Part shown: positions 1 to 64,000 of the stretch, one piece after another
How positions within the stretch are numbered: position 1 is the first letter of the stretch
How the letters are laid out: the number at the start of each line of letters is the position of its first letter
Assembly: GCF_018977255.1 (NCBI RefSeq)
Contig: NW_024704742.1
Location: 83,702,001-83,766,000 of the forward strand
Source: Callorhinchus milii
Lineage: Eukaryota
DNA length: 64,000 nt
Direction: 5' to 3'
Translations under genes and position numbers: made by a program
The notes under the pieces: generated by a model
The model's input: only the letters and a program-made list of their open reading frames with translations
Told to the model about the DNA's origin: nothing
The model's database searches: none

Positions 1-3000
1 AGGAAAAGAGGGAAGAGAGAAAAATTTAACATAAGCTAAGAGCAAAGTGTTACCCCATGAACATTGTGATGAGACGTAGCTCTGGCAAATATACACATGA
101 ATTCAGTTATATACAGATGCAGAAACTGTAATTTAAAGGGGAACTTCCCACAGCTGTGTGTTTTTTTTAAAAACAGGATAAAAATAACTCCTCACTTGTG
201 TTATTGTGATCTGTAGATTTTATCTTAATCCTACACGATTCAGAAGCACAACCACAACTTGCATTTATGGAGCATTCTTCATGTGGGATAACTGGGCTAT
301 ACTTGGATGGGATTGGATTCCGAGCAAGGGAGAAATTGAAGAGTAGGCGTGATTGAAGAGGTAGACTTTCAGGCAAGATTTAAAGACCAATAGAGGAGAG
401 AATTTCCAAGGTTAGGGCCTCCTCGGATTGTATTACTGATCTGCACTCGGCAAACCCAGCACTATAAATGTAAATCATTTAGGATTTTATCTCTAAGGGG
501 TTAAAACTATAGACTTTTTAAAAGAAAGTCTTGTGTCTAAAGGTAAGGAAGGTAAGGAAGATGATTGTGAGATTTGGTTAAAATGGTCATTGATTTTCAA
601 GCAACTGGATTATCATCTGAATGTTCGCAGATTGCCACAATATATCAACTAGCATTTGTATGGCGCCCTACACATGGGGAGTGTCTTAGTTTAACAGGCA
701 GAGCTTGACACTGGGGAGAGGTGAGATGACCATAGGCACAGTCCAAGATGCGATCTGAAGACTTGACAAAGCAGAGGGATCAAGGCAGAGAGTTCCAGAG
801 TCTCGGAGCACAGTGACAAACCACAGCTGCGATGGTGGAGTGGAGGGGACGAGGGCTTGGAGAAGGCCGGAGCCAAATGTTCTTAATATTAAAAGAAATC
901 ATTCCTCCCCTTTCCACACTTGTGTACAACCACCAATTCCATCAGGGAGCAGAGCCGAGCAACTTAAAATATCAGTTCTGACGCTGATTGTAAATAGGAC
1001 CAACTCCATTTACATTTTCAATCAGATGTGTTTAGTGCTCCATATTCGAACCCTACAAGACACACACAGTGTTTCCTATTTGCAGACTAGTACACTTGAG
1101 TAGGCTAATCAAAATTGGTAGTCACTATGGTTACGGCAAAAAATGCTTTAAGGTCATCAAGGAAACATACAGACTGAGGGCCGTGAATTTTCAGTCAGAT
1201 TAAGAAGGGCAAATTGATACAGTGCAAATACAAAATTACTCAATGCTTTTCTGTTGCCTTAACATCATTGTCAATTCAATTCATTTATTTTCACTGCACC
1301 ATTCCCAGCAAGGTGAACGACACTACATGCAGATAGGTCTTTTTTGGGGGGGAAGAGAGGAGTTGGGAAAGAGGTTAAAGAGGGAAACAAAATTCATAGG
1401 GAATGGAAACTACTCCGAATAGCTAGCTCAAATGCAATTTTTTTCATTATATTATGGGGCAATGTCAATGTGATTCAAAAACCTTCACAAACATTGTGGA
1501 TTTTTAAAAAAATGCTTTTAAAATAAATGTTAATTGCTGTTATTTTCTTTCTTTCTCCACCAAAAACATATTTTATCTGGAGTATGTGGTTTCAGCTTCA
1601 ATCTGTCCTTTAGCTTAGCTTCAGGTACAGAATGATTCTCCCATGAAACACAATCAGGTCACTTTACAATATATCCTGTGAAGATTCTGGGACCTCCTCC
1701 TAACGTGCAAGACGTTTTACCAAATAAGGATTATTATTAAATTGTGTGACAGTGTGAACAGGCAGGCACTGCTATTTCTCTGATCTTTGCACAGAATCAA
1801 AACTTCCACCTACTGTTCCTGGGAAAAAAAACTGCTTAAAACCAACACGATTCTGCCTGGAAAGGGAGAGGGGAATAAAAAATAAAACCACAGCACATTT
1901 ATTGGGCTGCTTCAACAAGCGAAAGAAAGATACTAAAAAATGGAAGATAAAATCTTTTTTTAAAAAGAGTTTAAAATTTTGCTCTCTGTAATTAATCTAG
2001 TTTCCCTGCAGTTTCTGTATCTTTGTTTATTTAGAAGATTTCTACTCAGAGCAGTACAGATATGGAACAAGATAACGTAAGTAACTGATGCTGCACTGAT
2101 TAACACCATAAAGAATAGACATGCCCCATCTGTTCGGGAAAAGCACTGGACTATACAGAACAAAGATAGACGTATCACGTTTAGGTGTCCGTTTCGCCCA
2201 CAATATATACAGTCAATTCACTTTACAGAATATTCTGTGAAGCGCTTTGAGATGCCTTAATGATGTGATAAGGCACTGTATCAAATGCAAGGATTATTAT
2301 TATTATTATGTGCAGAGTGAATCAATTCTCTCTAGACAATAAATACTGTAGCAGACTGGTTTTAACTATTGAAGAAGTAGGTAGAGATGGAAACAAGTTT
2401 GGCGTTTAACATTTATTTTTCAATTGAGGGAGTCTTGTGAAGAGATTTATCCAGCTCTAAATTCCCTTTTGTTCAGATCTGGTTTCTCTATCGTTTTACT
2501 ACTCTTACTTCCACTTGTTTTGCACAACATCAACCATTACTCCAATAATAATCTTTGTAATTAGAATAGCATTTTCACAGGATTTACTGTAAAGTGTAGT
2601 GACTGTGTAACATTCACCTGAATGGGCAGACACAGGCACCTTGGTTTAACATTTCATCCGAAGATTGATACTGGGTCATAGCAAGTGGAGGGGAAACATT
2701 TAGCCAAAAATATAACTGATGGAAACCAGAGCCATACCACCAAAAATACAAGTGTAAGCAGAAACATGCTGAGGCCCATCAATGTCAAATGCTGCACTTC
2801 AACACACCACACATAGTGTTAGTTAACATTTCTAAACCAGCGTCCGTTCATAAGTCCTGTAAGAGCTGTAATGGCTCTGGCACATCTTGGACTTATTTTT
2901 CTATCTTTGGGATCCGTAAGACTTCAGTCGAACAGATTTACTCGCAAACTCCTGAACATATTCGGTCAACAGCTATAAATCAGCCAGGATTTATTTTTGG

Positions 3001-3239
3001 ACCATCATTCCTTAAATCACCCAAACACCACCCAAAAATAACCCACCCACCAAAACAAACCTTGCATCATTGACATGTTCACAACATCACAGAATGTATT
3101 AGCAGCACAGTGGAAACAGTGGAAACTCACCTTAAGGATACCCCGATAACGTGGCTAACTTTTTTTTTGAAGTCTAGTTCATTTCAACATATTTACAAAG
3201 TACAGTAATTCAAACCTACTAGACATGTAAACATGGCCT

Positions 3240-4030
3240 GCCTAAACATGGCCAAAATTCCTCAATCTGAGTTCTCATTCCATTTAGCTGGTTAAACTCC
3301 AGCACTACCCATCGCCATTTCCCCTTTTAATACAAATCAACTTCACTGATTGGTCCTGGACTTTCAAATGGGCTGAAGGAAACCCCTCCATTGTGTACAC
3401 CTCGGAGCTCAAACCATGAAATAGAACTGGTTGGACACAGGTCTTATATGCCACACACTTGACATTGCTGTCAATGAAGAGAGACAAGAACCATCAGAGT
3501 GCTCTCTGCCTCTTTATGGCAGAGTAGGACAGTGTCCAAGCAAAAGTTGGTGGCCATAACAATTTTACCACCTATATCAATCAACAATTGGAACTGATGC
3601 CCTTTGTATCTTTCAGTTAATACCTTTGAGGCCTCCTTCTGAAGCTGTGCAGGGCCATAACTGCCAACTTCAGGGCATCTACCATGATGTTCCACTAGGG
3701 TCCAGGGTTCAACACAGCGAGCGCAGCACACAAGATCCCCAGCTGAGCCAGCCAACAGCACAATATCAACGGCTAACAGAAGTGCTGCAATTCTATCAGG
3801 AATGCCTGGAACAGATATGCCACCTTTGATCCCATATCCCTGGTGAGTCCCCGTCAAGCCTTACGTGGACCTTGGAGCTGGAATACACATTCTGAATAAA
3901 ATCTCCAAACCATATATATTTACAAGTGGAACTCCCAGCAGTTTGGTTTGTAGAGTCTTAAGCACAGTAATCTCATGTGTTAGATATGCCTGATGACCAA
4001 AATAACCCAATGTATTTTCAGACAGCAAGA
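3240..4030 (-). mobile_element. Highly decayed LINE RT fragment (neither L2 nor CR1; RTE/RTEX-like)
   Basis: GISVPGIPDRIAALLLAVDIVLLAGSAGDL resembles the LLFADDIVLLA RT motif; VKCVAYKTCVQPVLFHG resembles the post-RT motif K..Y...V.P.L.YG. Confidence 0.55.
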
Positions 4031-4167
4031 TGAACTTTTGTGCCATTAAGACATTACATGTTCAATGTAATCGTACCGAAACAGACATCCTCCTTGCTAC
4101 AACTTCAGACTGTATTAAAGTGTCGCTGCTTCAAATATGCATTCATTATATGCCAACGGATGCTTAC

Positions 4168-4386
4168 CCCAAGAGGATTTTAACAAAGATTTCTTTATTT
4201 GTCCTTGACGTTTCCTTCATAGCAGAAACTTCTGCGTCAAACCAGAAGCCGCGTTCTTCTGGTATCTCTAAATTGTAGTTCACCATCACCACTTGTCCCA
4301 TTTGTAGCTGATCCCACTTCAAAATGGTCCTTGCCCGTGGACGAACATTTTCTGCATGCATTTCCACTATTCCATTCTCTGGATAG
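4168..4386 (-). CDS. UHRF2: UHRF2 coding exon 4 (tandem Tudor domain); gene continues beyond the left edge
   Basis: Acceptor TTTTCTGTGTTTAG|C completes codon GAC with exon 3; translates YPENGIVEMHAENVRPRARTILKWDQLQMGQVVMVNYNLEIPEERGFWFDAEVSAMKETSRTNKEIFVKILLG; donor GG|GTAAGC; 219 nt. No next exon recognised in 1-4167. Confidence 0.95.
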
Positions 4387-4785
4387 CTAAACACAGAAAA
4401 GAGGCAAAGCACAAAATTATTTCACGAAAGTAATAAAGAGATAATGACAATTCCTGCTTAGGATACAAGTGTCCATCAGCAACTAATCCAAACACTCTTC
4501 CTCTATAACTTTCTTAAATGAAAGGAAAATAGCAATGTTTTTTCCCCACCTATATATTGTCAGATTACCAGGAGTCTCCCCAATTTATAGTGAAATCTCG
4601 ACTCTCTTCAGGAAGACATGCCCATGGAAGATAAACTGACAAGACCTTTGAAACAGTTTCAGTTTGTAAAATTATCCACCTGTGAAAATATAATTATCCC
4701 TCCTGGTTTAGGACTGCCCTGGAAACAGATTCAATTGGATCATTTGCTGGTGAGTTAATGTTTACACAGTATTCAACTATGTGTG

Positions 4786-5182
4786 TCAGCCTCTCTCAGT
4801 TAGTTGGTAGCACTCTCTCCTCCGAGTCAGACGGTTGTGGGTCCAAGTCCCATGTAGGGAGTTTGAACTCAGTTTAGGCAAAAACTCTAATATCTTGCTA
4901 GGCGTGTGCCACGTTGAGATAACTCTTTTGATTGAGATGTTAAACTAAGTTCCCAGGTGGACGTTAAAGATCCCATGACACTATTCAAAGAGTATGGACT
5001 TTCTCCCAATGTGATGGCCAACAATCCCCCAAATACAAATGGCCATTCGCTTCATGACCGTGTGTGGTGTATTGCTGTACACGAATAGACAGCTGTGTTC
5101 GCCAACACTTTACAATATATCCTGTGAAGTTTTCCTGATGTGAAAAGTGTTATACCAAATGCAAGGACTATTATTATTGTTA
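4786..5182 (+). mobile_element. Older Deu-domain SINE (family B, SacSINE1/LmeSINE1-like)
   Basis: Head CTCAGTTAGTTGGTAGCACTCTCTCCTCCGAGTCAGACGGTTGTGGGTCCAAGTCCCA; core CAGGTGGACGTTAAAGATCCCATG; same tail as family A. Confidence 0.8.
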
Positions 5183-5198
5183 TCATCTGATATGCAAC

Positions 5199-5508
5199 AA
5201 TAATAATAATAATCCTTGCATTTGATATAGCGCTTTTCACATCTTCTAGACGTCCCAAAGCGCTTCAGAATATACTGTAAAGTGAATTGACTGTATATTT
5301 GTGGGCGAACGCGGCAGCCAATTGAACACAGCAATGTCCCACAAACAGTCATGGATTGAAAATGACCAATTTATTATTGTTTTTTGGAGGGATTATTATT
5401 AGGCATGTGGAGTAAGGAAACTTGCCCAAGGTTTCGCCCTGTCTGGAATTGAACTCAGGTCTCTCACTTGCAAAGCGAGTGCTCTAACCACTGAGCTACA
5501 GGACTCCA
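5199..5508 (-). mobile_element. Full-length young tRNA-Ala-derived SINE (family A: partial Deu domain, L2-type tail)
   Basis: Reverse complement of the 5764-6068 copy; tRNA head at 5440-5508, (TAT)n tail at 5199. Confidence 0.9.
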
Positions 5509-5763
5509 CAATCATTTGTGAAGCAAAATTTCTTGCCCAAAGTCCAACTTCTACATGAATTCTTCTTTGGAAGCACAAAAGTGATTAAAGAATGCATGGC
5601 AGAGAAATAAAATAAAGGTACTGCATTTTGATCCGTCAAGTCTGCTGTTCCAAATTTGAAGTCTTCAAATGAATTATCTGTCAGTAAACTCCTCAAAATT
5701 TTAAGTGCGTCTGCTGAGGCAGATGAACCAGAGAACGAATTGCTAAGGTAGACAACAAGCTTG

Positions 5764-6068
5764 TGGAGTCCTGTAGCTCAGTGGTTAGAGCACTCGCTTT
5801 GCAAGCGAGAGACCTGAGTTCAATTCCAGGCAGAGGGTGAAACCTTGGGCAAGTTTCCTTACTCCACACAGAGCCTAATAATAATCCCTCCAAAAAAAAC
5901 AAAAAAAAAACAATAATAAAATTGGTCATTTTCAATCTACGACTGTTTGTGGGACATTGCTGTGCGCAATTGGCTGCCGCGTTCGCCCACAAATATACAG
6001 TCAATTCACTTTACAGTGTGTTCTGTAAAGCGCTTTGGGATGTCCTCCTGACGCAAGGATTATTATTA
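5764..6068 (+). mobile_element. Near full-length young tRNA-Ala-derived SINE (family A)
   Basis: Head GGAGTCCTGTAGCTCAGTGGTTAGAGCACTCGCTTTGCAAGCGAGAGACCTGAGTTCAATTCC with A/B boxes and anticodon TGC; Deu-like TGTTTGTGGGACATTGCTGTGCGCAATTGGCTGCCGCG; tail GCAAGGATTATTATT. Confidence 0.92.
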
Positions 6069-9044
6069 AGCTTAATAAAATAGAAGCCGAAACTGAGCTA
6101 CAGGACCCCACAATATCAAATGCAAGGATTATTATTATTATCTGTCCGATCTTGCGAGCGAGCGTGTGCATGCATGCATTTGAGCGCGAGTGAGTGAGGC
6201 TAAAGACATACTCTGAGAGGTGGAGGATATCAAACAAATCAACATTCCCTTCAAGAAAAAGGCCACAACATGCTGTGCAAAATATTTGAATCTCTGCATT
6301 CGAAAGAAGGTGTCAAAGGTACATTTAATCTGAGCAAAAATAATAAAATGCTCCAGCAAGGAGAAACTTATTTACGCTCAAACCTGCCTATACTTACTGA
6401 TGTCTAACTGCAAAGTAGAATATTGAATATGAACAGAGAATGTACAACTGTCCCTCTTTCCCCTTCTCTGCCTCCTGACCCCCAGACAGTACGTGTCTGG
6501 TCTGCTCAACAAGCCAGGTGGACCATGTGGACTGCTGGTACCTCTTCCTCTCTTGTCAAAGTGTAAGACAATTGGGCAGGGCCAATCCAGACAACAGCAT
6601 AGGCTTCAATAAAAAAGCTCCATACCATCAAGAGCCTCCTCACTCAACCTATGTTTACCCAATCTTACCTCTTTGACTGGCGAGATAGTAAGAACAAGAA
6701 AAAAGAAGCTCCAAACCCTGACCCTGACAACTTGCAATAGTTATCAAGCAACTCTGGGGAATGGAATGGAGGCTAAGCGAGCAGGCTGAGCCGGCTTCCG
6801 TGCAGAACAAGAGCAAAGAAAATGACAGCTTTCACAAGGCAAGTGTAAAATAGAGAGCAGTGTCACAGACACTTCGCTCCAGCCAGACCTACCCTCGAGG
6901 AATGTGAAAGAAAATAGTAAAAAAAAACAAAGAGCGTGGGTGATGGGTGGGGAAGAAAATAGAATAAAATCAAGTCTTTCAGGATCTTTTCCCCATATAA
7001 TCTTTTATTACAAAACATGGTCGTTCATTCCCAAATTCTCTCCCATAATAAAAAAGCTATGGGGGGGGGGGAGGAATATCCCAGTCACAGATACCTGGAG
7101 AGCTCCAAGTCTGAGGCAAATTTTAAAATCAGTCTTTGTGATAATCAGCCGTGTAGCTGGGCCTTGCAAATGAGCTGTCCTGGCGTGGACAGGAATTTGG
7201 GACAACCGCCTATTAAGCTGCTTCTGAGCAGAAGCTGCCGAGAGAAACTGATTTTAGAAAATTTATTTAAAAAAAGGTGAAAAAGCTCAGGTAGAACACA
7301 AATTAAAAATCGCAGTTGAGTCCAGAATGCTGCAATTCTATCGGGTCTCAATTATGTGGGTCCTCCTGGATTTGTGGGCTATTAATAATGCTGAAGGCTT
7401 CCATGAATATTTAAAAAAAACACTACTTTTAACTAACAACCTTGTTCAAAGGGAACAGGCAGTCTTGGCACAAGAGTTCAAATCGATTCAACGAACAATA
7501 TTAAAATAAGTAGAAAGTCGCTTCGGGTGAGGTTTATATTTACAGAGGGTTGTGCAGAACAAAGAGATTAAAAGGTATTTTTGAAATCAATTCAGACAGC
7601 CTAAAGAAACTTCCAAACACACACTCATAAAATGTCAAATTAGGAAATGAACCACATTAATCTGATCCGAAATTTGAATTTCATTCTTCCTTTCCGCCGC
7701 CTTTCACATCTTATGGCTCGGCTTTCGCAGTTGCATGCTTGCATGAGCCTCTCAACCCATGTAATTGTTCTTCACTTTCGAGTCTGGACAGTTCAGTAGA
7801 AAATGCAACACAGGTTTTTCACTCCCTCTCAGGCAGCTTTCAGTAAGCAAGCATTCAGAAATGGAAGCCGCCTATTTTGGAGTGACACAAAGGACATTTG
7901 TACTGTCACCCTGACTGAGATCAGCTAACACCGTAAGCTGGGAATCCAGACACTCACCTGGTCTATATGACTCAGCACTAAATCAGGCCGATCATTAACT
8001 ACAGCGTCAGGAAGGGAAGCTCTAACTGTACATCTCTCTTTATAGTGACTGGGTTAATAAAGGTTTCATTCCTGAAACCCAATGCAGAAAGCTGCTGCTG
8101 CCGGACAAGAAGAGCACAGGTTCGGTGTTTGTGAAGACGACAAAAATCAGAGAATATTTATTGACAGAAGATGCTCAATTAGACAGTAGGGAAAGTTGAG
8201 ATCAAGAATGCCAAAGAGCTTTCTTCATCGGACCATTTGATCCTGTAAATCCAATAAAAATAACCGATCTTGCTTGAGGGTTTACTGATAGTACAAATGC
8301 ATCACCGCTACAATCCAAATTAACTAAGATTGAAAAGCTGAAATAGCCATGCTGTGCGAGACACACAAGAGAAAACAGTGTATGCACACAATGGGGGGGA
8401 AAAATCACTATTGCCAACCTCAGCTCTACAGCATTCTTGAATATCAAACTCACATTTAGCAGCCAACACCATCTTTAGGCCAGTACAAGTGTCAGTATTT
8501 CACAGAATTCAAACCTCAGCCATGCAAAGAACAGTCCGTATAAGAGTCCCTATGGATCAGTTTACCTTAGCATTAAAAAAAGGATGGGATACAAAAACCC
8601 ATTCAATCCATTAACTTCCAGATGACACAAAGCTTGCCCAATAGTGCATTTTACCACTCTTTACCTCCTGGGGGTAAATGTTCTGCAGATCATCCCCAAA
8701 CCCAAAACTTGGTGAGGCAAAGACTGAATATTTCTTCCCTTCACACAATCTCTTCTCTACAGCAGGTCAAAGACTATTGTACCACTTATTCATCACAACT
8801 GAACCTATTCCTATAATCTACAGTACTGTTCCCAACCAGATAAAGCACGATTGTATCGGGAGATGCTGAGATCCACTCGAATAGGCAATTTCTCAGCATC
8901 CATAGACACCTGCTAAGACACGATGGCCAGAAATTAAAGTTGAAAGACAACTGAAAATTGGAAATAACACTGGTTGTTCTATGGAGCCTGTCCTCCAGTT
9001 GTAAACAAGATGAATTCCACTTGAAGCGGTTCGATTGTAATAAA

Positions 9045-9345
9045 ATCATAATCCTTGTATTTGATATAGCGCCTTATCGCGCAATTGAGATGCATTAAAA
9101 CACCTCACAGAATATACTGTAAAGCGAATTGACTGTATTTTGTGGGTGAAACGCGGCAGTCAATTGCATACAAACAGTCGTGGATTGAGTAAACAATTTT
9201 TTTTAAAAGGGATTGTTTATTACACCTGGAAAGCAGTTTGCCAATCAACTAACAACGAGGTCCCTACTTATTGTTAGATAAACAGAGGCGCGTGGAGTAA
9301 GGAAACTTATCTAAGGTTTTGCATGGAAATCGAACCTGGGATCCT
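9045..9345 (-). mobile_element. Family A SINE, longer older subfamily, head partly lost
   Basis: Same module order as 14812-15166. Confidence 0.8.
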
Positions 9346-9504
9346 GGCGAGTGCGCCTGTAGCATACTGGTTAGAGTACCTGCCTCAAACATCTTACAGT
9401 AATCGGTACATTTCACAGATCTACCTTGAGAGGTTCAAAATACTGGTACACCATGCAGATTTCAAACCCCTGAACTCTTCCATCCCATCCAAAGTGTGGG
9501 GGAC

Positions 9505-9745
9505 ATAAATAAGATAAAAGGAAGTCAAGGAGGCCATCTCTACCCAGAGGGTGGTGAGGACATGGAACTCACTGCAGTAAACTGTGGTTGAAGAGGAAAC
9601 CATTAGCGTATTTAAGAGGAAGCTTCGTACATACATGAGGTAGAAGAGAGTAGAGGGAATTAAGCAGGTTGGAGCCTCATGTGCCTGGGTTATTTTGGCT
9701 GAATAGCCCATTTCTGTGCTGTATCGTTGGATTTAATTCTTTGTA
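9505..9745 (+). mobile_element. Old CR1 3' fragment
   Basis: ACCCAGAGGGTGGTGAGGACATGGAACTCACTGC (TQRVVRTWNSL) followed by CR1-type 3' UTR GGCTGAATAGCCCATTTCTGTGCTG. Confidence 0.75.
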
Positions 9746-12184
9746 ATCCCCTGATAATTAATTCCCCTGTAAACCACAGCAATCAGAATTCCCATTTATT
9801 AAATAATGTGCGACTCATACAAACAAACATTCTCGTCTTATTTCTTCCTCCTCTTCCCCCAGCTGTTAGATTACTGACCTACTTTGCAATTCTGTGTTGA
9901 CAAAAACACAGGAACAGTCTGTGACCGACTTCATCTTCATGCTGCATCCCTAAAACAGTTTTAAGAATTGTAATTTCTAACAGTGCATGCTGCAAACCAC
10001 ATTGGTTGCAGAATCATTCAGCATAGGAAGTAGACATTTAGTCCATTGTGCTGGTTTCTCTACCCATTTATCCCATTCCCTGCTTCCCCACCCCTCATAT
10101 CCTTTTACATTTATTCCTATTCAGACAGTTTGTCTAATTCCCTTTAAAATACAGTCACTCCACTTGACAATATATCCTGTGAAACGTTTTGAGACGTCGT
10201 CCCAAAGTGAAAGGCACTACACCAAATGTAAGGTTTATTTATTATTAAAACTTACTGTTGATTCTGCTTCAGATCCTTTTTTGGTGGAGCATTTCATGTC
10301 CTTATAACTCTTGGTGCATTTAAAAAAAATCTCAAAGCCAATATCTATCTCCTTGTTTTGGTGATGATTTTGAATGTTATGTACACCAAATAGATTTAAC
10401 TACATAACAATGAATGCGCTCTGCCAACGAAGCAGGTTACGCAGTTTATCAAGTTGGTATCCATTCTGATGCAGTGATTTGGGTTTAGAAAATCAGAACC
10501 CGTGATAGAACGGGTCAAGTTATAAAAATGGCTGATGGTCAGCACCTCCATACCTCACAACACTAAATGTACGCACTCAGGAGACCAGGAAACTCTCCAA
10601 TGAGAGTATCCAGCAGTTACTGGCATACCTGGAGGCCTTCTGAGGCTTTGTGTTATATATCATAAGTGTAATACACTTCCAGTGTTGCAACCGCACTAAA
10701 AACAAACCCTCAGCATAAAGGGGTATGACAGTACTGTGTTTATCATGTAAAACACAGATGCACAAATCTCACTGTTGAGATAACCATAACGTAAACAGTT
10801 AAATAAAATCTGGACCAAAAAACATATGCTTCAACCAAAACAAACTTGCAGAAATATCAGAAAGTAAGCACCCACATATTAAATATTAAAAACTTTATAC
10901 ACAAGCTGCAATTGCCAACTTTTTTTAAACTAATTTACCAATTTTTTTAATCAATGATTTACTTTTATTAATTACTAGGTCAGTGGTACAATTCCTAATA
11001 GAGTGGGGGGGGGGGGGGGGGGTGCGAGAGAAGAAGCTCCCCTGAAAACTAGATATAAACCTGTTCGGGTAACCACCTCCCTGGAACAGCGAGGTTGACA
11101 CACCAACGAATACTCAGCGACCACCCTTATATAAAGGCCACTTTGGCCCAGTCTCCTAAGCGGTTGATGAAGACACGTTTTGACTGTATTTCTGACGCCA
11201 CGGCAATGGAGGATAGAATGATAACGTAATACAAGACCAAAGAGGCGTTGTTCTCAGGAAAGGTACAGATCATATTTTGTCATTGGCAAAACGCACAGAA
11301 TTTGGTGGCGATGGGGGAAGAAGCAGAGCATCTTTAAGTGCATAATTTCCAAGTGCAGGATTGAATCTCCAAAGTATGATTTAGTACAGCGCCTTTCACA
11401 GCAGGACATCATCCCAAAGCGCTTCGCAGGATATACTGTAAAATCCAGTGACTGTGTATTTTGTAGGCGAATGTGGCAGCCAATTTGCACACAGCAATGT
11501 CCCACAAACAGCCATGAAGTGAATGACCAGTTTTATTTGTGGATTGTTGGTCACAACAGTGAAATAAACTCAGCTTAGACCATACATTTCAAGAGCTTGA
11601 ACCCACAATCTTCTGAATCAAGAGGCGAGAGTTCTACCAACCAGGCTAGGCTGATACAGCGATGTGATATTACTGTGAAATGGAGAGAACTCTAATTGGC
11701 AGCAGTGGGAAGCAACTAACCAGCTTCTGGCTGTTTTTAAGGCACTGACTTTCTTAGACACATACATGGCAGCCAATTTTGCTGAAACATACCTCCTCAT
11801 TTGAAACAACATTCTTAATTTTGTTGCAAACATTACTTTAAATTTGCTGGATTTGTACCCACTGCAAACAGTTTCTAGCCAGTTAAGCATACACCAAACC
11901 ACTGTAAGTCTTCAGCGGAGAAAGGTTACCAAAAACATGGTGAGAAAAAAAGTCAAAAGGGGCGACCTTTAATATCTTCCAATAATGATCTGAATGTTGG
12001 TTATTAAGACTGCAATTTAATACAATGGCACTTTCACAACAACATGTAAATACCAGATTCCTAAGGGAGTAAAAAGGGGAACATTTTATTCTATTCATAA
12101 AGAAGATAAAAAGTTATAGAGATCTTTCTTGTGAGTGGAATAAGCTCCTGTTACCCACATGCTCATCTACTGTCAAATGAATGT

Positions 12185-12593
12185 CAGCCTGGCTCAGTTG
12201 GGAGCACTCTCTCACCTGAGTCAAAAAAAATGTGGGTTCAAGACCCATGTTGGGACTTGAAATCACATAGTGTAAAGCAGAAACTCCAATGCAGTGCTGG
12301 GGGTGTACTTCAAATGAGATGTAAAACCGAAGTACCATTTGTCTATTCAGGTGCACTTTAAAAATTCCATGGCATTCCACAAAATGTGAAGAGAGTTTCT
12401 CCCTGTGTCCTGGCCAACAATCTTCCAAATACAATTGGTCATTTATTTCAAGCTCTTTGTGGGATATCTGTGCCGTATTTGGCTGCTGTATTCGCCTAAA
12501 ATATAGAGTTGCAAATCCTGTGAAGTGCTTTGGTACGTCCTCTCGATGCTAAAGCTGCTATTCCAAATGCAAGGATCACAAGGATTATTATTA
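12185..12593 (+). mobile_element. Family B Deu SINE
   Basis: GGCTCAGTTGGGAGCACTCTC head, TCAGGTGCACTTTAAAAATTCCATGGCA core, GCAAGGAT tail. Confidence 0.8.
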
Positions 12594-14488
12594 ATAATAA
12601 TAAACAAAAGATTCCTGCTCATAATGGCTTAGTGGGTGGCTTGACTATATGATGGGATACAGACTACTATCTCAGTTCTCTCCTTGGTCTGTGCTGAATT
12701 TCCTGATCATTTTTCACACAGCGATTATGATTGTTTAGCTCTAAGACTTCATGCAAGGACAAAAATAAGCTTTAGAAACACTGCTGCACAAGGAGGATCT
12801 ACAATGCCTTATTTCTGCGTACAATAGTCCACAATTACTATTCTTAGATTGCAAAATGTTTGCCAAATTCTTTGCTTTTAAAAAGCTGTTTAAACAAAAC
12901 TGGAAAGCATGTTTTGTGGTTCTGTTCTGTAAAGTGGTATCATGCAAACAGATGTTGAGGTATAGGAGATAAAGGTCTAGAGTGAGAGTCACGTTACTTG
13001 AACATTTAATCCATCCCAATTCTTATAAATACTCTAATGGGTTGTGAACAGGTGCCTCAGCTCAATGGTGTGAGATTACACCATATTAAAAATGCAATAT
13101 CTATTCGTTTTCTAGGGGCCACACTATTATTCGGTTATCAATTCAGAGCTAGTGGAGCTTTCCAGAATGTTCATGCACTCAGGCCAACTCTGACACACAG
13201 CCATATTCAGTGCCCTGGCTGACCACCCCACAAGAGATTCAGATCTCAAAACTTTCTAAAATTATACAGTATCTGCGTATAACACAAGATAGGAGGGGAG
13301 ATGAATAAAAATTGTTTGCACAAATATATTTTCCTTTCCAACAATATTTCCTTTGTGCTAATAATTTCCATTTCCTAAATTCCAATTCACTTTCATATAG
13401 TTCCTTGACATGTTCTTGCCCAATTTCCTTTTAAATGTTACAGCGTTAGCTTTAATACTTGTGGAAAACCATTTTATGTTCTAATAACCCACTGAGTGAA
13501 TAGTTGAACACTAGATTTCCACTTCATTCTCCCAGTGACAATGCTGAGCTGATGCCCTCCTTTTTAACAATTTACCAATCAGCAGAAACAACTTTTCACT
13601 TGATCCTCTCAAAATCTTTCAGAATTTTGATGACCTCAAGTAGATCCCTCTAATTGTTGGTTCGAGTAAAAATTGTTCTGATTTTTCAAATTCTTGTCTT
13701 CCTAAGAGTATAATCCTTATATGATTCCCTCTTCTCAATTTGCTTTACCCCTAATTGGTATTATAAGCAAACTTAGAAATTGTTTGATTTTCAAAATGTT
13801 AATATCCAAAGGAAAATAATTTGCTCCAGTGCTCCAGATATTTGGCACACACAAATTACACCCAGCCAGCCTGAGAAACACCCACTTACACCTCTGAGAA
13901 ACGCATTGAAATGGTTCAGCCACATTACAACTAGGTTCTTTTAAATTTCAAACAAAATGGAGACACAAGTAAAATAGTAACAAAGAGGTCCCCCCACCTC
14001 CCTTCACACTCATTGCTGCACACTAGATAACCAAGATTCTGCTCGATGACAATCTCGATGCAGCTGGAGTTCGGAGTAAATTAAGTTAGAAGAGAGATGG
14101 AGGGAGGAGCTGCAGGCAGGCAAGATGGAGACAGGCCCACTATGGTGCTATAATGACAGCTTAACTCCTGGTGGAGGAAGTTTACCGTGCATTGCATTTC
14201 ACTTGATGACCTGATAACCAGAAGCTTTCCATATCCACAATGGGGCCAGTCCCAATGGGTATGGATATCAGGTTCTCTCTACTGTAGTCACATTCGCTAC
14301 TAAGACAGATGTTTGGTTTATTCCTTGCAGAAGGATGAAGATAATTACTTCTGGAAGTATTGGTCTGAAGCGCAATGCCTAATTAGTCACTGTATCCATG
14401 ACTTAGTGAGTGTACAGAGTTGGACAAAGCATCATAATGGTTTTTAAAAACCTGCAATCTCTTCAAGCGGGGGGGAAGCAAGACTTAC

Positions 14489-14775
14489 TCGTCATACTTG
14501 ATATGATATACAATATCATTGTTCGTAGGTGCCACATTAGATGTGGAAGGTGTAGAGTCTGAATTATTTGATGTGATCCCACTACAGTGCTGTGACTGCT
14601 CTTGGTCCGAGGGATCTTTAGTACACTGAGCATTTGCTCCTGTCCTTTCATTTCCGTTAGCATCATTTTTCAGCGTTACACTTTTCTGTCCCTTTGTGCT
14701 GCGTGTAACATTCACAACGTGAGCTTCAAACCATGCTCCGATGACAAGGTCGCGAGCGTCCACCAGTTCGTTAAT
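14489..14775 (-). CDS. UHRF2: UHRF2 coding exon 3 (first Tudor subdomain with UHRF2-type insertion)
   Basis: Acceptor TTTGTCTGTTCCAG|ATT; translates INELVDARDLVIGAWFEAHVVNVTR...DIVYHIKYD; donor GA|GTAAGT, phase 2; 287 nt. Confidence 0.95.
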
Positions 14776-14811
14776 CTGGAACAGACAAACAAAAAAAAAT
14801 CAATTTGAATG

Positions 14812-15166
14812 ATAATAATCCTTGCATTTGATATAGCACCTTATCACATCATTGGGACATCTTAAAGCGCTTCACAGAATATATTGTAAAGTGAATTGAC
14901 TGTATATTTTGCGGCCAAAAAGGCATCAGCCAATTGCGCACAACAGTGTTCCACAAACAGTTGTGGATTAATCTTTTTTCTGAAGGTGTTCTTACCCCTG
15001 GAAAGCGATCCACCAATCGACTAGCAACCGGGTTCCTACTTAATGCTTGGTAAACAAGAGGCGTGTGGAGTAAGGAAACTTAGCTAAGGTATTAGACCTG
15101 CCCGGGAATCAAACCCAGGGCCTTTCACTTGTGAGGTGAGTGCTCTAACAAATATGCTACAGGACT
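14812..15166 (-). mobile_element. Family A SINE, longer older subfamily, 37 nt upstream of the exon 3 acceptor
   Basis: Tail, Deu segment, extra internal block (GGAAAGCGATCCACCAATCGACTAGCAAC) and decayed tRNA head. Confidence 0.85.
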
Positions 15167-18100
15167 TGGGGGGTGGTGGGGGGCAGAAGCAGATCATATT
15201 CTACCTATATTAACCTAACCATTGATTCATGAATGCATGTTGTAATAATACTTGTTTTTATATTCTCATTTTCTTTCTTCCCCCCACCGGCTTCCTGTTA
15301 CGCAAGCAATTAAGGCATCGGAAACAATCACGAAATTGAATCTATTTTGCAGAAGAGGAAGAACAAAGGCAAACAAAAGAACATGGTTTCAGATGAACTT
15401 CATTACACTCCATAAATTTCCCTATATTTAAAATATCACTTTTGCCTTCATTAATATCGGGGCATCTGTCCAAACAATCAGATAATCTTATCTGTGATCC
15501 AAGTCCATCATAAGGCAGAATTCTTTTCAAGAATGGCTACAGCCTAGTCTTGTATCGTATCCAGGTTCATTCACTTAAGTGCCACATATACTTTGTTAAG
15601 TATTCGTTTTTAATGAAGGGCTTTGATGATTAAGTATTTGGGGTTTTAATGAAAGGCTTTGAAGGAAGTCACAGTATTTAAATTTACTTGGTACTTCGAA
15701 GAAGTCACAGTGGAGTAAAAATGTATAAAAATAGCAACTTACACCACAATGGGGTTCAATTTGGTTGTCGCACTTTGGTCCACAAACTCACTTGCTAAGG
15801 CTCAAATGGTACTTTACGTAATAACTTAACAGTGTGCGGGACCAGAATATTTAAGTGTTGAATTTAAAAATGCATGCCTAATGTGTATGGTTTTAATGAA
15901 CACTTAATAGACACCAAGAAAAACTACCTTCTCTCCTTGAATTTCGCTGCGGGTCTTTTTTACGGTCCACCTGAACAGGTAGAAGGGACCTCAGCTTAAT
16001 ATTTCATCCAAAATTGTAGTGCTGCTTCCACATTGGCATTGGAAGCTCAAAATCCCATGGTGGGATGTCAACCCACAACTTTCTAAATCAGTGATGAGTG
16101 ATACCAACGGAGTGAAGCTAACAAATTATCCAAACACAAATATATTTTTTTCCATTCTAATTGAAATAGTTCCAGGCATATGGATATTCTGATATAAACA
16201 CACACACTAGATATAACATGCTGATACCGAAAAAAAACAATTATTTGCCTAATCATAATCCTGACCAACGTTAATCAGTGATCACTAAACACTTAGAACA
16301 ATTCACCATTGATCCATCACTTGTTATCCCATCTCCTGATCAATGCACAGCATCAGCCACTTAGTTAATCAATGGCATATTAGAAATCTAAAGAGAAATC
16401 CTTGACACTCCAGGCAATATGTAGCAAGTCATTTCAATGAGTGTAATTTCTTAACAAACAAAACACTGTGCCAATTTCATGAAGAGGGGGAGGAGGAAAG
16501 GATCTCAAGTCAGAAATGGTTAACACAATTACTGGAAGATCCTGATTGTTCATTAATAAAATTTATGGAAGTTTTAAAACGAGCACCAACATCCATGTTC
16601 TTCAGTGCCACCAATGGCTGAATTTAAATGAATACTTGCCTGTTAACAAGCGCCAAGTTCGCCCTGTGTGCAATGGGAAGTTATAAAAGAAAGCTGCACA
16701 GATTGATGGTAGGAACAGTTCAACGCTGAAAAATGTGAAATGGGACATTTTCCATACTAAATAGAGGGAAAGGAAATGCAACTTAAAATGGTAAGATTTG
16801 AAATGGAGTAGATGAGAAGGGGGCACGGTGTGTAAACAAAAAGTAAAGGCAACAGAAAAGGTAATAAAAAGTTACAAAAAAATATTTGGTTTGTATCTAC
16901 GTGCGATATACCTCTATAAAAACCTGGGAAGCCACAACCATATAGTGCGTGGATTTTGACAGTCAGCCTCATTTTCAGAATGATACAAGAACAATGAAAA
17001 ATACATGCAGCGTAGATTCACTTGGATGTTATCATTCTTTCTTCCTATCAATTACCAAAGGTGAGGAGGTTTCGATTATGAAGAGAGACTTCATAAAAAT
17101 GAAATCCTAAGGGAATAAAACTTTCAGGAACCACAATGCATATAATATACACTAGATAAATATACTATATATACATAATATTATATATATATATACACAT
17201 ACATACATATACTAGATAATATATACTAGGCTCATGTGGAACATAAACACTGGCATAGACCAGTTGGGCCGAATGGCCTGTTTCTGTGCTGTGTATTCTA
17301 ATGTATAAAGATCTTGCTTTATCTAGGTTTCACCTTTAAACCCTTCCACGGTCTGGCCCCAGCCTATCTCTGGGACCTCCTTCAACCCAACCACACTGTA
17401 TCAAATGCAAGGATTATTATGCTTATTGTTATATTATGATTATTATTATTGTTCTAACCACAGAACCCCCTCCAAGAACAAGATTTCTCTCTGTGAATAT
17501 ATTCATTATGACTGCTGAGCACGACTGTCCTGTCAGTAACTATCTTTTTGGACAGGCCATTTACCACAAATTTCCAGGACATGGCCATCCCCAAATGGGA
17601 CTATCCACAAAATCACTGCTCATTTCTACCCCCTGGGGATCACTTTCAATGGTTTACATTTAGCTTCCACTTCATTTCAAACAGAATCTACAATGGAGAT
17701 CAAAAGGAATGCCCTCGGGGATGCTGATAAACTGTAAAACACGTGCCCCAGAACAGTGTTAATGCTTTTATGATTCAGTTGGAACCAAAACATCCCCATT
17801 AGTTACCAATCTGCTTGTCTGAAAGAAAAGGAAATGACAATAAATGGCAAATATCCAAAACAAAAAACATTCTTTCTTCCTATCAATCCCCCCCCCCATG
17901 TAATTTCTGTTCATTCAAATCACCACAAACAAACTATTTCCTCAGGGGCCACAAATTATTCTCTCCCCTTTCCTTGTTCCTTCCTTCCTCCCTCCCGCCC
18001 TCTCGCCGCCATCCAATTATTTTGATCCAGACAACTCTCACATACAAAGCAGACTACACAAACCACACAGCTGCTCTTGGCAGCCATTACCCTCAACACA

Positions 18101-19102
18101 TGTATAGATTCTCAACAGAAATGGCGATCGCTGAATATTTTTTTCTATAATGTATTATGTATAAAAAATATAAATCACAAATAAAGGTTTCAATACAGCA
18201 TAATCATTGATCTTTTAAAAAGGAACAGAATTACTGGCATTCAAGTAATGTTATTACACTTACATAATTCCACACACAGTCTATTTAATTTGTGCACAGA
18301 ATAAAATCTGCGTCAGTGAGGCTACATCTTGAATTTTTTGGGGTTTTAAAATAACTGGGGAGACTTATTACACTGACAGACCAGACAGATGGCTACTGCA
18401 AAACTTTGGATCAGGGAAAAGTTCTGAAAGGTAGTGAGGCACCAGAAAAAAATAGTCACTCCACTCCCTCACCTTCTCTCCTCTCCCCCAAGTCAACAGG
18501 TATATTTGCCATTAATTCAAGCGGGCCAAGAGACCGCTTAAAAAAAGAAAGTACAGTATTATCATTAGTCTGAAAGATACGAAGCTGGAAACTGATTGGT
18601 TGGCTTTACATCCGAAGTGTAGCAGACACGTGTGACTTAGTGACAATAGATTTGGCTCCTGTCTGAATTTACTGCAACTCTTTGAAAATGAAGCTGCTGG
18701 TGGATTTTCGGAAGACCAAAGATAAGGTTCTACACATAAGGTATTTAAAAGAAAAGGGAAATCCTAGAATTAATACCAAATAAATCAGTTTCCCAAACTG
18801 GCTGTGCAGTAGAAAGCAGCAGGTGGAAAGGGAATCCAAAAACATTTCAGTCTGGAGAACAAGTATCAGTTCCACAAGGACCTGTTCCAAGTCTTGTCCT
18901 GTTTGTAATACTTCTTAAATGCCTTGGGAGAGTACAAATTATGATAAAATATACTTATTGGAGATGCCAAGCTACGTGGTCAAATGAATCGTATGAGGAG
19001 AAATACAATTTAGGATAATCGTTGAGTAATTAAATTGAATGATTTTAAATCGAGGCAAATGCAAGGCAATGGATGATTCCAAGACCTGCAATAGCCAAGG
19101 TT

Positions 19103-20396
19103 AATAATAATAACCCTTGTATTTGATATAGGCGCCTTATCATGTCTTCAAGACGTCTCAAAGTGCTTCACAGAATATACTGTAAAGTGAATTGACTGTA
19201 TATTTTGTGGGCAAAAAGCGGCAGCCAATTGCATACATCAGTGTCCCACAAACAATCATGGATTGGAGCGACCAATTTAATATTATTTTTTGAAGGAATT
19301 ATTACCCCCGGATAAGTGATCTGCCAATCAACTAACAACTGGATTACTACTTACTGCTAGATAAACAGAGGCGTGTGGACTAAGGAAACTTGCCCAATAT
19401 TTTACCCTGCCAGGAATCATAGAATCGTACAGCACAAAATGAGGCCATTCGGCCCATCGAGTTTGTGCCGGCTCTTTGAGAAGAGCAATATCATGTCAAT
19501 CCCACTCCCCAGCCCTTTCCCCATAACCCTGCAAACCCGTCCTCCTCAAATACCCGTCCACTGCATTTTTAAAAGTGGTTATCTGGTTATCGAATTGGCC
19601 TCCACCGCCCTTTCAGGCAATGCATTCCAGATTCGAACAACTCGCTGCGTGAAAAAAATTCTTCTCACCTCCCCTCTGCTTCTTTTAGATACTACTATGA
19701 ATCTGTGACCTCGAGTCACCGACACACCCACCAGTGGAAACAGTTTTTCCCTTTCTAACCTATCAAATCCCCTCATGATTTTGAAGACCTCTATTAGGTC
19801 TCCTCGTAACCTTCTCTGCTCCAATGAGAATAATCCCATCCTCTCGTGCCTTTCCTCATAATCAAGGTCCCTCATTCCTGGTACTAACCTTGTAAATCTC
19901 CTCTGCACTTTTTCCAATGCCTTAACATCCTTCCTACAGTGCGGTGCCCAGAACTGGGCGCAATATTCTAACTGAGGCCTAACCAGTGTTTTATATAGGT
20001 TAATCATAACCTCCTGACTCTTGTACTCTATACCCCTATTTATAAAGCCTAGTATCCCATATGCCCTTTTTACAGCTTTATCTACCTGTCCTGCCACCTT
20101 CCACCTTCAAGGATTCATTTACCTGAACCCCCAGGTCTCTCTGTTCCTTCACCCCCCTTAAGATTGTATTATAGCCTATATTGCCTCCCCTCATTCTTTC
20201 CACCAAAATGCATTACCTCGCATTTCTCCACCTTGAAATTCATCTGCCATGTGTCTGCCCATTTTACCATTCTGTCTATGTCCTCCTGCAGATGGCTGCT
20301 ATCCTTTTCACTGGTTACCACCCTACCTAACTTTGTGTCGCACCAGGTCTCTTGCTTGCGAGGCATGTGCTCTAACCACTGAGCCACAGGACTCCA
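19103..20396 (-). mobile_element. Family A SINE split by a CR1 insertion (body 19103-19413, head 20341-20396)
   Basis: SINE sequence stops at CCCTGCCAGGAATC and resumes at CCAGGTCTCTTGCTTGCGAGG...GGACTCC. Confidence 0.85.
19414..20340 (-). mobile_element. 5'-truncated CR1 LINE (ORF2 C-terminus + 3' UTR)
   Basis: ORFs 20169-20507 (DTKLG...LQEDIDRMVKWADTWQMNFKVEKCEVMHFG) and 19579-20097 (LYKTLVRPQLEYCAQFWAP...RRLRGDLIEVFK...FFTQRVVRIWNALP); GATTCTAT-type tail; disrupted between the two ORFs. Confidence 0.95.
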
Positions 20397-20674
20397 GGTT
20401 ATGAGAGATTTGCAGGGTTGAACTGGTTTTAACTGAAGAGAGGGAACGTGAAACAGATCTTCAAAAATTAGGCAAATAGATGGAAGTAGCCATCTTCTGG
20501 CCATCACTTGCTATAGTAAATGCCTGGACACAACCGGGAAGAACTGACTGGTGCTTGAATATTTATAAATGAGGGTAATGTTCGCTTTTTAAGGGATAAA
20601 AGGTCCTCAGAAATAAAGATGATTGTACTCAAGATTTTCATTGATCTTGGAGGTGAAAAGGAAACCATAAATTG

Positions 20675-21058
20675 TGTCAGAAAGTTGTGGGTTCAAACTC
20701 CACACTGTGACTTGGAACTCGCATAGTCTAAGATGATTAATGTATTGCTGGAGGCTGCATTGTCGAAGGTGCTATCATTTGGAAAAGGCAAACCCAGGAT
20801 ATATCTGCCTGTTTAGGTGGACTTTAAAGATTCCATGTTATTACTCGAAAAGAGAAGGGAGTCTGTCCAGAGTGTCCTGGCCAACAATCCCCCAAATAAA
20901 ATGGCCACTCACTTTACAGCTGTAGGACATTGCTTAGAACAAATCAGCAGCTGCTTCTACCCACAAAATACACAGTCACTATGTTCCACAATAAATCCTG
21001 TGAAGCGCTGTGAAACATCCTCCCGACATAAAAGGAGCGATATCAAATGCAAGGATTA
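20675..21058 (+). mobile_element. Family B Deu SINE
   Basis: GTCAGAAAGTTGTGGGTTCAAACTCCAC...AGGTGGACTTTAAAGATTCCATG...AAATGCAAGGATT. Confidence 0.8.
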
Positions 21059-22099
21059 AGTACGGTTACATCAAACTTAGAACGAAATATATGAATCCAG
21101 CTGGAAACAACTGTCCTTTCCTAGTGAGAACCATCATTTAATACATTATTTTCCACTCCTTTAAGATTACCTCATGTTAAACACTATTCCCAACCCAAGA
21201 GGGCAGGCGGCCAAGCTGTTCCAAGAAACTGTTCTTTGTTGATCGTGCAACGGCCCAAGAAGCTTGCAGAAGAGCTAACTGAGTTTTCTTTGCCCTTACG
21301 CTAAGGAAAGTGCACCAATTCCTGTATGATACATGCTCCAACAATCTGAGATCAAAAAACTCACCACACTATGGGAAAACCACAGGAAGCATGGTGTTCC
21401 CAATGGTTGCTGCACCACCCTGCTTGCTACGCAGTGCGTCAATGTGGTCTGAATTTAACTAGCAAGAAAGATGAAAGCAAATGTAAAACTCATTGTCTAA
21501 ATAAGAGCCCTACATAATAAAGCTGCAAGATTCCACTCAGATTGAAACATCTGAATGGCTGACTCAGTCTCACAAGTTAGAACGTTGTTTTACTTTTGTT
21601 TAATGAAATAATAATCCTTGCATTTGATTTAGTGCCTTATCACGTCGTTGGGACGTCTCAAAGCGCTTCACAGCGTATACTGTAAAGTGAATTGACTGTA
21701 TATTTTGTTTATGGAATGCGGCAGCCAATTGCACACAGCAGTACCACAAACCATCGTGGATTGAGTGATAACTTCCACTTGTCAAAAGTAATGTAACAAA
21801 ATAGAGTTGCAAAGGGCCATTTCAACACCTTTAGGCAGGGTGGGTGTTGGAAAGAGTTGGAAGCACTTTTATAGTAATAATCCTTGCATTTGATATAGTG
21901 CCTTAGCACATCATTCAGCTGTCTCAAGTGTGAGTACTGACAGATTGACTGTATTCTGTGGACAAAATTTTAATTGCCATAGACCAGTAGTGGCCAACCT
22001 GTGCCCGTTGGGCCATTACGAAGTAGTCCTCCAAACATTAGCACGAGTCTAGAGCAACTCTTATGTTTGATCAGCGGACCTTGATTGAATATTTCTTGA

Positions 22100-22940
22100 T
22101 TTAATCCACGTCTATTTGCCAAGGTCCCTCTCATGAAGACCTGGATTAAGCAGCTGCTGCTGATTCCGGCTGGTACTCATTGGCTTGGACCTCAAGAAAA
22201 TCAAGGTTGCTGGCACGTCACAAGCTGTCCGGTAAAGGTGCTCCCACCCCAATGAAAGCAGTTGCCCGTCAGACAGTTGATGAGGAAACTCTGAGGCTTG
22301 GGGCTACAGCTGCTGGAAGGTGTTATCTGGAGTCCAAGTTTGTGATCGCACGCTCGTGCATTGAGCGCCTGGAATCCACTTTGATCGGCCTGCAGAGAGG
22401 CAAACAGCTGCTGCTTAAACTCCGCACCTTTAATTGGTGGAACCATCACTCAATGGGAAGGAAAGTGTGCCCAACTGCAGACAGGAAGATGGTGGCAATG
22501 CTCTCCCCATTTCATGCTGAGATGTGTTGCCCACGATGAAGATCGCAGGGAGTTCCTGGTACCTACCAGCCACCTAGTGAGAGCTCAAACACATGCTTGG
22601 GAGTCATCCCGCTCAGCTCCTGATAACTATGCAAGCCAAAGCCATAACGGGTAGAGTGGTCCTAACTGGACAAGCAGCTGGAAAGCTTGCCAGACAGCAA
22701 TATCAATGGTAAGTTATGTGGTTTTAGCTGGTTAGACTCCAGCAGTACCCAACACACACTTTGGGGGCCTTAACCCTTGGCTCTTGCCAACCTGTGCCAA
22801 ATACTGTCCAGAATTAGATAAGCAGGATGGGTCCCTCCAGGAAGAGAGTGAGCATTCATTTCCAGCAATCTATCTCTGGGATTTCCATGTGTAGGTGGGA
22901 TGCATGGAAATCTCAGTTTGGTGATGGGTTTACCCGGCTG
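22100..22940. mobile_element. Old interspersed repeat, homologous to 61780-62830 and (inverted) 31870-32245
   Basis: Collinear shared blocks: GACCTGGATTAAGCAG, TGGAACCATCA, GGAGTTCCTGGTACC, GTCCTA.CTGGACA, CCTTGGCTCT..CCAACCTGTGCC, CAGAATTAG.TAAGCAGGATG. Confidence 0.75.
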
Positions 22941-23499
22941 ACCAAAAAAAACCCAAGTAATATTCAATCAAGAAAATTTATTTTGTTGGCTGACCATAAA
23001 GGTTGGCCACAACTCTGGACAAATAATTTTGAAAGTAACTTCTAGCTAGTATTAACAGAGGCATATAACTTAGTCAGGCCCACATCATAACCTGGTGTGT
23101 TGTGCTTGGCCTCATCATTGCTCAGCAGAGTTTTGGATTACACCAGAATCCTTGTTATTATACACTGCAAGTATCCAGTTTACGTTAAGATGGAATTACA
23201 TCCTCCAATGCTTCACCATTCGTAGTGGAGGTCCCATTAGGTTAATTTATAAACAAAACTCACAACAGCAAAAGATGGATGAACTTGACAAGGTGCCTTG
23301 AAATAATAACAACAAGTTACATTTGGTATAGTGCCTTATCCCATCGTCACCTCAAAGCGCTTCACACTACTGTAAAGTGGATTAACTCTGTATTCTGTGG
23401 ATGAACGCAAAACAGGAAAATATAGCTAATTCAGTTTTGTATTATGTGCTTTAAAGTTTCTCGAGAATACGGTGGGCTACTCCATTCCAAAAAAGCGTT

Positions 23500-25607
23500 G
23501 GTTTTAATGGGGACACCCTCACCTCCCAAACTACCTCCTATTCCCGATCCTCACCCTGGTTCACCAGCCACCTCCGCTCGCTCAAGGGCCAGGTTCGGGT
23601 TGTGAACGCACTTGGCTCAAATACAGCCTAACTGTCCACCGGCACATCAAAACCTACCGCTCCGCTCTCACATCAGCCAAATCATCCTTCTACTCCAGGT
23701 TAATCCTGGAGGCGAAGGGCAACCCCAGGCTCCTGTTCTCCACCACCAACCAGCTCCTCCGTCCTCCCCGCCACACCTCCCATATTCTTTCCTCCGAGTC
23801 CCACTGTGAGGAAATGCTGGACTTCCTCGAGTCCAAAATTGAGGGAATCAATTGAGGGCCCTCCCAACGTCCAACCCCTACCTATGCCCCCCCCCCCCCC
23901 CCCCGACCACTACTCATCCCTCCTTCCACACCTTTGAACCTGTCACCCCCTCCTCTGTCATCACCACCATATCCTCCATGAAGCTCACCACCTGCTCCCT
24001 GGACTCCATCCTCACTCCTCTCCTTAAATCCCAGCTCAACCTCCTTGCCCCACAACTCGCCGACATCATCAACCTCTCCCTGTCATCTGGCACTGTTCCT
24101 TCCCCCTCAAAACAGTCACCATCATTCCCTACCTTGAAGAAACCTTGCCTTAACCCAATACAGCTATCCATCTACTGGCCCATCTCCAACCTCCCTTTTC
24201 TGTCCAAGGTCCTTCAGAGAGCCGTTGCCTCCCAGCTTCGCTCTTTCCTCTCCTCCCACTCCCTACATGAGCCCTCCTATCGGGTTTCGTTGCTGTCCAC
24301 AGCACAGAAACTGCTCTGGTCAAGGTCACGAATGACATCCTGCCCATGTGTGACCAGGGCTCCCTCTGCCTCCTTGTCCTCCTCAACCTCTCCACTTTTT
24401 TGACACTGTGGACCATTCAATTCTCCTCCACCGCCTCTCCTCCCACCTCAACCTTCAAGGTTCTGTCCTTGACTGGTTCAGGTCCTACTTTTCACACCGC
24501 CTCCACTTCGTCATGGCAAACGGCTTCTCCTCCAGCCCCCGCACCGTCTCGTGTGGTGTTCCTCAGGGCTCTGTCCTTGGTCCCCTCCTCTTCACCCTCT
24601 ACATGCTCCCCTTTGGTGACATCATCTGCAGACATGGGGTAAATTTCCACATGTATGCGGATGACACCCAACTCTATCTCTCTGCCGTCACCCTCAACTC
24701 TAAGACTGCTGGCGTCCTGACCGACTGCCTGTCTGACATCCATTCCTGGATGAGGGACAACTTTCTCCAGCTGAACGTCAGCAAGACTGAGGCCCTCCTG
24801 ATTGGATCGCGCCAGCGCCTCCGCACCTCGGGCGCTGGCAGCATCAGCCTCCATGGCTGCACACTCAACCTCACTAAGCCAGTCAGGAACCTGGGTGTCT
24901 TGTTTGACCCTGAACTGTCCTTTCTCCCCCACATCCGCGCCATAACCGGCACTGCCTACCATCACCTCCGCAACATTGCCAGACTCCGCCACTGCCTCAC
25001 CCCTCAGGCTGCCGAAACCCTCACCCACGCATTCGTCACATTAAGGCTCGATTATGGAAACTCCCTCATCGGCCTTCCCAACTCTTCCCTTCACAAGCTG
25101 TAGATCATCCAAAACTCTGCAGCTTGTGTACTCTCACGCACCAGGCTCCGTGATTCCATCACTCCCACCTTCGCCCGACTCCACTGGCTCCCCATCTCTC
25201 AGAGGATCGAATTCAAGACCCTCATCCTCAATTTCAAGGCCATCCATGGCCTTGCCCCCTCCTACCTCTCTGACCTGCTGACTCCCTCCGTTCAGCGGGC
25301 TCCGGCCTGCTCCATATCTCCCACCCAACCCGCCTTACAATCGGTGGCCGGGCTTTCAGTCTCTCTGCCCCCACACTCTGGAACTCCATCTCACAGTCCT
25401 TTTGCCTCGCTTCCTCCCTTGCCTCCTTCAAGACTGGTCTCAAGATCCTACTCTTCGTTCGCGGCTTTGGTCGCGTCCCATCTCTCTGCCTTCTCTCACC
25501 CCTACCCCACCCCCCCCGCATGCTTGGGTCCTGACCCCTGACTGTCCAGCGCCATGGAGCGTCCTCCTGACGTGAAAGTGCTCTATAAATGTCATTTTGT
25601 TGTTGTT
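23500..25607 (+). mobile_element. 5'-truncated, frameshifted L2-clade LINE (RT domain + 3' UTR)
   Basis: TTCSLDSI...[38 protein letters not shown] (YADD at 24654-24665), RNLGVLFD; 3' end GTCCTCCTGACGTGAAAGTGCTCTATAAAT...(TTG)n. Confidence 0.95.
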
Positions 25608-26084
25608 AATGAAGACCGCCACTGTCCATGCCCGTTTTGCATTGAGATTGTTCCATTTCATATGCTGTGTCCAAGGACATGAAACCACAATGCACTTAAT
25701 TACATTTCCTTCTAATATAAAAAAGCTACACAGTGCAAAATGCTAAGAATTTTGAAAGATGAAATATACAAAGAGCCATCAGGACACTAACAAGGCGTAA
25801 GGCAATTTTTCTCTTTTAGCCTGCCAAACCCAATTGAAATTCGGAAAGCCCTTTGAGCAACAGTACTCATTGGCATGATTGATCTTTAACATTTCTCTGC
25901 CAAATCTGGCAGACAGTCTTTCCACTTGGCCGGCTCTGGTGGTACTTGGTCTAGAAATGCAGTATCAACAGATCACTGGTCACTGTTTCAAGTTATTGGG
26001 GAGAGGGGGAAGGGACAGCAACAGACATCAACCTTACAAGCATACGCTTAAGTAAGTGGACATAGCAAAGGTGTGGATCAAATT

Positions 26085-26254
26085 ACAGTAAAACTCGCAC
26101 AAGTCTGAGCTGTATAAATAGTATAATTGTCTAAATCATACATCTGCCCAAGAACCGATCAAGAGTTTATATTCTATGCAAGTTTGGCCTAAATCATACA
26201 TTGCATAAGTCATATTAAATGTATGGTCCCAACTGATACATAAGGTTTGCTGTA
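26085..26254. mobile_element. Possible Tc1/pogo (Tigger-like) MITE remnant
   Basis: TA-CAGTAAAACTC at left and AGGTTTGCTG-TA at right form imperfect terminal inverted repeats with TA flanks. Confidence 0.4.
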
Positions 26255-29200
26255 TTTGTAATAAATAATCCTTGCATTTGATAGAGAACCCTCTCAGGAG
26301 GACATATCAAAGTGCTTTACAAGATATACTGTTAAGTGTAGTTAGCGACTTGTGTATTTTTAAGGCAAACATGGCAGCATTATTTTAGGGGGAGGGAATT
26401 AAGCTTAAAGATGAATATTACAGGGCTAAGACATGTCACTTTTCTCTTCCCAGGCCATGAACTAAGTGTGTGTGTGTGTGTGTGGGGGGGGGGGAGAGAA
26501 CCAGTGATCCGATCCAAAACAGACGGGGCGTGGAGGGTGGGAAAAGAGAAGGAGAGGAAAAGGGAAAAAAAGAGCAAGAGGACAATCAAGAGGGTATAAG
26601 CAACAAGAGATGCACTGCTGTCAAAGCTATCACTTTACTGCTGAGCTGGAAGTTCATACACATGAAAAATAATGGAAACTGTGCAGTAGAATGTACTTAA
26701 GCATTAAATCCAAATCCTGTTCTGTGGTTTGGAGATTTCTTTGCTATGTGGTTTAATGAGGCACTCAAGAAATGAATATGAATAGGAACATGAAACAAAA
26801 AAATAAGAGTGCTGCCGACTCAAATTAATTCCTTGTTTTAAAAAAAGTCATGGCATCTCAAGGATGACATTCTCTCCTGCAGACAGATGTTAGTTTGCCA
26901 TTTTCAAATTTGTCCTCTTACTCTCGGAATCACACACTTCTTGCCAAAACCACAGCCCATTATTTTATGCACGTGTGTGTACGTGTGGGTACACACACAC
27001 ATACACACACATATATATATATATGAACGAAGGAGGTTATTTAAAAAAAAACTTGGGGGGTGGGGAAGGGAAGGAGAAATTGCATTAGGAACCCAATTAT
27101 AATCAAATTATGTGAGAAATTGGATAGCTACACTAGATGGACTGATTGTTGACTCCTGTCTGACATTGTTAATGTGCATCGTTTATCAGACTAAACTTTT
27201 TTTTTAAAAAAACGCATGATTTTTTTTCATTGAATATGATTTTTTTTCCAGGATATCATTAAATTACCCAATGTGAGCACAGTCTTCATTCTGAAAATGC
27301 ATTCTCGCCTCCACAAACAAAAGATTTCACGGACACTGCACCCAGACTTCGAAAGTAATTGCTGACAGTTTCCTACTGCAACACAGTTGGACATAGTGAC
27401 TGACTGACAAATGCAGCAATGGAATGAACCAGTGCGTTACAAGAGAGAGAAGCACTTGGATAATGTAAACGTTCACAGTTTTCAGAGGTTTTGTTATGCT
27501 GGAAGATCAACACAGCCATGAAAATTAAAATTATGAACTTTTCCCGGTGTCTTTAAAACAGAAAATGGTTTCCAACATTGAAGAAAAAAAACTAACGTCC
27601 ACCACAAGGCAGAATTAGAGGCAGAAAGGAAGACCCAGATGAATAAACAAGCTTGAAGGAACACAGTGGCTTCCCCTCAACTGTGAATGATGGATCATAT
27701 TCACTTGTATGCAAAAGTTAAATAACTAATTCTATTTCTGAGTGCTTTTTTTTTAATAGAAACTTTTGTGCGAGTTACTCTAGCCTCCATTTACTTTGCA
27801 CCAACCACTGGAGTTTATGATTTTATTAAAACAAACACTTTATTTTATGCAGTTGAAATCTGCCTCAACCTCGATCTTACAATTTTGGAATCCCGTTTAA
27901 TCTTCAGTCTCATATTGCTCCATTATCCTTTAGTTGGATAGACACCATATGATTGTCAGTTACCAGCAGGAAGGTACTTTACTACTTCACAAAATGAATG
28001 CCCATCGCACGGACAGCCACTGGAAAAAAGAGCATCAAAACTGAAGGCACAATGTGATGCAGTTTTAATGCAAATACTAAAATCCCCTTTCTGCACTTAC
28101 AGAACTTGGGCTTGCATTGAGGACAATGAAACAAATCATGTGTGTTGAAACATTTGGTTTGTTCAGAAGCTCATAAGATTTCTGAAAGAGCATTTGTTTG
28201 TCTACACCTTTACTTAATAATTATAATAATCCTTGCATTTGATATAGTTCCTTATCATGTCTTCAAGAGTCTCAAAGCGCTTCATAAATTATACTGTAAA
28301 GTGAATTGACTGTATATTTTGTGGGCAAATCGCGGCAGCCAATTGCGCACAGCTATCTTAATTATATTACAACAACAAATTACATTTGCATAGCAGCTTT
28401 CACATCGGGAGGTGCTGGACAGTCAAGGATTTGGACCCGACCTGGGGGCTAGGATCAGGTGGGGGATTGTCATTAAAATGGTGGGAGGCAAAGGAAAAGA
28501 AAGTACACACCTAAACTCAATAGTTAAAATTATACCTGAAGCCTTGGACAGATTGACACTTGCTGCAGAATATATGAAAGGTGTACACGAGACTTGTACT
28601 GATTAGCTTGTTTCAGAAATGACCCAAATTGTTTCAAATCATTGTTCTATTTCACTGCCAGTTACCATTACTGATGTACAACAACCTTTAGAAGGGACTC
28701 CTCAGGGATTGATCATTTTTCCTCTTTCCTGTCTAATCCAGGATACGACAGTTCATGTTATCAGTTCAGTTCGCCCAATTTCCCCTCCCAGTCTTCACCC
28801 ATCTTCCCCTCTTCGCACCTCATCATTCTGTGACTTGGCATTTGCCGCTCTTTCAACTCACTCCTGTATTCCTGTCCTCCCCTCCCTCAGTGCGTGGGAA
28901 ATGCACTGAAGGCTGCCATGCCAGACTACCTCGATCAGATGTCTGTCAAACATCAATGTTTCTTGAAAAAAATGCAACAGGATTTCCAACGACTGCTCTA
29001 AATTAACTAATCTGATGACACATGAAGTTGTTCCCTTTAACTGTTGAGATTCATTCGCTTCATCGATGGAAATGAAAAACAGACACTTGGGAGCAAGACA
29101 ACATCAACTTCAGTCACCTCAGTTCAACCGTGCTTCCAGCAAAAATCTTCAAATCACTCGACTTCCCTCTCGGTGATGCAGCGCTACATTTTATCAAGCT

Positions 29201-29324
29201 CTTTCAAAAATTCGGTTACCAGAAACTGTATCAGCCTGGCACAGTGTATACAGCATCACTGCATTTAGCTGGCCTCCCCGCAGATTATAAAACAAGCCCA
29301 GCTTCCAAATCAAGATTGAATTGG

Positions 29325-29718
29325 AGAATTTTCCACTCTCACCTCTGAGTCAGAAGGTTGTGGGTTCAAGACCCACGTAACGACTTGGAATTAAATCATC
29401 TAAGATGACACTCCAATGCAGTGCTGGGGGTGTGTTGCATGGGAGTAGGGTGACATCCTTCGGATGGGACGTTAAATCAAGGTCCTGTCTGCCTGGACAT
29501 CAAAAAAGAGTCGGGTTCCTGGTGTCCTGGCCAACAAACCCCCAAATAAAATCACTCACTCCATGGCTGTTTGTGGGACATTGCTGTGTGCAACTGGCTG
29601 CCATGTTTCGCCCACAAAATAGTCTTACACACTTAACAGGATATCCTGTAAAGCACTTTGAGATGCCTCAACATGATAAGGCGCTACATCAAGTGCAAGG
29701 ATGATTATTATTATTATG
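29325..29718 (+). mobile_element. Family B Deu SINE
   Basis: CTCTGAGTCAGAAGGTTGTGGGTTCAAGACCCAC...GGCTGTTTGTGGGACATTGCTG...tail. Confidence 0.82.
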
Positions 29719-31344
29719 TAAAGGCACATTTATTGTTATTGTTTTGTAGTTGCTGCATTGCCTAGGGAGACTTTTAAAAAAGAGGGAAGACACACGGCTA
29801 AAGGCACAAACCATCTTAGGCTGTGCGGCATCAGATTCAACCACTTGAATGTCGAGCTGTATCTGGGTTCTGCCACAGTTCTACGGCATTACTTAACGCA
29901 GTAATTTAATAACATTACCACTAAACAACCTATTAGTTTAACACAAAAAATTGACAGCAATATATAAAAAAATACATAAATATTAGCTCAGATGTTACGA
30001 TTTTAAACTGAATGGGAAAATTAGGATTTATATTTGAACCAGGACCTAACAGAAAGTAAGACGTGCAGTAACTTAATGCAGGGTCTGAAATGCAGCAGTG
30101 GATATGGAATTGGCTCATGTTTTGCATGCAAAGTTGTTCCTTCAATCTCTTCTACCTGGGAACGAATTATACGATGAATGAGATATCTGGGAACATGAAG
30201 ACAATAGATTACAGAGGAACTTAGATTACCACTTTGTCATTCTGCACCTGACTATGGCTTATTTTTAAAAATATAGGTGCATCATTTTGTTATGAAAGAA
30301 AACAACAATATCGCTAAAACATGAAACCCTTTTCCAAGCAAATTGAGTGAATGTCAAGTACTCTTGCCAGAGGTAAAACAAAATCCAGCAGCAAAATAAA
30401 GCTCTTTCTACTCCGAAAACGTGCCTTTACCTAATCTTCTATTACATCGGCATGATTTATTTGCTTACTGCACCAGCCATTCTCATCACCTTGCTCAATG
30501 ACAATTTACAGCTTAGACGCCTTTCACGTAAGACAATGCTTTGAAGAACTTAGAAATCGCAAATGATCTTTTTTTTGGTGCCAGTCGCATGTCTGACACG
30601 TGTGGAAATCCATCAACATAAACTGTAGGAGTATCCAAGCCAGACCTACAAATTTGCAATTTGCCTGCATTTGGAATGGAATGCTCACTATTCTTCGAGG
30701 GTGCACTCTGCTAACCTAATTCCTTTTTTACCTGATCTTAATTTCAATCATAGAATCATAGAATCGTACAGCACAAAAAGAGGCCACTCGGCCCATCGAG
30801 TTTGTTAAGATTTTTATTAATTCTGGAGCGTATTTGGCACAGGTTAGTAAGAATCAAAGTTTGGGGACCCCAAAGTGTGCGTTAGGGGTACTGCTGGAGT
30901 TTAACCAGCCAAACGATCTGTAACAAATTGTGAGTTATGAAGGCAAGCCCACCAGCAAATGTCCCACAAACAATGAAACCTGTAGCCAATTAATTTGAAA
31001 ATTTTGGAGCACGTTTGATTGAGGGAAGAATATTGGCCAAGATTCCCAGGGGAAAACATTCTTTGTCAAAGTAGTCACAAAGGACATTTTATCATCCACC
31101 TGAATCGCAAAGCAAGCAGGACATCAGTTTGACAAGGGAGAGAGATGGGAGACCTCTGGTCGAGAGTGACAATAAATAATTATGTGCATGGAGACAAGGT
31201 TATGGTCCAGATCAGGCTCATTGCTCCTGTAGCTTCCGATTTTCCTTGAGACTCCTTGGGTGGACATATGGAAATGGTTCCTTCAAGTTGAGTAGCTATT
31301 CTCTCTCACTCTGTGTCTGATCCTTTGGATTGAAAAAAGCCATC

Positions 31345-31375
<31 letters not shown>

Positions 31376-34300
31376 ACCAATTCTCATTTCACATCCAAGG
31401 TGCTTACAACAAGCAGTGAAGAGATGCTTTCACTGCACCAGTGGCTGTTATGGGACATTGTTGTGCGCAAATTGGCTGCTGTGTTTGCTTAAAAATACAG
31501 TCACTACACTTCACAGTAAATCCTAGGAATCACTTGGAGACGCTTAACTATGTGATTGACGCAAGGCAAGCATTGCTATTACTGTTTTAGAGCAATGAGT
31601 TACACAAATCATGCTAATTTTTATTAATTCAGTTATATTATTTTTTGTAGATGCCAATCGCCAGCTTGCTCTGTTCTAATTATGAACGAGTTCAGGTCAT
31701 ATGATTACAAAACAGCACATTAGCAATCAGAGGCAGTTGATTTTTGCGAGCACATGGCACAAATAAACAGAATCCATCAGCGCTGAGCAAAGGGTTCAGA
31801 TGGCATCAATAAGAATACAAGAGCGGGGAAGAGGAGTAAGATTTTTTTCTCAGCTGGTGGTCTTGACACATATGGAAACCCATCACCGTGCTTAAGAGTA
31901 TCCAAACAGATTCCATGCATCCCACCTACACATGGAAATTCCAGAGAGAGATTGTTGGAATAGAATGCACTCTCTCCCTGGAGGGATGCATCTGCTTACC
32001 TAATCCCAGAACGTACTAGGCCAGGTTGGCAAGAGCCAAGGCTTCTTACTGCGTGTCCAGCTAGGACCACCCTACCCATTAGGGCTTTGGCTTGGACAGT
32101 TAACAGGAGCTGTGTAGGAAACATCCCTGACCCCAGTGACTGGTCTGCTCTTCCAAATCCTGCCATGAGGTTGTGCTGTCATCAACAGTGTCCTGGATAC
32201 TACGGACCCACCTGGCTCAGGAACTGGATTACCAAGACGGCCACAGAGTGTTTACTCGATTCTACCGCCAGTTAAGCTCCAGAGATCTCGACAGTCTTTC
32301 CCCCCCCACCCCGGCCACCTTCTCGTCGGGGCCCCGCCCGGCCGCCTCGTCGTTGCCCCCCCCCCACTGACCACCCCATCAACTGTCTCCCCCCCACCAC
32401 CACCACTGACCATTTTGTCTCCCCCCCCCCCCCCCCCCGCCTCCACCGACTGTCTCCCCACCTTCCCCCACCGGTGGACAGGTGGGAACACGAGAGGGAC
32501 TAGGGGGAGAGAAAACAAGAGTGATGAGGGGATGTGGGAGGGAGGAGGCAATATAAGGGTGAAGGGAGGAGGAAATATGAGAGCAAGAGGAGGAAATATG
32601 AGAGCAAGACGCAGGGAATATGCGAGGGAGGGAGAACAAGAGAGAGAAAAAAAAAGGGAGTGAGGGAGAACAAGAGAGAAAAAAAAACAAGGTAAAAAAA
32701 GGAGAAAAACGAGAGAGAGAAAAGGTTGTTCTGAGGTGTCTCGCTAGATGCCGTTGTCTTACTTCGGTCAGGTTGTGTGCCAACACCAGCCGTCAATGCA
32801 GACAGCCCTGATGGTGAATGCCCTCCATGTCCTTGCCGTGCGAAGGCAATTCACACAAGAGGATTAGTGGTAGCAACGTCATTAGCTCTGGTTCAAAAAT
32901 AGTCGCTCTGTAGCCAATTACTGCATGTCAGATACATATTAAACAGGTTTAGAAATGACGAGATTCCACATACAAGTTTATTGACCACAGCTGAGCAACA
33001 CGTTCACACCACCGCCATTTACCCTGGTTCAGTAATTTCAACGTTCACATTTTGATTTTGCTCAGATTAAAATGAACGATGGTCGGAAATTACACCGTTT
33101 TTATTCATTCAAGTAAGGCTGTAATTATCAAAGCTGAATATTTATATAGGTCATTGGAAACAAAGTTATTTTTAAACTATAGGAAATTGCCAGAAACTTA
33201 TTTTATTATTAGAATGGTTTGGGTGGTCCTCGACTGTATGTAGGACACTGCTGTGTGCAATTGGCTGCCGCGTTTCGCCCACAAAATGCACAATCAATCC
33301 ACTTTACAATATATTCTGTGAAGCGCTTTCAGACGTCTCAACACACAATCAAATGCAAGGATTATTAAACCTAGTGCACAAATCCAGCACGTTTGTAGCT
33401 GTTGCAATGACATCAATTCCACATTTGTAATGGAATATAGCGTTTTGATAGTTTTATTTAAATGTCTTGCTCACAGCCAAAAAACACTAACTGAAGTCAC
33501 ACTCCACCTCTAACATTGGCAAAGATCAGGCCGCCCAGACTTTACTCGAGAAATTACCACAAAACCTTCAGATTAGCCAACAAGTAACAAAAGTGACACG
33601 ATAGTGTGCGGTGTATTAAATAGCACGTGGCAGATTGCAAGCGGAAAAACCTGGGCAATACTAAAAAGAATAAGATTCCAAATTACCGCACTATTAAAAT
33701 GGATGAATTCAAACAGCTTGAGAGGATTAATATTTTTTTTAAACTGGAATAAACGTGAAGAAAAATGAAGCTGCTCCAAAATGTCGCCTGGAAGGGAGCC
33801 GTTTCACCCTTGTAAAATGGTTGCACTCACTGCACACTGTAATTGCTTGGTTTGGTTTTGGAGATTGAACGGCAGCAGATCAGGGAATCCAGAGTGAAAT
33901 TCTGCTCAAAATGGGCTTTTTTTCAGGACCTCCCTCATCAAAATCTATCAGCTACCGATTTTGCTTTTGCATAATTGTACCAATTTCCCCTCTTCCCTTT
34001 TTTTTATAAAAAAAAATCAAAAACAATTTATTCAGCATCTTGGAAAAAAAAACGTGCGAGCACATACCATGCAAACAGAAACGACATCCTCGAACAATAA
34101 TCCATCGGTGTAAATCAAGACACATTTTGGCTTCTTTTTACAAAATAACTTCACAGAGGGAACGACAATTTAAAAACATCAGCATTTTTACATTCAAGTA
34201 GTTATGATATATTTGCCTGTTTTGGGTATACTGATGCTTGTTTATTTGTGCAGATTTGTGAGTGGCCATGAGCTGCTGATTGAGTAAGATTCTAGTCACA

Positions 34301-34949
34301 GAATTAATCCTTTGTTCCCTGTTTTGAGCGTTTTTCCATTTTTTTAAAAAAAATCAGCCTTCGTGTCAAATCAGATTGAAAACATCTTCCAATTGTTCGA
34401 GAAAGTCTCTTTACCAGACTGCTCAACAAACATCATTACACCCCTGCCCCCACCACACACAACCATTAAAAAAATTGTGTTTCTGAGCAAATGCCTCAAC
34501 TCGCAGAAAATGTATATAACAGACCATTTCTCTCATTTAATAAGTTTCACTAAGGACAACATAAAGCATATTCAGCTTCAGATGCCCAGGGTGAAACACT
34601 ACTCTATTAACTCTGGGACCTAGGCTGAAATGTAGCCCAGGCTTACAGAAAGAAAGCCTTCTCCAAGAGCAAGAATATGATGGAAAATGAGCTTGAGCAG
34701 TCTCAAAGATCTTTTATCGCAACAATGTTCCTGGAGAGTATTAGGTGCACAAAGCTGCCCACAATTAACCACAAGCTAGCACGCTCGCAGAGAATAACAG
34801 TGGCTGGGCAAGAAGACACACAGTCACCGGTGTAGTTAAGCCGATGAGGGAATGGTATGGGCTGCCTTCAACTCAACAAATAATAATCGTTGCATTTGAT
34901 ATTGCACCTTATCATGTCACTGAGATGTCTCAAAGCACTTCACAGAATA

Positions 34950-35674
34950 CTTCTTCCCCACATTCGCGCCACAACTGGCATCGCCTTCCATCACCTCCGG
35001 AACATCGCCAGACTACGGCACTACCTCACCCCTCACGCTGCTGAAACTCTGGTCCACGCCTTTGTCACCTCAAGGCTGGACTATGGGAACTCTCTCCTCG
35101 CCGGCCTTCCCGCCACCTCCCTCCACAAGCTGCAGGTCATTCAGAACTCTGCAGCTCGTGTACTGTCCCGCACCAGGCTTCGGGACCACATCACTCCCAC
35201 CCTCGCTCGCCTCCACTGGCTCCCCACCCCCAGAGGATCGAATTCAAGATCCTCATCCTCACCTACAAGGCCATTCACGGCCTCGCTCCCTCCTACCTCT
35301 CCAACCTACTATCCCCCTACCTACCTGCCCGTACCCTCCGTTCCTCTGGCTCCGATCTGCTCCACATCCCCCGCCCCAACCGCCCTACCATCGGTGGTCG
35401 GGCCTTCAGCCTCTCAGCCCCGAGGCTCTGGAACTCCATCCCCCAGTGCCTTCGCCGCCTCCTCCCTTTCCTCCTTCAAGGCCGGTCTCAAGACCTTTCT
35501 CTTTGACCGTGCCTTCAGCTCCCCTCTCGACTCTCTACCCCCTCCTCGCTCCCTCCCTTCCCTCACCCACCCTGAGCATTTCCCCCCTGCTCGGGCCCTG
35601 ACCCAACTGTGCAGCGCCTTGGGACGTCCTCCCGACGTGAAAGGCGCTCAATAAATGGAATCTTGTTGTTGTTG
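34950..35674 (+). mobile_element. L2 LINE 3' fragment inserted into a minus-strand SINE
   Basis: [40 protein letters not shown]...LQVIQNSAARVL; similar to 24920-25607; (TTG)n tail; SINE halves on both sides. Confidence 0.93.
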
Positions 35675-35802
35675 TACTGTAAAGTGAATTGATTGTATTT
35701 TGTAGGCAAATTGCCTACTTGGTGTTGGGGAGGGGGGAGGGGGTTTGTGCTAAAATGGGTGGAGTGGCTGATTATTTTGACCCCCTTTAATGTTCGTATA
35801 AA

Positions 35803-36215
35803 ATAATAATCCTTATATTTGTCTTATCACATCAGGAGAACGTCCCAAAGTGCATCACAGAATATACTGTGCAGTGTAGTAACTGTGTATTTTGTGGGTG
35901 AATGCAGCACCTAATTTGCGCACAGCAATGCCCCACAAAAAGCCACGGAGTGAGTGACCAATTTTATTTGGGGAATTGTTGGCTACAACATCAGGAGAAA
36001 CTTCCTTGTCTTTTTGAATAGTTCCATGGGATCTATTACATCCACTTGAACATACAGACATCGTTGCATCTTGTCTGAAGGGTGGTACCGCCAATAATGC
36101 AATAAACCCCAGCACTGCACTGGAGTGTCACCTTCGGCAAAGCCAGATCCAAGTCCAGATGTGGGGCTTGACATCACAACTTTCTGACTCAGAGGCAAGA
36201 CTGCTACCAACCGAG
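35803..36215 (-). mobile_element. Family B Deu SINE
   Basis: Reverse complement of the family B modules, head at about 36160-36215. Confidence 0.82.
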
Positions 36216-39200
36216 TTAAACCTATTTTATCTTGACCATAAGAGGGAAGGGAAACAAACTTTGAAAAAGAGAGATTAACGCATCCTTTCACCTGATGTGG
36301 GCTCAGGTCCAGCCAAATTTACCACTCTTAAAAGCCTCCTCTGTTTATCGTTGCTCTGTAAAGGGTCCGAACATGAAATGAATATGGGCAGTCACAACGC
36401 AGTTCCCAACAGACATGCATTCAATGCACAAAACGGTCTCCAGTTTGGTAGTCACGTTCACAAACCACAAGTTGGCAAGTGTGGAAAAGGGAGATGGTCA
36501 AACCCATACGACAGTCGATTCACATCTGGGGCTTGGGCAGAGAAGTGGGGATACTGATACCATGGCTGGTTATCCTATACGAGGCCTAGGAGTACTTGAT
36601 ACCCGTACTCGGTGCTTCAAGTGGAAAAATGGTCTGTTACCCAGCAACATTACTAGCGACAAAACATACCAACCCAGAGCTTGCCTTTTTTTTAAAAAAA
36701 GTGTGTGTATAGTATACGCGTATATAAATTAATATGTATATATTACATATACATATATTATATAGTTAATACATAAGTTTATAATAAACAAACATGCAAC
36801 TACATCAGCATGTAACAGCATATTATAAATTACTCATTAAATATAAAAAATAAGTTTTTAATCAATTAGTTATGAACCTAATCCAATAGTCCAGTTCAGA
36901 CTCATTTTAAATTAAACCCAAAAGGAAAACTAAGCTTTAAAACAAAGTATTAGTGTTTCTGGGTACAGTAAGTCAGGAAGGTTAGCACGGGGCTAACCTG
37001 GGCACGGTTTTTCAAGGCAGCAAATTGCTTAACGGGGTGTCTGGTCTGGTGCAGAGGATTGGAGGTAGCTGGTGTGCGATAGCAATCTGCTTCGTCACAA
37101 CCCGTTCCACTGCAATGCAGTTTTTAAGATTTAAATTGCTAGCGTGCTACGTGATCTCCAACAGCCACTAAAACACCCTTAAAGAATCTCGGGGAAAAGT
37201 TGTTACTCAGCTTATCGTCGGCTAATACACACAGCAGGAAATTCTAACTATACCTAGCCGTTGAAATATTTGTATTTCTTCAAAAATTAATAAAACGTCA
37301 AGAACTTTAAAACCAGCAAAATGTCTCACTGGAGACGGTTCCTTTTCAGTCATCATAAGATGAGTTTCTGCTTTATAAGTTCTTCTCTGTTTGTAAAGGT
37401 GTTGATGCCCTGCTAGAGTATGGATCTGGGGGAGTTGGCAGCCATTCAGTGACCATTTTTAGGTGCCTGAGTCAGATCGACCATGAGAATGTGTTCATCA
37501 GAGCAAGCAGAGCCCAACATCAACATGTACGCATTCTAATAGGAGTCACTCCAGATAAGGTCAGGTATAGTCCGTGCGTCCATCCCCCACAGTGAATGAC
37601 GTCCATTAACTAACAAGATAGACGAGAAACTGAACCTGGAATTTTCTCGCCCGGGGTGGCTGGGTGCCACACAACTGGGACAGTGGGGGGAGCGATTTGG
37701 CAAGGAAAGGAAAGGAACAAACGCAAGCTTCTTCCCATTACATTCCCCAGCCAAAATCTCAAACTTTTCATTTAACCATCACAATGGTTGACTCAAACAC
37801 ACCAAACAGATTATGGGAATTATTGATCTCTTAATCCATCCAGCTCAATTATTCAGTGATTCAGTGACATAGCTATCCAACTGGTTTGGTTAGCCCCGGG
37901 GGGTTGGGGGGGGGGGGGCGGGAGAGGGGAATTTAGAGTCCCTGATTGGAGCCTCTTGTGGCATTGGCGACTTCAGATGCAGACCGCTAGACCACGAATA
38001 ACATTAGCTAACACTGCTTCATTCAAAGAAAGGAACATTAGATGTGCGTGCAAGTAATAGCTTGCACTTCTAGCACACCCTTCACATAGGGACAGGGTTA
38101 AACACCAAGCGGGAGGGGAAGAGAGGAAAGTAGTCTTAGGCAGAACTTAAGACAGAAAGAGAGGGGCGAGATAGAGTGGTAAAGGGAGAGTGGTCCGAGG
38201 TTCTAGTCCTCTACATTCAGTTTTATCCTTGCTTACCAAAGATGTGCTGTGCAGACCATAACTCAAAATAACACCTATAGACTACTGAGTTACTGTACTT
38301 CACAGTAAATCCTACAAAGCTCTTTGAGATCCCCTCCCAACGTGAAAGCATTATATTTATTGTAAGGATTATTATTTATTCACTAATTCACAAATCCATC
38401 CCAAGTGCAAACAGAATGCATTCCTGAACCGGAGATAACACAGACCAGAAAAAAAACACTTGCATCTAGAATCATCAAAACACCAATGCACTTCTCAGTG
38501 ACTACAGTCGAGTGGAACAAACCATTTTGTAGAGAAAGGCAGCAGCCATTTTGCACACAGCAAAGTCTTACAAACAAGCAAATGACCAACACATCTGGAC
38601 ATTTTCTTGCCAGGACACACAGAGAAACTCCTTTTTCTTTTCATGGAATCCTTAAAGTCCACTTGAAGAACAGACAGGCAGGACGGGACCACAATTTAAC
38701 ATCTTGTCAGCCAACGCAGTGTCAGAATAGGCTATCAGCTCAGTCTCCATATGGGGTTTGCAACCCAGAATCTTCTGCCACAAGAGGCGAATGCTGCAAC
38801 TTTAAACTGGAAATTTGAGATTACAACAACAAAGCAAAAATGTTTCCGGATAGAAACAAAGCCCCAAAGGGTACGGAGGTACAAGGGCCCCAAGAGCCAT
38901 TGTAAAAAGAGCCATATAAAAAGAAAACGTACAGAGCAGAATCTGTCCGGGCTAAGTGTAGAAAGTGCATTGTAGCAAATAATAATAATCCTTGCACAAG
39001 ATAAATTTCACACCGCGAAGGCGTCTCAAAAGATTTGCTTAATGTGTAGTGACTTCATTTTTTGAAAGTGATTATCCACAAACTTCAGGATTTTAACTCA
39101 ATCATAAGTCTACAGCTTTTTTTTTAGAAAAACAAAATAAACTCCCAAAATAATTCTAATTTGTTTTTAATGCAGATTCCATTTTCGGTGTTTTTATTTT

Positions 39201-39619
39201 ACTTCAATCAGAGTATTCATTTTAAATAGTGTAACAAACGTTACGTTAGTCCTGTAGGGTAGTGGTTAGATCCTGGTCTTCACCTACAAAGCTCTCCATG
39301 GCCTCGTTCCACCCTACCTCTGCGACCTCCTAACCCCCTACCAACCCGCCCACTCCCTCCGCTCAGCCGGCTCTGGCCTGCTCCACGTCCCCCGACCCAC
39401 CCGGGTCTGAAATGCTGTACACTGTCCCAACGCCTTGGGACGTCCTCCCAACATGAAAAGCGCTATACAAATCTAATCTTCTTCTTGTTGTTGTTAACCA
39501 TCAAAATACAGTCAATCCACTTTATAGCACATCTTGTGAAGCACTTTGAGAAGTCTCAACAATGTGATAAGGTGTGGTGAAGCACTATATCAAATGTAAG
39601 GATTATTACATTTCTCACT

Positions 39620-39726
39620 GAAGGAGTTCTGTCGAAAAGCCATCGACCTGAAACCTTAACTCACTTTCCTCTCTCCATAGATGCTGCCTGACCTGCTAAG
39701 TGTTCCCAGCAAATTCTGTTTTTATA
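39620..39726 (+). mobile_element. Penelope-like element terminal repeat fragment with a degenerate hammerhead motif
   Basis: CTGTCGAAAAGCCATCGACCTGAAACCTTAACTC...CTCTCTCCATAGATGCTGCCTGACCTGCTAAGTGTTCCCAGC resembles the chondrichthyan Penelope end as I recall it. Confidence 0.7.
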
Positions 39727-42700
39727 ACAAGGATTATTATTATTATGCCAAGAAGTTTGTCTTTGGTGCATTTGAAAAGTAAGTTTTTTTTTAAAAAAGT
39801 AACGTTTTAGATAATACAGCAATAAGGAAAAATCGCCAAATCCCAGGCAGCGGAAGCAAGGATGAATTCATCAGAATACATGTTGGAAAAGAGGATTATG
39901 ATGGAAGTTTGCAGAACTTTGTTTTGGTTATAATGGATTGATTACATTAGAGTTGACCATAACAAATATAAAAATGATAAATCTTCATATTTTGATACAC
40001 TTCTTAGAAACTCTCAAACCTGTTAAGTATAGTGATTGCGGCAGTTAATTTGCACATAGCAATGTCCCAAAAAGACACAAAGTGAATGACCAATTTTGTT
40101 TGGAGAATTGTTGGCCAGGAAACTCCCTTCTCTTTTCAAAGTCTGCCATGGGATCTTTAACATCCATCTGAACAGGCAGATGGGACCTCGATTTAACGTC
40201 TCTTCTGAAGGACGGCACATTTGGCAATGCAACGCTTCCCCCAACAAAATCTTTGAACTGGGTGACACTCTTTGAAACTAAACCATTAAAACTGGTCAAT
40301 TTTTTTTAAAAAAGGATATAGTATCAGTGTTGTTAACACCAACACATACTTGCTAAATTACACACCCTGTAAGAGTTTAAATGGCCCTTTGAAAATATTC
40401 CCTTTCTCTCTCTCTCTCCCCACCCCCAAACCCCACCATCCCCTTCCAGGGCTTGGCTAATAAAATACACTTGGTGATTTACAACTGGTTGCAGGACTGA
40501 CGGAGGTCCACAGAGACGCCAAGACCTTTCTCGTCATTATACATCATTATACATCTCCCCAAACGAACAGTTTCCGCAACAGGCAATTACACGCAAGAAG
40601 CATCCAAGAATCTGCACAAATGTCTCAAGTTATTGAACAGATGAAAATCTAACAAAATACAGTGGGTGGGTGGTGTTCGATGTCCAGGAAGCATCTGATT
40701 GCTGAACAAAAGCTACCCATGTAACACGCACGCACATCAGAGTTACAAGTCAGACAGACATAATCAAGGTAACACCAAGACCAAAATGGCAGCTTGAGAT
40801 AAATACAAAAAGTACAGTAAGCCTCAAGCTTGTGCTCCATTCTGACAGGATCCCCCCACCCCAACACCTTCACTGGGCCATTACTTATTCTTGAAGCGTC
40901 AAGCGTAGAGTAAGCTTATTAAAAGATCTTTTGCTATTAGGAACTCTCCATACATTACAGATAAGATTCCTCGAGCCACCGACAAATTAAACTGGGTAGA
41001 ATGCAAAGTGTGGGTGGGCATGCAAGAGAAGTGGGGGGGTGGGGTGACAATATGCAGAATAGCACTCATCAAAATGTAGAATAATCAAAGATTGGAAAGG
41101 AAAGGAGTTTTAATATGGAAACAAGACACATTTTGAAAGGAAACATGAAACACAATGGAGACGTTTCTCTCAGCAAAGGTGAAAAGTGGTCAATCAATCT
41201 GATGCCGTTCATAGCGTATGGCAAGTATCCTGAAGCCATCAGAACATATTTAGACTCTGAACAAATCACGTGCATTCTCTCTCTCTCTCTTCTGATACCA
41301 GCCTGTATTCTCAGCTTCAATTCCAGCTGTTCCCCCCTCACAACTTCTCTCCCTCCCCGAAAATCAGGCAGTCACCTGCTGTCTCGGTGCTATGCCATAC
41401 TTGTCTTTTTACCATTTAAAATCTATAGAAAGGCCAAGCAGAGAGAGGTCTGAAGCCCACTTTGGACCACTTGTTCAGTGGATTTGGACCACTTGTTCAG
41501 AATGAACCATCCTTCGGACTGCTCAATGATACTTGAAACTCAACAGAAAGACCAGACTGATTTTCTCCAGGAGCGATTTGAACTTCTGAGTATAGAAAAT
41601 GTTTCCCTAAAAGGCAAACAACTGTTGCCTCCAATAGAATGCAACATGCATTGTCACTCAAAGGAAATAAAATGTTAGTGTTAAGCTGAGGTCCAGTCTG
41701 TTCAGGTGGATGTTAAAGATCATGTGGCTCTATTACAAAAGAGTGCGGAGTTTCTCCCTATGTCCCGGCCAATAATCTCACAAATAAAATTGGTCACTCA
41801 CTCCATGGCTGTTTTAAGTGTGTTTTATAATAAAAATGTTTACGACAAAAACAGAAAATAATTTGCATCATGCCAGGAGGAAAGACCAACGGCATTTAAG
41901 ACATTGTATGGTATCAACTATAGGTCAAATATTAAAATAAGACCAGCTTCAGTTTGGAAAATAATATTTTTTTCCAACCAAAACAGCAGTTAAACGTTTT
42001 CTGTGAGTGATACCAATTTATTTTGGGTTTTACAGTCCAAAGTAAACCAACTTCATGAAAATGCTGCCATTGACTTAATTTTTTTAAAAAAAGAAAAATT
42101 GGCTAACTTTCCTGGTCAATGAATTGCACTAATATCTGATTTTGTTGTTAGAAAATTTACTCAAAAAAAAACTTGGGAGATTTGACAAATTGAATTTGAA
42201 CTCTCCAACATTTGCAAGTTTCTATTATGTGCTCATCTTTCAACTGCCTGTCAGGATAGAGTCCAAGAATGTCTCTCATCCGCTGATGACAGTTTACATT
42301 GCAGGAATAGAACAGTATCTGAAACAGCCTGAAGCTGGTGCTCGGATCCTGTTTGTTTACATAGAAATTTACAACACAATAGAAGGCCGTTTGGCCCATC
42401 ATGTCTGTGCTGTCTCTTTGTAAGATTTCTGATCTTTCAAAGCGCTCCGGGACGCAACCCCATGTGAAGGGCGCTATATAAATGCAAGAAAATACAAGTT
42501 ATAAAATGCAAATTTGTGTTGTTCAGCCTGAATTTCCTGCCTTTTCCCTATACCCTGGCAAATCCATAAGATGTCAATCCAGTTCCCTCTTGAAAAACAA
42601 CATGGATTTTGCTTGGACTAGAAAGCCTGGCCAGGCATTCCACATCTTAACAACTCTCTGTGTAAACGAACAATTGCTCCTCATCTCCCCCTTAGTTATT

Positions 42701-45700
42701 TATCTTAAACTGATGCCCTCTAGTCACTGGCGCACTGACCGTTGGAAATAATTTCTCTCCGTGGACAATCAAACCCCGTATACACTGTGGGGCAGAATCC
42801 AAAGTGCCAAGAACTGCACATGTTTAGCTTGTGCGTGTGCAGTTGTTTCCAACTTGTGATGTTCTCTGGCCGCAGAATTTTCCAAATCTCTGGGATAGGT
42901 CCAAACAAACAAGCCAGCAATGCCAAGACCACATGTCTGGCCTGCAAGGATGGGTTGGTGACAGCTCAAACCTTCAACTCAATCCACCTAAAACATGAGA
43001 ATCAATGTACCTTGTGTAAACTAGATGCAATGCCTATCCCAGCTGACCCAGGTGAGATTTGGACCCACTTTGAGATTCACAAACAAGTGGCTTCAGAGAC
43101 AATACCAACAGCACCTTATTTACATTGCAATTTTCTTGCTGAACACATGGCTGGCACCAAAGGCTGTGCTGGAACGTAAACATTATGTAATGGAAAGCAT
43201 AAGTTCACAAGTAAGAATTCTGGATTCCTGTAATATGAACTGCTCCGTTTCTTAGTCTGACACTCTCAATCTCTCCAACTGCACCTCATCACTGCTAGAT
43301 CTAAGGAAGCATCAACAGCTCATTGCACTCAACATACCTTTACAAACATTTACAGGTGTTCAGATAACAAACCACTCAAGTTTAGTTTTCATTATTCTTA
43401 GGATTATCTGATCCCTTTAACTGAAATACTGCTTGGTAATGTAGTTAAAGCTATAGATCAATATTTTTGAAGCTCCACTGTATTAACGCATTCTTTAAAG
43501 GTCTTGGTATTCAAAAATATGTATTATGCACATCAAAGGCTAATAATCATTTATTAATAAGCTAATAATCATCCACTTTACAGTATATCCTACATCAAAT
43601 GCAAGGATTATTATTATTATTATGCTGTGAAGTGCTTTGAGACATCTCAACAACATGATAAGTCACTATATCAAAATCAAATATTATTGTTAATAATAAT
43701 TGGAATAATCCTTGCGTTTGACACAGTATCTACAACATCGAAACACCTCAAAGTACTTTGCAGGTAATTACTGGCAAACGTAGTGCCTATTTATAGGTCA
43801 GTAATTGTTAAGAGAAATGTAGCTTTAAAATAAATCTCTTTTAACCCACAATCAAAGTCTTCCTTAATACAACACCACTACATCCATCAATTTGCATAAT
43901 CACAAGGTCAGAAACTTTTATGTAGTTATCAAGCAATTACTATTTGAATGATTGAGGTAACTGTGCCACATTCAAATCTCTCGACTCCAAACTGAAGCTT
44001 TTTGTTGTACATGGCTTGGAATGAATACGAATACAAAGATTTCAAAATATGGCTTTGATTCAACAGTAACTTGCATTTATATAGCGCTCTTCATGAGGTG
44101 TAGTGTCTCAGGAGCACAGAGCAGAATCTCTCGCTCTGCCCTCCTCAATGACCAAACAATAAAGACTTTGGTTCCTACTAATTTAAGTGTTCAAATAACG
44201 ATGAAATATTCGAAAGAACAGAAAGCAATAAACCTCATTTAAAAAGATAGTTCAGGACAGAAATTGAACTGGCGACATTTACATGCTCACAATAAGAACA
44301 ATCACTGTTTCCGGCTCGTACAATTCAGAGACTATAATTGATGAAGTTGTAACAAGCCTCAGCCAACCTATAGAGTGACCCAACTGCGACCGAGACAGAC
44401 AATCAATTGTTCTCACTACCATAATCAGTTTCTTGTCTTTGATATCTTTGCAAACCACTTTTTTCCACGCAACTACATTTTATCACTTGATCTGAATACA
44501 CCATTTTACCACCTCCAGCGCACTGCCACATTCCACCCACCCATATACCAATTTGCTTTGTGGTTTCTGATAGTACCCTTCCGGCAGCATTGGGCAAACC
44601 ACTTTATGTACAAGTTGCGCACTGGGACATCCCTTCACCTGGTGCTGACTGCAGTGAATGGAAAATATTGAAAAGGTTATCTTATATTACGTTATGCAGC
44701 TAACATTTAAAACTACTGACCTTCCATTAAACTGCACAATGTAAAACTGCTAACCGCTCAATTTTATAAAGAGCTCGCTATCTGTTATTTTACTCGTGCA
44801 ATATAAAACAACTAACAAAGCCTCTCTTACAAAGTCACCAGGCACCATTTTAAATAGAACCAGGACTTCCCCACCCAACCTGCAGGCTAGCCAAGAGTCT
44901 CAGGCAGTCCGTGTCCTGACAGACAGTCCAGCTGGTTGGGGGCGCGGGGGAAGAGAGAAAGTGCAGGAAAGCTGAGTGGGATGGTGTTACAAGACCCTCC
45001 ATTTCACTCTCTGCAACACATTCAGTACAGATCGGCACAATATGTAGATAGAATATGAATTTACATTTATATATAAACCCACTTGTTTCAATATATATCT
45101 GAAAAAAAGTAAATTCAAATGAATCCTGCACTGGCAACCAGATATCTCACACACTGGTTTAGACAGAGAGCTGTTGTGCGGCCCTTTTTGGCACCATCTC
45201 AAGAATTACAGCAGGGAAAACAAAATGGGGCTCCATCAGCCGCCAACTCCATGTCTTCGTTATGGAAAGGGTCTTTTCAGATCACAAAAATCTCCAGGGT
45301 GGACGTAACTCGATTCTTGAGGCTCTCAACCTCACCCACCCGCCTTCACCCTAATAATAATCCTTGCATTTGATGTAGCGCTTCACAAAATATCCTGTAA
45401 AGTGGATTGACTGTGTATGTTGTGGGAGAAACAAGGCAGCCAGTTGCACAGAAATGTCCCACAAACCTCCATGGAGTGAGTAACAATTTTTTTTATATAT
45501 ATATATATATATAAATTTGGGGCAATTCTTGGTCAGGACATCGTAAGAAACTGCCTTCTCTTTTTGAATTGTGCCATGGGATCTTTAAACATCCACCTGA
45601 ACAGGCAGATGGGACCTGACATGAGACAATGAATGAAGACTCATTTGTGAATGTTTATGTTAATTGGGAATTTCAACGAGAGGATAAATGGACACCACAG

Positions 45701-46467
45701 CCAAGCCTGCTCTGCCTGCCACTGACGTGTGGATTTTCCAACAGGAGCCACCAGATCGCAATAAATAGATGAAAATTGCAGCTTCCCGCTGTCTCCTCGG
45801 ATCAAGCACAGCAAGACCAACTACCATTCTAGCTGCACCCTTGGAAAGACTGAACTAAAAACCTCCATCATCGATATGGCTCAACCAAGTGAATTCAAAG
45901 CAAACTGAGATCGTTGTAAAATCATCCTTGCGTTTGATAGTGCTTTGAATTTTGAACTAAGTTCAACTAATTTGAACAAAAGGCAATGTCCCACTAACCG
46001 ACAAAGTGAACAACCAATTTTATCTGGAGAATTATTGGCCAGGACACCAGGAAGGAGAAACTACTTTTTTCAAGTAGTGCCATGGGATCTTTAATGGCTA
46101 ACTGAACAAACATTTTGATGATCCAATGTCTTATCCAAAGCACAGCATTTCCTTCTGACAATGTAGAACTCCCCCAATGTCAGCCTGAACTCTAAGCTCA
46201 AAGTCTCAACAAGGCGCTCAAACCAACAATGTACTGACCCAGATGCGAATGCTTCCAACTTACACCATAACACTGCTGTGTTTTTCCTTACTGAAAATAA
46301 CAGCTGTATATTGCATTGGAATGCATACAATTATCAATTTATTAGCAGCGAGCTCAAGGTTAATAATAATATTCCTGAGTTGAGCTCAAAATTACCAAGC
46401 GTTTACAGTTACTCAAGATTACGCATCCCATGTTGGAAATAGTTTAAACGATTAAAGCACAACTTGC

Positions 46468-46719
46468 CTTGTACAACCCGAAGCCTGGATCTATGAGAAA
46501 TGATCGAGTCGATGTGGTTGGACGATTCTTTTTATTGTTTTCCCCGCTGGAGGTTTTGTCACATTCGCTCTGCGAAGAACCACAGCCGGAGTCGCTGTCA
46601 GATAGCTCAATCTCATTTTCCTTTTTCTTCGCCGTGGAGGTCGAAGGCTGGCGGATCAGAAGTTGGATGATATCATTCAGTCCCACGTTGTAATCAAACA
46701 GTGTATGGCCATCTTCCAA
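46468..46719 (-). CDS. UHRF2: UHRF2 coding exon 2 (rest of UBL domain and UBL-TTD linker)
   Basis: Pyrimidine tract + CAG acceptor; translates LEDGHTLFDYNVGLNDIIQLLIRQ...LIDPGFGLYK; LIDPGFGxYK is UHRF2-type; ends at AAG|GCAAGT (GC donor), phase 0; 252 nt. Confidence 0.93.
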
Positions 46720-47798
46720 CTGGGGAGAGGGGTGGGGGGAAAAGAAAGATTTCTCGTCATACATCCTTCACATTACAATAGTTGGGCAGAAACAGAACAG
46801 TAGCTTTTACTGCACTAGATAATCATTCAATAAATATAAATAATACTAATACTTCTTGCATTTGATATTAGCACCTTATCACATCATTGAGACGTCTCAA
46901 AGGCTTCACAGAATATACAAATAAAAATACAAAGATTATTATTACTGTAGTGACTGTATATTTTGTGGGCAAAATACAGCAGCTAACTGCACACAACAGT
47001 GTCACACAAACAGTCAAGAATTAAGTGAGCCAATTTTTTTTATTTTTATATAAAGGATTACCTCTGGAAAGTGATCCGCCAATCATCTAACAACAGTATA
47101 AATATACACGAGCTCATTGACCCAATTCAGATTTAATTTGTAATAACAATCCTCTCTTTAGGTTCAAAATGTAATCAAGATCAATAGGATGAATTGCAAG
47201 CACCGGCTCATTAACATAAAAGGAAGCTGTGCATTGTGCACGTGGTTTTAAACTGAGGAAGTGCACTATCTTACTGTTATTACAATGCATCCATGAGATT
47301 CCCAGACCACGTGTCCAGTGAGAGCAAACGCCCTCTTATTGTGTGCCCCGCTGGACACATCTCTGCTTATGCTTATCACCGTTATGGCAATTTAGAATTT
47401 TTATATATTACACCTGAGCTTTGCATTCTAATTTGCGTGTACTCTTCCCGTAGGTAACTTGCCTTTCACCATTGCCCTAACAAGGTTTCGCTTTGAATTA
47501 CGTGACAGAAGAGCTGGTGACACAATGATACAGCACCAAGGTTATTCTCAAAAATGCACTCATATTTTACACAAATAACAGCAGTGTATACATTGTTTCC
47601 CAGGAAAATATACCCCGGACCAAGCTTGGAATAGTGCCAGTGCACCAATGCTAGATACCCTTCAGCTTTATGCCTTGCTTTGCCTTCATTAGATTGGTGT
47701 GGGAAGTTCAATCCAGATCATGCTCTGATCCGGGGCTGAAACTGAAACCAAAGTAATCCACAAGTTTCGTGAAAGATTCTCAGTTATGCTGGCTACAG

Positions 47799-48123
47799 AA
47801 TAATAATAATATTAATAATCCTTGCATTTGATATAGCGCTTTTCACATCGGGAGGACGTCCCAAAGCGCTTCACAGAACACACTGTAAAGTGAATTGACT
47901 GTATATTTGTGGGCGAACGCGGCAGCCAATTGTGCACAGCAATGTCCCACAAACAGTCGTAGATTGAAAATGACCAATTTATTATTGTTTTTGGTTTTGG
48001 AGGGATTATTATTAGGCGTGTGGAGTAAGGAAACTTGCCCAAGGTTTCGCCCTCTGCCTGGAATTGAACTCAGGTCTCTCACTTGCAAAGCGAGTGCTCT
48101 AACCACTGAGCTACAGGACTCCA
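47799..48123 (-). mobile_element. Full-length young family A SINE in intron 1
   Basis: Near-identical reverse complement of 5764-6068. Confidence 0.92.
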
Positions 48124-49929
48124 AATAAGTGACGTTTGAATGCTAATTTATAATAAATAATCCTTGTATTTGATATAGCACCTTACCACGTCGTTGCGAC
48201 ATCTCAAAATGCTTCAGAGAATATATTGTAAAGTAGATTGATACTATTTGTGGGTGAAATTTAAAAACACATAATGAACTAAAAACACTTATTTATTCTG
48301 AATCTACTTAGTTCAGTAAGTTGAAGCTGTGTTGTCCAGGGGCCTGGAAGAAAGGTTTGAAAAGTTACAACCCACTTTAAACAGACTCCTTTACATCTCT
48401 GTTCATGGAATGCAATTCACTGCTGAAAGAGTTTCTCTAGACATTTGCCATCATCTAAGCAAGCTATCAATACTATAATAACTGATATTTCTGGCAAAGT
48501 AATAAATGACTCATAAATATTACATGAATGTCTGAATGGACATTCAACGTGGATTTGTGAAAAAAATTCAAGACTATGAACCCTCTCTTTTCACTTAGAG
48601 TGGATGGACATCTTTCCCATTGATAAATCTTCAATTAGGATTTCTAGTGTAAATGAAAACAGTTTAGAGCGACTTCTGGTACTCTCCCAAGACTATTCTA
48701 TAACCTTCATAGAATATATTCATTCCATCAAGGCTCACGTTTCCAATGATTGTCAGCAGTTGAACAATTTTCTTGCTAACACTTTACACGCTCACTCCAC
48801 TGTGGTTCATAACCACTCTAATGCAGTGGCTCCCATTTCTTACTCAGACTGTAATTAAAGACCAAGGCAACCAAGTGGCTTCATACTGCCCTCAGAGATT
48901 AAAACAAGTACAGTGCCACGAAACGAGGCTAAGCTGTCTCAACTGATTTGATCTCATTTGCCTCAACTTTGAGATAAGTGTCGGGGGAGGGAGAAGGGGG
49001 GTAAGGGGGGGAAGGAGGTGAGGGGAAAGGGAAGTTAAGGAAGAAAAGTATTGATCGTTTAGGATGGCGGAGGATTGCCGAGAAACAGGTCTCCAGTTCT
49101 GAATCAGACCAGCAGATGGAGTTGAGTCTGCAAACAAGGCCCTCCATTTCCTCGCAGTCAGGTCAACAGCACACGAGAGCTTCCTACCCGCAAAGCCCAC
49201 GTCAATTTTAGGTAACAGGCCCGCTCATCAGGCCTGCTCTGAGACAAGTGACAAAGCAGTCAACGGCTGGACTAGTTTAAGGAGCAGTACTCCTCAAATT
49301 CCACAGTCAGTGTTAGAAAAGCTAACACCTCTGTTGCATTCAAAACAAAATGCTTCTAAAATCTTGTGAACCAGCTCTACCCTCATATCAGAATGAGTAG
49401 CTTCAACGCAGTCGTTTTTTCCCCACTTAGCAAGGAAGCACAATCCATGTAGCAATTTCACTTTCCCATTCATTCCCACATGACATTCAAGGATCAGCCA
49501 GGTGAGAATAACTGTGCTAACACGTGACCACTCCCCCCCACCCCACCCTCTGCCCCAAAACACAACACACAGGCATTCAAGATATTTTTAAATTTTCCAC
49601 CCTTCAAACCTGTTTTGCTTGAAATGAAATAGGTAAATAAGGGGAAGACAAACTCTAACAAGCAGGAAGTTTCAGGCATTAACTTTTTTTTAGAAAGAAA
49701 AAACACTTCAAACACAGACCATTTTAACATTATGGCAATCCAGTGTTAAGTCATACACTGTATAGCCTTGTTCTCAGGCCTTGTTTTAATTCCTTTCACA
49801 AGACACAGAATAGGCCATGTCCAAATACAGAATCAATTTACATCAATACATAAATTTTACTAAATCAAATATCCATCCATTCCTCATTCGAAAACTTGGT
49901 GCATTAATGTATAAATGTTGAAATGGACA

Positions 49930-50330
49930 GCCCCAGTGATGTAGTGGATAGAGCTGCAGCTTATGCCATTTGGCTCTCTAGTTTGAATCAGTCCATGCTG
50001 TATTTACTGGTCTCACCCTGCAGCAGGAGGATATATGGTCCCCAATCTTCCCAGGGTTAGGGAGGGGGAAACTAGCCTGGTTCCTGCTCTTGATCCTTTT
50101 ACACCACCCTTTACTGGTTGTGTGTGTGTGTGGTAGCCAGATAGGGGAAGTCAGGGTTGGCTGCGATGCCATCAGTCAAGTGGCCTGTGGACAATATCAA
50201 GGCCCACACATTAACACTGGTCACTTGGGAGGGGTATCAGAGGGTAACCAGCACCTATGGAACCACACCCCAGCAAGAGGAGGCAGAGCCAGGAGCAGAG
50301 AGGTGTATACCAATGGGAAGAAAATCAGAA
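49930..50330 (+). mobile_element. Near full-length AmnSINE2-like ancient SINE
   Basis: CCCAGGGTTAGGGAGGGGGAAACTAGCCTGGTTCCTGCTCTTGATC and GGTCACTTGGGAGGGGTATCAGAGGG...ATGGAACCACACCCCAGCAAG match the AmnSINE2 consensus as I recall it. Confidence 0.7.
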
Positions 50331-53300
50331 AAATAATTGTACACTCTAAATTCATATAAAAAAAGTTGCAATAACTAAGAGTCAAGTTGCCTGATGCAGA
50401 TGGTTATTCATACTCAGATCCAGCCAGATAAGATACTACTGAAAGTTAGATTGTGGGAGTTTGCTATGTGGAATTCCAGTTTTTCATAAATCAAACATCC
50501 AAAAAAAAACAAATCTGTGTGATCAAACATGAAGAAAACTAGTTAATTTAACTTCAGGCAGTCTGGCATTAATGCATTCATTGTGTAAACTTACAGTGGT
50601 TCATAAAGCACTCGCTCCCCTACTCTTCACATAAAGAATCAAAACTCCCAATTCATGCTTGGGATAGTGGGGAGAAAGGGAGGAGGAAAGAGCAGTGATC
50701 TCACAACAGTTACCTAAATGCTAGCCTAACTTTTATTCAACAAGACTGGCAAATTAAGCGCAACTGTATCAAACGGCCAGATTTTGTACTGTAATGTGAC
50801 TCATTTCCACCACAAACTTAACTGAGACAGTCACAATCCATTTCTTTTTAGAAAGGATATACAATAGCCATCAAAGAGAAAGGAAAAAAAACCTCACCCA
50901 CTCCCCCATCTCCGGAACTGTCTAGACTGGATATAAAACTGTATGCAATTTTAACTGCTGCATCCAGTCCACCTGCTAAAGTAACACTTTGTGATGGATA
51001 AAATGTACAGTATTACACAAATACAGTACTCTGTTATGAACCATGTCTTATCTTACAAAGACATGTGGCAGTGCTGCCTTTGCACCCAAGCATGCACGTT
51101 TAATTTTGAGAATATAGATAAGAAATAAATGTTATGTGCACATTTAATCTGATTTACTTTAAAAGCTCGGAAAAAGAACACACAAGAATACAACAAACCA
51201 TGCAGTCTGCAAATGACAAGTTTTAAATGCAGTTTACCACATAGCACTAAGGGAGCTGCCAGCTTTACACATTTATTTTCTTAATAGTAATAAGTGTAAC
51301 TTTTATCACAGCTTCTTTCGCACCCGCAACCCCCCTCACCATCTATTTATGAAAAGCATCTCGCCACTTGTCCTGATAATATAATCGAACAAAACTGGCT
51401 GAGAAGAGTAACCAAAATGAACACTGCGACACAGATGAATTAACATGCGCAGTTCAAATGACCCCCATCACTGAACCACCTTGGAATTACGGCATAATTT
51501 GCAGATGTTAAAGGAATACTCCAATGGTATAAGCAAATTGTTGGCAAAAAATAGAATTAGCACTATCAACTCTTAATGCCACATTTCTACTGCAAAAGAC
51601 TCCAGAATTAGCTTGAATACCTCTTTTATAGTGCGGGGGTGGGGGGGCAGCGGGGGGTAACGGCAACAAGTTCACATTGCAGATGTCTCCAGGGTTGCAA
51701 ATCAAGACTAGGTATTTTCTAACTGTCTTTTTGAATGTGTGGGGAACATTGATGCAGCCCAACAATACAAAAGCATATTGTCCCTGGGTGACCAGGGTTC
51801 TCACCCTAGTGATCCAGGGTGAGAACACCATTTGCCATGCCGTCTCCAGGAGCAAGAGAAAAAACAATTCCAGAATCGATTGTTAGTTTTCTTCTAAAGG
51901 TTCTTCCAAAGGCAGTACCACCAAGTCACTGCATTTCATTACAGCAGCACGGCAACATAAACACAGCTCAATGTCTCTTGGTCAGTCTTTGCTTTTGAAA
52001 GAAAAAAAAGTGTTCGGCTCACATGCTGCAACACTGAAGTGAGACAATTACAGAGTGAGATACTGTACACTGTCCAGCACCTTGGGACGTCCTCTTGACG
52101 TGAAAGGCGCTAAACAAATGTAATCTTGCTGTGGTGGGGGAATGGTCAGTACTGTAATACTATACTAACCATGTACAAAAAAAATCTTCCTTTCCAACAT
52201 TATGAATTACGATATTTTAACGTTTGCTTTATTTCAGTCCTTTTTAAAAAAAACACAACTTTTTTTTCTTCCTGAGCTCTTAAAAAAAAACTTGTATTTG
52301 TATAGTGCCTTTTGTGTGGGATAACGTCTTGAAGCATTGAACCCCACTTATTTTTAATTTGGACCCTACCTCCAAAATTAGATTTTAAATAGTTGAAAAC
52401 CTGCTTAGGCCAACTTTTTTCCCTCAGTTAATTAAGACTCAGAAATTTAACACAGAAGTTTGGCAGCATCAATCAACAAGAACAACAACTTGCATTTATA
52501 CAGTGCCTTTCACTTCAGGAGCGTGCACCCAGGCCCTGGACAATGAGTGATTTAAACCTGAGCTGCGGGTTGGGATCAGAGAGGAGTGGAGGGCAAGGCA
52601 GGGGGAGGAGGGAAGATGATCGAAGACACGGTCAAAAAGGCAGGTCTTGAGCCAGGCCTTGAAAGAGGCAGAGAGGAGGGGTGGGGGGGAAAGGAGGACA
52701 TATCAAGACGTATTTCCCCCTTTTTTGAGTTGGTCTCAAATGAACAGTAAGTACATCTATGTTGAGTAAAAGAGTCATTTATCCATTCTGATTTATGAAG
52801 CCTGAACATACTGCTTTAGAAATTGTTTGATAAATTATTTTGACGAAAATCTGTGAAGTAATGGTGAACTTCTATTGTAAAAATAAGTATTCTGATTGGC
52901 AAAGCAATTGCACACGGCCCAGAAAATTCATCAACTATAGAGGTTTAATTTTCAGTCGTTATTTCAAAACCTAAAGCAATATTTCAAACCACTCACCCCA
53001 TTATTGTCTTTCTTATTTTGTACGTCATTTTACAAAAGACAATTAAAGAGTTAGACCGCAGTAACACTAAGTAACCACTCTTGGTATCAGAATAATCAAT
53101 TCTTGTTGACAGTTTCTTTAAGAAATCATTACATTCAGGATTTAGTATACAGTGAAAACGTAATCCTAAATGTAAAAAGAAATTGCAAGATCACTATAAA
53201 ACAATGAAAATATTTAATACTATATTTACAATTACCATATATGTTGATTGTACACACGTCACCAAAAAAAGGACTTCCAATTTCATTAATGTTACGTGGT

Positions 53301-56041
53301 GGGGAGGCAGAAGGAAAAAAGCTGTATTTGAAACAGCTGCAAACTAAGTTTAAATACCATTTTAAATGTTCTTCCCCCACCCCCCAAAAAAAACTATTTT
53401 GACATAGCCATTTTAGGCTGCGACTGCTTCAGTCTCGGGAATAACCCCCAACCAGTTCCTTCTATTATCCCACTGGGACTTCCTGTCTTAACAAAAGTAT
53501 TGGTAAGAAGAAAAAAAATAGGATGTTAAAAGGGAATCATATGCAAAACCTCTTAGTTTAACTTTACCTGAGTAATTTGCCTTAGAACAAGAGATAACCC
53601 TAATCCCTTACTTTAAAAAAAACTATTACACTACTGTATGGTTCATTTCATAAAGTCTGTTTGAAAGATGCTTAACACAGAATATTTTCTTAGCCTGTAC
53701 AATCCTCCTCTAAAACAAATACTTCTAAAGCCCAAGGTGCAAACTGAACTCAAACTGCAGTTAGTTGGCTAGTTTTGTCAGAAATGATATTCGGCTGCAT
53801 CCAAGGGGACTTGCACTTGTGTGAAACAAAAGAGTTCCTCATGGCAACACAATGATGAAAATCTGGCTTTCTCGCGCCACATGGGCACTTAAAGCAACTT
53901 GAGGAACCTTTGAACCTGTGGTGAGATCTGCAAAGCCAAAGGTTTGTATTTTTTTAAAAAAACACACACATTTGTCTCATTGCACCAATTCATACAGTAA
54001 TTCTCTACAATGCACACCTTGCAGTTTGATAGTTATATTTCAAGTCCAGAAAGCCTGACAGCAGCAAATTGCATTCATGTAGAAAACATGGTGGTCTGTA
54101 CAGATCCCAGGAAATCTATTCCCAGCCTTATTTACATTTTATTAAAAAGTGCAATTCCCCCCCAAAAAAAGTTTATCAATTTTTTTATGCCACTTAAAGT
54201 TAAGTTCACCAAATAAAATTCAGAGAAATTACTTTTATTTTTGCACGCATCACATTGATATCTTGATTGCATTTTCAAGTGAGGAACTTTGTACAATTTA
54301 CATACAAATAAGTACATGGCAATACTAGGCGGTGGGTGGGGGGGGCCCTTCCCCCAACAAAAACTGATCGCAATTTTTTTTGATATGCTTCAATTGCACT
54401 TTATATATCTTGTGAGGCGCTTCGAGACGTCCCAATAAAGTTATTAGCCGCTATATCAAATACAAGGTTTATTATTACTATTATTAATTGCTTACTTTGG
54501 ATTACTTAGTCCGTTTACGTGCGACTATGTACCTCCCGCACCCCACCACCACCAAGCAGCAATAAACCAACCAAAATAAGCGGCCAAGCAGCAGAGCCAT
54601 CAGCCATGCGGTCAAAAAGATTATAGGTCGACAAATCTTCGCGTAGGTTGGTGGGTGGGGGTTGGGAAAGGGGAGGGAAAAGATTAAACGGCATTAAAAA
54701 TACAACTGATTGTTTCTCGCCATTAAGAGGCGGGAATCTCCTCCCTGTGAGCACTGCGCTGCACTCTGTGATTCAGCCCTGAGCTGGGAAGGCAGGAAGG
54801 CAGGAAGGCAGGAGCTAAACAAAGCTTTCTGCCTGGACACTGCTGGAGGGCGATGTGCAGCAACAGCAGCAGCAGAGACCACAGACCTGGACGAAAAGCA
54901 CATTCCGCGCAAACATAAAACCCCCTCTCTCTTCTCCACCCCCCTCCCTCCCTTCTCTGCTCCTCCCCCCCCCCCCCCCTCTCTTTCTCCACAGGCAGCG
55001 TGTGTTCGCTCTGCTCCACATTTACGGGCCTGCGTTTAGCAAATCAAACCAGACAGGAAGCTTTCCCTTTCCTCTCTCCTTTCCCCCGCCCTCCCATTAT
55101 AAACTGCCAATTCCATTTATTTTTAAGAGAAAAAAAAGACACAAGTAATACCATAGACGTTTACGGTAAACGCTAACTTTGTTGTAGTTTTTTTTTAAAA
55201 AAGAGGACTTTTCTTCAGATAGAACCCACCTACTGATGCTCCTCACTTTCCCTCTCCCCCTCCCCCCTCTCCTGGCCGCCTGTAAACATGTGAGCCGCGC
55301 TCATGGCTGGCCACACTCACTCATCCAAACACACTTTACAGTACATTCTGTGAATCGCTTCGAGACGTCTCGAAGACATACGACGCTATATCAAATGCAA
55401 CGATTATTATTATTATTATTATCATCATCCTCCTCATCATCATCATCTGCTGCCGGGGATGTTTCGAGCTTTGCGGCTGGAGCAGGGTCCCTGGTGTTGG
55501 AGGGGGTAAAGTGGGGGGGGGAAGAGAAGACGAGAGACAAATCCAACATTCTTACAGACTCTCTCTCATCCCCTCCCCACACACATACAATTAAAAAACA
55601 AGCTTATTTTTACAGAGAGACAGGCAGACAGCTGGACTGAGGCTGTAAAACCCAGAAAACAACAGCTTACTTGGGATATTGTGTGTGTGTGTTTGTGTGT
55701 GTGTACAGCAGTCAACAAAAAAATAGCCCTTTGCACCCCCAACAAAAATAACCATTTTATTTCACTATAAATATATAAAAGCAATGGAGAGGTCACACAC
55801 ACACACACACAAGAGCCCAACGAAGAGAGCCTTTTACATTTCCCCCCTTTCCCCCCACTCCCTCCCTCTCCCTCCCCACCACCCAAAAAATATATATATA
55901 TTTTAAAAAAATGTAATGTCTTATGAAAAAAAACACATGTGGAAAAAAAAAGACCTTTCTTTCCCTTCGGCAGCAGGTGGGGGGGGGGAGTGTATGAGGA
56001 AATATTGGGTCAACAATTTGCTGGTGACAATCCCAGGTCAC

Positions 56042-56453
56042 AGAGGGAGAAGAGGAGGGAGAGGAGAGGAAGAGAGGAGAGGGAGAGGAGAGGAAGAGAG
56101 AAGAGAAGAGGAGAGGAGAGGAGAGGAGGAGAGGAGAGAGGAGAGAGGAGAGGAGAGGAGAGGAAGAGAGGAGAGGGAGAGAGGAGAGGAAGAGAGGAGG
56201 AGAGGAAGAGGAGAGGAGGAGAGGAAGAGAGGAGAGGAGAGAGAGGAGAGGAGAGGAGAGAGGAGAGGAAGAGAGGAGAGGAAGAGAGGAGAGGGAGAGA
56301 AAAGAAGAGAAGAAGAGAGGAGGAGAGGAAGAGAAGGAGAGAGGAGAGAGAAGAGGAGAGGAAGAGAGGGGAGAGAAGAGGAGAGGAAGAGAAAGAGAGA
56401 GGAGAGAGAAGAGGAGAGGAAGAGAGAGAGGAGAGGAGAGAGGAGGAGAGGAA
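56042..56453. repeat. Pure polypurine (GAGAG/GAGGA)n tract in intron 1
   Basis: About 410 nt of only A and G on the plus strand. Confidence 0.95.
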
Positions 56454-56745
56454 CGTGCTCTTTTCTGGGTTACTCAGCAGCTGAACGGGAAGAAAGAGAA
56501 GGCGACACTCGGGAGGAGGAGGAGGAGGGTTGAGTTTCATTGACACACACACACACACATACACACACAACAGTTTTGATTTTGTTTCGGGGGCGGGGGG
56601 GGGGGGTTTGCAAAAAAAAAAAAATTTTTTTTTAAATAAACAAACAAACATATAAATAAATAAAAAAAATAAAATAAAATAAATGAGTGAGCGAGTGAGT
56701 GAGTGAGTGAGCGGGAGAGCTGTGCTGTGCTGTGCTGTGTGTTAC

Positions 56746-56898
56746 CTGTTTGCCTCTGTAGAACAGGCGCTGGCAGTCCGGGTCCACACTGAAGCTCTCC
56801 TGGATCTTCACCCTCAAGCCCTCGATCTTGGTCAGTCGGGACAAGTCGTCGATGCACCGGGTTTGTTTGCCGTCGATAGTACGCACTTGAATCCACAT
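56746..56898 (-). CDS. UHRF2: UHRF2-type E3 ubiquitin ligase, coding exon 1 (N-terminal half of UBL domain)
   Basis: ATG at 56898-56896; translates [51 protein letters not shown], the UHRF1/2 N-terminus; ends at phase-0 donor CAG|GTAAC; 153 nt. Confidence 0.95.
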
Positions 56899-57112
56899 TT
56901 TTCTTCCCTCTCTTTCACTCTCTCTCTCTCTCTCTCTCTTTCTTTTCTCTCTCTCACTCTCTCGCTCTCTCTGTGTCTCTCTCACTCTCTCTCTCTCTCC
57001 TTCTCGCGTCTTCTTTTTTTTCCCCTCTTCTCCTCTCCCGGTTTTCCTGCCGCTGTTCACGAAACAATGAGGACCCCCTCTCTCCCTCTCTCCCTCTCTC
57101 TCTCTCTCTCTC
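56899..57112. repeat. Interrupted (CT)n microsatellite = GA-rich 5' UTR directly before the ATG
   Basis: Runs of ctctctct on the plus strand. Confidence 0.85.
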
Positions 57113-57379
57113 TAATGAAACGACCCCCCGTGTGATAACCAGCGGTGACAACAGGTTCAAGGACGAGGAGGAGTGTGGGGGAGGGGGGAGGGGGGGGGGG
57201 AGGGGGAGAAGGGGAAAAGGGGGAGGGAGGGAGAGGAGGAGAGAGAGAGAGGGGGGGGGACCCCACCCACCAGTCTGTAGGTGAGATAAGAGAGAGATTT
57301 TGTTGATATTGCAACAACAAAAAACCGACCCCCAAATGGTGCACTGTGTAATAAGGAAAAATAATTCCCCCCTTTTTTT

Positions 57380-57555
57380 CAGGGCCGAGGCCGAGGCCGA
57401 GGCTGAGTGGGGCTCAGGCGGAGGGCTCCTCACCAGCGGCGGCGGCGGCTGTTTACTGAGCGCTCAGAGCCTCGGCTCTCAGTCACTCACACACACACAC
57501 ACACACACGGGGTCACGGCGCCAAACAACTCTCGCGAACATAGGATAGTGATTGT
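57380..57555 (-). promoter_or_regulatory. Probable UHRF2 core promoter / first non-coding exon region
   Basis: Local CpG cluster with (GGCCGA)3 and (GGC)n; E2F-consensus TTTGGCGCC on minus strand at 57517-57525; TCTCGCGA at 57530-57537; about 0.5-0.65 kb upstream of the ATG. Confidence 0.6.
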
Positions 57556-57562
57556 TTATACA

Positions 57563-59068
57563 GAGAGGGGGGGGGAGTGATGGGGGGAGGGGAGTGAGAG
57601 GGGAGGAGAGAGGGGAGGGGGAGGAGAGAGGGGAGGGGGGAGTGAGGGGGGGAGGGGAGTGAGAGGGGAGGAGAGAGGGGAGGGGGAGTGAGAGGGGAGG
57701 AGAGAGGGGAGGGGAGGAGAGAGGGGAGGGGGAGAGGGGGGAGGGGAGTGAGAGGGGAGGAGAGAGGGGAGGGGGGAGGAGAGAGGGGGGGGAGGAGAGT
57801 GAGGGGGGAGGGGAGTGAGAGGGGGGAGAGGGGAGGGGGGAGTGAGAGGGAGGAGAGAGTGAGAGGGGGGAGGAGAGAGGGGAGGGGGGAGTGAGGGGGG
57901 AGGGGAGTGAGAGGGGAGGAGAGAGGGGAGGGGGAGTGAGAGGGAGGAGTGGGGGAGGGGGAGTGGGAGGGGAGGAGAGAGTGAGAGGGGGGAGGGGAGT
58001 GAGGGGGGGAGTGGGGGGAGGGGGAGGGGAGGAGAGAGTGGAGGGGGAGGGGAGTGAGGGGAGGAGTGGGGGAGGGGGAGGGGGGAGTGAGAGGGAGGAG
58101 GAGGGGAGGGGGGAGTGAGAGGGAGGAGTGGGGGAGGGGGGAGTGGGAGGGGAGGAGAGAGTGAGAGGGGGGAGGGGAGTGAGCGGGAGGAGTGGGGGGA
58201 GGGGGAGGGGGGAGTGAGAGGGAGGAGTGGGGGGAGGGGAGGGGAGTGAGGGGGGGAGGGGAGTGAGAGGGAGGAGTGGGGGGAGGGGGAGTGAGAGGGG
58301 GGAGGGGAGTGAGAGGGAGGAGTGGGGGGAGTGGGAGGGGAGGAGAGAGTGAGAGGGGGGAGGGGAGTGAGCGGGAGGAGTGGGGGAGGGGGAGGGGGGA
58401 GTGAGAGGGAGGAGTGGGGGGAGGGGGAGGGGGAGTGAGGGGGGGAGGGGGGAGTGAGGGGGGGAAGGGGGAGTGAGGGGGGGAAGGGGGAATGAGGGAG
58501 GGGAGGGAGGGAGGAGGAGAGAGGGGGGGAGGGGGAGTGAGGGGAGAGTGCGAGGGGAGGGGGGAGTGAGAGGGGACGAGAGAGTGAGAGGGGGGAGGGG
58601 AGTGAGAGGGAGGAGTGGGGGAGGGGGAATGAGTGGGAGAGGAGGGGGAGGGAGGAGAGAGAGGGGAAGGGGGAAGTGAGAGGGGGGGTGGGGGAGGGAG
58701 GAGAGAGGGGGGGGAGGGAGGAGAGAGAGGGGGGGAGGGGATGGGGAGGGAGAGGAAACAAGGCGCAGGGGATGGGGGGCCCAGAGAGAGCCAAGGGGGC
58801 CGGGCAGAGGGTCATGGAGGGGGTGCGGAGAGGTGGGGGCGGGGGGGGCAGAGGGGGGAGGAAGGCACAGGGGGGGGCGCAGAGGGGAACGGGCAGAGGT
58901 GGCACGGAAAAGATGGGGGAAAGGGGAGGCGGAGGGGGAGAGAGGGGAGGCAGAGGGGAAAAGGGGTGGGGGAAAGGAAAGGAGATCCGGAGTGGGAAGG
59001 GGGCAAAGGGAGGCGGGGAGGGGTTTGTGGAGTGAGGAGGGGGTGCGCGGAGGGGAGAGGGGAGAGAA
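57563..59068. repeat. G-rich purine minisatellite / low-complexity tract built from GGGGAGTGAGAGGG(A)GGAG-like units
   Basis: Plus strand is nearly all G/A with T mostly in GAGTG units and almost no C until about 58750. Confidence 0.95.
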
Positions 59069-60220
59069 GACGCCCAAATGCTCAACTCTTTCCACTCTCC
59101 CCCGTTTTCTCTTCCAATTCCTTCCCTTTTATGCGCCATTAGCTACTTCTCATGCCATTTTACCTGGGTGTCAATAATTTCTTTCTCTTTCTGATATTCC
59201 CTCTAGTTCCCTGCCTCTAGTATTTCCTCCTCCCTTTCCTCCCCCCTTTTGGCGGGCTGGGGAAAGCCATCAAGCTCCGCCTTTCATTTAGAATAGCTTT
59301 TTATATAATTTTTTTAAAAAAGTTGGTTTGTTTATCTTGAAAGCGATGAGTTTTACAACCCATCCCCATCTCTCTCTCCCCACTCCCCTCTCTCTTTCTT
59401 TCCCCCACCCCCACCCAAAATAAAACCTTGCAAGAAATATACGTAGATTGATTTCACTTCTCTTCCCCCTCCCCTCCTCCACTTTCCCCAATGCAATCCA
59501 CATCGGCACACACACACACTGCATGGCTCGGGTTATTACGTTCCGCCAAGAATGCTTTGCGACGTGTTAAGAGACAAGAACTTGGTGATTTATGCGACAA
59601 AAGTGTTTTGCAAAACAATAAAAAAATAACTTCAGGAGATTGTTGTCCAGCAGCCTAACTCCTTAAGTTTATATACTGTATTAAATATACTATGGGAATT
59701 TAGTTTTATTAGAAAGAAGTCTTGACACATTCATGAGGCTCAACTCCCATCCCCCACACACACGCACACACACACTTCCAGCTTTGAGGACACACAGGAG
59801 CAGATATTTCCATTTTCTAGCAAGGAAGCACATTGCGATGGGGTGCGGTGGGGGGTATAGTGTTAACAGGAGCTAGGAACAGGAAGAATCCCTGCTCCCA
59901 GTGACTGATCTGCCCTCGCAAGTCGCCCCTTCCCTCGCCTCCTTCAAGGCCTGCCTCAAGACCTGCTTCCCCTTTGACCACACTTCTGGCCATTGTTCTC
60001 CACATCAACCCCCTCCACCCCCCCAGCTCGGGTACAACCGGATTGTTCAGTGCCCTGGGATGCCCTCCTGACATGAAAGGCACTAAATAAATTAAAATTA
60101 GTATTACATAAGTCCTACCAACGAGCCAGTGTCCTATAGCAATGCAGATAATAATAATAATCCTTGCATTTGATTTAGCTCCTTACCATGTCTTAGGGAC
60201 GTCTCAAAGCGCTTCACAGA

Positions 60221-60555
60221 ATAATAATAATAATAATAATAATAATCCTTGCATTTGATATAGCGCTTTTCACGTCGGGAGGACGTCTCAAAGCGCTTCA
60301 CAGAACACACTGTAAAGTGAATTGACTCTATGTTTAGTGGGAAAAATGCGGCAGCCATGGCACACAGCAGGGTCCCACAAACAGTCGTGGATTTGAGTGA
60401 CCAAATTATTGTTTTTTATTCATTTGTTTTCTTAAGGGATTATTATCAGCTGTGTGGAATAAGGAAACTTGCCCAAGGTTTCGTCCTGTTGGGAATCGAA
60501 CCCAGGTCTCTCGCTTGCGAGGCGAGCGCTCTAACCGCTGAGCTACAGGACTCCA
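60221..60555 (-). mobile_element. Full-length family A SINE nested inside an older SINE (remnants about 60147-60220 and 60585-60665)
   Basis: Head at 60490-60555 (anticodon CGC), long (TAT)n tail; older tail on the left and older Deu segment on the right. Confidence 0.88.
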
Positions 60556-60890
60556 ATAACTGAATGCCAGACCGTACAGCAGAATGCCTGTATATCTTTT
60601 GGGTGAAACGCGGCAGCCAATTGCGCACAGCGGTGTCCTATAAACAGTCGAGGAATGAATGACCCTCATCGTACCATTCACAAGCTGCAACTCATCCCAA
60701 AGTCTGTATCTTCACCCTCATATACAAATCCATCCCTGGTACTCCAATCCAACTCTGATCTCCTCCAACCTTATTCCTCCATTTGCTCCCTCTGCTCACC
60801 CCTCCCTTTCTGCTTTTTTAATATAACACATAATGATATATAGTATATAACCCTATAATATATAACAATATATAATATATAATCCTATAA

Positions 60891-61145
60891 TATAATAATA
60901 ATCCTTGCATTTGATATAGCGCTTATCACATCTTCTAGACATCTCAAAGCGCTTCACAGAATAATAATAATAATAATAATCCTTGCATTTGATATAGCGC
61001 TTTTCACGTCTTCTAGATGTCCGAAAGCGCTTCACAGAATATACTGTAAAGTGAATTGACTGTATATTTGTGGGCAAAACGCGGCAGCCAATTGCACACA
61101 GCAGTGTCCCACAAACAGTCGTGGATTGAAGTGACTAATTTTATT
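60891..61145 (-). mobile_element. 5'-truncated Deu SINE with tandemly doubled 3' tail
   Basis: Two consecutive tail units (60891-60960 and 60961-61040) followed by the Deu segment. Confidence 0.85.
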
Positions 61146-61289
61146 AGTGTTTTTTTTCTCTCTGTTTTCTCTCTTTCTGTTTTTTAAGTCCCACCTCAAT
61201 CCTACCTCTTTCAACATACCCCCGGCCACTATACCCCTCTCCTTTGCTCAGCATTCAACTCTGTCCTTGTAACTCACTCCAAGACATTT

Positions 61290-61572
61290 CCCTATTTGAC
61301 ATGGATGGGGGACTTATACAGCGCATCTTCTGATAGGAGTGGAGTGGCAAGACACCCATCCTATTGATTGATGGGAAGGAAAACAGAGTACCAACTCTTC
61401 TTATTGATGGGGGTATGGTGAGAGGACACATACCCACCCCATCGAAAGATGGGGAGGGAAATAAAAGATGTATACTCCTATTGATGCGGGGGAAAAGAAG
61501 GGAGGACGCACTCATTTTATTGATGGAGGGGGGGGAAAGTAATGGAGGACACACATTCATTTTATTGATGGT
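61290..61572. repeat. Degenerate minisatellite, period about 38-44 nt
   Basis: Recurring (C/T)TATTGATGG(G) core near 61361, 61401, 61478, 61517 and 61562, each followed by a purine run. Confidence 0.7.
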
Positions 61573-61779
61573 TATGTCTAAACCTTATGTGTAAGCAGTT
61601 CCCCTTCATGGTTCTGAGCTTCTGGGCATGCAGCAGAGGGGGTTTCCATGGCTCATTTGCAAAGTCTAGAGGGAAGCAGTGAGGTAGATTTGTGGTAAAA
61701 CAAGAAAAGCGACTGCAGGGAGGGTGGGCTCCAGCCTACACTGACCTGTCATAAAGCATCCTGGAAGTGGAGTCAGTTT

Positions 61780-62830
61780 CAAGATAGGCATTTTCTTTTG
61801 CCAAGACCCCTCCCACGAGGACCTGGATTAAGCAGTTGCGTTGAGTAAGCCTGGAATTAGATCTCGAGAACATCATAAAATGACCTGTAAAGATCCTTCC
61901 ACCTAGCTGAAGGTAGATATCCATTGAATATCTGATAAGGAAACTCTGAGCTTGGAAGGTGCAACCTGGAGTTTGTAAACTCAAACTCATATATGAAAGA
62001 TAGAATATAGCCGGGGCTTGGTGTCCATCTTGATTAATATACAGAGAGGTACTGCATATGCAGAGCTGCTGCTGAAGCTCTGTACTTTCAACTGATGGAA
62101 CCATCATTCAAACAGGTCGGAAGGTGTCTGTACTGTTAGGAATGTTAGCCAGTGCTAGGACACATTTCATGCTGTGTTCTGCTGCTCACCAATAGACTTG
62201 AAAGGAGTTCCTGGTACCCGCTATCCGACTAGTGAGGGCTCAAACCTTGCTGCATATCTAAAAATCAACTGTTAACTATCCTCCTGGGCAGGGGGAGGTA
62301 AGCAGGGTCTTCTAGGGAGTCAGCTGGCTCCAAGGTGACATACCTGGCAATTCAATATCAGAATCAAATTGATCCTTTGTTGCAGTCCAGTTGTCTAGTT
62401 CCTGAGCAAGGTTTGCCCGTAGTACTCCAGGCCATGACTCCAGGCTGGCATGTCATTGAAATTTGGAAGGGCACACCAGTTATTGGAGGCAACGACTCTT
62501 TCCACTCAGCTTCTGTTGACACTGCAAGGCAACACCCTAATGAGCAGAATAGTCCTAGCTGGACAAACAGCAGGAAACTTACCAGCCAGAGAGCACTTTC
62601 AATGGCAAGCTTTGCGGTTTTAGCTTGTTAGTTCCAGCAGTAACCCGAATCACACATCCCAAGCCTTGGCTCTCACCAACCTGTGCCTAATAATTTTCAG
62701 AATTAGGTAAGCAGGATGCATCCCTCTAGGGAAAGAGTGTGCATTGCATCCCAGACACATAAGCATTTGCATGTGTAAATGGCCTACATATGTGGAACTC
62801 AGTTTGGTTTGGATATCCTTAAGCATGATG
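61780..62830. mobile_element. Old interspersed repeat, same family as 22100-22940
   Basis: Same collinear shared blocks in the same orientation. Confidence 0.75.
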
Positions 62831-63259
62831 ACGCTTGTTCCAGTGATTAATCATTTTCCATACGGATAGAATAGTCCAAGCTGAAGATATATCAATGACT
62901 GCCATCCTTGTCACTGGTCCACAGATGGAAGACACACATCTGCAGAGTTCTATATATTTTGCTGTCTTTTCCTGTTGCAGTAGTCTCCGTTTTCGTATTT
63001 TTGCATGAAGAGGTAATGTGTTTTCATTTGTTTGTTTTGTCATTTTCTTCCTCCCATATCCTGCAGGTCTGTATTGTTCACCGCCCTCTTGTGTTAATGT
63101 GAACAGGACCACCCCATGGGTCCTCTGATTCCTGAAGCTTAGCATGATTCATTTGTAATGGTTCAATCCATGTGCTGTGCCTATTGGTGAGCAGCTGCAG
63201 CTCTTGAATCTGTCACTGTGTTTGTGTTTCTCCTGAAGTTTACAGTTCAACTTCACATC

Positions 63260-63505
63260 TGGGATCTAAAAGAGAATTTCGGAGGAACTACTTCACACAG
63301 AGGGTAGCGAGATTGTGGAACTCGTTGCCTGAAGTTGTGGTTGCATTAGATAATACAGATGCATTCAAGAGAAAGCTAGATCTTCAATGAGGGAGAGGGT
63401 ATGGGAGGGAGTAAGGAATGAGTGAAGACTCATTTGGAGTATAAACATCAGATCGCACTAATTGGGCTGGTTGGCCTGATTCTGTCCTGTACCTTCTTTG
63501 TAATC
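63260..63505 (+). mobile_element. Old CR1 3' fragment
   Basis: TTCACACAGAGGGTAGCGAGATTGTGGAACTCGTTGCC (FTQRVARLWNSLP) and 3' UTR TTGGGCTGGTTGGCCTGATTCTGT. Confidence 0.75.
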
Positions 63506-63619
63506 TTCCTTGTAATCTAAAACTGCAACTGATCTTAGTACTTAAGTATTGCTTTTCTTCAGATGATAAACCTAAGGTAATACGCTTGCTCTATTAAGAA
63601 AAGTTACTATCAAATGTAA

Positions 63620-63945
63620 TGCTGGAACATGGCTCCATGGGCACCAAACACCCTCCAATACTTTAACCAAGTACCACTCTTCATATGTGAAACTGTACAG
63701 GCTGGAGTGGGTTAAGGGGTATCACAGTCAAAATTGATCCACCAGACCATACATACCTTATTTGCAGCAGAAGTCACTGAACAGTAACCAGTAGCAGAAA
63801 CCTTGGGAAAAATTTCCTCTCCCTGATCTAAGAACACAGAGTTCAATTCTAGCACCCCCCACCATCCCCAATCTGAAATCAGATAATGCAGTACAGACCA
63901 GGAATAAAATCCTGGGGCCTTTTGGGGCTCAGTTCCATACTACTA
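63620..63945 (-). mobile_element. Diverged AmnSINE2-like SINE
   Basis: Reverse-complement similarity to 49930-50330 (CCATGGGCACC...CCCTCC...CCAAGT...CAGACCAGGAAT). Confidence 0.6.
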
Positions 63946-64000
63946 CTAATAATAATCCTTGCATTTGATATAGCGCTTTTCATGTCTTCTAGACGTCCCA

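Follow-up and report, generated by a model that had tools for sequence, protein, structure and literature searches.

Copies of a SINE with a tRNA-Ala head in Callorhinchus milii have repeatedly received further copies at a single point, the TATATT loop at the seam between SINE body and tail. Genome-wide we find 656 same-sense junctions consisting of host tail, loop remnant, (AAT)n and incoming SINE tail, a figure inflated by amplification of composites, against 77 at a control site within the same element. Pairing with the (ATT)n tail that the SINE itself carries accounts for the pile-up better than hairpin recognition does, and we regard as probable an L2-driven reverse transcription that is primed on the ...AGAATA end of the nicked loop through (AUU)n pairing and closed in register at its 5′ end. 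A first-pass annotation of the window (the whole stretch of 64,000 nucleotides analysed here) had proposed the loop as a recurrent integration point by which the SINE steers new insertions into existing repeats, and on both counts the genome agrees, with new copies entering old ones at the loop.

In the SINE, about 310 bases long, the tRNA-Ala head is followed by a body, then from approximately position 245 by the L2-derived tail, and lastly by (ATT)n. The loop occupies consensus positions 239-244, exactly at the body/tail seam, and L2 3′-end homology starts there. L2 3′ ends from the window and from 280 kb of random stretches align to SINE consensus positions 245-298 or thereabouts; among 50 nhmmer matches beginning at consensus 236-252, about 35 are by-eye L2 3′ ends with (TTG)n, and one L2-like end (L016:4199-4270) has an (ATT)n-type tail. 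ARAGORN places a tRNA-Ala (tgc) at window positions 48049-48119 (minus strand), within a full-length copy at 47812-48122. With up to three mismatches allowed, the window contains 22 occurrences of the 20-base stem-loop motif, where shuffles give an expectation of 0.01.

CmiSINEs are CORE-type elements whose final 160 bases or so derive from the Deu-type SacSINE1-CM, according to the available text of Luchetti et al. 2017 (PMC5499810), and the tRNA-Ala(TGC) head of our SINE fits them. The elephant shark CmiSINEs (SINE2-1_CM and SINE2B-1_CM) and SacSINE1-CM, mobilised by L2-2_CM in that account, resemble it further in that their tail shares homology with the 3′ ends of L2 and that they form a pair of closely related subfamilies, and their common 3′ part of about 160 bases would account for Deu-like sequence; these names, including that of a CORE/Deu central domain, are assigned from the paper's description. 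The earlier label ‘Deu SINE’ is therefore only partly right, full-length copies carrying the tRNA-Ala head. The available text of PMC5499810 contains no mention of nested copies, tail duplication or a preferred site (the words dimer, tandem and nested have zero occurrences), and titles and abstracts in the literature yielded no description of the tail-to-loop junction. We class the junction as a variation on known microhomology-guided L2/SINE integration.

Five breaks had been called in the window, labelled a to e below, and on alignment all five lie at the TATATT loop, event c being the weakest. Their components are as follows.

34879..34950, minus strand: event a, host SINE tail, consensus 240-310, ending at the loop (nhmmer match and sequence)
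34951..35674, plus strand: event a, 5′-truncated L2 with a (TTG)4 tail, antisense to the host, in the loop (alignment and sequence)
35675..35714, minus strand: event a, host SINE body resuming at TACTGTAAAG (BLAST match, consensus 207-247)
43573..43590, plus strand: event b, host stem 1 and loop (CCACTTTACAGTATATCC), the host being 5′-truncated here (alignment)
43591..43622, plus strand: event b, same-sense SINE tail end of about 32 bases, TACATCAAATGCAAGG(ATT)n (BLAST, 97% to consensus 293-326)
43625..43698, plus strand: event b, old diverged host tail (nhmmer/BLAST and alignment)
46919..46943, plus strand: event c, 25-base tail-like piece, opposite in sense to the host SINE at 46847-47060, minus strand (alignment)
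60148..60220, minus strand: event d, host tail unit (nhmmer/BLAST and sequence)
60221..60555, minus strand: event d, full-length nested SINE with TGTGTT loop, TCCTCCCGACG tail and (ATT)8 (nhmmer/BLAST and sequence)
60556..60664, minus strand: event d, host body to the loop, consensus 146-242 (nhmmer)
60887..60960, minus strand: event e, distal older tail unit, consensus 241-309 (nhmmer and sequence)
60961..61170, minus strand: event e, 5′-truncated SINE, consensus 125-310, whose (ATT)n adjoins the distal tail unit (nhmmer and sequence)

Events a and d are insertions as originally described, the antisense L2 of the first and the full SINE of the second each lying between host tail and host body. 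The final 55 bases or so of the event a L2 align to SINE consensus 245-297, like other L2 3′ ends, and TAC is a possible 3-base target site duplication (TSD). In event b a pristine tail end is flanked by ...ACAGTATATCC and (TG)CTGTGAAG of the old diverged host, with a TSD-like GATA/CATA of 4-5 bases on the flanks; because it differs in age from its host, we take it as a later insertion and not as slippage, in agreement with the original call, and its junction is listed genome-wide as C1:83745594. The piece of event c lies between CAGT and ATATT of the host loop; its similarity to an antisense tail end is weak (approximately 17 of 22 positions). Event e does have its tail doubled at the loop; no host body is found there beyond the SINE at 60961..61170, and it is thus a tail doubling instead of a nested insertion. 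The first-pass annotation had named slippage, deletion or inherited subfamily structure in b, c and e as a possible refutation of its reading; e and most genome-wide junctions are not simply nested, and a part of this group looks like inherited composite subfamilies.

Junctions were counted as exact genome-wide patterns anchored on the tail, the same-sense set lying within 30 bases of the tail anchor; classes were counted by eye in the first 100 listed (contigs 1 and 2), and intact targets in a 344-kb sample. Of the first 100 of the 656 same-sense junctions, the loop holds about 84, stem 1 (at CTGTAAA) 13 and other positions 3. The control site TGTATAT (TGTATATTT) accounts for about 59 of its 77 junctions, and about 60 of 74 antisense SINE insertions near the loop are in it. 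With 26 intact targets for the loop, 30 for the control and 18 for the antisense case, this comes to some 21 events per target for the same-sense loop, 2 for the control and 3.3 for the antisense loop. Orientation at the loop is about 9:1 (approximately 551 same-sense to 60 antisense). The junction forms, with the breakpoint here written as a hyphen, are CACAG(A/G)ATA-ATAAT, CACAGAATATA-ATAAT, CTGTAAA-TAAT and GACTGTA(TA)-ATAAT, in which bases are common with the 3′ repeat of the element. Host body joined directly to a full-length SINE head at the loop was found 39 times genome-wide.

The first-pass annotation had suggested that the loop, set in a 7-bp stem, may be a preferred endonuclease site. 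There is a stem-loop, but as DNA it contains a T.G mismatch and folds weakly (-3.5 kcal/mol, z -1.8), 16 of 200 shuffles folding as well. If the L2 endonuclease recognised this stem-loop, perhaps extruded, and nicked the loop whatever the incoming tail, then it is understandable that the loop is used on both strands and that (TTG)n-tailed L2 enter it too, as in event a and in about 12 of 21 such L2 found near the tail anchor genome-wide, two of them in TGTG-type hosts. The fold energy is, however, equal at -3.5 kcal/mol for TATATT and TGTGTT loops, yet hosts with a TGTGTT loop on the same stem supply only 2 of the 100 listed junctions while making up 10 of 36 intact anchored loops in the 344-kb sample (binomial P = 4e-5, even with the expectation halved). 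Also against hairpin recognition are the 9:1 orientation bias, the second cluster in stem 1 at CTGTAAA-TAAT (about 13 of 100 listed) and the modest L2 density, 21 matches over 44 anchors against 10 over 35 in a control stretch, or roughly 1.5-3x on small numbers. Use of the loop tracks its sequence and not the stem, and varies with the tail repeat and orientation of the incoming element. We therefore doubt strongly that the hairpin acts as a landing pad.

Some degree of nick-site preference for the TA steps of the loop may exist, since (TTG)n L2, with 1-2 matching bases at most, still have about 12 of 21 insertions in the loop. Pure microhomology length does not seem to predict the ranking of sites: AATA takes some 21 events per target and 3-base sites 2-3.3, while perfect (AAT)3 on the sense strand (108-116; about 16 of 52 matches in the SINE family, 12 targets) takes about 1.4. 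That last comparison is confounded by host age and orientation, since most of the (AAT)3 targets are full-length young copies and what enters them is antisense. A sense-strand site, CACAAATA-TACAG (consensus 211-219), has the same AATA end as the loop.

Structure and age of the composites bear on how they arose. Ten junction loci outside the window (L001, L002 twice, L004, L005 and L034-L038) have a host body upstream in one case and none in nine, so that tail doubling, and not nesting, is the usual outcome. Large target deletions were considered as the cause of the missing host bodies and are implausible at 9 of 10 loci. The CpG of GAAG-CG-C is decayed in 42 of 100 listed distal tails and in 8 of 100 listed proximal tails (Fisher P = 3e-8); the distal tail is older than the proximal. 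Single copies show this decay in 32% of the TATA type and 10% of the TGTG type, and the young TCCTCCCGACG type makes up 84 of the 100 proximal tails listed. Two candidates were dropped on this ground: entry of a 5′-truncated new tail unit into the (ATT)n of an older SINE, which predicts a younger distal tail, and formation of the tail doublings as template-switch or end-joining chimeras with no loop target.

Template switching, in which the reverse transcriptase copies one SINE tail up to the loop, jumps by AAUA pairing to the (AUU)n of a second RNA and inserts the double-tailed cDNA elsewhere, is the usual account of SINE chimeras, as given in the available text of PMC5499810. It yields the same-sense order of proximal X and distal Y with an AATA junction, and the junction is indeed tied to tail context: 656 tail-to-loop junctions compare with 142 between tail and full-length head, and no isolated tail units starting at 241-246 were seen in 344 kb. 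But it predicts tails of equal age, and distal tails are far more decayed, like old single copies; nor would old bodies with pristine proximal tails be expected from one RNA. We rate it as very improbable.

Chimeric bodies are seen among the composites, with an old body joined to a young tail. In 16 loci present in both lists, decayed CpGs number about 18 of 64 in the body and about 4 of 85 in the same copy's proximal tail (by eye; Fisher P = 1e-4); at L004, 1 of 5 CpGs is intact in the body and 5 of 5 in the proximal tail. The older-type marker GGGACACTGCTG is found in 26 of 68 listed composites with a TGTGTT first loop and in 1 of 9 single copies, a difference not significant alone (Fisher P = 0.15).

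A few origins followed by inheritance would turn most of the 656 junctions into 5′-truncated retroposed copies of a few tail-doubled source SINEs. Like ordinary copies, composites do differ in the extent of 5′ truncation and lie in flanks unrelated to one another; L034 and L037 agree throughout a 57-base distal tail, which has TCGAGAAGACG (a TCGAG variant), and both bear the C-type body marker, L038 being close; GTACGCAA is common to three listed loci, three listed 80-mers are identical, and a single type covers the 84 of 100 proximal tails already given. Diversity argues the other way, with at least six distal-tail types among 10 loci, further junction forms (ATT-CTGTG, ATATT-CTGTG and ATCC-TGTG) and distal CpG decay that is split among those listed into CA 22, TG 19 and TA 1. 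Old-type bodies with private CpG losses carry pristine proximal tails, which requires separate hits on separate old hosts. Inheritance from few origins is accordingly unlikely as the main source, although less so than the other alternatives.

The preferred reading, priming on the loop by the tail repeat, would run as follows. On the antisense strand the loop reads ...CACAGAATA, and a nick there would leave a 3′ end able to pair over AATA with the (AUU)n of a SINE RNA held in the grip of the L2 reverse transcriptase; since the 3′ end would pair in this way, target-primed reverse transcription would start at the loop. For a same-sense incoming SINE the growing cDNA would be homologous to host DNA just upstream of the nick, and the 5′ end would be shut by in-register annealing, not end joining. 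This would leave a tail-doubled SINE made up of a partly overwritten host body, new loop and tail, (ATT)n and, last, the tail of the old host. Where closure proceeds without homology, in a minority of cases, a classical nested SINE like event d would result. Certain composites apparently went on to act as source elements and were amplified, and tail units may have grown into short tandem arrays; the weak hairpin would be incidental. Annealing at the 5′ junction is suggested by the nine of ten loci lacking a duplicated body and by the joins of old body to young tail. Single full-length copies have TSDs that begin with ATT and continue for a few bases (ATTCTC, ATTGT, ATTT and ATT[CT]GTGG); of 13 cases that can be read, about 5 are clear, and from their sequence these appear to fit ATT/AAT microhomology priming.

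R2 is a sequence-specific non-LTR element in rDNA, and Kojima and Jurka have reportedly catalogued microsatellite-targeting elements; as in those systems, insertions here pile up at one short sequence in a repeated unit. In sequence-specific non-LTR elements the choice of site comes from a specific endonuclease or DNA-binding domain, and nearly every copy lies in the target, whereas by a rough estimate 3-15% of young copies of our SINE do, ordinary copies being spread over ATT-containing sites. Partial gene conversion or replacement of old Alu copies by young ones is said to have been described by Kass, Batzer and Deininger in 1995 and in later work; there too a young SINE overwrites part of an old copy in place and leaves age mosaics, but no module is duplicated, while here priming on the terminal repeat, out of register, would add a whole second tail. 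Comparisons of L2/CR1 insertions have reportedly been made by Ichiyanagi and Okada. Microhomology-guided priming in L2-clade elements is a further parallel: the available text of Yamaguchi, Kajikawa and Okada 2014 (PMC4245944) gives a 5-bp TSD for one such element and describes 5′ joining of an annealing type. In common with that system, our SINE has short TSDs, around 5 bases, whose first letters are those of the tail repeat, enters where the target matches the 3′ repeat, and would have its 5′ end closed by annealing to the target overhang. The difference is that our SINE enters an older copy of itself, where annealing can span tens to hundreds of bases; this would erase the nested structure and leave a duplicated tail module.

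We put forward only tentatively the broader idea of self-homology-assisted integration, by which the TATATT seam of an older family member in the same orientation would be where the SINE/L2 particle preferentially completes insertion, since the element's own sequence would serve both to prime, through (AUU)n on AATA, and to close in register. If it is true, a rough 3-15% of the youngest subfamily lies in approximately 0.06% of the genome, and the family would have a built-in safe harbour, double-tailed source genes and a concrete route to the exchange of SINE modules, a mechanism for the tail and module swaps inferred in shark SINEs; were the self-targeting share as large as this rough estimate, a SINE burst would be less costly in mutations. 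The insertion of a SINE into its own kind resolves as a duplicated 3′ module, not as a nested pair, and ordinary repeat annotation would take a tail-doubled SINE as two fragments or as a 5′-truncated copy. A breakpoint pile-up, moreover, does not amount to endonuclease specificity when the terminal repeat of the element matches the site.

Tail units also occur in tandem arrays with a spacing of 69-86 bases (C1:10790959/10791033, 19398667/19398753 and 91454419/91454488), and the two extra units of L002 have a private GACTTC variant in common. These, together with deletions bounded by TATAT repeats in L015 (249 to 291) and by GTGAA repeats at window 2574-2635, are what a single copy would show after DNA slippage or unequal exchange in which its (ATT)n tail pairs with the loop ATT. 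Such events fit the growth of arrays; as the source of the first doubling they are scarcely credible, the two tails of most composites differing in subfamily and age. Finally, the window is untypical in junction density, holding three of the 656 exact junctions (C1:83745594, 83762206 and 83762946) against an expectation of 0.042 for 64 kb (Poisson P = 1.2e-5).

The window holds 52 matches to the SINE family in 64 kb (nhmmer). Density is similar in 280 kb of random stretches drawn from the same 991.5-Mb genome, which together with the window form a 344-kb sample containing 267 matches. A 310-base consensus was built from 14 full-length copies. Its parts, in consensus positions, and a related form are as follows:

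Start of consensus: tRNA head (ARAGORN: tRNA-Ala(tgc) in one full-length window copy)
Between tRNA head and stem 1: SINE body
232-238: stem 1, TTTACAG
239-244: six-base loop
245-251: stem 2, CTGTGAA
After stem 2: SINE 3′ end, a tail and then (ATT)n
Window 15059-15166 and many loci: second form with the tRNA-Ala head, matches ending at consensus 107

Two young subfamilies are distinguished by loop and tail: subfamily 1 has a TATATT loop and a tail with ...TCTAGAAGACG..., and subfamily 2, the younger, has a TGTGTT loop and a tail with ...TCCTCCCGACG.... Since (TTG)n-tailed L2 3′ ends align to the consensus from ~245 on, the loop is the seam at which body and L2-derived tail meet; such L2 ends make up about 35 of the 50 nhmmer matches starting at consensus 236-252. 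In the description by Luchetti et al. 2017 (PMC5499810), elephant shark SINEs with tRNA-Ala heads are CORE-type CmiSINEs, whose last ~160 bases derive from the Deu-type SacSINE1-CM, and L2-2_CM is used by both. Our SINE matches CmiSINEs in its tRNA-Ala head, the name being assigned from that description and not from sequence comparison. The second form has ~70 more bases beyond position 107 (CTGTTTACC...GGAACCCGGTTG...) and is perhaps a fuller, CORE-bearing form; it too is a target of SINE insertions, between CAGTAA and TAATAAT. An L2-like 3′ end in a sampled stretch outside the window (L016:4199-4270) has a SINE-type tail (...GCGCTATATCAACTGCAAGG(ATT)n) instead of (TTG)n, its LINE subfamily being a candidate true partner of this SINE.

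The first-pass annotation reported five window copies (events a-e) broken at the TATATT loop, and suggested that the quasi-palindromic loop may be a preferred endonuclease site. All five breaks are found in the sequence. In event a, a 5′-truncated L2 has truly inserted; in event d a full-length SINE is nested and both host halves are retained; event b is a later insertion rather than slippage, because its pristine tail end of ~32 bases sits within an old, diverged host. Event c, with its 25-base antisense tail-like piece, is the least certain; in event e a tail unit does follow the (ATT)n of another SINE, but the other side lacks a host body. The loop is indeed a recurrent insertion spot, and genome-wide, but the hairpin mechanism is unsupported. 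As DNA the stem has one T.G mismatch, and the hairpin energy (-3.5 kcal/mol) is not clearly better than that of shuffles, 16/200 of which fold as well; the TGTGTT version has the same energy, -3.5 kcal/mol.

Exact anchored patterns were counted across the genome (reversed-pattern controls all gave 0), and loop or site positions were sorted by eye:

Host tail anchor, at most 30 bases, incoming SINE tail start, same sense: 656 matches; of 100 listed, ~84 in the loop (CACAG(A/G)ATA..., CACAGAATATA...), 13 directly after CTGTAAA in stem 1, 3 elsewhere
Same sense, TGTATATTT site 20 bases upstream (control site): 77 matches, ~59 on site
Antisense SINE insertions after TTCACTTTACAG: 74 matches, ~60 in the loop
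Antisense insertions at sense-strand (AAT)3, positions 108-116: 52 matches, ~16 in this SINE family
(TTG)n L2 antisense insertions near the loop: 21 matches, ~12 in the loop
(TTG)n L2 insertions, control stretch: 10 matches

Intact targets in the 344-kb sample comprised 26 TATA-type loops with the anchor, 30 control sites, 18 sense-strand loops and 12 (AAT)3 sites. Events per target are thus roughly 21 for same-sense insertions at the loop (its antisense strand), 2 for the control site, 3.3 for antisense insertions at the sense-strand loop and 1.4 for (AAT)3. The antisense strand of the loop therefore has ~10 times as many events per target as a similar TATAT site, and the other classes have rates within about two-fold of each other. 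The window has 3 of the 656 junctions versus 0.042 expected. Around it, contig 1 at 83.58-84.31 Mb has eight of the 100 listed junctions (including window 43594, 60206 and 60946), that is, 8 within 0.8 Mb versus a contig average of ~0.8 per Mb; this cluster occurs without raised SINE density in the window.

Single SINE copies have short TSDs starting with ATT, so ATT/AAT microhomology priming is a general rule. The end of the loop's antisense strand is AATA, which matches the tail repeat in register over four bases; sites with 3 bases (GTATA on both strands, and GTAAA within stem 1) receive 2-3 events per target. TGTGTT loops account for 2 of the 100 listed junctions but for 10 of 36 anchored loops (P = 4e-5 against an expectation already halved for their shorter exposure). 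These results favour sequence, not structure. A hairpin serving as endonuclease landing pad is unlikely, since TGTGTT loops with the same stem and folding energy are rarely used; a nuclease preference for TA steps is possible, as (TTG)n L2 insertions mildly favour the loop. Those L2 insertions and the perfect (AAT)3, which is not hot in a comparison confounded by young hosts and antisense orientation, are two poor fits to the microhomology account.

Ten junctions were readable outside the window, and only that at L001 is a nested SINE with host body upstream. At L002 (two junctions), L004, L005 and L034-L038, a full-length or 5′-truncated SINE with unrelated upstream flank runs into (ATT)n, beyond which lies a second tail unit starting at consensus 241; in these composites we call the tail before (ATT)n proximal and that beyond it distal. 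The few nested SINEs agree with the rarity of host bodies ending at the loop directly next to a full-length SINE head (39 exact-pattern occurrences genome-wide). Tail-to-loop junctions number 656 versus 142 tail-to-head junctions. No isolated tail units starting at 241-246 were seen by nhmmer in 344 kb; tail units are also found as short arrays. Identical tail-to-head junction strings on opposite strands of contig 2, 3.6 kb apart (C2:80399037 (+) and C2:80402614 (-)), suggest an inverted segmental duplication. At L021:3605-4365 an old SINE is interrupted at consensus 174 by a full-length SINE whose TSD is 8 bases long (ATT[CT]GTGG), and a second full-length SINE adjoins ...TATATTCTGT without host tail after it, which falls outside all proposed models.

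The CpG in GAAG-CG-C is decayed in 42/100 listed distal tails versus 8/100 listed proximal tails (Fisher P = 3e-8); among single copies the figures are 32% for TATA-type and 10% for TGTG-type. Young-type tails make up 84 of the 100 listed proximal tails. At the ten loci, intact CpGs number 41/50 in proximal tails, 34/50 in bodies and 24/50 in distal tails (24/40 once a site missing from that subfamily is dropped). From CpG decay and tail types, therefore, the distal tail comes from an old host and the proximal from a young incomer. Template switching between two RNAs predicts tails of equal age and, the distal tail being older, is very improbable as the source of double tails. A truncated tail unit inserting into the tail of an older SINE would make the distal tail the younger one; this reading was rejected.

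The simplest answer to the missing host body would be that the body seen in composites is the host's. The older-type marker GGGACACTGCTG is present in 26 of 68 listed composites with a TGTGTT first loop versus 1 of 9 single copies (P = 0.15 alone), and many of the 26 combine a body showing private CpG losses with an intact proximal tail of their own. At the 16 loci in both lists, CpG losses are ~18/64 in bodies versus 4/85 in proximal tails (P = 1e-4, by eye), and L004 directly shows a decayed body with an intact proximal tail. Reverse transcription would be primed at the nicked loop, the incomer cDNA would be homologous to host DNA just upstream of the nick, and the 5′ end could then be closed in register through annealing. 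An annealing type of 5′ joining is described for L2-clade elements (PMC4245944); the type proposed here is the same as in that description, but on long homology. Microhomology-primed, homology-closed insertion of the SINE into its own older copies, then some amplification, is probably the best explanation.

Purely inherited composites from few origins are doubtful. The distal tails of L034 and L037 are identical, both with a TCGAG variant, and their bodies have one marker in common; L038 is close to both, GTACGCAA is common to three loci and three listed 80-mers are identical. Against this, the ten loci include at least six distal-tail types, several junction forms exist, and old bodies show private decay. 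Some composites resemble copies made from composite source genes, and shared variants and tail-unit arrays mean that 656 overstates independent insertions. At about 7 young-type copies per 280 kb, the genome may contain some 10,000-50,000 of them. Corrected for exact-match loss, the 656 may represent 1,500 young copies in loops, perhaps a rough 3-15% of young copies if all are independent; TATATT loops are about 0.06% of the genome.

Other rearrangements were seen in SINE copies. A full-length young SINE at window 5765-6136 is interrupted between consensus 274 and 286 by ~60 inserted bases, which comprise a tail end (CAAGG(ATT)3), unrelated sequence and a piece of the tRNA head in inverted orientation (CTGAGCTACAGGAC). 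Tail modules are deleted between short direct repeats, loop TATAT and tail TATAT, at L015:1518-1677 (249 to 291), and between stem 2 GTGAA and tail GTGAA at window 2574-2635 (252 to ~280). Loops have also grown on their own at L024:7659-7760 and L031:32-111, in one copy through an AT-rich microsatellite of 45 bases at consensus 235 and in another through local duplication of ATATACTGT.
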